Part shown: one piece after another, positions 1-64,000 of the stretch
Layout of the letters: every line of letters starts with the position of its first letter
Position numbering within the stretch: the first letter of the stretch is position 1
Source: Phoronis australis
Lineage: Eukaryota > Animalia > Phoronida
DNA length: 64,000 bases
Reading direction: 5' to 3'
Assembly (NCBI GenBank): GCA_002633005.1
Contig: NMRA01000734.1
Coordinates: 62,001-126,000, forward strand
Notes under the pieces: model-generated
Database searches by the model: none
Seen by the model: only the letters and a program-made list of their open reading frames with translations
What the model was told of the DNA's origin: nothing
Translations under genes and position numbers: made by a program

Positions 1-1408
1 AGTGTACAGTCTCGGTAAATCTCGTACTCCAGGCACACAAATACCACGTGACACACCACCCAGGCATCCATCTTGCTCTGGGTGTCTCAGGTAATGCAAT
101 GACAAATACTTGACAGGATGCTCATGGCGAAGATGAATGGAACCTGCACATGCAAAAATAGGAAATTTGACAAAAGTGTTTTGGTTTAAAATGGTGTTCA
201 ACGTTAGACTACAAATGTTGTCTATACATGGTTTTGTATAAACTGACCATGTTTCGACTATTTCATCCGCAAGGGCGCAAGTAACAGATTTAACCCCAAG
301 GATATATTGTAAAGCGTTTTTGCAATCAAAACATGGATTATTGAAATTGAGACTTAAAAGATGGAGGAACGTGATTGCAACATATGTTTTAACTTCCAGA
401 GGGGCAACGATCACTTCCAAACTAACCTTTATAACTCCCTGGTGTTTGTAGGTGTGGGTTGAATTCAAAACAGTTCAGTGATGGGTAGAATACTGTTTCT
501 GGCATGAAAACGTTTTCTGTCCACCTTCGGAACTTGATTGCTGGCTCACTGCCCAAAACAAACTCGACAAAGGCCCTGCTGAATGTTCCATGCATATTTC
601 CTTTAACAATTTTTATTCGACCAAGAGGAGGGTGGTTACGTAATGGCATATAGTGATAATCCGAAGCTAAATCTGTTCTTCTTTTAACTGTCAACAAAGT
701 CCTCTCCATAGAAATGTCATTTGAACCATTATAAAGTTTTAGAATTTTTACCAGTTCAAGATTTGTTCTTAGTGGGAACATTTCGGGAACAAGGTTTATG
801 TAGTATTGCCACTTGGAGTCGCTGATAAAGCATGTTTTCATGCAGCTCATGTCAGCTTTTAACATTCCCGAAGTACCATAGTCTGTTGCTGTTCTGGTCT
901 CCGACAGAAAGACATTTGGGAAGCAGTTAGCCAATGAACGTGCAGCGTTAAATGCATTGACGTCACTCTTGATATCCACATGAATGCAATAAGTATTGGA
1001 AGGTCTGTAGATTGCCCTAAGCAAACGTTCTGCTTGGTCGAAATGACTACTTCTGTTTATTAAAATCGAAAAAGCAATGGGAAAGTTTTTTTCGTCTTGG
1101 GAGAGGCTTGTCTCTGTATGGTAATTTCGCTCTTTCTTGAATTGTGCGCAATCCCGTGTGAGTTCGACGAAGTCCTGGTCTGAAATTGGAGCCAGTCGTG
1201 CCCTGTGTCTAGTTGCTCGCTCCATTTCTGCCTCATCTCCTTCGAGAAGGTGGAAGCAGTTAACATGCGGATATTGCCATATTTCAAATGTTGTATTGCC
1301 TATTGGTGGTTTCTGTTTGCGGTTATACTGAACCAGGTAGTTCCTGTTGGTTAGGAACACATTAATCCCAGCTAAAAGAATTGTAAACATCAGTGCTGAC
1401 CGCAACAT
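1..1408 (-). CDS. Glycosyltransferase family 14 (core-2/I-branching beta-1,6-N-acetylglucosaminyltransferase, GCNT-like), 3'-partial; coding exons 1408-427 and 143-1
   Basis: ATG at 1408 follows an acceptor (ttgttttgcag, exon starts 1415). N-terminal hydrophobic anchor, then GT14 motifs FPIAFSI, ERLLRAIYRPSNTYCIHVD, WQYYINL..FPLRTNLELVKILK. Phase-1 intron 426-144 joins GSYKG to ...CLGGVSRGICVPGVRDLPRL, typical of the GCNT C-terminus. Confidence 0.9.
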
Positions 1409-2608
1409 AACACGTCTGCAAAACAAAAACAAACACTCACTTATGTTTATAAGTTAAAGGAACATTTATCGACGAGAAAAAAGATTTTCCGAGATCAGCC
1501 TCAGCTTGGAATCGGGCCTGGTACCTCCACAATCACAGTGTATGGCTCTGCTGGCGAAGCTATGTCCCACTCCATAACTGGCAAGCAGTGGGGCGTAGGT
1601 ACACGTAGGCGCAGCCAAACACCTTTGGGCATTTGTATGTAGCGCCGACGCACCGTAAGTTACGTTCATTGCTCAAAGTGATACGGTGGGCTTTGGGCGC
1701 CTACTTACCACTAATTTTACCACTACAGCACTGCTGGTAAGAATATTTGAAGAATATTGTAAAACGTTTTTCCGTCTTAAAAGTGATGTTTTTTTTTACA
1801 CGAAGTTGGCCTAGCCTACATGACTTTGCGCAGCTATTGCAAAAAACACAAGGACTTGTCTGAAACTGATGCGGGCGGGAGCTTCTTTCCTTCATGTGTT
1901 TCGACAAAAGTATGATTTATCGTTGGATATTTATGTCTTTGTCTATGCTTCAAAGGTGCAAAAAAAATTGGGCGGTCGCCGCACTAGTTTTTCCGGTACA
2001 GCCGCCTACGTATAGGAACTTCTGAAAATGTGAATATTGCATGGTTACTGAAAAGTCACCTCTGATTAAATGAATAACTGAATGTGATGTCGCGCTATTA
2101 CTAAACGCGAAAATACCAAAAGATCAACGCAAAATTATCATTTTTCAAAATTAAAATCTGTTTGAAAAAATATAATCTTCATTTAAGAGGCAGTTTATCT
2201 AAAAACCAGTAGATTTTCAAAAATCAGTGTATACGTCAATAAAATCATTTTTTGTACATGGATAACAAAAATCTAAATGCCACATTTTGTGCAGTCAGTG
2301 ATCCCTAATTTCGCCGCTGAAGCACTGGACCGTAATTGGTTATAATTAGCCGTCTCCAAAACTGTGTTTTCAGCAACGAAAATAAGAAATCTCCAAAATA
2401 AATTGAAAGTTGTGCTTTGGTGGCTGGAATAAGCAATGTGCACTGTGCATAATTATTTGGCATTTATTCAAATTTGACAGCTTTGTGCTAAACAGGGGAG
2501 ATAATCCACAGACCACTTTTCCAAGCCAATTTCTGTGGCTGTTTTTGTGACCCTCTCTCGCCGCTATGTTGCACCTTGTAGCTTTATGTAGCTTTTTGAA
2601 CGGCTTAA

Positions 2609-3712
2609 AGGCGAAAGCAACCCTTTTTATGTCATTTTTAGCAAAAATAAGGTTCGTTGGTTATCCCAGACATATTTTCCACTTAATTACAGCTTTTTGC
2701 AATTTAATTAATTATTCGTTCTTTACTCAGGAAGTGACGTTTTGGGAGGCAAGAGTTTTGCGCCAATTTCGTTTTATATAGTTTGACTATGAGAGCTGTC
2801 GAGTCGGTCATTGATCTACCTCGATTGTCGTAAGTTCGGTGCTCGTTTGCTTTTGTTTACGAGTCAGACAACATGTCACACTGTTTCTGCGTACCGGGAC
2901 GTACTCATCATGCATGCGCCCACCCAGCCTTTAGTATGGGGGGGGGGCTCGAATTTCTGGCGATGTGGACATTTTGCTGACAAAAAAGCGGAAGGACTAA
3001 AAAAACGGTACCACCTTCACTGTGCGTCTACGCCTGTTTAGTGGAATTTTGTCTCGTTTTCTCGGACTTTTTGTTCATTTGAGCCCCCCCAGCTGGGTGC
3101 GCGCATGCTATGGCCCAAAGCCTGTAAGCAGCCCTGCTGCGATGTTGAGTAGTGGGAGTGAATACAGACCCGTTCGACACCCAGTGAAGAGGACAGTTTG
3201 TCGTTCAATGAACAGATCGGTGAGCCAAACTTTGATAAGTTTATTGTGGACTTGTCTAAAGTATTGGAGCTATTTAGAAGGTGCCAGGTGTGTGGCGAGG
3301 GAGTCACACAGCGGGGTGTAAGCAGTCTGTGTGCTCAGGTCACTATCAGTGGGAGTCTGTCGCAGGACACTGGGACAAGTATGACAGTTGTTCCTCTGTC
3401 CGTTGCACGATAGTGAGTACATCCCGGTACGCAGCAACAGTGTGGCAAGTTAACTGACTCGTAAACAAAAGCAAACGATGACCGAACATATCACAACCGA
3501 GATAGAACAATGACTGACTCGGCAGCTCTCACAGTCAGACTATACGAAAAGAAATTGGCGCGAAATTCTTGCCTCCCAAAACGTCACTTCCAGAGTGGAG
3601 AACAAATAATTAATTAAATTACGAAAAGCTGTAATTAAGTGGAAAATATGTCTGGGATAACCAACGAACCTTATTTTTGCTAAAAAGACATGAAAAAAGG
3701 TTGCCTTCGCCT
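2609..3712. mobile_element. Non-autonomous Kolobok-like DNA transposon with about 300-bp TIRs and a transposase remnant
   Basis: TTAA at 2605-2608 and 3713-3716. Termini AGGCGAA..TTCGCCT. 2609-2910 is an imperfect reverse complement of 3411-3712. Internal peptide KFIVDLSKVLELFRRCQVCG (ORF 3198-3413). Confidence 0.8.
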
Positions 3713-3984
3713 TTAAGAGCTAATCTTGATGACTGAGCAAAAACATCTTGCCTGAACTTTACATTTTAGAGAAAATTGTCTTGCAACTGAGTACTTTGGA
3801 AATGATGATGGAAGTTTACAGACCTTTTTAACGAATATTTGAACAAGGATTCTGCAATAAGTTGGTATAAAAATCAAGCCTAAGCTCTTTCAAATGAAAA
3901 TAAGTTGTTTTCTGGATCTATTGAGCGGTCAGTTTCAAAACTGAACCCGATGACCTTTGTCCAGTGCAGATGAATGATTGGGTT

Positions 3985-5100
3985 TGATTGGACGGAATTA
4001 TGGATGAATTTGATTGGACGGAAATATGGATGGATTTTATAGGACGAATGAATATGGACGTATTTGATTGGATGGATGAATGGATGGAGTTGATTGGACG
4101 GAAGTATGGATGGATTTGATTGGACGGAAGTATGGATGGATTTGATTGGACGGATGTACGGATGGATTTGATTGGACGGAAATATAGATGAATTTGATTG
4201 GACGGATGTATGGATGGATTTGATTGGATGAATGAATGGATGGATCTGATTGAACGGATGGAGTTGATTGGACGGAAGTATGGATGGATTTGATTGGGCG
4301 GAAGTCTCGATGTATTTATAGGACGGATGTACGGATGGATTTGATTGGACGGAAGTATAGATGAATTTGATTGGACGGATGTATGGATGGATTTGATTGG
4401 ACGAATGAATGGATGGATCTGATTGAACGGATGAATGGATGGATTTGATTGGACGGATGTTGAACGGAAGTATAAATGGATTTGATTGGACGGATGTATG
4501 GATGGTTTTGATTGGACAGATGTATGAATGGATTTGATTGGACAAATGTATGGGTGATTTGATTGGACGGGTGTATGGATGGATTTGAGTGGACGGATAT
4601 ATGGACGAATTTGATTGGACGGGTGTATGGATGGATTTGATTGGACGGATATATGGATGAATTTGATTGGACGAATGAATGGATGGATTGATTGGACGAA
4701 TGAATGGATGGATTTGATTGGACGGATGAATGGATGGATTGATTGGACGGATGAATGGATGGATTTGATTGGACGGATGAATGGATGGATTTGATTGGAC
4801 GGATGAATGGATAGATCTGATTAGACGGATGTATGGATAATCTGCTTGGACGGGTGTATGAATGAATCTGATTGGACGGCTGGATTCATGTAGAATGAAT
4901 CTGATTGGACGGCTGGATTCATGTAAATGATTAGACGGAAGTATGGATGGATTTGATTGGACGGATGAATGGATTAGAATTATTGGACGGATACATGGAT
5001 GAATTTGATTGAATAGTTAGATGGATTGGTGAAATTGATGACGGATGTATAGATAGATTTGATTGGAAAGATGTATGGATCAATGTGATTAGACGGATGT
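3985..5100. repeat. Minisatellite, roughly 25-26-bp variable unit GATTTGATTGGACGGATGTATGGATG
   Basis: Dozens of degenerate tandem copies visible. ORFs 3880-4545 and 4931-5125 are its translation. Confidence 0.95.
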
Positions 5101-5155
5101 GTCCAAATGCTTCATTGTATTTCACTAATTTGTTACATGAGTTAATAACGTATTA

Positions 5156-5177
5156 TCTCTCTCTCTCTCTCTCTCTC
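5156..5177. repeat. (CT)n microsatellite
   Basis: Direct inspection. Confidence 0.9.
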
Positions 5178-8113
5178 GCTCATTTCTCTTTCACTGGATG
5201 ACTAAACCATAAAAACTCTTCAAGAAAGCTGGGAGAGTGAGCAACAAATGACTTCGGAAAATTCACATTCAGTTTTTAAGGGAGGTTTATCAGACCCCTC
5301 TCTGCAGTTTATAGATATTTTCTATTGCTACGGAATTACGGCCGGTTCATGAGCTTTAACTCTCCGAGGGAGACGCCCTTAGAAATTCTCCAGGGACATC
5401 AAAACGGCACTATTGGTAAACCCTTTTGGCCACTCACATCGCACGTCTACAGCAGCACCTGTGTCACATAGGGAACGAATAATTAAAGACACTCTATTCC
5501 GTAGTTTGCACATTTACTCTACTCACATGAACTTTCCCAACCGAACAATAACAAAAACTCATTTCAAAGCTTGCGAGCACGTGCAATATATGCACTTGCT
5601 TGTACTAGCATTTTTCAGCCATGTTCAAACGTTTAACTAGTGCCGGGCGCAAGTATGTGGCAGAATTTTTGTCTGACTATCAGAAAATCCTTTTTATGAA
5701 ATTATTTTCCTTAAAAATAATGTGGAATTGTAAGAAGATTTGGAATATCATGTGAGTGTATTTGTGTTACCATTTATGTCACGAGACCAGAAGGGACAGC
5801 GAATCACTGAGAAACACTTTCCTGTGACATAACACAGCCCTCGTCACAGTGTCTACCAATGAAGTCTTATGTCCAATATATAGGCCTATATTGACTTCAA
5901 CACCACAAACACTAAACACCACGAAATCGTTGCAAAATTTGATAGTACCGCACCAAAATACTAAGCTTGTGACTAAACGTGTAATAAGTGAGTGCTTTCC
6001 CATAAAAGCTGTCGTTACTACGACGGCTTCCAAGCCAGGAAAGTCGAGGGCCAATGACAAAGCAGATTTTTGCAAAAACAAAAGAAAATGCAAATACATT
6101 ATCGCTGAAAAATCGAAGTAATTCTCGTGAAAAGTTCTGAACAACTGTTAATGTGCTGTCTGAGATAAATTCGTATTATTCTGCTCAACTTTGCGCATTT
6201 CAAAAATGTTTTTACGTCACGGCTTTGGCTAACTGTGACACGGAAACCTCTTTTTGTAAGAAAGCGCTGGTCAAAAAGGATTACGCATACTGTGTAGACT
6301 TAGGAGACAGGAAAATCAGTACAGAAATAATTTCGAACCTGGATACCCGGAGTATAGCCCAACCTGAGCTAGGACAAACCGTCTTGTCCATTCAAGTTAT
6401 AACCTCTCTTCCTCGGAACGTAGGGTCAGTTGATCTAACAGTGTCTGTGGTGATGTAACCTAACCTGCAAGGTACCTGAAATCTCCCTGCGTGGTCTGCT
6501 GCTGTTCCGCAGTCTGTCTTGATTAACAACAAATAATGGCAATTGTTGACCGGGAACATCGATACTCGCAATCCACGCATGCAGGTACATTGAAAAATAT
6601 AATTAATCTCATCACTGCTACCTTGACTTTCCACACTGGATCGTTTTGAATGTAGTCGACTTGATTTGGAGCACAATCGTTACGGGGAATATTTTTGTTG
6701 AATATGGTCATTCGTTTTTTTTAACACAATTTGTCCCGTGACCTTAAAATCTTCTTTCGGTGCACGAATCTTGATTTTCAAACCACGGGTAGTTTTTAAT
6801 ATCAAATCTCTTATTTTCAAAATTAACTACCTTAATATTAATTTCATGCGCAACATATTATTGAATAAACGTTAAAGCTCTCTATGTTCATAACTGCCAT
6901 GAGACATCTCCGTTAGTGTTTACTAATGTACCACATTACAGGTCAAATAATGCGTTTTTAGAACGTCATATTCCCCGGCGCAAGCAATGTAAACATGGTC
7001 AGTTGCCGAATTGCGCAACTGAACGATGAACTGTTTATGGTTTAAGGTTAACTCAAACCTTATTCACAAAAAATGGCTATTTTTACAATATTTCATGTGT
7101 CTAGAAAAATACCTCATCTTCATTCTCGGGTTACTTCAATCTTGAATACAAAATATATACTGCGTAGGGAGAAAAAAGATTTAACAGAACCACCTTGGAA
7201 CCGCACTATCACGTGGATATTTGTTTACTACTTATCCGAGGTAAAAAGTTAAAGGGCTTTCAATCAAATCGAATCTCCCGCCAGGCACAGAACAGCTTCG
7301 TATATCCTCAGTCCTTTCATTCACAAATCACCATAACATTGAGTCAACTTATGGTAGAATGGTGCCGGGGAAAACAAAGGCAAACTCCTAAGGGAGTGGT
7401 GCTTCTACATGCATACGACCGTTGGTTTGAGAACGAATGGTACGGTCGCCTCAGGTCTCTGTAGTCATCAACACAGCAAGTTGTGAAAAGAGATAAATCT
7501 TCACCCTAATTCCTTCATTCAATTAATAAATTGACATTTCAAGTTTTCGATCTCATGCTAACGACATGCTTTAACCACAGATTCGATTTTTTTGTTATCC
7601 ATTTCTTGCTTGGTTTCGTATCAGTCTCCCAGCACGTGACGTGTACAGGTTATGTGTACAACAATGAACTGTGACCTACTTATAAAAACGTAGGTCAAAA
7701 GCTGGCAAACAATAGTAAGAGTTAGCTGGGAACGATACGTTTTAATGATAATCAAGTTAATTACGCACTGCAAAATCAGTTGTCATTGCGATTGAATGTT
7801 GAAATAGCGAACATATTTAAGGCTTGTATAGGTTATGTGTACCGAAAACAAGCCTTTACCGAATAATTAAGTGAAGACTTTGAGATTTTCACTTGTCCCA
7901 GTTTAATCGGCTTTTTCTCGGCTTCGTCAAATCGACTTTATTTGAACTTAGGAACACGAGTTCTCGAAAACGGCTCGGTGGATTTCACTGAAACTTTCCA
8001 GATATAATATTTGGTCATCAGCCTCAAAAATGATTATAAGATTTTCGATAAAAAGGCCTATTTTTGCGTAATGTAACAAAGGCGAATACGACTTCCGTTT
8101 TTTACAAAGATAC

Positions 8114-8291
8114 AAATCGGTAAATAAAACAACAAGAATGGATCAACTGAAATTTGAAATTTTCGGATGTAATAACTTCCTTTGTCAACAAAAACAGAAA
8201 AAAAAATCTGTTTTTGTTGACAAAGGAAGTTATTACATCCGAAAATTTCAAATTTCAGTCGATCCATGCTTGTTGTTTTATTTACCAATTT
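8114..8291. repeat. Long near-perfect inverted repeat (about 85-bp arms, short poly-A loop)
   Basis: aaatcggtaaataaaacaac...tttgtcaacaaaaacaga, A-run, tctgtttttgttgacaaa...ttttatttaccaattt. Confidence 0.9.
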
Positions 8292-8999
8292 ATATTCTAC
8301 ATTTCATGAAACAATAGTATCCTTGGGAGGATCTGGATCGCCTTATTTAGTTTCAGATTTATTTTCTACGTAACAAAGATACCTTACGTTTTGCTTGTTG
8401 ATTTGTCATAGAAACCAAACAAAAAGAGTGATAAAAAATTCCTAACAAAGTTTTTGAGGTAACTGGTGACGGAAGTTTTCATTTAAAAAAGCTTCATTAA
8501 AATCGACCGAGGGGTTATTTTGCTATGAATGTACCTTTCTTAAAAATAAAATTTTGGCTTAAAAAGGTTTTTACGTAAAAATAATAATGGTACAGTTAAG
8601 ACAAAAAGTATTTTCACATTCGCTTATGAATTTTCGGTATCGGACACACCCAAATCAGTAGATGTGACATAGGGGCGTACCACTCCAGAGACAAAGAATA
8701 GGCGGGGTAGCCAGATATGCTTCGAGTGGCAGTGAAATAAGGCCACGGCGGATACCCGTTAACAAAAGAGAATCGCCAGTGAAATATGTCACAAGTTAAA
8801 GAATTCTTTAGTTCACGGCTTGACGTGCGTTGTGCGCTATAGTTTACACGCATTAAAGGCAGCTGACTGCACCATGCCTTAGTTGTTCACCGAATATCTG
8901 AGACAGAACAGAGCGTTGTTCAGGTAAAGGCAACAGGGTATTAAGACCATTCCGACCAATACACAACCGAAAGAACAACCATAAAAATTATGAGAACAT

Positions 9000-9005
9000 T
9001 TTATT
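9000..9005 (-). terminator. Candidate polyadenylation signal (AATAAA) of NLR-like gene A, implying a 3' UTR of about 3.5 kb
   Basis: TTTATT on + strand; minus-strand downstream sequence is GU/U-rich (tttttatggttgttctttcggttgtgt). Confidence 0.4.
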
Positions 9006-12000
9006 CACGTTTGGTTTGCAAATACAAAACGTACCAAACTTGAACTAGCAACAGCTTTGTATACCTACTCACAAAAATCAGTTTCTAAAAATATAAAACT
9101 GAGATGGAAACATAATACATTTCTGGTAGTAATCTAAATACTGTCATGTCCCTGAATACCAACATAGGCTTACCAAAATACCAGTCATCGGTCTTAAAGA
9201 CCCACGCAGCGCTGATGAGGTCATCCAGAAATGGCAAAGTTCAAAGTGTGACGGTGACCTTTCCCATTAAACCAATCAATGAACTCCATTGGGTCCATGG
9301 TTTTTCACGTGTAATTAGGAGTACTATCTTGACCAATAGAAAAGCAAAACAGAGGCTTCCAGCCCAAAACATGGACCAAAACAACGGTTTCAAAGACTGT
9401 GCTGCATGGAATTATGCATGTGTTGTTAAAAATATGTCAAAATCAAACACACATCCATACCGTATATGCGTGTATTGAGGCCCTTGCGAAATAATGCTGT
9501 TTTTCAGTCAAAGATTTTTAACGCTATTTTGCAGAAATGCGCATGCGCATAAGTTTTGCTTATAGACGCAAGTGTCCCTTGAACAGGCGCATGTATTATG
9601 GATGCAGGAACATCCAGTGTCCTCAACAAGTGTATAAACATGCCAACACCAAACATTCATATGCCACCTTGTTTGACAGGGCATTTTCTAAATTATAACC
9701 AGGATAAAAACCTTCTCTCGCGCTCACTAGCAAAGTTTTACATAATGGTAGGCAGTAACACTACAGGTCCAGTTCACGGACTAATTACTGTATTATTTGT
9801 AAAGGATGAAAAAGTACATTATCAATCGCAACAGAAAGGAAATGTTTGATTGGCTCAAACCATTTCATTAACTTTTTCAATGAAAAACAGAGCTAACGGT
9901 ATTCAATTGAAGAACAAACGAAATGCTGCAATTTAAAAACATGTATATGAAGTACGGTATAGGTTTATCATGAGGGCCTTCATCATTCGAAACATTACTC
10001 ACAACATTCCATGAGCCAATTGTAACTGAAAATATCTTAAAAAGAAATGGGATGGGCCTATATAGACAAATTACTATCATACATTGTTTTACTCAAATGG
10101 TTCATCGATAGGTCCAAGTGTCTGATACCTGATACAGGTTCAACTTGGAATACCAGTGCAAGGGCCTAAATATGCGCATACACGGTAAGTATAAAAACAT
10201 AGACTACACTTCTAAGTACATCAAAACATGCCTTGTGATTGAATGCATGGATCAGTCTAGATCCTTACATTCTGACCAATCACAGGTCTTCAAGATCTGT
10301 CATGAGGGTACAAAATACCACAACAATGTTTAACAATCACGGTCAATTTCATTTGATAAGGTTTTGCCAAGCAGAATTGCATCTCTTCTGATTTAACAAC
10401 TCTGCTTTCCCAAAGGATTTTGAAAAATCAAAGTCGCTACTAAACTGGAGGGCATTATTTCTACACAATCCAGTAGATATGTATCCTGTACTAACAATTG
10501 GCTGACTATTGGCATTATTTCTTCATGAATCAGTAGTTATACATAACAGTTAGGTGAACACAAATAAAAAATCAGTTTGCAGTTTGTAAAAGACAATGTT
10601 TGATGGGACTTCACAAAATGTACACAGACTGATGTAAAGTTAAATGAAATCTATAATACCTGAATGTTCATCTCCTGAGAAGTATATCTTTAATCAGTTT
10701 TTTGCTCAAGGATTCCTAATATCCTCAAATGTACAAAAGCACAACTAGATAACTTCTATACTGTGTAGATTGGCTTAGCACTGGTGTTCATGTTCAGACA
10801 ACACACCACCAAATGGCACACTAAGCAAAGCATGGATCTGAAACATTACCTTGTCTATCCACTTCTTGTAGACCTTTTGAATTTGCACCATGGGAGTAAA
10901 AATTCATAAGTACAATTTTTTGTTAAAATGGTCATATTATATACCACCTCGTGAGTTCTGTAAAACATAAACTAGAAATGAAATAAAACATTGTAAAAAT
11001 TTAACACAACAATGATATACCTTTGAGTAACTTAGCTGTCTTAAAACCTGTTTATGCAAAAAGACTGAACAATATAGAAAAATAGAAGTCTTTTTGACAA
11101 TTCTAAATAAAAGCTGAACTAAGTAGCAATGTCTGTTATGGCCTGGAATGTTCACTACTTTCTGTTCAAACAATTAACGTTACACACAACACAAAAACTG
11201 TGACAAATCCCAATGTGTGCCTCCAGACTCACATTCACATTGATTTCACAATTTAAACTTTCCACAATTTGTACTCGACAATTTTGAGCTCTTATGATGT
11301 GAAATTTCAGTTCATGTAAATACAGCGTTTGACATCATCCTGGATTGACCAATAATAAAAGGAGATGTAAGAATTGTTTTCCAGTCTCTGGTGGTGCTAG
11401 CTATATAATCTTAGAGGTCTATTTCATGAGAAATGACTAAGACTTCAAAGTCAGAAATTTGGTTTTATGCTCCAAAATTCTTTCTGAAAAATAATTAACA
11501 GTTAACTGTACAAAAATCTAAAGTATCTGAGAAGGTACACATAACTGCTAGGCACTGAAGTAATTTCAATTATTTCTAGATTGTGATGTACTCTTAATTA
11601 CTTGACTAAATTTGTTGCAGTAACACAAGACCAAATTTCAGTTCTGGATTTTAATGTTATGTAAAACCCTAGAAAATTTTCAAAAATTGGCTAACTGTGG
11701 AACATCGTGTCTCCCAAGATGATCGGAGAAATAACTGAAACATCGAGCCAATGTAAATAGGCTAAAGTTTGGTGCAAATAGACCAACAGATTTTAGAAAT
11801 ACTGTTCCAACATCACATCTCAGAAACAACTGATTAAAGTCATTAAAAACTTTCTAATACTATACTTTAAACATTGATCTCCAAAACGCTGTAAGGAATT
11901 GTTTAAAATAGTCCAATTTGGCATACAGGGCCTATCAAAAATATAATTTTTATCAGTTTTGCAATAAAAGTTGCATAAAAAAGAATAAAATGATAACTTA

Positions 12001-12520
12001 GTAAACTGTAAAAGCACATTTCTTTTTTGGCTAAATCTTACAAAAACACATGATCATTTGACCCAATTAATGGGAGATTGACAAAAAGCAAATTCTACAG
12101 GGTTTCTACTTTCGGAAAATATACACCTTTAAAGAGTTAGAATCTACAGTTTTCTAGACGTTTGGCTACATATGAAGACTTATCACATTCCATGAAACAG
12201 ACCTCATATGTTTTAGCAGCTGCAACTCAGCACACAAATTAATAATAACAACCACTATTACTTACGAGGTCATCAGATTGAACAGATGTTATTTACCGCA
12301 GAGTTCAAACCCTGATGCACGAAGTCCACAGCAAGTTTTTTTACCTCCACTTTGAAGTGTTAATGTGCCAGCTAATATTTGGCCACTAAAACCGATTGCT
12401 TCCAGCCAATTTGCTTTTGTTGCATAAAATGGCAATCTCACTGACTCCCACTTCTTCAAAAGCTCACTAAAATGCTTGAAGCTCTGGAGCGCACATCCAC
12501 TCTTGACTAAAGAGTTTCTT

Positions 12521-12645
12521 TCAGTGCTCAGTGGAAAGTCTACTGGTCTTTTCTTCATCACGAGAGCTCTCACGACTCAAGTTAAATGACTGCTCGCTGT
12601 CGGCACTACTTAAGCGGAGAATTTTGAACGGCACTGCCTGGTCCA
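12521..12645 (-). CDS. Gene A last coding exon
   Basis: tttcttttttcag acceptor; VDQAVPFKILRL...STEH-stop, similar to paralogue GLPPKIPRL. Confidence 0.75.
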
Positions 12646-15600
12646 CTGAAAAAAGAAAGCACCACACACGTCTAAAGTTTTTGTAAAATTGATACAAAAA
12701 TTAACCTTACAACAGCTTTTCTTCTCCACAAAAAGTCCTTCAAACTAGAAGACATTATAATCTACCTAAAAATTTAAGAAAAGACAATTGGCAAAATTGC
12801 AAAATTCTTCAAAAGCTAAATACATTGTTTAGATGCACAAAAGTGCAAATGATTCAGATTTTCTCTGTCAATGAATTGTCCATGAACAAAACAGAATTCC
12901 ACATGTTAGTCATGTAGCAGACCAACCTCGTTCCATTGAACATCAAAGGAACTTGGTTGTTAACGTACTGAAAGGAGTACCCCGCAACGAGGTTCAACTG
13001 CATGTGATTAATTAAAAAGTGTTTACCACAATGAAGAGTTGACAAATTCAACAACAGTAAAATGGATGCTGACTGATTTCTAAGCTCTGTTCCTCAGGAA
13101 AATGACAGATATCAACAATGGAAAGTCATCTGTTAAGACGTAACTAATAAAAGCAGACGCTACATGAAATTGATTGCCAACTAACTCTAATTTTCTCATT
13201 GAACATTCACACAAGGATTTTTAGAAAAAAACCCACAAAATAGTCTTTAAGCAAAAAAAAAATGGCAGTCATAAACATCACTCGTGAGTAATAGTTGATG
13301 TGACATAAGGAACAATCCATGTAATAATAATGTGATATAAGGAACAATCCCTGTAACAGTGGATGTGATGTAAGGAACAATCCCTGTAACAGTGGATGTG
13401 ATGTAAGGAACAATCCCTGTAACAGTGGATGTGATGTAAGGAACAATCCCTGTAACAGTGGATGTGATGTGAGGAACAATCCCTGTAACAGTGGATGTGA
13501 TGTGAGGAACAATCCCTGTAACAGTGGATTGATGTGAGGAACAATCCCTGTAACAGTGGATGTGATGTAAGGAACAATCCCTGTAACAGTGGATGTGATG
13601 TGAGGAACAATCCCTGTAACAGTGGATGTGATGTGAGGAACAATCCCTGTAACAGTGGATGTGATGTGAGGAACAATCCCTGTAACAGTGGATGTGATGT
13701 AAGGAACAGTCCCTGTAACAGTGGATTGATGTAAGGAACAATCCCTGTAACAGTGGATGTGATGTAAGAAACAATCCCTGTAACACTGGATGTGATGTAA
13801 GGACCAATCCTTGTAACAGTGGATGTGATGTAAGGAACAATCACTGTAACAGTGGATGTGATGTAAGGAACAATCTCTGTAACAGTGGATGTGATGTAAG
13901 GAACAATACCTATCATACCAGATGTAATGTAAGGAACAGTTCGCGTAATAGTGGATGAGATGTAAGGAACAATCCATATTATCTTGTGGAACGCAGGGGC
14001 CAAAGATAGATGAAAACTCAATTTCAGTGACAGCAAAACAATCATAAACACCAAATGCACTCAATCATGTGCCCGTGTATCACACACTGTGTAAAAATAT
14101 AAAATCGAGAGGCCAGCGCAGTGGAATTATCTGACGGGATATCGAAATTAGTATGGTACAACTGTGTTAAAGTGTGTACTGTTACAACTTTGTTAATGTT
14201 GTATCTGTGCTCGCTAAAAACAAGGTGCAGAAAAGGTATTTTGCACTAGAGAAAAACTGGATTTCCGGAATGGACCGTTATAAACAACGTTTGCTGTAAC
14301 GCGTTTCGATGGTAAAAGAATATCCCGGTTATTGTAACCAAATGTTAAAAATTGGAACCTCTGCCAATAAACTCGTGTAAAACAATCTGCATAATGCCAT
14401 GATTTTATGTCATATTCCCAGACAATATCACATTATCTCATCCACTTAGAAACATGTTATGTACCGTCACCTTTCTATCAAAAAAGAAACAACCCAATTC
14501 ATATTTGCTTAACATAAAAATTAATGACGGGGTAAGTATTTCATGTAGCTCTCTTTCTCTGAGACTCTTCACATAGCGTGGCCGGCTTGATAAAAGTAGC
14601 TGCAATCGTGGCAAAATCAGAACTCACTAATCAAAATAGAATATCGCGGTTACTAAAATAATTCATGTTGAAACCGATCACATTGTGTGGGCTCCACTGT
14701 CCTTGTTTATTGAATAGACTTACATGTTGATTCTCTGCGCTGTTAGCTCGATGTATAAGATATTCTTATTTTAGCAGGTCCAGCGTCACCCTGATTGAAG
14801 ACTCTGCGAGTAACCTGCCGAGCAGGTTGGATTCAATTTTGAAGACGGAACACAATTAAATTGTAAACATTTTTATTATATTTTCCAGTCTGAGGATAAA
14901 ATAATGCGTGAACAGACTTGTCCAATTATTCGGTGAACATTGATCTCACTACTGCCACACATCTGATCTGTGTTTACCACACGGACTCATACACCAGTTT
15001 GTCCAGCATGCAATGCTCCTGCACATCTAACCAGAGAATACATAAGTGCAAGAGTACCAAACACACTCAGCGTATTTACAATTATCTGAGCCTTCATTCC
15101 TAATAAAAGCAAGATGGATAATGAGGGTAAGCGAAACAGGTGAAGAGCACAGAAGAAAACGAAATATACTGCACAGATGAACAGCAACACACAAGCCAAC
15201 TCGACAGGTATGCACCTGCTTGAGTAGATTGTAATACAACTCTGTTACCTCAGCTTGTGTACACTACAACAGTGTGCATTGTTGTATCCATTCCTAATAC
15301 GCTACCACATAATCACTCCCACATTTTATGAAATGTCACTTGTAAGCAACACCTCTATTGCCTGGGTTTAGTGACTAACCTCTTAATTTTTCAACTTGGA
15401 CATTATAATACAACCTGCTACTGAAACCTACATGTTTCATACCATGGACACCATCATTAGAACCCTTTTACAGAGAGACCTATGTGTGCACCCTAGGCTC
15501 GTGCTAGCCGCTTGCCATTGGTGAATTCTGAGTGGCACTGGCGATTGTAAAGCTAAGCCCATTAGCCAACTTGGTGAATGCTTTTGCAGCTTGACAATAA

Positions 15601-18600
15601 AAATCAAATTTGGGAAACCTATTCGCGTGTCGACTCACAGTCAGCTCGAATCAAGTGGTGCAGTTAACGACATTCTTACTTCGATTCCTCGTCCTAAAAT
15701 AGCAAGCGAATGTTCCATTTCATGTCCGTCACTCCCCCTAAAACCATTCTTTTACTGTAACAAAATGTTCAACTGTGTAGGGGTGGGGGGGGAAGATCTC
15801 ATATATCGCATTAGTCGGGACTATTTTGGCAGCTTCCAAAGAAAGCAAGGTAAAGCAGATGTCATGATTTAGAGTTATGTTGCAAGATACAAGTAATATT
15901 AATGTTTTACTTACCTAAATGCCTTTCTCATCAAAATGTCCGCGAGGCAGACGTATCCCCGCCGCCGTAACCCAGGGATGGGGGGGGGGGAGGGGTCAGG
16001 GTCCCTACCAATTTTTTAGGTCAAAATCAATGCAATGTGTAACCCGGGATAGGGGCAATTTTTTGGGTCAACATAAATCCGGCATACCCCCGCCATAACC
16101 CGAGGATAGGGAGAAAGTGTTTGAATAATAATTTTTGAAAATGGCTAAAAGTGTTCAGATGTTTTAGCCATTTTGGCTAATACCTTTAAAAGTCTAGCGC
16201 GAGCCTAGGCACCTGCTAGAGCATGGTTGACAGGATATGAGTCATCCCACTCATAATGAATTAGGTGTCAAATAGGCGATTGTGAGCTCATTAAGTTGAC
16301 AGTTGACATTGACACTTCCTGTACACTCCTATCTATAAAAAACTGAATGTCTGACAGCTTGCAATACTACTAAAATGAAGCGATGCCTACAGATTGTATA
16401 TCTGCATCACTACTATCCCATAATGCTTTGTGTTACGACGCCTTGCACTATCCGTAAAATTACTATTCCCAAAACTTACCAGAATCTTGTTTCTGTATCT
16501 TTGGCCTTGACACCACTTCTTCCTCAGAATCTAAAAAATTCAAATTTAGTGATTTAGTGATTCAAGAACTGCAATTTGTAGTTTGAACCTTCCTTGAACT
16601 TTTTAAAAGTACTTGACGAGGTCTATTTACATGCCAAATATTAGACATCTTAGTCAAAGGGCGTCGGACATACAGCACCATTGCAAAATTGGAAAATCTC
16701 AAATGAAAAATGGATGTAAATATCTTTCAGCAGTTGAAAACATTTATTGACATACCAAATTTCTCAAGAATTAGTCAAAAGACCACAGAGCTAGAGCTCC
16801 GTGAAGGAAGCTTTTGAAAACTGGCTGCTGCAGCAGCACCACATATGGACCAATTTCACCTGCAAGTAACAGGCTTCAGGATTTTACTGAAATACATGTT
16901 ATGAGCAAATTTCACAGACCATCACAAAGCAAATTCATTTCACCAAGCAATTACCAACGCACTAAACAACTGCAACAAGTACCTGACATGGCTTCATCCA
17001 TATTAGTATCACCATCTGAAGATGACGATTCAGAGTCGCTTTTTGGAATCGGTACACCAATATTGAGACTCTAAAACAAGAAAAAAATCAAAGGGCATGG
17101 GAATTTTCTTAAGCACTTAGCACTGCATCTTTCCATCGGTCAAAAATCACTGATAATGACTGACAGACAATGGATAGAATGAGGAACAACAAATGACCTA
17201 CTTGTGGTGCTACCCGAGTAAAACCATTTGACAATAGGACTGTCCGGATTACACAGCGACACTCGAATCTCGCTGTATTTACCCAGAATGCCATAAAAAT
17301 CCATCAGGCACATCTGCTGCCACTACAATTTCACAGGTTATTTGTTGTCCGATTCTTTACAAGTTTTTTCTCTGTTGCATTACTCTGTCCTTCCAATGCC
17401 AACGAAGTACTACTGCTGAGCTGTGGGCTGCAACTCTGACGTGAGAAAGTTTGATAAACTGGACAAAATATTTGTGGATGGCGTGATTTGAAATTCTTCA
17501 ACTTCCCTACATCCATGAGAGATACGAAAATGTGCCTGATTTCCAAAACGAGGTCACACGATGCTTTCTTATCTCCAGGACAAAGGAGAGTTCTATCATT
17601 GTATAATCAGGGATGGCCCTATTGACTGGTGTTGGTGCATTACCACCAGTATCTCTGCATCAAATTTTGTCAAAATCACTCAAGCAGTTTCAACAGACTA
17701 TAAACAAAAGATCAGAACTAAAATGGTAACTTGGACTCTGGGATGCAAAAGTAACCCAAACATTAAAACAAGAGCAACGCGGAGCATTGAAATGCGCCCA
17801 CGAATGTATCGCAAATGGTGTGCTTTTAGGGTTATTTATTTGTATCATAAAAATGGCCACTGGATGGCGCAAAAATGTACAATCCATCCAAAAATGGGAC
17901 ATATTTCATAAAATTCTGTCAAAGAACTTTAGAGAAACAAAGGAAAACAGAACAAAATGAAATTGCCACTTGTGGGCACAGTGTCCGTTCCATCCGCCTG
18001 AAAGTCGTCGTCTGTTATCTTCATATAAATTCACTTAATAAATATAATAAAGATCCTGCAGTGGATTTTGGAGATACAGCTTTGGGCGCAAAAAAAAAAC
18101 TACCTCTAGGAGGCGCCACAGTATTCAGTCGCCATCATCAAACGTCCTCTTCACACTGAAAACATATACGCCAATTTTCAAAACCATCCCTAGAATGATT
18201 TGGTTTATCGAGGGGTGGACGCCAAAAACAAGATTTGAAAACAACAATAATGGCCACCAGGTTGCGCAAAATAACTTGATTCCATCCAAAAACAGGACGA
18301 TAGAGTCATCTCACCAATAGATGCCTATATTCAAAATTTTATGAAAATATGTTGAGGACCTTGGAAGATACAGACTGGTAAACATAAAAAACTAAAATTG
18401 CCACTAGGGGGCACACCTGTAGTCAGATCCGTCTGAAAGTCGTAGTCGTCCATTGTCAACATCATATAAAAACACTTGCTAAATTAAGAAAAGATCCTGC
18501 AAACAGTTTGATAGATACAGCCATGAGCGCAAAAAAACAAAACTGCCATTAGGAGGCGCCACAGTAGTCGAACTAGTTGGAAAATTGACGTCAGCCATCC

Positions 18601-21600
18601 ACTTCATAGTAAAAACATACATGCAAATTTTCACAAGTATCCTGAGAGCAGTTTGGTTGATAGACGAGTGGACGCCAAAAAACAGACTCAAAAACAGTAA
18701 AAATGGCCACTAGGTGGCGCAAACTAGGTCGAATCCATCTGAAAACGGAGAGATAGCGTCACCTAATTAACAGATGCCTGTATGCCAGATTTTATGAAAA
18801 TATGTTGAGGACCTTTGAACAAACAGAGGTAAACGTAAAAAAAATAAAATTGCCACTAGGTGGCACACCAGCAGTCAGATCCGTCTGAAAGTCGTCATCC
18901 TTCATTGTTAATATCACATAAATACACTTACTAAATTTAGTTAAGATCCTGCGAACGGTTTAGGGGATATAGCCATAGGCGCAAAAAAAAAACTGCCACT
19001 AGGAGGCGCCACAGTAGTCGGAAAATCATCGTCAGCTGTCCACTTCATAGTAAGAACATACATGCCAATTTTCACAATCATCCTTTGAGCAGTTTGATTG
19101 ATAGAGGGGTGGGCGCAAAAAGACTCAAAAACAGTAAAAATGGCCACTAGGTGGTGCAAACTTTGTCAAATCCATCTGAAAACGGGAGGATAGTGTCATC
19201 TCACTAATAGGTGTCTACATACCAAATTTTATGAAAATCCATTCAGGACTTTTGAAGATACAGAGGTAAACGTAAAAAACTAAAATTGCCATTAGGGGGC
19301 ACACCGGTAGTCGGATCTATCCGAAAGTTCGCTCATGCCGTTCCATCCATGGGAGGAACACATGTGCAAAAGTTCATGAACATACGTCAAGGCATTTTGG
19401 AGATAGAGCAGCGGAAGCCCGACGGACGGAGATGACGGCATAATGCGTCCACATATAAATATGTGGGCGCATAAAAATCAGCTAATAACGGCATATCTCC
19501 ATCTTTGTCAAATGCCATCAAGACTTGAGGTTAGAGATAATTAGCAAACAAGCTGAAGTAATTATAGACAGCGACAGTGTGAAGACTTCATGAAAATTAA
19601 GTGGACTTCACAAACTTGCAACTATCACTAAAGGAAACTTTCAGTTGGTAGTATGCTAACACAGGGAATGCTAATGGTCTTGTATTACACACACGGGCGT
19701 GGAGTCTATTCCTGATACTTGGCATTTTCTACATAAGTTTACTTTTGTGCAAACTCAAGATGATTATCTATAATTCTATGCACGAATATACAATAAATGG
19801 CTTAGGAGGATAACCCAATAATCCTAACATGCACTCAATGACCCATCATGGAGGCTAAAAGTTAAGAGTCTGAAAATGAAATCTTGAGTTTTTATCTTGA
19901 ATCTGGACGACATCAAATGTGAACTTAGACTACACCATTTTCATAAACCATAATGTACTCGACCACAAACTAATTACAATTATCTTGAGTTCACACGAAC
20001 ATAGCGTGGAAAATGCCAAAAATAATTTCGAGTTTCATTTTGAGAAGAAAGATTAGAACCTTGCCAATGGTCGCTTTGATTACTGGCCGTTAAAGGTAAA
20101 TACAATGCACATGTAAGAGTTTACCTCGATCATTTCCTCCACCCTTGTCGCTTTCTCATTTTTACCAACATCATTCAGGAACCTGACATATCGACAAAGG
20201 TCGTCCCAAAAAACATCGTGCTCATCACTACCCTTCCCAATATCTTTAGCGACAAATCCTTTTTCTTTGCATATCCGTAGAACACCATCAAATTCTTTTT
20301 CCGCATTCTCTACGTGCTTGGAATAATCCACTGAAACAAATGAGTCAACATGAAACATACAGTAATGCAGTACAGAAGCACTGGTCTAGACACAAAAATT
20401 GAGCAGAGAGTTCGTGGTGTATATGGTTTTATTGCCACATTTGGTCTAGAGTAAAACTTGCAAAATGACAGGCACAGAATCAGTGGAACCATAGGCAGCA
20501 ATCCAAATTACCCAACTACTATTATTGATTCATTACTGAAATGATAACATAATAACATAACACTAGACGAAAGACAATGGTAAAAAAATTATTGACAAGA
20601 AGCATGGTGACTCATAAGTCGTGGGTTTTCATGAGCTACGCATGAACAGAGTTGACTGATAATAACCCTGACAAAACCAAAAGATAGCGAGCACATCACA
20701 ATTGTGGTCATACACCCATGGACGAAGATAAGAATCACCCCCAACCCCATTAAAGTCGTAAGACAAAATTCCATCCACACACCCAAGTCAACACCAATTT
20801 TCCCATCGTGTATTGAAACCATAAACAACTTACACATTCTTACAATGGTTTTGAAATTATGAGTTCAAAAGAATTTCTCAAAAAGGTGTCGAACAACAAG
20901 TTTTGATGTAGGTTACTTACTGGCATAAATCTCATCTTTTTGGTACAAAAACTGGGCCAAAAAGCATAGTTGGTTCTAGTTTTAATTTAGGTGGCACTCA
21001 TACTTGCCAGACAATGTGTCACCATGATGCAGGCTTCAGTTGGGGGGGGGGAGGGGGTGGGAACTTCGTCTACAGCGCTGCCGTCATTTTTCAAATACAA
21101 TCTGGGATGGTTATTGGGGCGTAAACATTCGGTGACATCACAGATAACTTGATAAATGTAAAAACAACTTGTCCAAAGAACAACACTTATGCCTTGAGCA
21201 TAATACAATTGAAGGCACGGGTCTACTGTAACAAGCTTTTGGTGTATGACTGAACAAAAAGAAAAGACTGCAAGTTTCAGTGAAAGCGGGCCTCAAAATT
21301 CATGGAAAGAACACATACTTGGATCATTTGCATGAACATTTTTTGAAGCATGTGCTATCTGATCACACTGAAGTTAAATATCACCACCTAAAACGCAAAA
21401 TACAAATCAGATTGCAAGACCAAAGCTATCGATGACGTCACTTGATATATGTGAGACTAAAACAGTCCCACAATGCACCTAGAAGGCACCAGAAATTAAA
21501 TTTTGATGATTTAAATTTCAAACACTGAATGCTTTCAATCTGAAATTTTTTGAAAGTTGCGATTGTCAATCAAGTTGAAATTTTCCACGTTGAAAGCTGG

Positions 21601-24600
21601 CACATAATGGGAAGGACCACAATTTAATTAAAGTAAAAATTTTAATTGAAGTGGAACCATAGAGACTTCAAACAATGACAGTTTTGAGACATCCAGTTGA
21701 GGTAACAAAATACAGAAAAATTAAGTCAAATACTGGAATTTGTTTACTTGAGCGGTTGTGTCCGTCTCTTACGGACTTCAGCTTGGCTAGTGGAGTTCTC
21801 ATCATTCTGACCAAAAGGTGGCTTTTAACCAAACATGATTTAACCCCACCAAGGTGGTGCCAGACTATTCGGCATCAAGGTCAGGACAATATCCCATATA
21901 AGTGTGATGGAACCTTGATCCACCTTGGTGGATCAAGGTTCCATCACGACTGGTTAAAATGCCACCTTTTGGCCAGAACAATAATAACACTAGACAAGCT
22001 GAAATCCATGAGAGACGGATGCAACGTCGCTAACTCAAGCAAATTCCAGTATTTGTACTCATTTGTTATTTTTGTATTAAAAACTTTAAAAACTTAAAGT
22101 AATGCGTTCACAGATAAATATGTGGGTGCATTAAAAAACTTACTTGTGCAAACCCTCTCACGAGCCATGACGGTAAAAATACGTCCCAACAATATAGTGG
22201 TTCGTACTTGAGAAATAGGGTCCTCCTTCTTAAACTCATCACTTATTTTCTTGGCATCAATAGCATGCATAAGTGCTTCGCCAGTTCTGTCCTTGTCCAA
22301 ACAAAGGGACGTGAAGTTTACCAGCACAGTCACAGAACTACTGCTCTTGAACATGTGTAACAGTTTCAAAGTTTTGATAGCGTCATCATACCACCCAATC
22401 GCACATTTATACTCTTCATCACATGGATCGCCATTATCTTCCTTTCTCCTGGCAGCCAGGTGGTGATAGGCCCCAATGTTCAACATAATCTGCACAAGAA
22501 AAGGGTGAAGACCACTGCCGAGAATCTTGCGGGCCATCTCGTGCGTTTCGTAGTAAAAGAATTTAGCCTTGTCGAAGTGTTCACGATAGTCCGCAACAAG
22601 CGCCATCTGATTGTAAATGCGAACCACCTGGAATGTATTTGCAGCGTGCTTACAAATGCGAGGCCTTGCTTGATCAATCATATCTGACGCCTCTGCATAA
22701 TTCCCTTTAAGGCCCAACACCTGGGCTCGTATAAAACAATACTGTGCGCACAATAGTGCGTAGCCAATAAATTCTTTAAAAACTTTCTTCCCTTTAAGCT
22801 TCATAGCGGCAGCTGTATCATCCAACTGTCGTATTTCTGGCTCCATTTCATTCAGTATAACTTCCGCTTCTTTCCATCCATTCACGGTGTCTCGATATTC
22901 ATAGTGTTGATGAGCAATAAACAGGCGAACTAACAATGTGAATAAATGATTGCCACTGCTCTTTGCAAGGTCCAAGTACCTCTGAAAAAGATCTAAACGA
23001 TCCTTGTCTTGTCGAAGCAACGTTGGTGTCGCTAACAAGTTAAACAAATGCAAAGCTTTGAGAAAACTCTCTCTCGTGGAAATATCACCTAGTTTTATAT
23101 GACTGAGGTTATGCAGGGAATATTCGATGCTTCTATAGAAGCGAATGACCTGCAATAAGACGCGAGGATTTTTACCGGTCTCCGACTGTTGAGCTACATG
23201 TTCTAAAAATCCATGAAAGTAGGAACAAAGCCTTTTTCTGGCCTCATCAATCATTTGAATTTGACTGTCTGATTTGTCTACAGTTTTCAAGAAATCTTGA
23301 ATAAGCGATGGTACGTGAAATAAAATGTGTTTTGTACCAGGTACATCCTTGTTTGTGGCCTCAGCTACAGGGTAGCAGTCACTTATCACTAAGAAATGTC
23401 GTGAGCGTAAAAACTGGAGATCACTGTTAACATTAGATGTGATGTCGTCAAGAACGGTGCAGGCTGCTGGTGCATCAAATTCAGACAGAAACACAGAGAG
23501 TTTTAACAGCACGCTTTGGAACTGTGTGCCAAGATTCAAGTAGGCATGTTTGAGGATCTCCTCGACAGACACATGTCTGACCAGCGAACTTCCCTTGAGA
23601 AGCTTGACGAGTTCCTTGGGTTTGTTCACTTGATCCTGCAGTCGTTTACCCACCATTTTGACCAGATAGGGGTTCTGCTGGCACAGCCGGGCCAACTCAT
23701 CCAAATCCTCAACTTGTGCTACGTCAGTCTGCAAGCAACGACTTCAGAATGTCAAAGCAGTTTTTCCAAAAAATCTCAACACAGGCTAGAGGGAATTTTG
23801 CCACAGAATTGGCAGGAGGTGTCATGCTGCCAACTTGGCTGGGTATTTAGGCCCTTGAGGTATCGCCTCAGATGGGTATTTCTGATCAAATATTGCCTTG
23901 AGTTGACGTTTTGGCTTCACAGGTATTGTCTTAGTGGGTACTTTGGCACCTGAGGTATCATCTCAGGTAGGTATTTTGATTAAATATCGTTTGGAGTAGG
24001 TGTTTTGGTTTCGCAGGTACTGTCTTGAGTGGATAATGGAGGAGCAACCAGCAAGATTCATCAGTTCGGGTTAACTTCAAGCCCATTTTCAAGGATGCCC
24101 AGTTACTGAATTAGTCAACATTTTGAAAGTGGAGTGGCAACCCCGCCCAATATGTGGAAGTCAATTATCCACGTACACAGTCAGGTTCTCCTTTTGAGAG
24201 AGAAGTGTTATTTTGTCATTCCAATCTCATGTATCCTATTCGTCGTAATAACCGCCCATGCCCCTATAAGCGCCCCCCCCCCACGCGTTTTCCGACTTTG
24301 CTGAAATAAGCGCCCAGTCTATGCACGTATACATGCGAACAATGACGTACCTACAGTATTAAAACTCGGCTACAGTAACGTCTTCAATTTATCAAAAAAT
24401 TTTTGCACGGGTCTTCTAGACCACCAGCTGCACTGCTACTTTTGTATTTAGCCGTGACTTTACACTTCAAAGTAACGCAGCACTTCAAAAAGAACGCAAC
24501 AGCGTTGCTACGCTCTCACGACGACCATGTCCCACTACGGTCTGACCTTTCAGTAGACACATGGACTGTGTCTCATGAATAAAAATAACTCGGTGTTAAA

Positions 24601-27600
24601 CGCACGTGGCCAGGAAGCGCGCGCTACATACATGAACCTGTCATCAAAGACATTAGTCGGGAACTATCCATTCATGAAACGGGTAGCATAGCATCGATAA
24701 GAAATGAATATTGGCACTAATTTCCGACAATTTCTAATACTATAAAATATGTTTGCGTTATTTTTGAGATGGATTGTTTGATTAACCATAACTGGTGTTT
24801 TTAAGCCGAATATCCGATAAAATGACATCTGACAGTGAATGCTTACACACCCTTACACCGAAAAATAACTGTCAGAAAGTTATGTACGCATCCAGCTACA
24901 CGGCGACTAATATGGGCCTTACCGAGACAAATGTCGAAAGTTTTTAGCACGAGACCGGCAAGTGCTGAATAAAACACGCTCTGGTTTAGGCCTACTACTT
25001 GTGCAAATTTCTTTAAACACATCTAGCTAGTTAGATGGAGTGGCTCTGGCCAAAAGACGGTCTCTGCTTTGGCAAATGAACTCTGGTGACACGCACGCGC
25101 TCGCTTACTCGCAGACGAACTTCAAAACAAACGTCACGTGACAACAACATGTGTGTTCATCCAGACATTTTTCTCGCCGTGTTGCCGATTATACAGTCAT
25201 GTAGATGGCACGATGTTGCACAGATTTGTACTTAAACCTGCCGTTAATCCAGACTCCACGGGAACTTAAAAAATTTTTGAGACGCTACTTATAAAACTTA
25301 ATGAGGATTTCAGGTAATTTGCTTGAGTCGAAACCATTTTTTATTCAAGCATTGATTTCGAGGCAGTCAGTTGGCGAGTCTTCGCCCTGGGATTTCAGTA
25401 CAATTTTCTGTAAAATGATCACAATTTCGCAGCAAAGTTATAGCAATGCACCACAGTTTTGTTGAAAGTCTTTCATAGATTACATATACCAGGGCTTGGA
25501 ATGGCAAATGGAGAATAACACGGAAATTTTTACGGGCCGAAACATGCGCGCAGCCGGCCTTGAAAAAGTCGGGGCTTACCCTTTGCAGACAGAAATCGCG
25601 TCTGTCTTAGCTCGTCCGCCACTCCCGCCTCCAAACAATTTTGGCTCCATAGTCGTAGTATTTGTCACCGCGGTTTACAATCATACGAGCCGAAATCCAC
25701 CACGCTTTTCCAGATGCCCCGGCAATGTTGACAATTTACGTTCCTCCGAAACATAAAGAGCAACTTCCGCTTTTCGAGGTGTAAGTCGTCGGCAACGCGG
25801 CGGTAAGAAATTTGCCGTGGAAATTTTATACGAAATCCGATTTTTTTACGCGGAAATATAATAAAATACGCGGAAAGAACATTTGAAAAAACCGGAAATC
25901 CGCGTTTCCGCGGAAAATTCCAAGCCCTGATATACGTCACAGAGCGTAAATTTGATGAATCTTAGCGGGTTTCAACCGCCTTGGGTTATAATAAGTGCCC
26001 CCCCCGAACCGAACTTTTCTGAGCGCCCTGGGCGGTTATTACGGCGAATACGGTATGTACAATTCATGGAGTAGTTTCCTGATCTTAATTAACTATCAGC
26101 ATAATAGAGTGAAAACGGAAAAGCAGGGAATAGTTTGGCAGCAGTCCCTCTTGTGCGAAAAAATTTGTTGAATACACGACTGTGTTGTCTATTTAGACCT
26201 TCAGTGGACATTCACCCAAACTCTCAGTATATTTGACAGTCCTCCAAAGGGCAAGAGTAGACCGCCAATGGACATTGGTTCCAAAACGGATCTTTCTTTA
26301 ATACTATCATATGTTGATATATACGGGAGGGTACGATAAACACACCAGGTCCGGACAAACAAAAACATACCTCTCCAACTGCATGATCAAGATATCTCTG
26401 TAACAGTGCAGCACAATGAGGCACTGGTAGTTTACCCAGTTCCAGCTCCATAAGGATTCCTGAGAAGTGAGGTCGAATTCTGTCAGTGACATCAGGCACA
26501 CGATGCACACCACTATATTGGAACTTGTTGGTCGACGTCAGCAGCAGTTTGACCTGCGAATAAGCATTACGTCCGTGATCTGCGACTGGTGCAACTAGCT
26601 AGACCAGTCGCCCAATCACATCAGTGAGAACCATATCATTAATTTACGCTAGTACGGTCATGAAACTCAACCGGGACATTCTCTTTCACTACACTGTAAT
26701 CTTGCATAATCTTGCCAAAGTCACACAAAATTTGCCTTACGGAACACACCCCAGGTGCGCATCACTACTACGCTGGATATAACTATCACGTGACCTGGTA
26801 CGAATCATTGAAAGACACAACTGTGATAAGACCATCTTATGGTGCCATCACCTTCCATAACTGTGCACCAAACCATGACCCAGAAAAACTAAATACCTCG
26901 TAATTTTATTAATCTATTTTGTTACTGTACGCATCCTTATTCTCAGAGTTAAAGTCGGCATGACAAAATGCAGTGAAATACAAACTTGATCCTTGGAATA
27001 CTCGTCTCCATAATTCTATCGACATCTTGACATGATTGGCAAAGCAAATGATACGACCCCACAATGCAAAGCCAAGTACGCACGTTAGTCATTAATTAGT
27101 GATTCACAAACTAGCTTCAACTGACCAATCACAAAAGGGAATGCCTATATTCAAATTGCATTACATATCTGTGATCAAGATACATCTCATTGATTACATC
27201 TTGCTTTCTACACTTTTTCTGTCAATTTAAGGAGTTTTCTCCCTCGATCTTCACTCACCTCGTGCTTCAAAATTCTGATGATAAATTTATAAAACCTTTT
27301 TATCTTTAACCGACTTTCTGAAGAGAAACAAATGCTCAAAATCCATAACATTTTAAACGAAGTGATTTTTTAGGCCCTCAAAGTAGTAGAATGGGGGTAA
27401 ATCTGTGACAGTTCACAGTCTTCACTGACCACCACTGGACAAATGACCGAGGGCGCGTATCTAAATACCTTATTGTTTGTAATCCTACAAAGAATGTCAT
27501 GTAGATGATGCACAAAACATTCAAGTCGATCCGAATGACACAGGTCATCAACATCGTCCAAAAGAAACAGAGTTTCTGAAACACAACAAAAGGGATTTCA

Positions 27601-30600
27601 AACACTGTGACAAGGGAACACTCAGTACTCACAAGGTGGGGCTAATGCAGGAGGGACCGTTTTTCTTATTGGAATAGTCTAGACAAAGCAAAAGTGTTGG
27701 TGGGATTAGGGTCCCATGTGTAAATTAGTGGGATTAGGGTCCCATGTGAAAACCAGAATGCAATAATTTTTCAGTTTAAACTAGCGCCACCTATCACGTT
27801 TTGAGCTTCACGTGAAGCTGTATGTAAATGAGCTGATAACCCACAAGGCAGAGAATGCTAAATAAAATGGCTGAGGTCAAAGAAGCACCATTGGTTCAGG
27901 TCTGTACCCTGACTCATTTTGACACCTACGGTCACTTCTTAAAAAAATGCACCTGGCTGTTCCCTCACATCCATTTTGGTCAAGGTCTCGAACTTTTTTG
28001 AAGATCCCACAACGACACACAAGAAGGTTTCAAATGCCACTGCTCATTTTTTGACCAGTTAGGCACACAGACGCACGCACACGCACACACACACACACAC
28101 GCACACGCACACACACACACACACGCACACACAAAATGATGCAGAGTACTGCTCGTAAAATGGAGCCACAGTAGCCATTTTGCGTACGATTTCCGAAAAC
28201 AATAGGCCCCGAGCTTGAGACAATGCATATGTTGTGCGTTAATTCCATGCTCATCGGATCAGAAATGCAAAGGGAGTGAACGAAGAAACAAACACACATA
28301 TCTAACCTTAACAAAGTGATAAATACTGAGAACACCACACATGATGACTTTTTGACAAGCTAAACAGTTATTGATGACACAGGGCTTCAATGTGCAACGT
28401 ACCTTGTGTTATCTCCCTCAAGCAACATGCCAGTGAGGCTTTGAGATCACTTAGTGTTAGTAACTCATATGGAAGGGCCTCCACAGCTCTCAACACTTCA
28501 CTTAACATCAGTTCCATACGATCAACTCCACTGAAAGGACAAAGGGGAAATAATTTACAATATAAATACAATTCGGGATAAAGTGATCACTAAAACTGCT
28601 ACAATTTTATTTTACAAATTCTTACGGCTCGTCGTGCGTTGTGACAAGTGCTCAAAACTTGACCAAATGCTTGAAATTCTCATCTGCTACATTCAGTGCA
28701 AAACTGATCAAAAGTACTTTTATTGTATGAATGTGTCGTGAACAGCACAGTAAGCCCATGCCCCTGTTTTTTTTTGTGGAAAAATTCAGAATACAAGCAA
28801 ATGGGCGTACTTTTGATCATGACACGTTAGTAACATCTATGGTTTACAATATGGCCAGCGTCAAATAAGTCGAATAGGGTTTACAGTGAAGAATGTCACT
28901 ACCTTCGTATGAATACAAAAACCACAACACATTTCACTGAACTATCTGAAGTATATTATTTCGTATCTATACCATGGATTGAGAGTAAGTGAAATTTTAA
29001 TTTTTCATCAGATTCAAGTATTACCAAACGATGCTTTACGCCCAGATATAATGCTTTCCAGCACTTTCTGGGCTTGATTCTTATTATTGTTCAATGTATT
29101 TTTCATAATAATAAACATTAAAAAATGCTTTACCATGCTGAAAGCCTCATGAGGCGATTATCATTAATTTAACAAAAGCAACGCAAAGAACCGCAATGCG
29201 CCCATGACTGCAGTGCAAACGATATGCTTCAAAGGGCGTTTATTACAATCATAAAATTACTATTAGGTGGAGAAGGATATGTCGAACCTGTCCAAAAATG
29301 AAAAGGCCTCGTCACCTTCATAATAGGAACCGATTTGCCAAATTTCATGAAAATCCGCGCATGAACTCCAAAGAGAGAGAGGCAAATTTTAAGAAAAGAG
29401 AATTGCCAATACAAGACACAGAGGCAGTCAGATCCATCTGAAAGAAGTTGTCATCTGTTGTCGCGTTCATACAGGAATACACTTACAAAATTTCACAAAG
29501 ATCCAGCAAGGGGCTTAGGCGATACAACTGCGGATGCAAAAAATGCCACTAGGGGCGTCATAGTAGTCAAACCAGTCTGAAAATCTCCAACAGTCGTGCT
29601 GTCGTCAGTAGAAACCCATCTACTATTTTCTGAAAGATCTTTTGAGTAGTAGAGAGGCCGACGCTAAGAAACAGACTTGAAAATAATAAAAAATGGCTGC
29701 TTGGTGGCACAGACTACATCTAATGTGTCCAAAAATCTTGTCTCCGTAATTAATAAAATAATCTAGTTGCACAGTTTAATGATACTCTGTCATGACACTC
29801 AGAAGATACAGAAGTAAACACAAAAAATACAATTGCCACTAAGGGGAACAGCAGCACAGTCAGACCCGCCAAAAGGTTGTCATCATTAATTGCCACATTC
29901 ATAGATAAACCCTTGCCAAATGTCACAAAGATCACGCAAAGGATTAAGAAGATAAAGTTGCAGAAGCAAAAAAACAGTCGTCAGAAAATCAGCCGTGGTC
30001 TTCTGAGCTGGAACGCATCTGACAATTTTGATAACAATCTTTGGAGTGGTTCTGCAGACAAGGAAGAAGACTTCAAAAATCACAGATTCATAAATTGTGA
30101 AAATAATTCATTAGGTACTGGTGCAGAATATACAAATCCATGTGAAATTGAGAGTAAAGACCATGCAAGAGGTTAAGGAGATACAGGGAACACCGCAGTT
30201 GTCAGACTCATGTCAAAGTCAACGTCAGCCTTAATCTTCTCAGCAGGATCAGGTCTGCCAATTTTCATTATTCTTCAAGGGGTTTAGCATACACAGTGCA
30301 ACAGAGGCTGGACGCCCTAAGATGACCGCAATATGCACCAACATAACTATGAAAACGTGGGGCACAAAAAACAATATTTTGATGAAAAATTATGGGCATT
30401 CACAACTGTTGGAATTCCCTGAAAAAAAGGTAAAGGCAGATTTGATGATATGAATACATTGTTTTGAAACCGGTATAATATCTACCTAGCCGTTGCAATG
30501 CCACACACATTGTCTACATCCAGTATGTTTCAACGGCCCTAAGGTTCATGTGTTTTCATGCCTGGTCTTAGTGCTAGATATTTTTATCACTTTTGAATTT

Positions 30601-31982
30601 GGGAAAGCAAAATTCTATCACGATCGTAAACTACTACCATGAAATAATATAGCTCATGGAGATGAACTGGTCGCATTCCATTGGACTGAGGTTCTTGCGA
30701 AAAAGATGCAAGGCCCCACATGTATCAAGCACGCGATGACACTACCTTGTTCATGAGTCTACATTACATAGCCCTGTACTCACTTGAGATGGATTCTGTG
30801 CACCTCCCAATACAGCTCATGGCTCATTCTGTATACAACTTTCTGTGCCAAGCTAGTCTTGCCAATGCCTCTCATTCCACTTATACTGACAGCTGAAAAT
30901 GGAAATACCTTGATGTCAATGGGAGACCTTCAAATAGCAATGTGGTGATTTGTCACATGGGGCTGGATACCAGTAGCCTCTAAAGAACAAGGAGGAACTT
31001 TTGTTTAAAACAATCACGTCTAATCACAGACATTGTGAAAGTGTCTTTTCACAAAGGCAAATGATTCCCCCACACCATCCGCTGTGAAGACAAAGTACCT
31101 CCTGGTACAGCTAGATGGCGTTAAGAGTCACTGGTCCCATGTGATCAGCCCCCATTGCTTCTTGAAAATCTCCCAATCATCTCAATCCATGCAATCTAAT
31201 CTTCCACACAGAGATAAATTTTAGGATTACAATACATACTTCTGAGAGAGTTCACACAAAAAGAATTGATATATTGTTATTTTTAAGAAAACCCTCTACC
31301 TTGATACTGAAAACCAACATTCTGCTAGCGAGTTTTAGAATAGCACACTGTTGAGATTTTCACTAAAACTTAAAATTTCACTTCTCTATCATATCTTGTG
31401 CTAAATAAGAATGCTAGAAACCCAATTATCAATAATAAATGGATAAATGGTTTGTATTACCACAAGTGAATTTTTTGAATTGGACACTGCAAACAACTAA
31501 ACCCTTTCAAACAGATTACCTTTCACAGTACTGTCTTGAAACATTCCCATAATCTCTTCAATTTCTTTCTTTCTCCCAAAAAACATGTCATCATCTTTCA
31601 AACCTGTCTTCTCCTCATGTTCAGCACAATCTCGCAAGTAATCAGTTAGAATCTCATGTATCGGCATGTCGAGGTACCTTCCATGACTCATATGTCTACA
31701 ACCCATTGTGCGGAATGCATTGATGGAGACATTAATAGCCTTCTTCTTGCCCATTTTTTCTATCAGTGTATCGAATACTTTAGTGGTTGTCATGACTTCA
31801 TCTTCACCTTCAAACTCCTTCCACAGGCGGTGGTAGTCTGCTTTTCCCACCTGTTCAGCGATGAGACTTAAGAATCGCTTTCTGTCCTCTGCCAACAACT
31901 CGCCTTCAATCTCGTCAATTATGACTCTCAGCGGATCAATCTGAGTTGGGTTCGAGCCCACAGGACTTGAACAAGACGCCAT
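12521..31982 (-). CDS. STAND/NLR-like protein A (death-fold-like N-terminus, NB-ARC-type ATPase, TPR repeats, acidic tail), about 1014 aa, 10 coding exons
   Basis: Exons 31982-31520, 30892-30784, 28530-28403, 27575-27469, 26553-26371, 23728-22144, 20330-20125, 17070-16983, 16530-16480, 12645-12521. All GT-AG, phase-consistent, summing to 3045 nt. Motifs FFGRKKEIEEI, Walker A VSISGMRGIGKTSLA, Walker B LFLLDDVD, KLLLTS, LCQQNPYL, LSVFLSEFD, TPR-like helices. Confidence 0.88.
13300..13975. repeat. 33-bp minisatellite (AGGAACAATCCCTGTAACAGTGGATGTGATGTA), about 20 copies, in the last intron of gene A
   Basis: Contiguous near-identical units with occasional 2-bp deletions and degenerate ends. Confidence 0.95.
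15493..16208. mobile_element. Non-autonomous TIR element (MITE) with 5-bp TSD
   Basis: TIR CTAGGCTCG(T/C)GCTAG; GCACC duplicated at 15488-15492 and 16209-16213. Confidence 0.7.
16480..16530 (-). CDS. Gene A exon 9 (51 nt)
   Basis: ttttttag acceptor and gtaagt donor, symmetric phase 1; DSEEEVVSRPKIQKQDS. Confidence 0.7.
16983..17070 (-). CDS. Gene A exon 8 (Ser/Asp-rich)
   Basis: Strong polypyrimidine acceptor; SLNIGVPIPKSDSESSSSDGD, similar to paralogue GSPIAGTDSEHSRSSSSS. Confidence 0.75.
17765..19477. mobile_element. Helentron-associated (HINE/DINE-like) non-autonomous element with internal tandem repeats of about 145 bp
   Basis: Sub-terminal inverted repeat ATGCGCCCAC (17792) / GTGGGCGCAT (19463); terminal stem-loop 19443-19472; GACG microrepeat before it; A-run ends. 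Confidence 0.7.
20125..20330 (-). CDS. Gene A exon 7
   Basis: 206 nt, FVAKDIGKG..HDVFW; paralogue 206 nt, FLAEDIGRG..HDYNW. Confidence 0.85.
22144..23728 (-). CDS. Gene A exon 6: HD1/winged-helix and TPR repeats
   Basis: Lies within the 546-aa ORF; acceptor ttgcag, donor gtaagt. Confidence 0.92.
24234..26053. mobile_element. Tc1/mariner (pogo/Tigger-like) non-autonomous element, TA TSD
   Basis: TA|tcctattcgtcgtaataaccgccca ... tgggcggttattacggcgaatacgg|TA; subterminal ataagcgccccc repeats. Confidence 0.75.
25490..25929. mobile_element. hAT-like MITE nested in the mariner-type element
   Basis: TIR CAGGGCTTGGAA / TTCCAAGCCCTG; ATATAC flanks both ends; many internal cggaa repeats. Confidence 0.75.
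26371..26553 (-). CDS. Gene A exon 5: sensor-1/RNBS-B region
   Basis: 183 nt, VKLLLTSTNKFQY...IRPHFSGILMELEL; donor gtatgt. Confidence 0.88.
27469..27575 (-). CDS. Gene A exon 4: Walker B (LFLLDDVD)
   Basis: 107 nt, ETLFLLDDVDDLCHSDRLE; paralogue has ETIFFLDNVDQLCHSDRME. Confidence 0.88.
28063..28133. repeat. (CA)n/(CACG)n microsatellite
   Basis: Direct inspection. Confidence 0.9.
28403..28530 (-). CDS. Gene A exon 3
   Basis: 128 nt, GVDRMELMLSEVL...; matches paralogue exon size and sequence. Confidence 0.85.
29171..30370. mobile_element. Second, more diverged HINE-like element of the 17765 family
   Basis: Start aacaaaagcaacgc...aatgcgccca; internal gccactaggggc and cagtcagatccatctgaaag units; end ...gtggggcacaaaaa. 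Confidence 0.6.
30784..30892 (-). CDS. Gene A exon 2: Walker A (GMRGIGKT)
   Basis: ttttcag acceptor and gtgagt donor; 109 nt, same size as paralogue exon. Confidence 0.9.
31520..31982 (-). CDS. Gene A exon 1: death-fold (PYD/DED-like) domain and start of NB-ARC
   Basis: ATG at 31982 just after a tttcag acceptor; donor G|gtaatc; ends ...MFFGRKKEIEEIMGMFQDSTVK. Confidence 0.88.
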
Positions 31983-34273
31983 GCAGCCTGAAATCTAATG
32001 CATTACAGAACATTGACGTAAACAGACGACCTCCATGGAAAATAGAGGCAGGTGAGTATACTAGTCAGGTTTGTAGTTGGAAGGGCCTACAGAAGGCCTC
32101 TGCCGGAATTTCCAAAAATAGACCCATACAAATGTACACCCATGGTCGCATTTTCAGAAAATTTTTCCAAAAATATGCCCATGTGCATATTTTTGGTAAC
32201 TGTTCGCAAGATATTTTGAAAAATCGGAAGGATTGTTCAGATATTGGGTGACTGTTGCTATACTCATCGTATTAGCACAGTATAAAGGATGTCCAATTTT
32301 GGCAACACAGTTTCTGAAAATACGCCTGAGCGTATATTCGGTTTCATTTGACGTTTTTAAAAGATTGTTTTCCAAATATCCATCCATGGGTACATTTTCG
32401 GAAATTCCCGGTAGTAATAGACTAACCTTTGGCCACTTGGTAGGCGTTTTCCCTCTTAGACAGGGGGAGCAAACACAAAAATGAAATGAGTTTCAACTGC
32501 GGCAGGGCTCTTTTGCAATGGCCCTGTATGGCCCCTCAAGGCAATGCTAGTGTTGGTAGTCACAGGAAGATACTTTTAGAGGGGTGTCAAACAATGATAC
32601 GACCTTGAACATGGTTTCGCGCACTGTAATTTGGTTTTGGCCTCAATGCCTCAATAACTATTCCTGATTACCCTGGTTGAATTAAGCAGGGGTCTGACAT
32701 GACATACCACAATATATAACTTTTAAAGAGCTATTCCATACATCTGGACACCAGGATTATTAGGCCTTAAAGGAACAGGAGACCGGCGTTTTACCGTTGA
32801 TGAAAATCAAATTGAATGTTTTGATAGTTTCAAATTTTCCTAACAAAGGAAGAACTTGTTTGTCTTACCAAGAAGAATGTAAAAACCAACTACAGGTAAA
32901 AATAGCTGAATTCATGAATTGTCGTGAGATGGTGTGAGGTTACTGATTGAAAATCACATAACAGATACTAGTACTCTGTGACCCGGGGCTTGTTTGGAAC
33001 TATTTTGTTTCAACTAATTCCACAACAATTAGGGTTGCTCATGCAGACATAGTAATGTTTTTGAAAGCCAAAACTCTTTGGCTAAGAAAAAGATGTTTAA
33101 AGCGACACCTGACCAGCTTTAACCAGTTGTAGCTAAAATGGTTGTATCTCTAATTTTTATAGGCAAACAATTCAATACCATGCTTTATGAATGCAACTGA
33201 ATGTGAACTACAGTTACAGCAATGTTTGCCTCTTACAAAACCTGCAATGTAGGTTTTGCAATAACATGCCTTTGACTGGCTTGGCTAAGACTGGACCCCC
33301 TCGCTATCAAGCTGCTAGACTGTTTTTGTTATTGTATTTTTCCACTAAATTATTCAAATATCATAGTACCAATCTACAAACATTGTTTTTCTCTCAACAC
33401 ATACTGCGAATGTTATCAAGCTTGTCCAATTTCGTTGCAGAAATTATCAATATGTCATCAACACTTGCGTTCTTGGGATGATATGGCGTAAAACTAACAC
33501 TAGTACAACTGAACTGAACTTCAACAGCACTCATTTTCAAAATACTGTAAGTAATGTTCATGCTGCCTATTGTATACCACCATGCAGTCACCTGTGCGAT
33601 TTTATTTATATCTATCTATTCGGCAGCCTCACGGCATGTATCATACCCTTGACAAAGAGCGCATTGCTCGAAACGTGGGGAACATTTCAATATATTTTAG
33701 TACTCGTAGTTTTATTTTTACTAATTCATATTCTTATCCATCAGTAACTGCACAGCATTCTAGCATCTATTTGACTAATCCATTTTAACTAACATTGTCG
33801 TATTAACACATTTGGTTTAATTTTGTTTTAGTTATAGTAAGCAGCTGTGAAATGATTCTGTTTAAAATGAGCGATCGGAAGTTCGTAGAAATGTGTCTAA
33901 AAGAAGAAACTTTTCAGTTGAATTGTGCAGAGATTTTACCAGGTTATAAGCGGAGTGGCATGAGAGAAGGGAACAACTTTTGCCGTGGGGCAGCAGTGAA
34001 TAAATGCGGGGGCAGAATAGGTTCTGCCACGAGCAAAGAGATTGAAATGTCCACGAGATGCAAAGTGGTCCGGGAGACAGATTAACGCATCAGGGAGAGA
34101 GGACAATCAGCGTGCGCAAGAGAAGAATTTTGCCCGAACCACGCACAGGCCAGGAAGTCTAAGTGCCTTGAGTTCGGTGACCATGAGTCATGACCCATCT
34201 ATTCTATTTACATTCAACCTGTTCAAGGCACCAGTGACCAGTTGCATAAAACAATCACCCACTACTTCCATCA

Positions 34274-34380
34274 GGATGGTTATCTCTTCCTAGTATTGTT
34301 AGTTCGTTATTAGTTCGTTATTAGTTTGTTATTAGTTCGTTATCTAATAAACTAATAATACTAGGAAAAGATAACCATCC
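34274..34380. repeat. Hairpin with about 30-bp stem enclosing 12-bp tandem repeats
   Basis: ggatggttatctcttcctagtattgttagtt / aactaataatactaggaaaagataaccatcc; internal repeats of a TTAGTTCGTTA(T)-type unit. Confidence 0.75.
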
Positions 34381-35065
34381 CGGTCATCTCTTCCTAATAC
34401 AGACAGTCAGTTGACAAACGAGTAAAGGCCTAACGGAAAGATAGCTGAGGACGCCTGTGGTTAAAGCAGTCTAGGTGGCCTGTTGGTAGGCAATGCAATC
34501 GCCGGCACACTAACAATCTAGGTCAAATTAGAGACTGTATACTGCGCAAAACAAGATCATTAATATTCAAAGACTATCTGTAATGCTCTTGGCTAGCTAG
34601 GCAATTACATCGCCTGGCTAACTGAGGGGCTACGTGGTGCCTATTCATTGCCATTGGCTTGACGCGCTGCCCGACTATCGATCATCAGGCTTAGTTGGTA
34701 GGCTACAATCCGATTACATCATAAATAAGATTACCATAAACACACGTCATCGGAAACTACGCTTCTTCTCATCTTCAAAATTCCAAATAGAAAATACCTG
34801 TATTCGACAGCTGCACGATTAAGAGTAAAACTCTATTGTTTCGTGTTCCATAAATGTCGTCGGTGGACACCGACTGCGGTCCTTGGCTTGGGCTAAAAGG
34901 TCAATCGAAGCGCTCCAGTCGTTGAGGGGCGCTGTTATCCCTCGTCCGCCGAGTCCCTTCGCTTTCAGTCACCAGGTGGCAACAAAGAAATAGCTATATT
35001 TGTCTTGATTCAGTCATGCGGTCTCGTCCACCCTTCCGAGTCCAGGCAGCTCCGGACCCAGTCTG

Positions 35066-35246
35066 CAGGGGCGTATCCAGGATTCTGAGTTGGGGTGGGG
35101 GGCATAAGATTATTAGCCAGGATTTTACCCGTCTGAAATTCGGCGCACCCCCGGATCCGATACTCATGCCAATCGGGGCGAATTTTAGGGGGGGGGGGCA
35201 TGGTCCCCTTGGGCCCCCGCGGCCTGCCTCCCTGAATCCTCCTCTG
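35066..35246. mobile_element. GC-rich hAT-like MITE with 5-bp TSD
   Basis: CAGGGGCGTATCCAG ... CTGAATCCTCCTCTG flanked by GTCTG on both sides. Confidence 0.65.
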
Positions 35247-37494
35247 GTCTGGCTCATGATTGGCAATTAATTGAACTGCAGGCGGTCAGACTTAAAATTA
35301 AAGCGATCAGCCATCTGTCGGTGTCGGTTTCAAAGGAAGTGCGGCTTGTTCGAATAAGTTCCGAGTTTTGCCACTGAATTCGAAGGTCTCATTGACCGAG
35401 TGACTCAATTTAGCCCGCGCGGTCACAAGCAGGCACTAGCCGCGGGGTGAAATTAAATAGCGCCTCCGCGAAGTATCCGCGTCATACCTGGACAAGAACG
35501 CGAAATTAGCGCAAGCTGACAGGTGTGGCAAGTTTCCCCACTCGTGGCCGCCGATGCATGTCGTCCACAGTGAGCCCGCGAGGTACTCCATGGATCTGCC
35601 CAACCCCGGCCGCTTCAGTGGGCGCCAGGGCCTGAGCGAGAGGCTGGTGTAGCCAATAATGCCCGCCGGTCCGTGAAAAAATGGACCCATGGGTCGCTTT
35701 TTAATGGGTTCTAAATTTAATGTGAACTACAGTGAAAAAATTACCCATAGAAATAAATTATAGTTTTTAAGGTTGGAAAGCAATTTTAATTGCTTTTGGC
35801 AGCGAGCACATAAAATTCCGTCTTTAAAATTCTTGCAGTGCATCGCTCGGGATCATTATGTCAGTGTAGGGCGGGAAAGATACTCAGGTTTCGTACCACT
35901 TAGGACGCGCCTCTCTGTACGTCAAACAGAACTATAGCCAGATGGAATCAGGAGCTATCTCGTACTGGCCCATATAGTGCAGTTTCACCGTACAACGATG
36001 ACACATGTGAAATCCGAGAAGAAATGACAATGATAGTTTTGGCTACAAGAAACACGGTTGTAGAAGTCAATAAAAGTACTATTCACGTGACCTTTTTTAA
36101 TTTGTACCCACTAAGTGTCAGACATCAGAATCGTCTGTGGTACTATACCAATAATTACATGTATTTCACCATTCGAAGATGAAAAAGGACTGAGATAGTG
36201 CAAACAGTCAAACCTTTTACAAAATTCTTCTCTATTCCTCTCTGACGCGGGATCTGAAGTCCCCCCGGATTTAGCACCAGGCCGGTCGACCGCACCAGTG
36301 ACCCCTGCGCCTTGTTCACAGGGCGTAGCGAGTACTTTCGGTGCCCTTGGGGTAAAATGAGTGCGCCCCCCGGTCAGCAACTCCTTGGCGCAGCACCCCC
36401 TCGGACGACAAAAGCTCCCGCTTCCTCCTCTGAAGTACCACCTCCTTGGCGCCCCCCCGGTCTACAAAGCTCTGGTCCTGGTCCTTGCCTTCTCCTGTAG
36501 ACATCTCCAATTAAATGGCGCCCCCCTGGTCGTTCGTTGTGTAATGTTCCCCAGGTTAACAGTCGCCACCTTTCCTCCCGGAAGTCCCCGGCTTAAGAAT
36601 TGTCTCACTACCACTTTACCCAGATCACCAATCCTCGGTGGTTTTATTTTTCGATAGCTCACCCACGCCAGTAGCCCCCACGGTGAGGTCAGATATCAAC
36701 ACCCGCGCATCGAACATTGTTGAAAGATCCCCTATTGCGGGTATCATGCCTGCTTATCCCAACCCCCTGCTGCGGGGGAGCTGTTGATTCTGTACAACTT
36801 TTCACGGACGTGGGGTCATTTTTTCATGGGTTGAAAACACATTAAAATTATACTCCGTGAAAGAACTACCGGGACCATTTTTTAATAGTGAAAAATGACC
36901 CATGGATGCCCTTCATGACTCGGCCGGTCAAGGTTGGCTTAGATGTCTACATGTTCAGAGTTTCATTGAAAAATTGATGATCCTGGTCGTTTTGTTGAAA
37001 ATAATCACGGGTCGGGCTTTAATAGAAATTGAAACTGAAGTTGAATCCATGATGGCTGGGTAATTATTGAACAGTCGCTTTGAAGCCGGCCTCTTTCTTA
37101 CCGGGGAAAACGGAATCAGAAATTCAAATTGAGCAGCAGTTTAGCTCTGGCAGTGTAATGAATTTATTACCGAAGTGGTTTAGGATCTAAATACATTTCT
37201 TTGTTCATACGAACTGTTGCCGAATGAGCCGGCAACGCAACTCACAAGGACTGGCGTGCATGCGGCATTTCCGAATTTGCAATATTAAAGAGGCATGGAA
37301 CACAAGTACTCGTAAAATAACGAGATCGTGGCGAATGTACTTCTTGGAGATGCTAACGTGAGAGTTAATCACTTTCAACATGGCCAAAATTTCCAGAAAA
37401 CATCGCCAGATTCACTATTTTTGAAACGCATTGTAAATATAAACTTTATAATCCCAGTCAACAGTCACCGCTCCCAATGATATATATATATATA

Positions 37495-39452
37495 TGGGCA
37501 ATTCCAATTGTGACTGACGTACAAGCAGAGAACATTTTAATCAATTGTGAAAAAATGTTCATCCTAGGACAATAATTAATACTTCAATTGATAGGTCTCA
37601 TTGATAGCTTTCAAGGCGTTTATCAACTTTTCACCTATCTTTTTATCTGACATGCATGTCCATGAAAGTAATAATGGTGATGTTTTAAAAATATTAGTAA
37701 CAGGACTTCAGTATCTTCTTAAAACAAAATGTGAAGCATGATTTAGTAGATAGCATCGGCTTTTGGCATTCATGTTTTAATTCAAATCACCAGTGCTGTC
37801 TTCCAGTGTGAAAACAAGACATTGTATCAAATTAATTGATTTAGGATTATGATTTAGGAATATGTAAAACTAACTTATGAGATGTTGGCTTCTGTTTAGT
37901 GATTTATAATGATTAAGTTTTCATTCATCTCTTAACTCGTGCTTTCTTTTCAAATTTAAAGAAAGGCTTTAAATAATGTCACATCACAGAACGCATAAGT
38001 ACAATTATGAATTTCTTGATCCACGGTGGCATTTTTTGAGTTTCAGAGAATATTCTGGCAGATATTTATTCTTCTCCCAGTTGCATCTGTTCTTGCCGTG
38101 TTCTCCAACACATTTCCCCTATCGTTTCTAAATGCCAGTTTAATATCCTCGAAGCTCAGCGGAAAAAAATAGTCTTAATTCTTAAAAAGATTGGGGAATC
38201 AAAAATATGTAAGATGAGACAATGTTATCATTTGCTATGAAAAAATTTCACACAAGCCACCCAAAGACCAAATATACTGAAAAACACAAAAAGAGTGACT
38301 ACAGTCAGTGAGGGTGTGACAAAAATACTCAATAAAGCAGGTGACAGGTTCCTACACTTAAAAATGCCTCGTATCCACTTTTTCAACACAAAACACAGCA
38401 TAGCAGGTCAGAGCAGAAATAACATGTTGATTCTAGCACATTACCAACTTGACATGTATTCCTTTAGTTATCTTGTAATTTATACTCTAGAACACCGCAT
38501 CTTGAATTTCCCAAAAGCTAAGCATTTCTTTACAAACACAGGGTACCAACAGAAAAACAATAAGTTCTTTAAATTAAAATTTTGTTTTATTTACATTTGA
38601 TAATGTGGTCCAACTGTCTGATTTTAATAAGTTGAATTCTACTAAGAATAACTAGATGACATTGTAAACTATAACTTTTCTGCAAACAGTTTGGAAATTG
38701 TAAAAGTCCAATGCATTTAGTTAAAATCTGTAGCAACTTCTTCGCATAATTTTTAAAGCTGCCTTTGTGATATTTTATCATTTCAAGGTTCTTAGGTGTG
38801 AGTTATATTTAATCTTCTGAAAATTTAGAAACGAAAAATATGACGTAAGGTTATTTTCATTGGCGTAAAAATTGTAATTTCATGGGTGTGACGGATGTAC
38901 GTGATGGACGGACAAATTTGCTGTACGTCTGTCACGCAATTTCTGACTTAACGAATAATCTCTGGGACCTAAAATTTTGGTCAATAGTATTGAGTAACAA
39001 GTTACAAGAGAATCTGAAATTATTTTAATTTTGATTGAAAACTTTTAACGTAACAAAACTTTTTAACACTTTTTTTGTGGTGGACGTACGGCATAAAGAT
39101 ATCCAGGAGTTGACCTTTGACCCCAAGAGGTGGATCGTGTGCCAGAGTTGAAATGTTATTTTTTATAAAGTTTGGGGCTCATGTGATTGCACAAATTTGA
39201 TAGTATAGTGAAATACCCACAATTAGCTTTTTATAACAATAATTAGCAACACACATGAAAATCGAGCTAATTTTTTAGGGTGAAGTGATCCCAAAAATGG
39301 GTTCATTTAGGCAAAAAATTTGAAAGTTATAATGCAATCAAATATGAGTCCTGAAATTAGAGAGAATGGGCTTTCAGATGAGACCAGAAATGTTAGTGTA
39401 GCTACAATTTTATTTTTTTTGTCCCGAGTTGGACCTTTCACGGAATTGCCCG
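37495..39452. mobile_element. About 2-kb non-autonomous DNA transposon inserted in a (TA)n tract
   Basis: (TA)n|TGGGCAATTCC ... GGAATTGCCCG|TATATA; AT-rich interior with no credible ORF. Confidence 0.6.
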
Positions 39453-40049
39453 TATATATGCGAACATGCGCTCAAAGAGTCGAACTGACTGCTGCTTGAA
39501 ATCACCGTAGTTATGTTTATATCAAAGGCCAAAGGTCACATTTTCCACATAAGGGAAAATGTGCTGCGTCAATGTCTTGCCATATCGAATAAGAAGACGT
39601 GCTTTGCCGTATGGGCCAACCGACTCACACGGCCTCAAATCTATGGGTCAGTTTTGAAGACGTATGGGTCATCAATTTGAGCCTGCCGTTCATGCATTTC
39701 ATCCAGTGTTTGCACACATTATTTTGTTTTTGCTAGTGATGTATAGGGCTGCATGTCTCCTTCATTTTTTTTATAAAAACCTCTGTCATTTTTGTTTCTA
39801 TGCGTGTTTCATTGCAAACTGATGTCTACGCGCAACTTAATGGCAATCTCTACGATTCATAAATTTCAGCTGAGGTAATTGTTCGGGGCTGTCCCTGTTA
39901 CGCTAGTTACGACGATGTATTTCGTAAAATATGTCCTTAATCGACATTTTACGGGTCGAAGGGTGACACAGTGTAGCCGCGTCTGGCTACAGGGATGATA
40001 TGAAGAGCATAACTAGAGACGCCGTTTGTATAACACACTTTATTCGGTG

Positions 40050-40935
40050 TAGCATTGGCAAGCGATAGAGTTACAGGCGATGAGAAAAGTGCCCGAACAA
40101 GCCTTGAATCAGATACCAAAGAAGCGTTGAAAAAGTCAAATCGAACAAGCATTGACAAAGTATGAAGAAAGTCCTGAATTCCGAATGCAGATTTGTTGAA
40201 CGCGACCACTTAGAAGACGGTACGCCGTCAGATGTCACCGAGTCAACTGAATCTACAGCTTCAGAGAAAGTGTACCCCTTCCACAAACAAATATGATTCT
40301 GATGATGGAAAGAGAGAAGTCCTGGAATGGAATGGCAGAAACAAATCAGGTGACGTCGAAGATGTTCAACAGGATGTAATCCAACCTTTAGGTATAGCTG
40401 TGTTCACTAATGATGTTAATAGTAATGAAAAGGTCCTGAAATCTGGAAGAAAACTCGTTCAAAAGGACTACCAAGAAAACGTCACGAAGTCAGATTTCAC
40501 CGAGTCCACCGACTCTACATATTTGGAGGAAGTGTGCCCCATTTCCACAAAGAAAGATGAGATGGGGAAGACAAATGTCCTTGACAAGACGGACGTGCCT
40601 CATGATGGAGAAAGAGACGTCCTGAAATTGAATGGTAATGGCAAACTAGGCAACGTTGACAATGTTTCACAGGAAGTCAACCGACAGTCAGGTACCGCTA
40701 GGTTCGCTGACGATGCAAACAGTACAGGAAAGTCCTGAAATCTAAAGAATACCCCGTTCAAGATGACTATCTTGAAGACGTCAAATCCAATTCTAGGACT
40801 TAGCTGATTGATGAGTTCGATGACGATGCTGATCGTAAGAGAAAGTCCTGTCCACTTAGAAGACGTCACACTGTCTGATTTCAATGATTCGACTGAGGCT
40901 ACAGTTTCCGCTGCGATTGGGGAAACCTTTACATA
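40050..40935 (+). pseudogene. Decayed exon encoding an acidic protein with internal repeats of about 90-100 aa
   Basis: Repeated peptides KVLKS..(V)Q.D(Y/H).E(D/N)V..SD(F/V)TEST(E/D)ST and DG.R(E/D)VL..NG..K.G.V..V.Q.V, broken by frameshifts and stops around ORF 40232-40738. Confidence 0.5.
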
Positions 40936-41043
40936 GGACACATGACGCTCCACATCTAAGACTCTGTGCAGCAAATCCGGCAGCGTCGAAAGTGTTATTA
41001 GAAAAAGATAGTAAGACAAAAACAGAATTACAAAATGAAAGAC

Positions 41044-41172
41044 AAATTTAAGTAATAAGCAAAGAATAAGAAATTTTAATTTCTTATTCTTTGCTTATTA
41101 CTTAAATTTCAGTCTTTCCATGTTAAAACATTCATCAGTCTTTCCATGTTAAAACATGGAAAGACTGATGAA
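41044..41172. repeat. Two adjacent perfect palindromes (32-bp and 20-bp arms) plus a short direct duplication
   Basis: 41044-41109 and 41131-41172 are self-complementary; 41109-41130 duplicates part of the second. Confidence 0.9.
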
Positions 41173-41788
41173 GCAAAATAAAAAATAAAATATGACAAAT
41201 AAAAGATAAATAAACTAAGGCAAGATTATAAACTAAAAATAAAAAAAAAATAAAAAATAATAAAAAATCGTGCAGAAAGTTTGTGAGACAATGAGAGACG
41301 TTCAAGTAGCAACTTGGCGACTGGTCACGTGGGACCAGATACCAGTGGCCTCTAGAGGACGAGGAGGCATTTTCCGGGTTATATGTTTTGTTTAACACTT
41401 ATTCGGTGCAATCGTATTCACTGTAAAAGGGTCTAGCTGTAAAGATAAAGTAATTTCGTGGTTCAGCTAGGTGGCGATATGAATCACCAGTCCTACGTGA
41501 ACCCCCCAATTGCTTCCTGTAGGTCTCCCATTCTTACAGTTTAACAAAAGGTGCCTCGGCACTCCTCAGCCAACAAACAACAATGTACACCTTGTGAGAG
41601 GTGAACAGAGTTGTTTCAGTTTCTTGTGAAGTAACCTATGAGTTAAAATGACATTCACTTTCAATCTCATGAACAGTTTTAAAACTGCTAGAATAGGCAC
41701 CTGTAGGCACCGAGTATAAACGAGAAAACACTTAAACCGTTTTCCTTACATAATGCACAAGTTTTCAGCATAGTATCAACTACAAGTT

Positions 41789-42044
41789 ATCTACAATACA
41801 TTTTGAAACAATGGTTCCCACTTGTCTACATTGAACAAGTACGCCAACACACATCTACAATACATTTTGAAACAATGGTTTCCACTTGTCTACATTGAAC
41901 AAGTACGCCAACACACATCTACAATACCTTTTGAAACAATGGTTCCCACTTGTCTACATTGAACAAGTACGCCAACACACATCTACAATACATTTTGAAA
42001 CAATGGTTCCCACTTGCCTACACTGTGCAAGTACGCCAACACAC
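41789..42044. repeat. 64-bp tandem repeat, 4 copies, just downstream of the gene B stop codon
   Basis: Units start at 41789, 41853, 41917 and 41981 (atctacaatacattttgaaacaatggttcccac...). Confidence 0.92.
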
Positions 42045-42215
42045 CATCAAACCCAAAAGGATTAACAACGAAAGTTGTTATATGCATTTCCCATCCACTC
42101 GTATTTCAGTACTGGAGTTGAAGCCAATAATTTCCACATCACGTAAAATCGCAAAAATACAGAGGGAATCGAGTCAATCAAGTTTCCCAAACTACGTAAG
42201 ATATCACAAAACGTC

Positions 42216-42343
42216 TTAAGGCTGATCCATGAAATTGCTTCCTTCTTCAATTACTAAGCTTTCTTGCATGAATTCAACACTTCGTGAAGACGAGTCCTCG
42301 TCTGCGACCAATCGAGGTATCTTTGGCGGCAAACCTTGCATTC
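42216..42343 (-). CDS. Gene B last coding exon
   Basis: ttttttgcag acceptor; GMQGLPPKIPRL...FMDQP-stop. Confidence 0.75.
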
Positions 42344-45300
42344 CTGCAAAAAACATGTATAATAATAGTAACACATACAGCCAAACCAGAGTGTAGTATC
42401 CTTGCAAAGTAACGATGTGTAAAGGCCAGGGTGAATAATTGTAAACAGTTTCGGTGCATTTAAGTGTTCGGCAGTCGAGAGGCAGCCGTGACACGATGTA
42501 CACGTATATGGAAACTGTCTGGACATAAAAGGAACGTTTGATGTCATTTGTTTTTGGCCAAAATATGAGTACTACGAGTACGAACTTTATAATCTGATTT
42601 AGGTAATCTTTGTGCCGATGGCGGAGACTCGAGACATTCACCGGACAAAGTTGTGACCGCAGGATGGTGTTCGTCGAAGTCGTACGCTGAAAGCCTGTTT
42701 GTGCGAGGGAACTGACTACAAGTTGACCGTGTTAATGAGAAGCTGGACTCTAACTCAACGTTATTAACTTGGGTGCCCTTGGAGAGTGCTCGACCTTCAG
42801 TTGTTATTCAGTTTATTTGCACAGATTGGTCCCAGTTCCATGTCGATGGCATAATATTTTCCGTTTTAAGTCCCCCTGCTTCTAAAAATACACCAGGGCT
42901 GATATTAGAGCTCCTAGAAAGAGAAAGGTTTCGCTGCTTTCGTAATGTGCACCGTGGGGCTTACCAACAAAAAGCGCCTCTGGATGAGAACAGAACGTGA
43001 GTGTTTAAATAGCAAAAAAGTAGTCTACTTTGCAGATTGATTGTGCAGGAATGCATCAGGCCCACTTACATAAAAGTTCTACAGAGAGACTGTTGAATTC
43101 CGGTTGATCATTGGGACGCCTATGATGTCAGCCAACACGGTTGACACCGAGCACCTAAATATTCTTGATATTTCACCCAATCACGGCAGTTATCTCTTTT
43201 ACACATAACTTAATTGGTAACAAATATTTCACAAATTTTGAGTATAACATAATTCTAGGGAACAACTTCTCTATGTATTATAAAGACACCAACGCACGAC
43301 AACAGCAAGGTTGACCGGGACGGCACTAAAAGTTAACTGTTATGTACTCACCTTGCGCAGATCATCTAACTCGTACTGAAATGACTTCAAAGTTTGGGAA
43401 GAACAGATGATTCATAAATGCTAGAGACCTTGCTGGAGAAGTTGATATGGCCCGCATTTCATCATTTTAAATAAAGTTATAACCAAGTTCAGAAATCACT
43501 CTTAGAGACTTGGGTCCCGTTCCAAGAAAACTGGCTTAGCTAAGACAAATATTAAATTCAAGCAAATTTTAAGATAAAACTTAAATTTGTCTGAAGTCCT
43601 ATACAAAAATACTTTTTGACTAAAAATGTGTATTAAATTTGACGCAACTTACCGGATGTAGAAGTTCGGAGGTTGAGACTTAATTAAGTTATAATAAACT
43701 AAATTTAGTTTCTTGGAAAGGACCTCAGACTTGTAACAGTGCGTGACCTTGCTTAAACGACAGAAGGTAGGTTTATAGCATTCTATGAACCCACAATGCA
43801 TCTGTTATTGCCGTCTATCGTGGTTTCTATATTTTAGCATAAGGTACAGCAGATGTTATCGCATCGCTCACATTCTGTATGGAAAGAAACTAAGCTGTAC
43901 AACTTTCCGAATGAAATGGTGAACGCATGTCCTACTACTAGGCGACAATCATTAACTTATAAATAAATAAATACAAATATTAGAAAAGATAATACGAACC
44001 CGTGTCTTCGCCCATAGGTGCGTCGCAGTCAGGCGAAGATGATGATGATCTCGAATGCTCAGAGTCTGTTCCAGCAATAGGGGATCCATTTTCCATGTTC
44101 TGAAAAGGAAACAAATGCGAGCCATGCTCAACACGTCCGATGCAATTTATGAATATAGTTCGTCACTTACAACCATGAGTCACCGCCAGAAAAAACAAAT
44201 CTTTGATTCACAAATCCTACTATAGACTCAAAAAACACGGCTTACCCAACCCGAAACACAGCTCAAGGGCTCACATTAACGCCCCACGGACTCTTGTTGT
44301 ATTCTTCAACTTTTATTCTCAGTCTTATAATTGCTTACCGTGGTAGAATTCTATTTCAATCACCAACAAGAACACGAAAACCATCAGCGACTCAAGAAAA
44401 TGCCTTGCACTTTATTCGGGTTGGCCAACCCAGAAATGGAGCATGTATGCATTGAACTGTGACTTGAGTTACCAAACGAAAACTAATCCTATCATGATAA
44501 GGAACACTATGGGAACGACTTTATAACAGCAAAGGGGCCGATTCGATTTTCGCTTTTTAGCCAGCTAAACAAGGCGATTTAGGGCTTTAAGAGGTAAAAC
44601 ACACAAATGATTCCGAATTACAGCAAAGTATAGTGTTCGAAATAAAAAAGTGCAAATTCAAACTTCGTTGTCCACAGACGGCAGAGTGAAAGTGTACACC
44701 TTGTCTAGACGTTGTGTTTGCGGTTAGAGAGCAGTGGATGTGAGTCCGTGAGCATTGCTTTTTTGGAGCGTAAGCCTTGTTTCGTGTGCTCGTACACAAG
44801 CTTGTAACTAACAGTGCAGCAGACCAAGAAAAATAGTGGGGATGGGACGTTTACATGAAGAAAAAGTTTCTTGGTGTACGCATTGTAACTTGGTGTTGAT
44901 ACAATGCCTATGTTATAATGATTAATTACATAATAATAACCGTATAATTAATATAGTCGCTAGTACACATGCATTGATGAGAAGCAGGAGAAGGTGCTTG
45001 ACAAGTGCGTTGCATTGTGGGTAAATGCATTAGAACGAAAGTAGTGCTGTGCTGCTACAGGACGAGTCATTTTATTGCATCTGGAGTAAAGGCCAATATT
45101 TAAGATGCAAAATCAATAAAATTCCTCCGCCGTGTTGGGGCAACACAAAGCGAACAATTATAAACAAAGGGCGGTGAATCTGCCGTTGACTTAATCCAGC
45201 AATCTGAAATTATCAGGCAATCGCCGGCCTATATCAAAGCAACGACAAGCACTACCTGCGTTATTAAAAAGGACAGAACTTTTAAGCAAAAGAAAAGAAA

Positions 45301-48300
45301 TCAGTTCAGCAGGTCAAAACAATTAAAGGAGGACATGGCTACTAAACCTACAATAAGCATGTCTCTAGTCTTCACGAACTTGTCCAGTTTTTCACGTTGT
45401 ATCAACATCCCGGGATAATCAAACAACATCTTCCAGTTGTAGTCGTGCGTTGGGTCCCCCCTGCCAATATCTTCGGCCAAAAATTTCTGTCTTCTGCACA
45501 GATCCAGTGCACTGTCGTATATACTCTCCATTCTATCGGCATACTCAGTAAATTCATCTGTAATGGAACATTCACAGATTACTAGGAAACATTCGCATCT
45601 AGTCCCATTTTTATTCACTTGCTGCATCGTAGTGGTGACATTGAACATCGAAAGTAGAGTCACTCCTTAACTCCATCCAAAACAATTTCCATTTCAATTA
45701 TCACGTCTATTATATCATCTTAATTTTAGCAATTATAATCATTAAGTAATACCTGTGAATCTTTTTTGTTCGGCCATTTTCTTCAGAACGAAGCCCAGAA
45801 GGATGGTGGCTCTCACTTGCTCAATAGGATCATCCTTCTTAAACTCAACAGCCACCTCGTGAGCACACTCAGCTAGCTTTAAGGCTTTCTCATTCTGAAT
45901 CTCTCCTTCTAAGCACAGTTTGCTGTAATTACACAGCAGTTTTAAAGACAGACTGCTCTTATCCAAATTATACTTCTTCATAACTTTGATGGCCTCGTCA
46001 TACCACTTTCCGGCTTCTGAATATTTATCTGCCTTGTCACCAGTGGCACTGTGACCTTGTAAATGACAACACGCGCCACAGTTCATGTATACAGTGATAA
46101 GAAAGGGGTGGGATTTGCTGCCAAGCACCTTTTTAGCCATTTCAAAAGACTCAGCGTACAACTGACATGCAATGTCGAACTTTCCCTGGAAATCAGCTAT
46201 GAGCGCTTGTTGGTTAATAATTCTGACCAAGTGAAGAACCTGAGCATGGCTGGTGAAGAATGACCTTGCCTCACCAATCACCGCAGAGGCCTGTTGATAA
46301 TCTTTTTTCAGATATAAAACTTGGGCCCGAACAAAGCAATAGTGAGCATACAGCAACACACAGCCATCCGTGCCTCCTGTACCTTTGAAAGATTTTCTTT
46401 TCCTGAGTTGTCCTTTAATTGGTGATTCCACTTCATTCAGTATTGCTTCTGCATCTTTCCAACCTCCTGTCGTGTCCAGATAGTCAAAATGTTGTTGAGC
46501 GATGAACAAGCGAGCTAACATGGCAAATAGTTGATTTCCACTGGATTCCGCAATTACGAAATACTTTTGAAAAAGCTCTAACCGTTCCTTGTCTTGTCGA
46601 AGGATTATAGGAGTTCCCATGACATTGAACATGTGCAACGCTTTAAGAAATTCGGATTTTCTGGAAATATCTGGGAGATGAATACCATCTAAATTTCTGA
46701 GAGAAGACACGATACTCTGATAGTAGCGGATAACTTCTTTTAGAACTCGTGAATTTTTTCCAGTTTCCGATTTATGACAAGCATTTTCCAAAAAAGCATG
46801 GAAATAAGAGCAGAGTTTAGCTCTTGCATCACGAATCATTTCTGTCTGTCGTTCTGACATCGACCAAGAACCCAGAAAGTCACGGATTAGCGACGGGACA
46901 TAGTAGACGTCTTTGGAGTCACTCCTTGACGCACTGTTTAATCTATGTGGATTATCAATTCCTAAACAACGCCTTGAGAGTAAAACCTGCAGAAACATAG
47001 AACAGTCTTCACCTAAAATCGAAGTTGCAGCTGAGACGTCAAAAACTGATTGAAATAAGGAGAGTTTGAGAATGGCGTCTTGATAATCTGCTCCAAGAGC
47101 TAAGTAGGTGTCTTTCAAAATCTCGTCAACTTCAGCAAACTGTGACCTTAGGGACCGCTCACGCAGTACCCGTATCAACTCCTTAGGCTTACTTCTCGAT
47201 TCTTTGAGTCGTGATTGAACTAAAAATATCAGCAGTGGCCTCTGCTTGCATATACCACTTAATTCTTTAAAATCTTCGTTCATGACAAGAAAAGAGCTCT
47301 GAAACCAAAAGAAAATGTATTTATAAATATGGACGCAAGTGACGATAATACACAACAACATGAAGAGAAAAAAATAGAAACAAGAACGGGAAGACGTGGA
47401 TAGTGTACAACTGCTGGTTGGTCATTGTGTTTAGTCAATAGAAGAGTATGCAGAAACAAGTTGCCGACGCTTCATTTTGTTAGCCTTTTTACGTCACTTC
47501 GTTGCATGCAAAGGTAATTAGGGCCAAGGAACGGCAATGAACTTTTGAAAAAATGTCAGTCTACGATAACCATGCATTTTTAGTAAAAGTAACACCAGCC
47601 ACATTTGCTTACCGGTTTAAAATAAAATTTGATAAGGAACAAAAATACTGTTTCTCAGTAAAATGACACACCTTATCAATTAATGCATGGAAAAAGTTGG
47701 TAACAATTACTGCATAATACCTCTATATCTGTATCAGAAGTAAGTCTCTGAAACATCTTCACACAATGATCGATGGGCAAGATGTCCAACTCAAGTTCTT
47801 GAAGAGTTCCTGAGAAATGTGAACGAATTCCGTCTATCGCTTTTGGAGGAGTCTCCGCACCACCGTACTGGACCGTGTTGGTTGACGTAAACAAAAACTT
47901 TACCTGGGGGAAGGCAAATACATCACACTTGACGTGGGTTTACTCATAAAAGTCATACCCACTACATCGACTGAAGATTGCAGCTTTTCGGGAATACCCG
48001 AATCACTTCAAAGTTGTCCACATACAATTTGAATGTTATATTTAGTATCGAAAACATTACCAATTAAGAATTATGGAAAAAAATCATTAATTCTAACACC
48101 AAAATCATTTCCCAAAACATCTTTGACGAAGTTCTCGATTATCCAATAAACGGGAAGACTTTTTGGGCCATTCATTGCAAATCGCGTCTAAAGACTATTG
48201 CGAGGCTTTAACATAGAACATGTCTTCCTCCAAATTAAGCTTCAGTGTCCAAACAGATAACATGGTTCTAAATAATGTTAATTTTTGTGTAGTTTTTGTA

Positions 48301-50514
48301 GCCTCACATATGGTAATAATGCATGAAAGTTACCTTGTCATTTGACACTCTAGCCAAAACGTCTCTCAAGTGCTTAAAAAATCCTTCCATACGATCGGAA
48401 TGACAAAGTTGGTCTACGTTATCCAGAAAAAATATGGTCTCTAAAAATAAAATAAGACAAATCTTTGAGTACGATAAAACATATTCGAACAACAATTTCA
48501 AATTTACTGTACATACTGAAAGATAATTAAAGAACTTATCGAGAGCACTACATACCGTATATGCAAGTGTTCAGGCCCACAAACCTGTTTGTGAATCTGT
48601 GCCTATTTTCAAATTGAAACATCTATCTGTGAGCAAACATTTGAACAAAACCAAAACAGCAAAATATTCAAGATGAAGTCTCAAAAATGCTGTTACAGTT
48701 TTCTAAATTTTTGTTTTATGCAACTTTGAATTTGGGGCAGATTCTTTTAAATAGTTAGAAAATTAAAACCAGTACAAAACCCAATTGCTAGTGTGCAAAG
48801 AATCGTTCTACTTTGGTGCAGAAAAGTGTACCGTACCGCTTTCGATCAACTTCAGCTGATGAATCACTGCAGCTTTGAGGTCATTTGTTGACAACATTTC
48901 ACAGGGCAGAACGTCCATCACACTCAGAATTTCGTTGAACATAGTATCAACGGATGTGGCTCCTCTGCTCAAGAAACAATACACTATATAAATATGTATT
49001 ATGGCAACAAATTTTCTATAAGACAGGTTTTGTTAAGCACATTTCCATTTGCACTTTAAAATAGCCGCAGTGGACAGTCTCCCCACTATTGGCGGCAACC
49101 AGATCTTTAGCACAAGTTGTACCGTGCAATGTAGCCATTCTGTGGGTGATCTATCTCCTTTGTGTCTCTTTCATCACGTGATCACCGTGTAAAGGATCGT
49201 CCATGATGCTCTTTCGAGGGAGACGATTTACCGGACCATTTCACTGCACCGACACCTGGTGCTAGGTCCGATTGCCGCCAAGTGGAGACAAGACTGCGGC
49301 CTGGACAGTTTTGCAAGCAAAGTTTTCAAAAAAAAATTAGAATGTGCTACTTTCACAATTTTTATGAAGCATATCTGAATAGCCTTTACGAATACTCAGA
49401 ATAACAAAATACAAATCTGCAGTTGCATTTCAGCATTCAAAAATCCACAGCTTTTATCTTTTTTAAAAGGAATCGCACAAGGACTTTTAAAAAAGTCCTT
49501 TTGCGATTCCTTGACCCCAGGTCGTACGTAAATTAACAGCAGGCTCCAGAGCAAAATGTCACAAGTCTAGATACTGATATAACTTTCTGTAAGCACATAA
49601 ATTAAAATGAAACATATCCCACACAATTATTGTTGCCATGTCAAATGCTTGTAGAGAACGAATGAAATCCAATTAACACTTACCGCAAACATATTTTATA
49701 CACACCAAAATGGCACTTCCAACTCATCCGATAACAAACCTTGTGGGCCAACGCAGTCTTGCCCACGCCTCTCATACCTGTGACACTGACAGCTGAAATT
49801 ATGAAAAAAAAAACATATGAGGAGTAGGTGTTTACAACTTACGTTTGTGGATATTTTTAGCAGTTAGGGTCATCCAGAAATGATTCGAGAACTGTTCAGC
49901 AAGGAAAAGTGAACTTCCAATGGTGCTCGATGACTGAGAACAAAGAGTAGTGTTTGCTTTCATGGCTTTCTTGAGTGTTCAGAATAGTACCTCGAGTTTC
50001 AATATTGCTGACATGGTCATTACATCATTTTCACAATATCCAATTAATCATTACCTCTAACTTTTGCTGTCTGGAGCAATTCCATAACACTGACAACCTC
50101 TTTTTCTCTTCCAATGAAGAAATCCTGATCTTTCAAGCCTGTCCTGTCTTCATGTTTCTGGCGATCTTTCACATAATTACAAAGAATCTCGTCTATTGGT
50201 TTGCCCTGATGTTTTCCATGACTCATATAAAGACCCATTTTGCTGAATGCATTGATAGAGAGATCAACTGCCTTGGTCTCACCCATTTTATCAATGAGGG
50301 TATCGAATACTTTAATAAATGCAGTGTCACCATCATCGCCACCAAGCTCCACTTGCAGACGGTGGTGGTCTGCCGCTCCAAGCTGTTTTTCAACAAGTCC
50401 TAGGAACCTCACGCGTTGATCGGAGTGCAGCTCTCCCTGAATGTCATCAATAATGTCCCTCAGGGGGTCAACCTGAGTAGGATGGGTGCCCACTGGACTT
50501 GAGAATGACGCCAT
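42216..50514 (-). CDS. STAND/NLR-like protein B, paralogue of gene A, about 988 aa, 9 coding exons
   Basis: Exons 50514-50055, 49792-49684, 48964-48837, 48440-48334, 47903-47721, 47298-45753, 45557-45352, 44099-44000, 42343-42216 (2967 nt, in frame). FFIGREKEV, Walker A GMRGVGKTALA, Walker B IFFLDNVD, KFLFTST, LSLFQSVFD, TPRs. Confidence 0.88.
43512..43726. mobile_element. Small AT-rich MITE
   Basis: Imperfect TIR GGTCC(CG/T)TTCCAAGAAA / TTTCTTGGAAAGGACC; AGACTT flanks both sides. Confidence 0.55.
44000..44099 (-). CDS. Gene B exon 8 (Ser-rich)
   Basis: tttccttttcag acceptor; NMENGSPIAGTDSEHSRSSSSSPD. Confidence 0.72.
45352..45557 (-). CDS. Gene B exon 7
   Basis: 206 nt, same size as paralogue exon. 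Confidence 0.85.
45753..47298 (-). CDS. Gene B exon 6: HD1/WHD and TPR repeats
   Basis: Lies within the 539-aa ORF; collinear with gene A exon 6. Confidence 0.92.
47721..47903 (-). CDS. Gene B exon 5
   Basis: 183 nt, VKFLFTSTNTVQY...IRSHFSGTLQELEL. Confidence 0.88.
48334..48440 (-). CDS. Gene B exon 4: Walker B
   Basis: 107 nt, ETIFFLDNVDQLCHSDR. Confidence 0.88.
48837..48964 (-). CDS. Gene B exon 3
   Basis: 128 nt, GATSVDTMFNEILSVMDVLPCEMLSTNDLKAAV. Confidence 0.85.
49067..49300. mobile_element. MITE-like element with imperfect inverted ends
   Basis: gccgcagt..tctccccact..tggcggcaa / ttgccgccaagtggaga..actgcggc. Confidence 0.45.
49684..49792 (-). CDS. Gene B exon 2: Walker A (GMRGVGKT)
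   Basis: 109 nt; tttcag acceptor and gtaagt donor. Confidence 0.9.
50055..50514 (-). CDS. Gene B exon 1: death-fold-like domain
   Basis: MASFSSPVGTHPTQVDPLRDIIDDIQGEL..., strongly similar to gene A exon 1; donor gtaatg. Confidence 0.88.
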
Positions 50515-52503
50515 TTATAAACGATGTAGAAATTCAGCTGCTGATAGCTGCAGCTTCACTTAAATAGCTGTTTCCCGGTACGCACGTTGCCCGTAGCTGT
50601 GTCACTCCCCTACCTGGAAGCAATATATTTGTTGCATTCGGACTCTTATTTTGGCTGTTAATCAATCCTTCGCAGGGTTGTGTACCAGTATTTGGAAATC
50701 GGTAGGATACCTACTCAGACAGTGCCAATTCGATAGCAATTTCGACACTCATACTGTTATTGATTACAAAGCTAGCAAAATGAACCCCGAATATATTTGG
50801 GTTTTTTAACCACACGGGAAGCTCGACCATGCATTATGACGCGGTGTGGTGTTGGGGGAATTAGAAAAGTCACCGTTTTAGAGAGTAGGCAAGATGAAAA
50901 CCTACCATTTTAAAGAGTAAGCATGATTAAAAGAGGTCGATTTGTTTGAGCCCGTGTACAGCGCGTCTAGAGAGTGAAATCTGTTGTAAAATGGAGACTT
51001 GGTTTGTCTTGTGAGTACTACATGTAGTAAAAACAACAACGATTTGAACCGGCTTGATCTGTTTCGGCATTTATTGAAACACCATCATCAGAAGAAAAAA
51101 AATACAGTGGCCACCTTGCTAGGCCCAACGACAAGTACTGGACGACACAGACACAGTCAGTTACAGGGAGTAACTATACTAACAATGACAACCTGTAGTA
51201 CCAGTCCAAAAGGCGAACCCTTATGAAAAAAAACGCACTTTTTGTAGGAATCTAGGCATGAAAAAGTCACACAGGCATGCGTTCCGTACAGGCGAGATTT
51301 CGCCGTGTATTAACGGTGAAGCACATGATCACATTAAATTTCCTCAGAGAGGTTGTTTGCCCAGTTGCGTGAAGCGGTCCCAAATAGGGACTCACCTAAG
51401 CACCTTAAATATTTTGTGTATTTGTTTCGTTCTTAACTCACAACGGAAATAAATAGGGACTTAGTCCATACATTAGGGGTCGCTGAATGAAAAAATCCTT
51501 ACTTATTTTCACTGATATTAAGAATTCAACGCCAACGTAAAGTTCACTTTCAATTTGTGCCAAAGGAAAACACTGACTCAAAGAATAAAACTAAAACAGC
51601 GTAAAAAAGGATAATCACTGTTTTCAGAAGTTCACAAACACGCAGTAGATTTAGGGAATTTGGTTAAGTCCCTGTTTGTGACTGTTTCACGCAATCGGCA
51701 CCTTGCGCCTACGAAACCCTACCCAGGAGTAGTGAGCGGCACGTTCCGTATACCTGCCACTGCAATTACCTTCCCAGTGTAAGTGGGCCCGGGTTTTAAC
51801 TTAAGGCGATTCGTTGGAGTGTAACATTTACCGAAAAAAAATTTATTTTCAAGATTTGAATGTCTGTCAGTTTTGGCCTCGAAACTATCAAATGATACTG
51901 AACCCGAATTTCGGCTTTTAACAGGATACTAAACCCCATTGTAGCATATTAACAGACACTAACAACAACACATCCAGCACTCCAAAATAAAACAATGCTT
52001 TGTAAAACTCATCAACACTTAAAAGTTTGGAGCAAATGTTGCAAACTCCTTGCAAAACGGGCAAGCGTGGCCTACACTTTAGGCAAGTTGCAGACAAACG
52101 AAAGGGAAAGACCGCGCATCAAGAACCATAATATTCAATTTGTGACAGTGAGTATACGTTAGTAGTTGAATCCAGCTTCTATCACTCAACGAGACGCTAG
52201 TGGTGCATTATCAGGGGAATATCAAGGATCGGTTGAAATCAGAAAAACAAGGTTTAGTATTCTTTTAACGGTTATCAATTCCGACTTAAGACGTACAAGC
52301 TATAAACCTGCCCTCCATCACAAAAAAACCTTCGACACTTACCAACCGTTATGAAAATGGTTTCATATTGTTCTTTAACCAAATTCAGAGTTGACATCCG
52401 AAAAAAACAGACAGATGGTTATTGTTTGAGACCAGGGTCTATTTAGGGTTGGTTTGTCACGGCGTAATATTTTAATTGTACCCCGAACATATTCTTAAGA
52501 AGA

Positions 52504-52742
52504 GGAAGAACTGTGGGCTAGTGTCATAGGTGTCCGCTTTCTTTACTCAAGGTCGCGGGTTCGAGTCCCACTGGGTCATCCTGCTAAACCCTCGAGTCAG
52601 GTCTCTAGCTCCTCAGCTCGGTTTTAACTACATATTACTAAAGCCTAAAATAGTTTCAGGTGATCAGTGCAATGGGCCCACATGCGCGGCCTGCGCACGT
52701 CTGGTACAACATGTATCAGACCGCCTGCAATTATTTTTATAT
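52504..52742 (+). mobile_element. tRNA-derived SINE, copy 1
   Basis: A-box-like TGGGCTAGTGT, B-box GGTTCGAGTCC, AT-rich tail; close second copy at 61089. Confidence 0.8.
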
Positions 52743-55700
52743 AGTCTTAAGAAATGACGAATTGCCAGTTCTTTGCAAACCTGGAAATCGCCTCTCATAT
52801 GATCGACACGCGGAATATAGTGGGACATTACTTCATCAATGGCACCCGAGGTACGTTTTGTGTATTGGCTCCCTCTCATGCAAAAGAGGAACATTTCCCA
52901 ATAGCGTGTTTGAGAAGACTCCATAAAGCAGTACCTGGAAGTTGATATTCATCCGATCAGCCACTTCTGAGACATGATGTTTCGCCAAATTTGAAAATTT
53001 GTCTGGGATCCTGCATAACCTGCGTTAAGAGACGACAATTGGGGCGACGGTATCAATACAACAGTTTTCCTTCGTACGATCGTTTAAATATACTATCACA
53101 ATCGGGTCAGCCAAGCAAAAAACAACAAACAAGTAGCTACACGAGATGTTAATCGACTATAAAGCAAACATTTCATGCCTCGTTATATTGATCAAGAGGA
53201 TTTTGTAAAGGCCTAAACAAACTGTGCCCAAAAGAACACCGCCGTACCTTCAAGTTTAGCATTGAACGTTTTGGATAAGCTTCGTAGAAACGTCTATAGG
53301 TTACCGTCTGAAAAATGCACATTTTCCTCAGTGCTTTAGTACCGCTTTGTGCCAAGATAAATAGAAACCCAAGAAAAACAAATCTAATAATGGTCAACAA
53401 AATTCAAAAAGATCAAATGCAGGCACACACTGGTAAAGTATGCAACGGGCTTTCGGAAACACAGGTCTACATTTCATTGCAGCCAACTCCAAATACCGGT
53501 TTGGTTGCCATCTCGTTTCAACAATAAAATGGCCCCCAAGTACTCGAACAATAACTATTATCCCCTGGTCTCAAGCTGCAGGTACACCCAACTAGTCTCC
53601 CTAGCAATGGAACCTATTCTGGGGCCTATCACAAAGCGTTATTTGACGGTTTCATCAGTGTGTACCAGCGATTACCGTTATTAAGCCCAATCGAATATAC
53701 GCCCAATGGGTGTAAACAACATTTTCCGGAAAACATTCTCAAGGCGTATATTTGGGAAAACGCGCATGACAGAACCATAAAAATTTCTCGGGCAACCGAC
53801 CAGTTGCCAGTACCGTCTTTTACCAAAGGCGACACCAAATGCCACCAGGCCACAACCAAGCTGGAAAGACTAAATATCTCAGCGCCCGAGACTAACGACA
53901 CCGACTACAAAGCCGACAAGTACACATACAGTAATTAAAACCACCAGAGGGGGGCACTTGGGATTACAAAATAACCATGCCGGCAGCATGTTCCCACTAC
54001 TGGCCGTGCCGTCCCTACAACCCGCCATGCCCACGTCCCTGAACCCGCCCTGACATTCCTACAACCCGCCCTGCGGGTATGGAAAACTATGTGGTTTGCA
54101 AATTGAAAGAGGCGCGGATGGCAGGTTAAGAGCATGTCAGATTTCGTTTTACTACAGAACTCCAATTAGAAATGACGATTTCTCAGCTTCCCCAAACTAG
54201 TCAAGCCGTAACGGAATCGGGCGTTTTTTGCATTAAACCAAAACTAAACGACGTACGCTAGAGGGCAGCACGAACGATATTACAGGTAAATATCATCGTC
54301 AGGTACAATAGTCAAACAGAGCAGAACGGAATGCTATATACCCAAGGATGACACTAACACAAAGAACGCGACCAAACAATGCTTTGGAAGAGCAAGAACG
54401 CTTGAGTAGACATCAAATTTTCAGTGATACCAGGGTAACTATGATACAGCCTTAGCCATGTTCAACTTTACAGTCGTATATATGGCTCTTCCAAAAACTT
54501 CCGCATCGCGTGGTTATAATTACCCCGCCGGGGCAGCCCTAATGAACGGCCTGCCTTGACAAACGAAACAAATCCGCCGTGATAAGTGGCTTGCGCAACC
54601 GTGACGACCTCGGCTCTTATTTGGCCCTAGAAATCATTTCTAATCTAGGATCAATCAAGATGAAACAATTTCATAACCAATAAGGGCCCTAAATCAGAAA
54701 TTGGTTATTCAGTGACGTAACAGTAAAGCGATGGGTTTGTTGCCCCTTCACGGTAAAAATTACGCTACCATCCACCGTGGTCACACAGCATCATGGCGCG
54801 AGTCCTGGCTCTTGTCCTTTGTGCTGAGTTCAAGGCACGATCAGTTGCCTATTATTCTTGAAACTTGCACATAGTGACAGGCGAACTATGCAGTTGCAGA
54901 CAATTAAGTCATATGCAATACACAGGGGCACTTAATATTTTTCCGACATTTTTAAACTGATAAACCTCGTATTTATTACACACTTACTCATTCGACCGTC
55001 ATATTGATCATAAAAAAGGTGATATCTCAGTGAAGTTCACTGGCAGACAACTACTCAGTGAGGTCAGCAGAATTGCACAACTAAAACCGTATTGATTTCA
55101 ATGAGTATGTATGTCGCATTCACATGCCATGATGAAAAACACAAACAAAATAAAATGTTTCTAAGAAACTCGACACGTAACGGTTGCTTGGACATCAAGT
55201 AGTTAGAAGGAATACGTTCACACTAAGGTTTTTACCGTGACATATTTTAGATATACGCACGCACATGCATACACTGACCGTGACACATATGCACGCGCAA
55301 CGGAGGAGTGTTACTTTTTACCACCCCAGCTGGTGTGGTCGCCTGGGTTTCGAGACTAGTAGCAACTATACTTGTAGGCCTACCCTTAACAGAGCGTGCG
55401 AAGTACATGTTGTCAGGTTAAATAGATTGGTCCATTTAGTTGGTTGGTCTACTCAGTAGCTCGGGGGGCCACGGCCCCATTTGGCGATCAAGTGGGCAAA
55501 AAAGGTCCTCATCAGAGAAACAAAAAGTCCGAGAAAACGAGACAAAAGGCGCGAATGCACAATTCAAAGGTCTCAACTTAGTACCTGTTTTTCTTTTTTT
55601 AGTCCCCGTTGGCATTTTTTCAGCCAGTAAAAGTAAAAGGTCAATGACAAACCGAAAAATTCGAGTCCCCCTATATTTTAGGCTGGGTGCTCGCATGGCT

Positions 55701-56064
55701 AGTAATACTCAAAATTGCTACTAAATTACTGTCCTCAATTATAGCCTTGATGCACTAATGGGTGCTATCAAACCTGCTTCAACTTGAAGCCGTACTATAA
55801 AAGTTTTGTTTTTGGACGTGACTTTTAATTCTGCAGTGAGAATAACCCTCCTCAGACATACCATGATTGACCTCGAAAGTATCACTTCAACAATCTTTAT
55901 CCAGCATTTCCAAAGGTGGGCGCTGACAACTTCGATGAAGACATATGCATACCACGCGCCAAAAAATATCCGCGATGAAACGGCACTTGACCTGACAACA
56001 AGCCGCCTGTACTGAAAGTAGGCTAAAGGTCGACGAAGTTCAACTCTGCATACGGGCCTTTGCA

Positions 56065-59000
56065 ATGGCTGCGTCCTCTGAAAAAAATAAAACTGAGTTG
56101 GCAATAAGGAAATATAGAAAGAAGCTGCGACAAATCGAAAACTTAGAATGTTTAGATAGAGAACTTACAACAGATGAACGTGATAAGGTATTTTCACTAT
56201 TCTGTTTTATTTCGTAGATTTGTCCGACTGCATTTAGAGTTACTTGTGTGACAGCCGCATTTGCCTGGCTGTGGTGGCCTGGGGCTGGGGATGGTGCCCG
56301 GCTAATGCCAATGGCATTGGCAATGCCAGTGGTAAACTAGTTCACGCCACTGGCCATCGTCTCAACTAGCAGTAGAGATGGTGGGAATCCCATAGGTCCT
56401 TGATATTGTAGTAATAGCCGAGATTACCCGACCTGGGAATCCAACCACCGACTCCCATAAAATCGGCGAGCGTGCTAACCATGCATTCAGCTAATACTGC
56501 TAATAGGCAATTGCCCGTTAGCGAGTAGCTTACAGAGGCTCTTATGATTCACCGGAAGCACATCTACAATATGCTTGAAGCTTCTTGGTGAATTATGTCT
56601 CACACCGATTAATTCAAAGTCAGATTGCTATAAGTACATTTACGCCAGAGAGAGACACTCAGCTTGATCTTCCATCTCGAACTTTCATTTACCTTGTCCT
56701 TTACGACCGTTCAAAAGAAATGTAATCTGACGATTGTCATTTGCTAACAAAATCAATCTTGATATTCTTTACTGCCATAGCTAAAAAACAATGACACCGT
56801 CAGCGTCTTAAGGAAACGCTTGAAACTTTATTTGGTTTGACCTACACTGAAATTGTCAATTGGAAAATGAACACATGAACAGATTGCCTATGACTTGAAA
56901 TAGAAACGGAAGTAGAATCATAGACCAATTTTATGAAAGTGAAAGTCCCAATTCAATTTTTATGCTGTAACAACCTGGACAGGACGCGAAATCAGCTGCT
57001 TCAAACTACGAAAGGTTGTGTCGTTTGCTGTTTGAGTTTTTCACTTACACTGTGCTTTCTCTGTTTCTAGATTTCCAAAAAGTCTACTTTAAGAGCTGAA
57101 TTACGCTGCCTTCTAGCAGAATATGGCTTAACAAATGATGCCAGTGTGCATTCTGTTTCTGATGACAGTTACACAACTGCTTACACTGATGTGAGCACCA
57201 CTGGTGGCGATGACACCAGGTGTCACTTTAGGGAGCAACAGGAAGCAAATGAGCCGTCTGGCAACGGTGAGAGCATAGACAATGAGGAGCTTGCTCTCTC
57301 AGGTAAATGCATGTATGTGTACGTTGGTTGCACAGCTTAATTTTGTAGAAGCACGAATATGACGTTCAGTGAAAGAATGATTGGTACCGCTTGGAGTGGA
57401 AATGGGAATATTGCTTGGGTTGGAAAGGAGAATACCGCTTGAGGTATGAAATAGGACTACTGCTTGAGGTGGAAATAGGAGTACCATTTGGGGTGGGAAA
57501 TGGGAATATTGCTTGGACCAATTCTGGGTCTGCTCCTGATGGCTTTGAGAAAAGCTTACTGGCATTTTATAAAAATCTATACATGTGTTTCAGTGTTTCA
57601 GTCCAGTGGTGAAGAAGGGTGTGCAGACCTTCAATCTCCATATGTGGACGATAACTTGGCTGGTGGAGATAAAGAGAATACAGGGAGTGAAGAGCTGTCT
57701 CCATCAAAGCGGTATGTTGAAATTTTGTAGGAGGTGGCATATATAATTCTCTGCCCCGTATTTGAATGCACCGGGTAAATATATGTATGCCATGATAAAT
57801 ATTGGCATGTGAATTCTTGTCATATGCCTGATGTACCTATTCGTGTACTCCCAATTAGAAAGCAGATTTGCCTTTTTATCGTTTAATGCCTTCATTCCAA
57901 TGTTCTGTGGTTAGGCTATATTTGCCTATGGTGATCACCTGTGTTAAGCAGAATATTAACATTATTTTGCTCTCAACTCTTGTGGTAATTACTTTTAAGG
58001 TGATAAACATGATGCTTTGTGATCACATTCATTTTTACCATGGAAATACTTCATCTAGGGCATCTGGATGTAAAGGAATAAAAATGAAAGTCCATCTCTT
58101 CTGAAAGAGCTGGCTTCTCCTTGAATACTTGGGCACTTCATTTTGTAAGCAGGCACTCTCTCACTATCTGTTGAAACCAGTTGCTGTCTGCTTTCTGAAT
58201 TCCTTAGGGTTGAGCCATCAGATGAAAAACAACCTGCAGATGTCCCCGTTAAAAAGAAAAAAGTCGAGCAAACAAGGAAAAGTAAGTATCCTTTCACGCC
58301 ACAAGCCCTTGAAGGCCCGCATAAATGTAATTTGGTTCCCCACTGACAATCACTGCTTCAGAGGTTGCTGATGTTTTGCAACGTTTGTTGCAATAGTAGT
58401 GTTTTTGTCAGATATTAAGCAGAGTGTAACATGAAGTTATTGCGCCTAGCTGATAATTACATATGTATGAACTGACCAAATTTCTGGCCTAAGTTTTAAA
58501 TCATTTTCGTGAAACAGGCTGCAGCAGTCATTACTGAAGTCTTGTGAATATTCACTATTACAGTTCCCAGTCATTACTGAAGTCTTGTGTTTATTCACTA
58601 TCACAGTTACCAGTCATTACTGAAGTCCAGTGTTTATTCACTATCACAGTTACCAGTTACCAATTATATCTAGCTATTCCTTCTCAGCAAGACTACGGAG
58701 TCTCAGTACAGTTAGTCTGAGTTTTTAATTCAGTGGTTCACAAGTGAGATGTTTCTTAGACAGCCGATATATTTAATCTGGCGTGCCTTTAAGTGAGTTC
58801 ATTGTTACTTCAGAGCACAGTGAGACAGATGCAGAGAGACTGGCTCGTGAGAAAAGGAAGGTGTGGAGAACCAAGACATTTCAGAAAACTTACCTGGATG
58901 GCCATAATGACCTTATATGTTGTGTAGCAACAGATGGAAAGATGGCTGTGTCGGGAAGGTAGATTTTGGATTCTTAGATGTTGCCTGTGTTTTTGATATG

Positions 59001-62000
59001 GGTTATATGCAGAAGTGCATCAGCAATCATATGACAGGTGCAGGCTGTCATGTATTGAAACATTCCCTGCAGATCTGGAGATCAGGCAGAAAATGCCATA
59101 CAGTAATTTTCAAAATAAACTGGGCATACTTTTAGACAAAACTCTTTCAGGCTCTGATGCAGTTATTTTTTTTAGTTTTGAGTCCCTTTAGATTGAAAAC
59201 GCATCAACATACGTTGTTTTGTAAAGCATAAGTCATGTTTCATGCATGTACAATTTTAAAAACCTCTGCTCATTATTTTGCTCAAGTGTGTTACACATAG
59301 GTGCATGGACCTGAATCCGTATTTAGGTGCATTTTCACATACAAGCACCCGTGAGGATGGGGAATATTCAAGCGTGATTTTTTCTTTTGTATAACCAAAT
59401 CAGTTGACCAAAAGCTTATAGTAAGTATGGTAATCTCTCTAGGTTACGACCATGAATTCTCCCCTATTTATTGACACAGCTTTAGATCTGTTTGTTGGGA
59501 GCATAAACATGGGTTAAGAGTTTGATTCATCTTAACGTGATTAGTGGTAGAGATATTATTTTTTTTTCAAATGAGCGTTGGTGATGAAAAATTGTGCTCA
59601 TCCTTACCTTTGCAGTCGAGATACTACAGTCAAGCTATGGGATTTGGAAAGTGGACGAGAAGTGAAAAATTTTGGCGGTCACACTGGTGCTGTCACCTGT
59701 TGTCAACTTTTGTCTCCACATCAGTCGAAAAATATAGGTACTGTAGAGACCCTGGCTTCACATTCTCAAAGACAGAAAAATCTGCTGTAGCAAACCCGAA
59801 ATTCTGTTGTATGATTCCATTTTGTGAAACCCATTTTACAAAAACAAAGCCCTGTATAGAATATTCTGGGAATTGCCTCCCCTGCGTACATGCCGAAGCT
59901 CTGTTTTATGGGTAACTTGCTGCATATGATGATTGTTTCTCAACAGGCAAAAACCGAAAAAGAACAGTGCCACCTTCAGGCACTAGTGCTACTTGAACTT
60001 GTGCACTGCAAAGGGATCATTGGTTGAATTTGATGAGATTTTTGATAATTGAAAACCAAGAACATTAGAATTTTGGTATCAGGTAACTGAAATGTTTGAA
60101 GTGCATTTGAAACCTTCAATTCCCTAAAAGTAGTGCGATTTTGTGAATTCTGTGAGTTATTGTGGAACAATAACTGAACGCTGTTGGCTAAGTTTGATGT
60201 TTAAGATATCTTCATGCCCGTTTGCCATTACTGTGCTCAATGAAGTTACTGATTTCTAATATTTTCGTCATATTTTTACATTTTTGTGCATATTTCTATA
60301 ATAACTGCATTTGAGCTCTGGGCTGTACACTTTATTTACGAATTAAGAGTAAGGTCCCCAAAATAACTATAAAAACTCACAGTCCGAAAATATGTTGCAA
60401 TGTAAAGATCTAGGGTATTGCAACCAGTTATTAGCATGTTCTTTAAAAACTCATTTCCTCAAAAGTACTGCAACATCCACCAATGAGATGCTGGGGGGAG
60501 GGAACATTTAGAAGCCACAGGAAATTTTTCCTAATAAATAAATGCCAGGTTTCTATAAAACACTAGTCCTTGAAGAGTGCTATTACAACAGGCATAGGGA
60601 TCTTTTAAGTGTCCACGTGTATTCAACATCTGGGGACCCTTCCATGGTAGGGGCTGGCAGCGATCTGCCTTCTGATGCAGTGGTATTATATTTGTGTAGA
60701 ATTTGTCCAAGCTTTGTTGTAACACCTCCCAACTCATCTGGAAAAGGATATTCATGCTCGAGTGACCTCTAGTTTCATGATCTGGATTGGTTTTGTTCTA
60801 GGTCGTGATCTGGTTGATGATGGTGATCAGATAATCATCAGTGCTTCTACCGACTGTTCAGTCAAACTCTGGTCGTGTGCTACTGGTGAGTTGTAAAGAA
60901 TTGTGGGATGTTTTTCATTCACGCCACCTGTTGGCTGCAAACATATTTTTGTCCATTGGTTGGTTTCTTTCTGCTTGGAATGAATGACTTTAATATTATT
61001 TCATTCCAGGCTTAAGTGACTTTAGAGACAGTCTGCCAATATGTTTTTGAGCGTCATGATTTTTATAATTTCTTTTTATTAAAACCTGGAGGACACAATG
61101 TGGCCTAGTGTGATAAGTGTCCGCTTTCTTTACTCAAGGTTGTGGATTTGAGTCCCACTCGGTCACACTGCTAAACCCTTGAGTCATTTTTCCAGCTCCT
61201 CAGCTCGGTTTTAACTGTATATTAATAAAGCATAAAAATGTTTCCAGGTGATCAGTGCAATGGGCACTACCTGTGCACGTCTGGTACAACGTTTATCGGA
61301 CCGCTTGCAATTATTATTTATTGAAACGTGGAACTCTGAACTTTGTATCTTGAACATGGTTCCAGGTGCTAGTCATATCGTTCTCTGACTGTCGCATTTG
61401 GATGCTAGCTGCAGCCCTAGGTTCATAATTTTATTTTTGTGAACGAATCAAGCTGTTTACCATGTCCCGTCAATCAAAATATTATTAATTATAGACTTCA
61501 CATTGAACTTTACTGTTACTCATTAATTGAAATGAAAATCAGTGCAAGTTGTTCATGAATTTTTTAAGGGGAACGCAGCCATTTTTTATGTAAATCTTTA
61601 TCCATCCTGTAAAATTCATTATCAAAGAAATTAAATCTGTTCTATTGAACTACAGTACTTTCTAAAAATCCTCAACTGCTTAGAACGCTTTTATCGATTG
61701 TATCCCACGAGAACACAGCGTGAAACTCTACCTTTCCCACCTCTTTAATCATTCCACAATTCCTCTGGAAGAGACCGGAACACTCTCGAGGGCTTGAAGG
61801 TATTTTATTAAGTATCATAGTCCACTTGAATGGATTCAGTTTCTGATTACGTTTATCTTATTAGATAAGTAAAGTTCGTTGTCATGGAAATACAGGTTTC
61901 TGTGATAATGGCCATTCCGTTGGTGTGTATTTAAAATCTATGGAATGATAAAAAGTGACGTAAACAGCACAGCAAAAGGCCTGCATTTCGGCTCTGCATT

Positions 62001-62716
62001 CACTTCCATTAATCAAACACAATGCCCTACTCACTACTGAACACAATCAAAGTCGGTCATTTATATTATCTCAGTGGACATGAATACAGGACAAATATAC
62101 GTTTTTTTTGCGGGATCGCTTATGCGACTTTTTGTTGTTTCATGAACTGTAAATATTCGCCAACAGGAATTAGTAATTAGCACAGAAAATGTCTCTTCAA
62201 GGTTAACACCAGAATCTGTATTTTCACTGATTAGGTGATATTGAAAAAAGTAAAGCCAACGTGTTTTACTTTTATGCCAAAGTGGATGGACCCAATTGTG
62301 CCCAACTCAACATAAAACCAATTTTTTTTCTGTATGATGCATTGATCTTTGATCCCTGTACAAAGATCCCAAAAAAATGTGTCCTTGCATTTTATAACAA
62401 TAAATGCAAAAAGTCTTAATTGGTGTCCCCAGAAGAGCTGTGGTCGTAAGATCGGATACTTTTGCCAAAAATTAAAGAAATTGATGTGTTTGTTGGAAGC
62501 GATCAAAACTTTGTGAAAACTCATAAAATCGCATCTATTTTCAAATCCAAACAATTCATGACCAACTGAAAACTTTGTAAAATCAAGGATCCTGAAACTC
62601 ATATTACTGGTATTTTCACTCTTGCACAGGTAAGCTGTTGAAGTCCATCTACACATACAGCCCTGTCACGTGTCTACAGGTACTGGACTCCCAGGGGTAT
62701 ATACTGACTGGCTCTG
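56065..62716 (+). CDS. WD40-repeat protein with N-terminal basic helical hairpin (PYM/eIF2A C-terminus-like) and acidic linker, 3'-partial
   Basis: Exons 56065-56187, 57071-57302, 57594-57711, 58208-58281, 58814-58958, 59616-59737, 60802-60885, 62630-62716, all GT-AG and phase-consistent. WD repeats LDGHNDLICCV..AVSGSRDTTVKLWD and FGGHTGAVTC..IISASTDCSVKLWS. Confidence 0.85.
56426..56492 (-). mobile_element. Probable tRNA-like head of a second SINE family
   Basis: Minus strand reads tagctgaatgcatggttagcacgctcgcc...ggttggattcccaggtcggg (degenerate A and B boxes). Confidence 0.4.
58525..58655. repeat. Tandem repeat of about 43 bp, 3 copies (intronic)
   Basis: cagtcattactgaagtcttgtgtttattcactatcacagttac repeated. 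Confidence 0.85.
61089..61322 (+). mobile_element. tRNA-derived SINE, copy 2
   Basis: TGGCCTAGTGT A-box, degenerate B-box GATTTGAGTCC, (TTA)n tail; aligns with 52504-52742. Confidence 0.8.
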
Positions 62717-64000
62717 GTGAGTGATTCACCATCAAAAATACCTTACTCAAATACAATCAGGGTGCTCAAAGACTCACTAAAACATTGATAATTGTAATGG
62801 ATCACCTTGTACTACTTTTCTTGGTCATAGTCTGCTTTAAGAGTGTTGCTTTAACCATGTGATGGGAACCTTGGCTGTTTTTGCGTTTTGAGGTACAAAA
62901 CCCAAAATGATGACCTCAGTCAACAGTTGTATATGATATTACGCTAACCGTACTTAACTGTTAGTTCTTGCACTAATCATTAAGGCATCATCGTTGTATA
63001 TCTGAGATCAGTCCAGGATGGATCTGTACCCAGTGGTCACTGTCTAACACTTTGCTAGTGGAGATTAAATGAAGTCAGCAAGCATCCTCAGGGTGTTTTA
63101 ACAAGTATTTGATGGAAAAAGGTCAATAGCCTCGATTTCTGTTAATTTTACTGAATGACTGGAAGCCAACGTCGTGAATCAATGATTTTCCTAGTAAAAT
63201 CACAAAACAATGTATTTTACGGTTTCACAACTGTAGTCAAAGCTAATAACTTCAGGAAGCCTATTCTACCCAACAATAGTTTCAAAAATCCGTTTTTCAA
63301 CCAAAAAGCCAATTATGTCCCTTTAAGGTTACACACTGCTCTCATTACAAATAAGCGTTCTATGGATCAAATGTAACCCCAAAGTCCTTGATGATCTTAA
63401 GATATATCTGCAAAAAGTAATCCCTAGCCCCTTGTTTTCATTTGAATGTTATTTCCTTCTAAAAATCTTAATTTTGGCTGAGAGTACTTTAATGTCGAAG
63501 GGCACGGAATCTTTGCATGAAATTTGCAAATTCTTTTCTTTATGTAGTGGATATAAACTGTAAATGGGAATGTTTTTCAGGCGTTTTAGCCCGGAAGTTG
63601 TCCTTGGAAAAAGGATTTGAGTTTTGACTTAATAACCGCAGTGTTACTTGGGTTAAAAGGCCTTAGCAGGAAAAGGATTTTATGTCTACCAGGATATGGT
63701 TTTCTTGGAAGTAACAGTGTTTTCAAATAGTTGTGCGGTTCTAGTGTAGATTTTGAGGATTTTTCAACAATGGTGTTGTACCAAGGTGAAGAATATTTAT
63801 GAAACTCTTTCTTTGTTTTCTTTAATGGAAATTTGTATTTCATTTTAACATACAAAGCAGAAATTGAATGAGATGGTCTCTTCGTGTGGAGCATGCGCAG
63901 ACAGTACAAGTCAGCTTTGTAGAGTTTGTAAAAATTCATTTGTTATTTGTCTGTAATTATAGTCAACTGCGGCATTTTCCCTAACTTCTGTGCCTTGCAC

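Follow-up and report, generated by a model that had tools for sequence, protein, structure and literature searches.

Two paralogous genes, A and B, were identified head-to-tail on the minus strand of a 64,000-nucleotide stretch of Phoronis australis DNA (the window; all positions refer to it). Taken as a whole, the best explanation, to which we give an even chance, is that both are old, intact paralogues within an animal STAND family with a DED-like domain, an NB-ARC and TPRs. A death fold/NB-ARC/TPR layout is already known in invertebrates; judged from the sequence, A and B vary it in that neither copy has the sensor-1 Arg or the MHD His.

Gene models and transcripts

Gene B starts with an ATG at 50514 and encodes 988 residues in a spliced frame with zero internal stops. 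Exon 1 (50514-50055), which has read depth, encodes the death-fold domain (about residues 12-122) and an FxGR motif ahead of the P-loop. Walker A (49778-49755) lies in exon 2 (49792-49684, 109 nt; 18 bits for NB-ARC, under the cut-off), the NBD continues through exon 3 (48964-48837, 128 nt; assigned by homology to A) and Walker B (48432-48412) lies in exon 4 (48440-48334, 107 nt). Exon 5 (47903-47721, 183 nt) holds the sensor-1 region with Thr for Arg (47891-47877), exon 6 (47298-45753, 1546 nt) holds HD1 (GxP-like motif at 47250), the WHD (MHD-like, His to Pro, 46899-46885), the arm and the TPRs, and exon 7 (45557-45352, 206 nt) completes the helical repeat region. Exons 8 and 9 (44099-44000 and 42343-42216) encode an acidic Ser-rich tail, a basic P-x-K-x-x-R-L motif and the stop.

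RNA was sampled from three raw-read runs (∼18-19% of each) and from one contig set, and junctions were listed at a threshold of at least three reads at two starts. Transcription of gene B from the minus strand was observed, and five of its eight coding junctions were confirmed (4-9 reads each, summed over runs), namely the 3' junction of exon 4, both junctions of exons 5, 6 and 7, and those of exons 8-9. The exons set out in the preliminary description are to that extent backed by RNA; junctions 1-2, 2-3 and 3-4, around the P-loop exons, were unlisted, though their bins have read depth, and the model of A is one of homology. A non-coding first exon of B (3' end at 55862-55888, minus strand, next to a GT donor) is joined to an acceptor at 50614, where six reads have a loose end whose letters match 55863-55888 exactly; this 5' UTR exon, ending at 55862, lies beyond the coordinates first described. 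The 3' UTR extends over 39840-42215 on the minus strand, as seen from read depth (end approximate, ∼39.9 kb), with poly(A)-type hexamers at 41080 and 40044.

Gene A starts with an ATG at 31982 and encodes 1014 residues, again with zero internal stops. Its exon 1 (31982-31520) encodes the death-fold domain and FxGR, as indicated by a sub-cut-off PYRIN match, a structure model and a fold search. By homology to B, exons 2-5 (30892-30784, 28530-28403, 27575-27469 and 26553-26371) encode the NBD, with Walker A at 30878, Walker B at 27567 and the sensor-1 Thr at 26541; exon 6 (23728-22144, 1585 nt) encodes HD1, the WHD (His to Pro, 23314-23300), the arm and the TPRs; and exons 7-10 (20330-20125, 17070-16983, 16530-16480 and 12645-12521) encode the end of the helical region, the acidic tail and the stop. 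The 51-nt exon 9 is the least certain part of this homology-based model. The introns of A are long and contain repeats.

All introns of both genes are GT..AG, and the spliced proteins are 47% identical. Exon sizes of 109, 128, 107, 183 and 206 nt are common to the two genes; this match is little proof by itself, because open AG..GT windows of any one of these sizes occur 6-17 times in the span of gene A. The same-size exons are, however, homologous and collinear (E 9e-12, 2e-7, 8e-7, 2e-17 and 4e-8), and every one of the eight introns of B has a same-phase partner in A (seven in the same alignment column, one a single column off), so that two complete intron-containing paralogues, as first described, are upheld by open frames, collinear homology and intron phase. 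The exon 6 frames match at E 6e-136. Synonymous sites are saturated and dN is ∼0.45; identity is 57% in the DED, 61% in the arm, which is best kept, and 43% in the TPRs. No upstream sequence common to A and B was found, nor was a caspase or death-fold adaptor among 115 flanking ORF stretches of at least 62 amino acids.

Domain architecture and relatives

In the AlphaFold model of the B N-terminus (pLDDT 82.6), six helices form a death fold that belongs to the DED/pyrin branch. When 48,161 chains were searched with it, the first 22 rows were all death folds, headed by the second DED of vFLIP MC159 (Z 11.6, rmsd 1.9-2.1, 93 aligned), with the AIM2 PYD second (Z 10.3), the caspase-8 DED at Z 10.0 and the best CARD at Z 9.5; the DED led by 1.3 Z, and DEDs and PYDs were interleaved below. 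The N-terminal death fold named in the preliminary description is thereby confirmed and refined, the likeliest assignment being a divergent DED that leans towards pyrin. The RxDL motif in helix 6, a feature of DEDs, is absent from A and B and also from the Pfam-positive amphioxus DED.

That the domain is instead a true pyrin-type domain, or an intermediate on the way from DED to PYD, nucleating PYD-like filaments with the mechanism otherwise as proposed below, is unlikely but has several signals in its favour. PYRIN (PF02758, cut-off 22.9 bits) was the sole death-fold Pfam family matched in both copies (A 19.8-20.9 bits, E 4e-4; B 14.8 bits, E 0.03), while DED (PF01335) gave no match at E up to 10 and CARD gave none. 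The ESM Atlas gave, as no more than a lead, a pyrin cluster (0.77), a two-sequence A+B profile weakly reached the NLRP1 PYD (E 1.3), and PYD-bearing chains filled the first seven places for the low-confidence model of A. All of the sequence signals are nevertheless under threshold, the better model, that of B, ranks a DED ahead of the AIM2 PYD, and the nearest full-length relative carries a clear DED, although the A and B N-termini showed no significant similarity to it (hhalign probability 2.3%). Among 39 proteomes PYD was reported from euteleosts only (PMC8662601), and amphioxus is reported to use a DED where vertebrates use a PYD (PMC3196919).

Downstream of the death fold, FxGR and then Walker A (GxxGxGKT) align to the amphioxus NB-ARC at residues 133-166 of B and 134-167 of A. 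The Walker A (GMRG(I/V)GKT, exon 2) and Walker B (hhhD(D/N)VD, exon 4) motifs reported earlier are present and intact in both copies and, with an amphioxus homologue that passes NB-ARC, bear out an NB-ARC-type STAND architecture. On the Pfam check of the ATPase (PF00931, cut-off 23.5 bits) homologue P0149 passed at 34.4, whereas single exons of A and B stayed below at 18-19 bits. Exon 2 of each gene scored higher for NB-ARC than for NACHT, and an exon-6 profile weakly reached NRC2 (E 0.29). A bona fide animal NLR with NACHT and LRRs was considered and rejected: P0149 fails NACHT (16.8 against a cut-off of 26.7), and the C-terminal families are TPR, with no LRRs.

Changes overlooked in the preliminary description affect the sensor-1, GxP and MHD motifs of both copies. 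The Arg of sensor-1 (T-T/S-R) is replaced by Thr and the MHD His by Pro, whereas six of the seven other aligned sequences keep both residues; the His is also found in P0066, P0091 and P0273. A His lies two residues before the MHD-His site in A, with none in B. In the HD1 GxP (GLPL) motif the Pro is kept and the Gly lost. The roles of the sensor-1 Arg and MHD His are given in PMC8813719; loss of the former does not exclude membership of the NB-ARC (AP-ATPase) clade, because plant TNLs are reported there to be without it too.

The TPR-like helices noted earlier are supported by TPR_12 (cut-off 30.1 bits; B exon 6 44.5, A 24.9 and thus under it) and by a match of the exon-6 profile to kinesin light chain TPRs (E 1e-8); this part also matches bacterial TPR clusters. 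No WD40 repeats were found in the C-terminal region by Pfam scan, which returned TPR families only. Both tails are acidic. A basic tail motif (P-x-K-x-x-R-L in B), picked after the alignment had been seen, is shared with amphioxus and may, by likeness, be a nuclear import signal.

The sole full-length relatives found were uncharacterized amphioxus DED-NB-ARC-TPR proteins (Branchiostoma XP_078614517.1, XP_066267598.1 and XP_035693308.1), with which spliced A and B are collinear at E 1e-17 to 1e-21, scaled to 1.84e9 sequences. Residues 126-600 alone gave E 1e-6 to 1e-10 with the Branchiostoma proteins and 4e-9 (B) and 2e-6 (A) with P0149; a Branchiostoma profile scored 84 and 75 bits for the A/B proteins, and none of 100 shuffles and two reversals exceeded 3.7. 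The Branchiostoma relative passes Pfam DED, NB-ARC and TPR_12 and fails NACHT, and its profile finds the cFLIP DED (E 1e-8) and Apaf-1 (E 1e-3) in the PDB. In trees the animal members did not form one clade (weak support; AU p 0.465). The amphioxus relatives are mutually 87-95% identical and it is in the arm that A and B are most alike, a pattern that does not appear to resemble that of fast arms-race receptors.

Proposed mechanism and alternatives

In the mechanism that we favour, about as strongly as all others together, A and B would be cytosolic switches in which the TPR arm binds a trigger, most likely a protein or peptide ligand given the TPR array, whereupon the NB-ARC would oligomerize and the death folds cluster to recruit a DED caspase or FADD-type adaptor. 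Nucleotide would still be bound, with the usual ADP lock and ATP γ-phosphate contact missing. As the sensor-1 Arg and MHD His are absent, arm/TPR contacts or a bound inhibitor probably keep the switch off, and an atypical switch is likely; by analogy with the ADP-bound RPP1 resistosome, the active ring may do without ATP exchange. The output would be caspase activation, death or defence signalling, giving A and B a putative immune or cell-death role.

Death folds are nearly always signalling adaptors, and neither copy has lost Walker A, Walker B or the death fold, although synonymous sites are saturated. Both points argue against A and B being non-immune scaffolds with a degenerate switch and a developmental or nuclear role, never activating caspases on infection. 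We consider this improbable, even though two nucleotide-sensing residues are lost, the amphioxus proteins change slowly between species, copy number was found to be low and the tail motif, chosen post hoc, recalls a nuclear import signal. For CARD-less Apaf-1-like proteins, relaxed constraint and a lack of oligomerization have been proposed (PMC10959488).

Less probable again than such scaffolds is an obligate heteromeric sensor-helper pair of the kind formed by linked plant NLRs or NAIP/NLRC4. Tight linkage, long retention since duplication and the better conservation of DED and arm than of the TPRs would fit it. However, no division of labour was found between the domains or motifs of A and B: architecture and motif changes are equal, neither has a dead P-loop or extra domain. 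The order is head-to-tail and upstream sequence is not shared. Tandem pairs or triplets are moreover the usual outcome of duplication at coral NB-ARC/NACHT loci (PMC4083563). That A is silent or decaying and only B functional, as an RNA check confined to B and the long, repeat-bearing introns of A might suggest, is very improbable given the 1014-codon open frame of A, its wholly intact splice sites and motifs kept though synonymous sites are saturated.

The pair matters in several ways. DED caspases and FADD, but not Apaf-1, are reported from molluscs, annelids and Lingula (PMC11463336; also PMC10959488), and for intracellular caspase-activating platforms in these animals a DED-like/NB-ARC/TPR protein that is expressed makes a concrete candidate if the host is, as one neighbouring gene suggests, a lophotrochozoan. 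With sensor-1 Arg and MHD His both gone, A and B form a natural experiment on whether the usual nucleotide lock is dispensable for switching in an animal STAND, and a death fold between DED and PYD bears on the origin of PYD, reportedly specific to bony fish. The boldest reading, a long shot, is that a lophotrochozoan which, as do its relatives, lacks Apaf-1 uses an ATP-exchange-independent NB-ARC-TPR platform with a pyrin-like effector as an alternative caspase-activating ring, PYD having arisen among invertebrate DEDs long before bony fish. Should the domain prove an ordinary divergent DED with the usual invertebrate NB-ARC-TPR behaviour, the pair is a well supported, modest addition to a known, unstudied class.

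Comparison with known systems

PADLOC and NCBIfam gave no convincing match for A or B. Bacterial and fungal STANDs (Avs, MalT/AfsR-like proteins, fungal NLRs) likewise place TPRs after an NB-ARC, but A and B are intron-rich animal genes with a death-fold effector and few, divergent repeats. Vertebrate NLRP sensors (PYD-NACHT-LRR) resemble them in the N-terminal domain, which is PYD-like in helices 4-5 and in fold; A and B have NB-ARC rather than NACHT and TPR rather than LRR, and their PYRIN score is under the cut-off. With the plant TNL RPP1 and MHD-variant NLRs they share the replacement of the sensor-1 Arg, which in plants is reported to accompany an active oligomer bound to ADP, and MHD changes are reported to remove autoinhibition there (PMC8813719). 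The effector and sensor domains of RPP1 differ from those of A and B, and the likeness is one of analogy only.

Like the Apaf-1/CED-4/Dark apoptosome, A and B combine a death fold with an NB-ARC and would probably form a ring clustering death folds for an initiator caspase. They differ in having TPRs and no WD40, an effector that fits DED/PYD (Z 11.6/10.3) over CARD (9.5), and neither sensor-1 Arg nor WHD His. Proteins that join an NB-ARC to TPRs and to a DED or other death fold, frequently encoded as tandem pairs, have been described from amphioxus, Nematostella, coral and placozoans (PMC2246300, PMC4083563, PMC6321704), which weakens the earlier statement that NB-ARC-TPR is little characterized in animals. 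These Apaf-1-like proteins share with A and B the N-terminal DED, DD or CARD, TPRs in place of WD40 and tandem pairing; the reports are domain surveys rather than functional studies, whose available parts do not mention sensor-1/MHD loss or a lophotrochozoan member. Closest are the Branchiostoma proteins, collinear over the whole length through death fold, NB-ARC, HD1/WHD, arm, TPRs and acidic tail with the same basic motif, with ∼30% identity in the NBD (55/184 and 56/185). Theirs is a Pfam-positive DED with canonical sensor-1 Arg, GxP Gly and MHD His, whereas A and B pair a pyrin-leaning death fold with an NB-ARC from which these residues are gone.

Gene models, transcription and neighbouring features

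Genes A (31982–12521) and B (50514–42216) are arranged head-to-tail on the minus strand, with 68% DNA identity in two blocks in a self-comparison of the window; their homology was also found exon by exon at the protein level. Gene A comprises ten coding exons (1014 aa) and gene B nine (988 aa), all with GT..AG boundaries and with no internal stops, and 462 of 975 aligned residues are identical. All eight introns of gene B have a same-phase partner in gene A, seven of them in the same alignment column. The gene models of the preliminary description were accurate (both spliced frames are open, with homologous, ordered exons and phase-matched introns) and its tandem pair is a real finding. The five exon sizes that it named are indeed common to both genes; open windows of each size arise by chance 6–17 times apiece within the span of gene A, so that the real evidence for the models is exon homology and order. 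Synonymous sites are saturated overall and dN is ∼0.45, indicating an old duplication in which both frames were kept. Synonymous divergence of the death-fold exon (50514–50149 versus 31982–31614) was somewhat below that of the rest of the gene, with 13/28 versus 44/133 at fourfold sites (p = 0.20) and 39/61 versus 153/324 at all synonymous sites (p = 0.018, uncorrected); this exon may have undergone gene conversion in the past, although these counts do not establish it. Tandem arrays and a ∼435 bp repeat family in the introns of gene A and in the flanks (3969–5100, 13288–13975, 41789–42044, 17900–19328 and 29253–29974) are the source of several long pseudo-ORFs.

RNA from the same species label, consisting of three raw-read runs (∼18–19% of each run sampled) and one contig set, was placed on positions 33500–52500 around gene B. 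Minus-strand transcription of gene B was observed at low depth. RNA-seq had been proposed as a check of the splice models, and five of the eight coding junctions of B (exons 4–5 to 8–9, one of them at the weak donor that ends exon 8) were seen in reads, whereas those joining exons 1 to 4, in the P-loop region, were absent from the junction list at 18–19% of the runs, with depth present in those bins. The 2015 contig set (X4) contained no piece on the coding exons of gene B. Six reads link 50614 to an upstream exon that ends at 55862 and is non-coding, since an in-frame stop immediately precedes the ATG, and in the 3′ UTR read depth continues to ∼39.9 kb. Depth varied about three- to five-fold between runs; as the run conditions are not given, these differences carry nothing on immune induction. 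Reads of run X3 contained two non-synonymous variants in B, at 46760 (codon 509, 4/7 reads) and 50209 (codon 102, 7/7 reads), which are probably alleles.

The 3′ UTR of gene B contains a plus-strand, antisense 174-codon ORF with three degenerate repeats of 260–300 bp (40159–40908) and no Pfam match. Reads in this region came mostly from the gene B strand, and loose read ends at 40133, 40852, 40889 and 41002 point to related sequence at other genomic sites. Upstream, a WD40-repeat gene that has several exons and encodes an acidic N-terminal region (∼57070–60890, plus strand; WD40 match at 59575–59787) lies head-to-head with the 5′ UTR exon of gene B, ∼1.2 kb apart, and a common promoter is possible. 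At the other end of the window, a long minus-strand exon (422–1453) encodes a core-2/I-branching β-1,6-GlcNAc transferase (Pfam Branch, 97 bits), the best named relatives of which, among the best 120 of 556 matches, are from Lingula and then from annelids and molluscs (∼40–43% identity), with a hemichordate lower (236 versus 201 bits); this single gene hints at a lophotrochozoan host. An element at 2604–3717, recognized by self-comparison from its 305 bp terminal inverted repeats of 89% identity, is probably a non-autonomous DNA transposon; its short Cys-rich frames have no Pfam matches and resemble THAP starts.

ATPase, relatives and switch motifs

Exon 6 of gene B was searched against 1.84 billion representative sequences (E up to 0.001), giving 415 matches. 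The best 150 of these matched mostly through the TPRs alone and included three long single collinear matches, one from Branchiostoma and two from unnamed ENA proteins, the ends of which roughly coincide with the exon 6 limits. The ENA relatives P0066, P0091 and P0273 start and end approximately at the limits of the 1.5 kb exon 6 of the window, which suggests that the large HD1-WHD-TPR exon is kept in other animals. The Branchiostoma relative passes the Pfam cut-offs for DED (41.7), NB-ARC (34.4) and TPR_12 (69.5) but not for NACHT. Spliced A and B matched four Branchiostoma sequences with E values of 1e-17 to 1e-21, and of 1e-6 to 1e-10 after removal of the death fold and most TPRs; the Branchiostoma match scored 84 and 75 bits for the window proteins, compared with a maximum of 3.7 bits in controls (100 shuffles, two reversals). 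PDB matches of a Branchiostoma profile included the DED of cFLIP, the TPRs of kinesin light chain, Apaf-1 (E = 1e-3) and NRC4 from plants (E = 0.015). From this collinear homology and these profile matches, the ATPase of A and B is assigned, by homology, as an NB-ARC-type STAND. The NB-ARC assignment proposed earlier thus stands through the Branchiostoma relative, whereas the NBD exons of A and B, each scanned singly, scored under the cut-off.

A word-based search with exon 6 of gene A against proteins of 925–2640 aa yielded 0 of 7986 candidates, and an alignment-profile search 9 of 7997, only two of them full-length family members, both from Branchiostoma. Pattern matches from metagenome scans were confirmed for neither the N-terminal alignment (0/598) nor the exon 6 alignment (0/208), and the matches from NCBIfam and PADLOC were all either spurious or weak P-loop similarities. 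Trees of nine and 14 rows were calculated with short-match rows and near-duplicate amphioxus or ENA rows omitted; in this phylogeny, which had also been proposed as a check, A and B were strongly grouped in both trees, whereas a single animal clade was neither shown nor rejected.

The FxGR, Walker A and Walker B motifs are intact in A and B. A and B alike have threonine in place of the sensor-1 arginine and proline in place of the MHD-equivalent histidine, and both have lost the GxP glycine. Arginine and histidine are both present in six of the seven other aligned sequences, and the histidine is kept in the ENA relatives. Being common to both paralogues, the changes most likely predate the duplication. 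The acidic disordered tail carries a P-x(0–1)-K-x-x-R-L motif on the minus strand (42329–42309 in B, 12631–12611 in A) that is also found in three amphioxus relatives and that we take to resemble a monopartite nuclear import signal; K..RL occurred in 0.2–1.6% of tail shuffles, the motif having been picked after being seen.

N-terminal death fold and proposed mechanism

The N-termini matched PYRIN alone in Pfam, below the cut-off (20.9 and 14.8 bits versus 22.9), with no match to DED. ESM Atlas gave a pyrin cluster at 0.77, as a lead only, and a single-sequence model of the gene A N-terminus (pLDDT 57) placed PYD-bearing chains on top (Z = 6.8–7.7), tied with CARD and DD. This first reading as a PYD was downgraded because the better, two-sequence model of the gene B N-terminus (pLDDT 82.6, six helices) ranks a DED first: its top match is the second DED of vFLIP MC159 (Z = 11.6, r.m.s.d. 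2.1, 93 aligned), followed by AIM2 PYD (Z = 10.3), caspase-8 DED (Z = 10.0) and, at Z = 9.5, caspase-9 CARD, POP1 PYD, PEA-15 DED and FADD DED. Foldseek gave no match to the N-terminal model at E up to 0.001, a PDB sequence search with exon 1 of gene A found nothing useful and a profile comparison of the N-termini with the amphioxus DED was not significant. The models give a firm assignment as a death fold. The domain reads best as a divergent DED, given the MC159 match and the DED of the Branchiostoma relative, with a PYD as the less likely alternative.

The most likely reading, to which we give an even chance, is that each protein acts as a STAND switch whose clustered death folds would engage a DED caspase or FADD. 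The arm and TPRs, or an inhibitor, would hold the protein off; binding of a trigger would lead to ring formation, and the ring would cluster the death folds for recruitment. Only the parts of this switch were seen, and each functional step is one that we infer. Inspection of 115 flanking ORF stretches turned up neither a caspase nor an adaptor gene. A pyrin-type effector, for which the Pfam and ESM Atlas results speak and against which the gene B model ranks DED over PYD, is unlikely and would change the partner but not the switch. That A and B serve as a non-immune scaffold is likewise improbable, an obligate pair is more doubtful still, and gene A being a silent copy is very improbable. Two observations speak against a fast-evolving pathogen receptor: the amphioxus relatives are 87–95% identical to one another, and identity between A and B peaks in the arm (61%) and the death fold (57%), falling to 43% in the TPRs.

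Comparison with known systems

Amphioxus, sea urchin and Nematostella are reported to have NB-ARC proteins with an N-terminal DD, DED or TIR and with WD40 at times swapped for TPR (PMC2246300); coral NACHT/NB-ARC proteins include DED and TPR, many loci being in pairs or triplets (PMC4083563); and placozoan NB-ARC proteins combine WD40 or TPR with CARD or death-like effectors, at least two of the four TPR entries in supplement file 4 carrying no listed effector (PMC6321704). Other papers describe PYD as vertebrate-specific or missing in the invertebrates studied (PMC2575513, PMC3196919, PMC8662601, PMC3308963) and Apaf-1 as absent from molluscs and annelids (PMC11463336, PMC10959488) and from Lingula (PMC11463336). 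Passages of PMC12066828, PMC6526094 and PMC8195603 yielded nothing specific, and no paper on this protein family or on an invertebrate PYD was found in listings and selected passages of the open-licence PMC and bioRxiv literature; the architecture may be listed in the original Hydra or coral NLR papers or in other supplements.

The DED-like/NB-ARC/TPR architecture is a known, unstudied invertebrate kind. New here are the probable lophotrochozoan setting, the loss of two nucleotide-sensing residues common to both copies and a death fold between DED and PYD. A and B are not members of the bona fide NLRs, which PMC3879445 defines by NACHT plus LRR. According to a review (PMC8813719), the MHD motif binds the ADP β-phosphate and its mutation leads to effector-independent activation, and the sensor-1 arginine is required for ATP binding; this arginine is replaced in plant RPP1, as it is in A and B, and the active RPP1 oligomer holds ADP.

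Follow-up and report, generated by a model that had tools for sequence, protein, structure and literature searches.

Structure and expression of the gene pair

In the window, the whole 64-kb stretch of Phoronis australis DNA that we analysed, two genes (A and B) on the minus strand are intact tandem paralogues with seven matching coding exons each. The exon models were built by comparing the gene A region with the gene B region, and they contain the following features.

34798..34830, minus strand: mapped part of the 5' non-coding exon of gene A, 3' end at 34798, with a GT donor and an in-frame stop 8 codons ahead of the splice
31520..31994, minus strand: first coding exon of gene A, ATG at 31982, residues 1-154, with the entire predicted death-fold domain and the pre-P-loop FxGR motif
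31617..31934, minus strand: predicted six-helix death fold of gene A, residues 17-122 (AlphaFold on the single sequence and VIA-align)
31692..31793, minus strand: helices 4-5, residues 64-97, the sole part matching the PYRIN profile
31662..31703, minus strand: H5-H6 loop of 13-14 residues, with an MSHG motif in both paralogues and RxDL absent
30784..30892, minus strand: gene A exon 2, P-loop GxxGxGKT at residues 160-167, splice to exon 1 supported by RNA
28403..28530, minus strand: gene A exon 3, RNA joint 27575/28403
27469..27575, minus strand: gene A exon 4, Walker B at residues 237-242
26371..26553, minus strand: gene A exon 5, sensor-1-like strand
22144..23728, minus strand: gene A exon 6, STAND helical and winged-helix part, then TPR repeats, with minus-strand RNA depth
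20125..20330, minus strand: gene A exon 7, C-terminal segment 28% identical to that of gene B, predicted junction
50055..50514, minus strand: first coding exon of gene B, paralogous domain at residues about 17-121
49684-49792, 48837-48964, 48334-48440, 47721-47903, 45753-47298 and 45352-45557, minus strand: coding exons 2-7 of gene B, predicted splicing, AG/GT ends, phases as in gene A

The domain sequences quoted in the preliminary description of this DNA were found in the translations of 31524-31982 (minus) and 50056-50514 (minus); its interval 31620-31982 corresponds to residues 1-121 of gene A, and its coordinates for gene B exon 1 are exactly ours. The modelled frames comprise 927 codons in gene A and 913 in gene B and share 48% identity over 907 aligned codons. 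Exons 2, 3, 4, 5 and 7 have the same length in both genes (109, 128, 107, 183 and 206 bases), intron phases are identical, and every modelled intron, 0.1-2.8 kb long, has AG/GT ends. Pseudogene status was rejected, because stops are absent from both frames and the genes are under purifying selection. Gene A may continue beyond exon 7, by one more exon or by reading through to a stop. No third copy of the pair was found within the window.

Gene A is transcribed at a low level from the minus strand. The RNA data comprised three raw runs (18-19% of each read) and one contig set of 32 Mb, and splice joints were listed for 26100-33400. The results showed that 14 RNA reads (2, 2 and 10, from three of the four runs) cross the 30892/31520 intron, which has minus-strand GT..AG ends, confirming the fusion of the head domain to the STAND part in gene A. 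Three reads cross the exon 3-4 intron (27575/28403), and loose read ends mark the exon 2-3 join (4 reads) and the exon 5-6 join (16 reads); within 26100-33400, no RNA joint was listed for the exon 4-5 join. At the 5' end, four reads link 31994 to the exon ending at 34798, and loose ends at 31996 match 34800-34817 uniquely. The in-frame stop in this 5' exon indicates that the death-fold domain is N-terminal in the gene A transcript sampled, and an upstream coding extension was rejected for the same reason. First mates on the plus strand supply the depth over the exons, the pattern that a minus-strand RNA gives in most stranded libraries; this depth is low, about 0.2-6 per bin. A broader RNA depth table is dominated by intronic repeats, and its listing holds no splice joints. 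Low minus-strand RNA depth also runs on through the gene A 5' intron (31995-33400), which may reflect intron retention or an alternative start.

High-copy interspersed repeats lie at about 17300-19500, 24300-26100, 29250-29970, 30917-31167 and 41289-41373, several of them within introns of gene A; DNA depth over them is very high, and RNA reads map there too. Minisatellites with units of 26, 33 and 64 bases occupy 3979-5100, 13288-13975 and 41789-42044. At 40214-41050 (plus), acidic and internally repetitive open frames that have no Pfam match may belong to an unrelated gene lying between the paralogues, as one of its exons, and open frames at 42216-42807 (minus), downstream of gene B exon 7, could be further gene B exons encoding a disordered tail. 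A fragment of a Core-2/I-branching beta-1,6-GlcNAc transferase gene was found at 422-1453 and 1701-1916, both minus (Pfam Branch, E 1.4e-27). Rfam gave 0 matches and ARAGORN 0 genes in the window. CpG observed/expected is 0.73 at 40% GC, a value to be expected of a mosaically methylated invertebrate and not of a vertebrate methylated genome-wide.

The STAND ATPase and TPR body

The head domain had been described as fused to NB-ARC-TPR, and the splice reads in gene A, the Pfam matches and the motifs in both models bear out an NB-ARC-type STAND followed by TPR. Both spliced models carry FxGR, the P-loop (160-167), Walker B (237-242), the sensor-1-like strand and the helical/winged-helix motifs. 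From the usual NB-ARC motif patterns, the ATPase is probably of NB-ARC type, the Pfam scan covering exon 2 alone. In that scan, gene A exon 2 matched nSTAND3 (1.4e-4), NB-ARC (4.5e-4) and NACHT (3.5e-3), all below cut-off; exon 6 matched TPR_12 with E 1.6e-5 in gene A and E 2.7e-11 in gene B. VPS presumably stands at the equivalent of the MHD motif in both genes (A 468-472, B 462-466), and Thr presumably stands where sensor-1 usually has Arg (A 272-277, B 271-276). The Walker B of gene B reads DN, not DD. The VPS, Thr and DN changes may reflect altered nucleotide handling or a helper/sensor split. The tail is TPR, so these proteins fall outside the bona fide NLR definition of NACHT plus C-terminal LRR given in the excerpt of PMC3879445, but they may act like an NLR.

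Predicted fold of the head domain

We modelled the gene A domain with AlphaFold on the single sequence (mean pLDDT 59.9) and obtained helices at residues 17-28 (H1), 31-45 (H2), 47-58 (H3), 66-77 (H4), 79-93 (H5) and 108-122 (H6). VIA-align of this model showed that a six-helix death fold, as had been proposed, is likely: the six antiparallel helices superpose on known death-fold members, which is the superfamily criterion in the excerpt of PMC11874512, and 47 of the 50 matches listed are death folds. H3 of model A has 12 residues directly after H2, with pLDDT 56-69 there; in the gene B model, H3 is absent and a long loop with pLDDT under 50 stands instead.

H4-H5 is the most conserved block, with 66% identity between A and B (29 codons, residues 66-94) compared with 48% across the full length. 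The MSHG loop and the PI.EIL..Y helix of the preliminary description are indeed common to both genes (56% identity over 125 alignment columns), and the 13-14-residue H5-H6 loop is particular to this pair. Divergence of the head domain amounts to dN 0.32 and dS 1.17 over 105 codons; synonymous sites are saturated over most of the gene, and dN/dS ratios are rough.

Homologue and literature searches

No usable homologue was found for exon 1 among longer proteins, and against 1.84 billion representatives the exon gave three matches, all repeat-driven artefacts. Exon 6, as a single sequence and as a two-sequence profile, likewise yielded no usable homologue; exact look-ups returned 0 of 5, metagenome, viral and prokaryotic contigs held no homologue, the PDB gave no significant match to any chain by sequence or Foldseek, and a viral fold library gave nothing at E<=0.001. 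These searches were word-limited or based on two sequences, and absence of a match in them is weak evidence. In the literature searched, which covered few subscription journals, no description of an invertebrate PYD or of the A/B family was found. In the excerpts that we consulted, PYD is reported absent outside Craniata (PMC11508797), called vertebrate-specific and absent from invertebrates (PMC2575513), and proposed to derive from another death fold, invertebrate PYDs not having been found (PMC2858798); these excerpts name no intermediate between PYD and another death fold. The portion of PMC12066828 consulted keeps DED and PYD apart as family groups and lists CASP8 and ASC subgroups enriched in chordates. 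As far as the excerpts go, the supplement of PMC11874512 gives death-fold totals by phylum and mentions PYD, and PMC10155998 and PMC12292325 hold nothing on invertebrate PYDs.

Comparison with PYD and DED

PYRIN was the top Pfam family in both paralogues, with up to 21.1 bits (E 3.4e-4) in A and up to 16.0 bits in B, both below the PF02758 gathering threshold of 22.9 bits. Residues 59-98 alone scored 20.7 bits (E 4.6e-4), placing 34 residues on 34 PYRIN positions (40-73), so the second half of the domain is pyrin-like, as first described. In a Pfam sub-fragment scan, this signal came wholly from residues 64-97, and residues 17-58 had no PYRIN or DED match. An unrelated ORF, one among the 12 scanned, reached E 5.7e-4 on another Pfam family, and for the gene B domain a model of a bacterial DNA polymerase gave E 1.5e-4; therefore the PYRIN E-value alone is not beyond chance. 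The case for a death fold comes from the convergence of three methods (Pfam profile, ESM features and VIA structure) on the death-fold clan. Matches to RhoGAP-FF1 and DNA polymerase epsilon were rejected as partial and lacking structural support.

The structural comparison gave family means of Z of 7.76 for PYD and 7.60 for DED (p=0.89), while CARD and DD both scored below PYD and DED (pooled p=3e-4) and were rejected as identities; the compared entries are related structures, and these p-values are indicative. VIA alignments to single PYDs or DEDs covered only 82-95 of about 110 residues. By ESM features, gene A tied between PYD and DED (0.90/0.90), gene B ranked three DED clusters first, and Death clusters scored 0.79-0.80 against both domains; PYRIN and DED labels overlap within known clusters, in the ESM entries as in the part of PMC11258412 consulted. 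An unnamed 65-residue bacterial ESM Atlas cluster (113 members; those with a record are mostly Bacillota) scored 0.84 to both domains, below 0.9 and a lead only. On the question set beforehand, whether DED or CARD matches much better than PYD, neither was found to do so. Preference for PYD over DED did not hold up either: the structures tie, ESM ties in A and puts DED first in B, and neither PYRIN nor DED matches the first half. The preliminary description had offered a PYD-like domain or a new death-fold subfamily; the latter fits best, and the PYD assignment was not sustained.

Alternative readings of the head domain

It is possible, but rather doubtful, that the head is an ordinary DED that has diverged strongly, of the sort found in the DED-NTPase receptors of cnidarians, sea urchin and amphioxus. 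Its PYRIN score would then be cross-talk, PYD and DED being the most similar pair of death-fold families, and its partners would be DED caspases or FADD-like adaptors. The ESM ranking and the confinement of the PYRIN signal to residues 64-97 are consistent with this, as is model A, which does not have the short H3 and long H2-H3 loop of PYDs described in the excerpt of PMC11874512, at low confidence in that region. However, neither domain and none of seven sub-fragments matched Pfam DED at E<=10, with HMMER filters dropping most matches above about 0.1, and the E/D-RxDL triad, conserved in DEDs at the start of H6 according to the portion of PMC4558505 consulted, is absent from residues 17-122 of A and B. 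The same work names a hydrophobic patch on H2 and H5 as another DED feature. Structural-alignment identity also averages 15.1% to PYDs versus 12.6% to DEDs (p=0.085), and the best-probability Foldseek entries are PYDs (0.63 and 0.60) versus 0.33 for a DED.

A true PYD homologue outside vertebrates is improbable. PYDs would then be older than reported, or derive from such a lineage, and the domain would start filaments of PYD type together with an ASC-like adaptor that has so far escaped recognition. PYRIN leads the Pfam ranking in both genes, reaching 21.1 bits against the cut-off of 22.9, and H4-H5, the best-conserved part, fits PYRIN 40-73 at equal length. The full match of A lays 69 residues on 65 profile positions, so that the H2-H4 spacing fits the PYD profile. 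PYDs also make up five of the six top VIA entries and the top three of a second VIA comparison, and even the poor model of gene B ranks the NLRP4 PYD first in Foldseek (E 2.2), with PYDs in 5 of the 45 entries listed and DED in none. Against this, the scores do not reach the curated cut-off, PYRIN signal is missing from the N-terminal half, the structural difference between PYD and DED is not significant, the H3 signature is not in model A, and ESM prefers DED in B. A helical hairpin of 34 residues can arise by convergence, and invertebrate PYDs were not found in the surveys as excerpted (PMC11508797, PMC2858798, PMC2575513).

An unrelated helical bundle merely resembling a death fold, as the low-confidence models, the absence of a death-fold match for model B, the lack of any PDB chain matching significantly in Foldseek or by sequence and a weak FF-domain Pfam match (E 0.003-0.02) might suggest, is very unlikely, since three methods of different kinds agree on the death-fold clan, 47 of the 50 listed matches of model A are death folds, and the domain has the canonical position in the protein.

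Interpretation and relation to known receptors

With moderate confidence, we read A and B as tandem-paralogue NLR-like intracellular receptors that combine a predicted, divergent death fold of the PYD/DED branch with an NB-ARC-type STAND and TPRs. The head domain is likely its own divergent subfamily of that branch, distinct from standard PYDs as well as from standard DEDs. Unlike vertebrate PYDs (PF02758; NLRP, AIM2, ASC, POP1), it scores below the Pfam cut-off, has no H1-H3 signal and shows a full H3 in model A and an H5-H6 loop of 13-14 residues; its partner is an NB-ARC-type ATPase with TPRs, whereas that of vertebrate PYDs is NACHT-LRR. With DED (PF01335; FADD, caspase-8, cFLIP/vFLIP, PEA-15) and the invertebrate DED-NACHT/NB-ARC receptors, including amphioxus DED-ASC, it shares the architectural slot, as far as the excerpts of PMC3196919 and PMC2575513 describe it. 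DED ties with PYD in structure and leads or ties in ESM, yet the A/B domain has no Pfam DED match, no triad and a PYRIN-scoring H4-H5.

The excerpt of PMC4083563 describes the same tripartite layout of death fold, STAND and repeats in the NACHT/NB-ARC repertoire of Acropora digitifera, with CARD, DED or Death heads and LRR, TPR, ankyrin or WD40 tails, and also tandem pairs by lineage-specific duplication. In contrast to the coral proteins, A and B have no detected sequence homology to database proteins, and their head fits no described family. The apoptosome scaffolds Apaf-1, CED-4 and Dark likewise join a death fold to an NB-ARC switch, and their MHD motif presumably corresponds to VPS in A and B. 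Their head, however, is a CARD, which scores lower on the A/B domain, and the tail of Apaf-1 is WD40 (PMC2575513, in excerpt).

By analogy with the receptors treated in the excerpts of PMC11874512, PMC8195603 and PMC13012725, detection of a ligand or damage signal by the TPRs would relieve autoinhibition. Nucleotide exchange would then lead to oligomerisation of the receptor, and the death folds brought together in this way could nucleate a helical assembly, of the homotypic kind that death folds form through type I-III interfaces, and so draw in an adaptor or caspase whose DED-like domain matches; the end point would be cell death or immune signalling. The ASC-like adaptors and NLRs of amphioxus carry DED where vertebrates have PYD, and their DEDs bind a caspase (PMC3196919, in excerpt). 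The head of A and B would be expected to fill the slot held by the amphioxus DED and the vertebrate PYD.

A bolder version, in which the head is a genuine invertebrate domain of the pyrin lineage, intermediate between PYD and DED, with a pre-vertebrate H4-5 surface, on an NB-ARC-TPR receptor and with a matching adaptor or caspase in the same genome, seems unlikely. If the head proves only a divergent DED, the pair would be one more lineage-specific NB-ARC-TPR receptor. The domain also suggests that surveys relying on profiles overlook divergent death folds in the receptor repertoires of invertebrates. With a score intermediate between those of PYD and DED, and carried by a receptor that is conserved and expressed, the head offers a test object for PYD origin; the name pyrin is premature, but the domain may bear on the origin of the pyrin domain.
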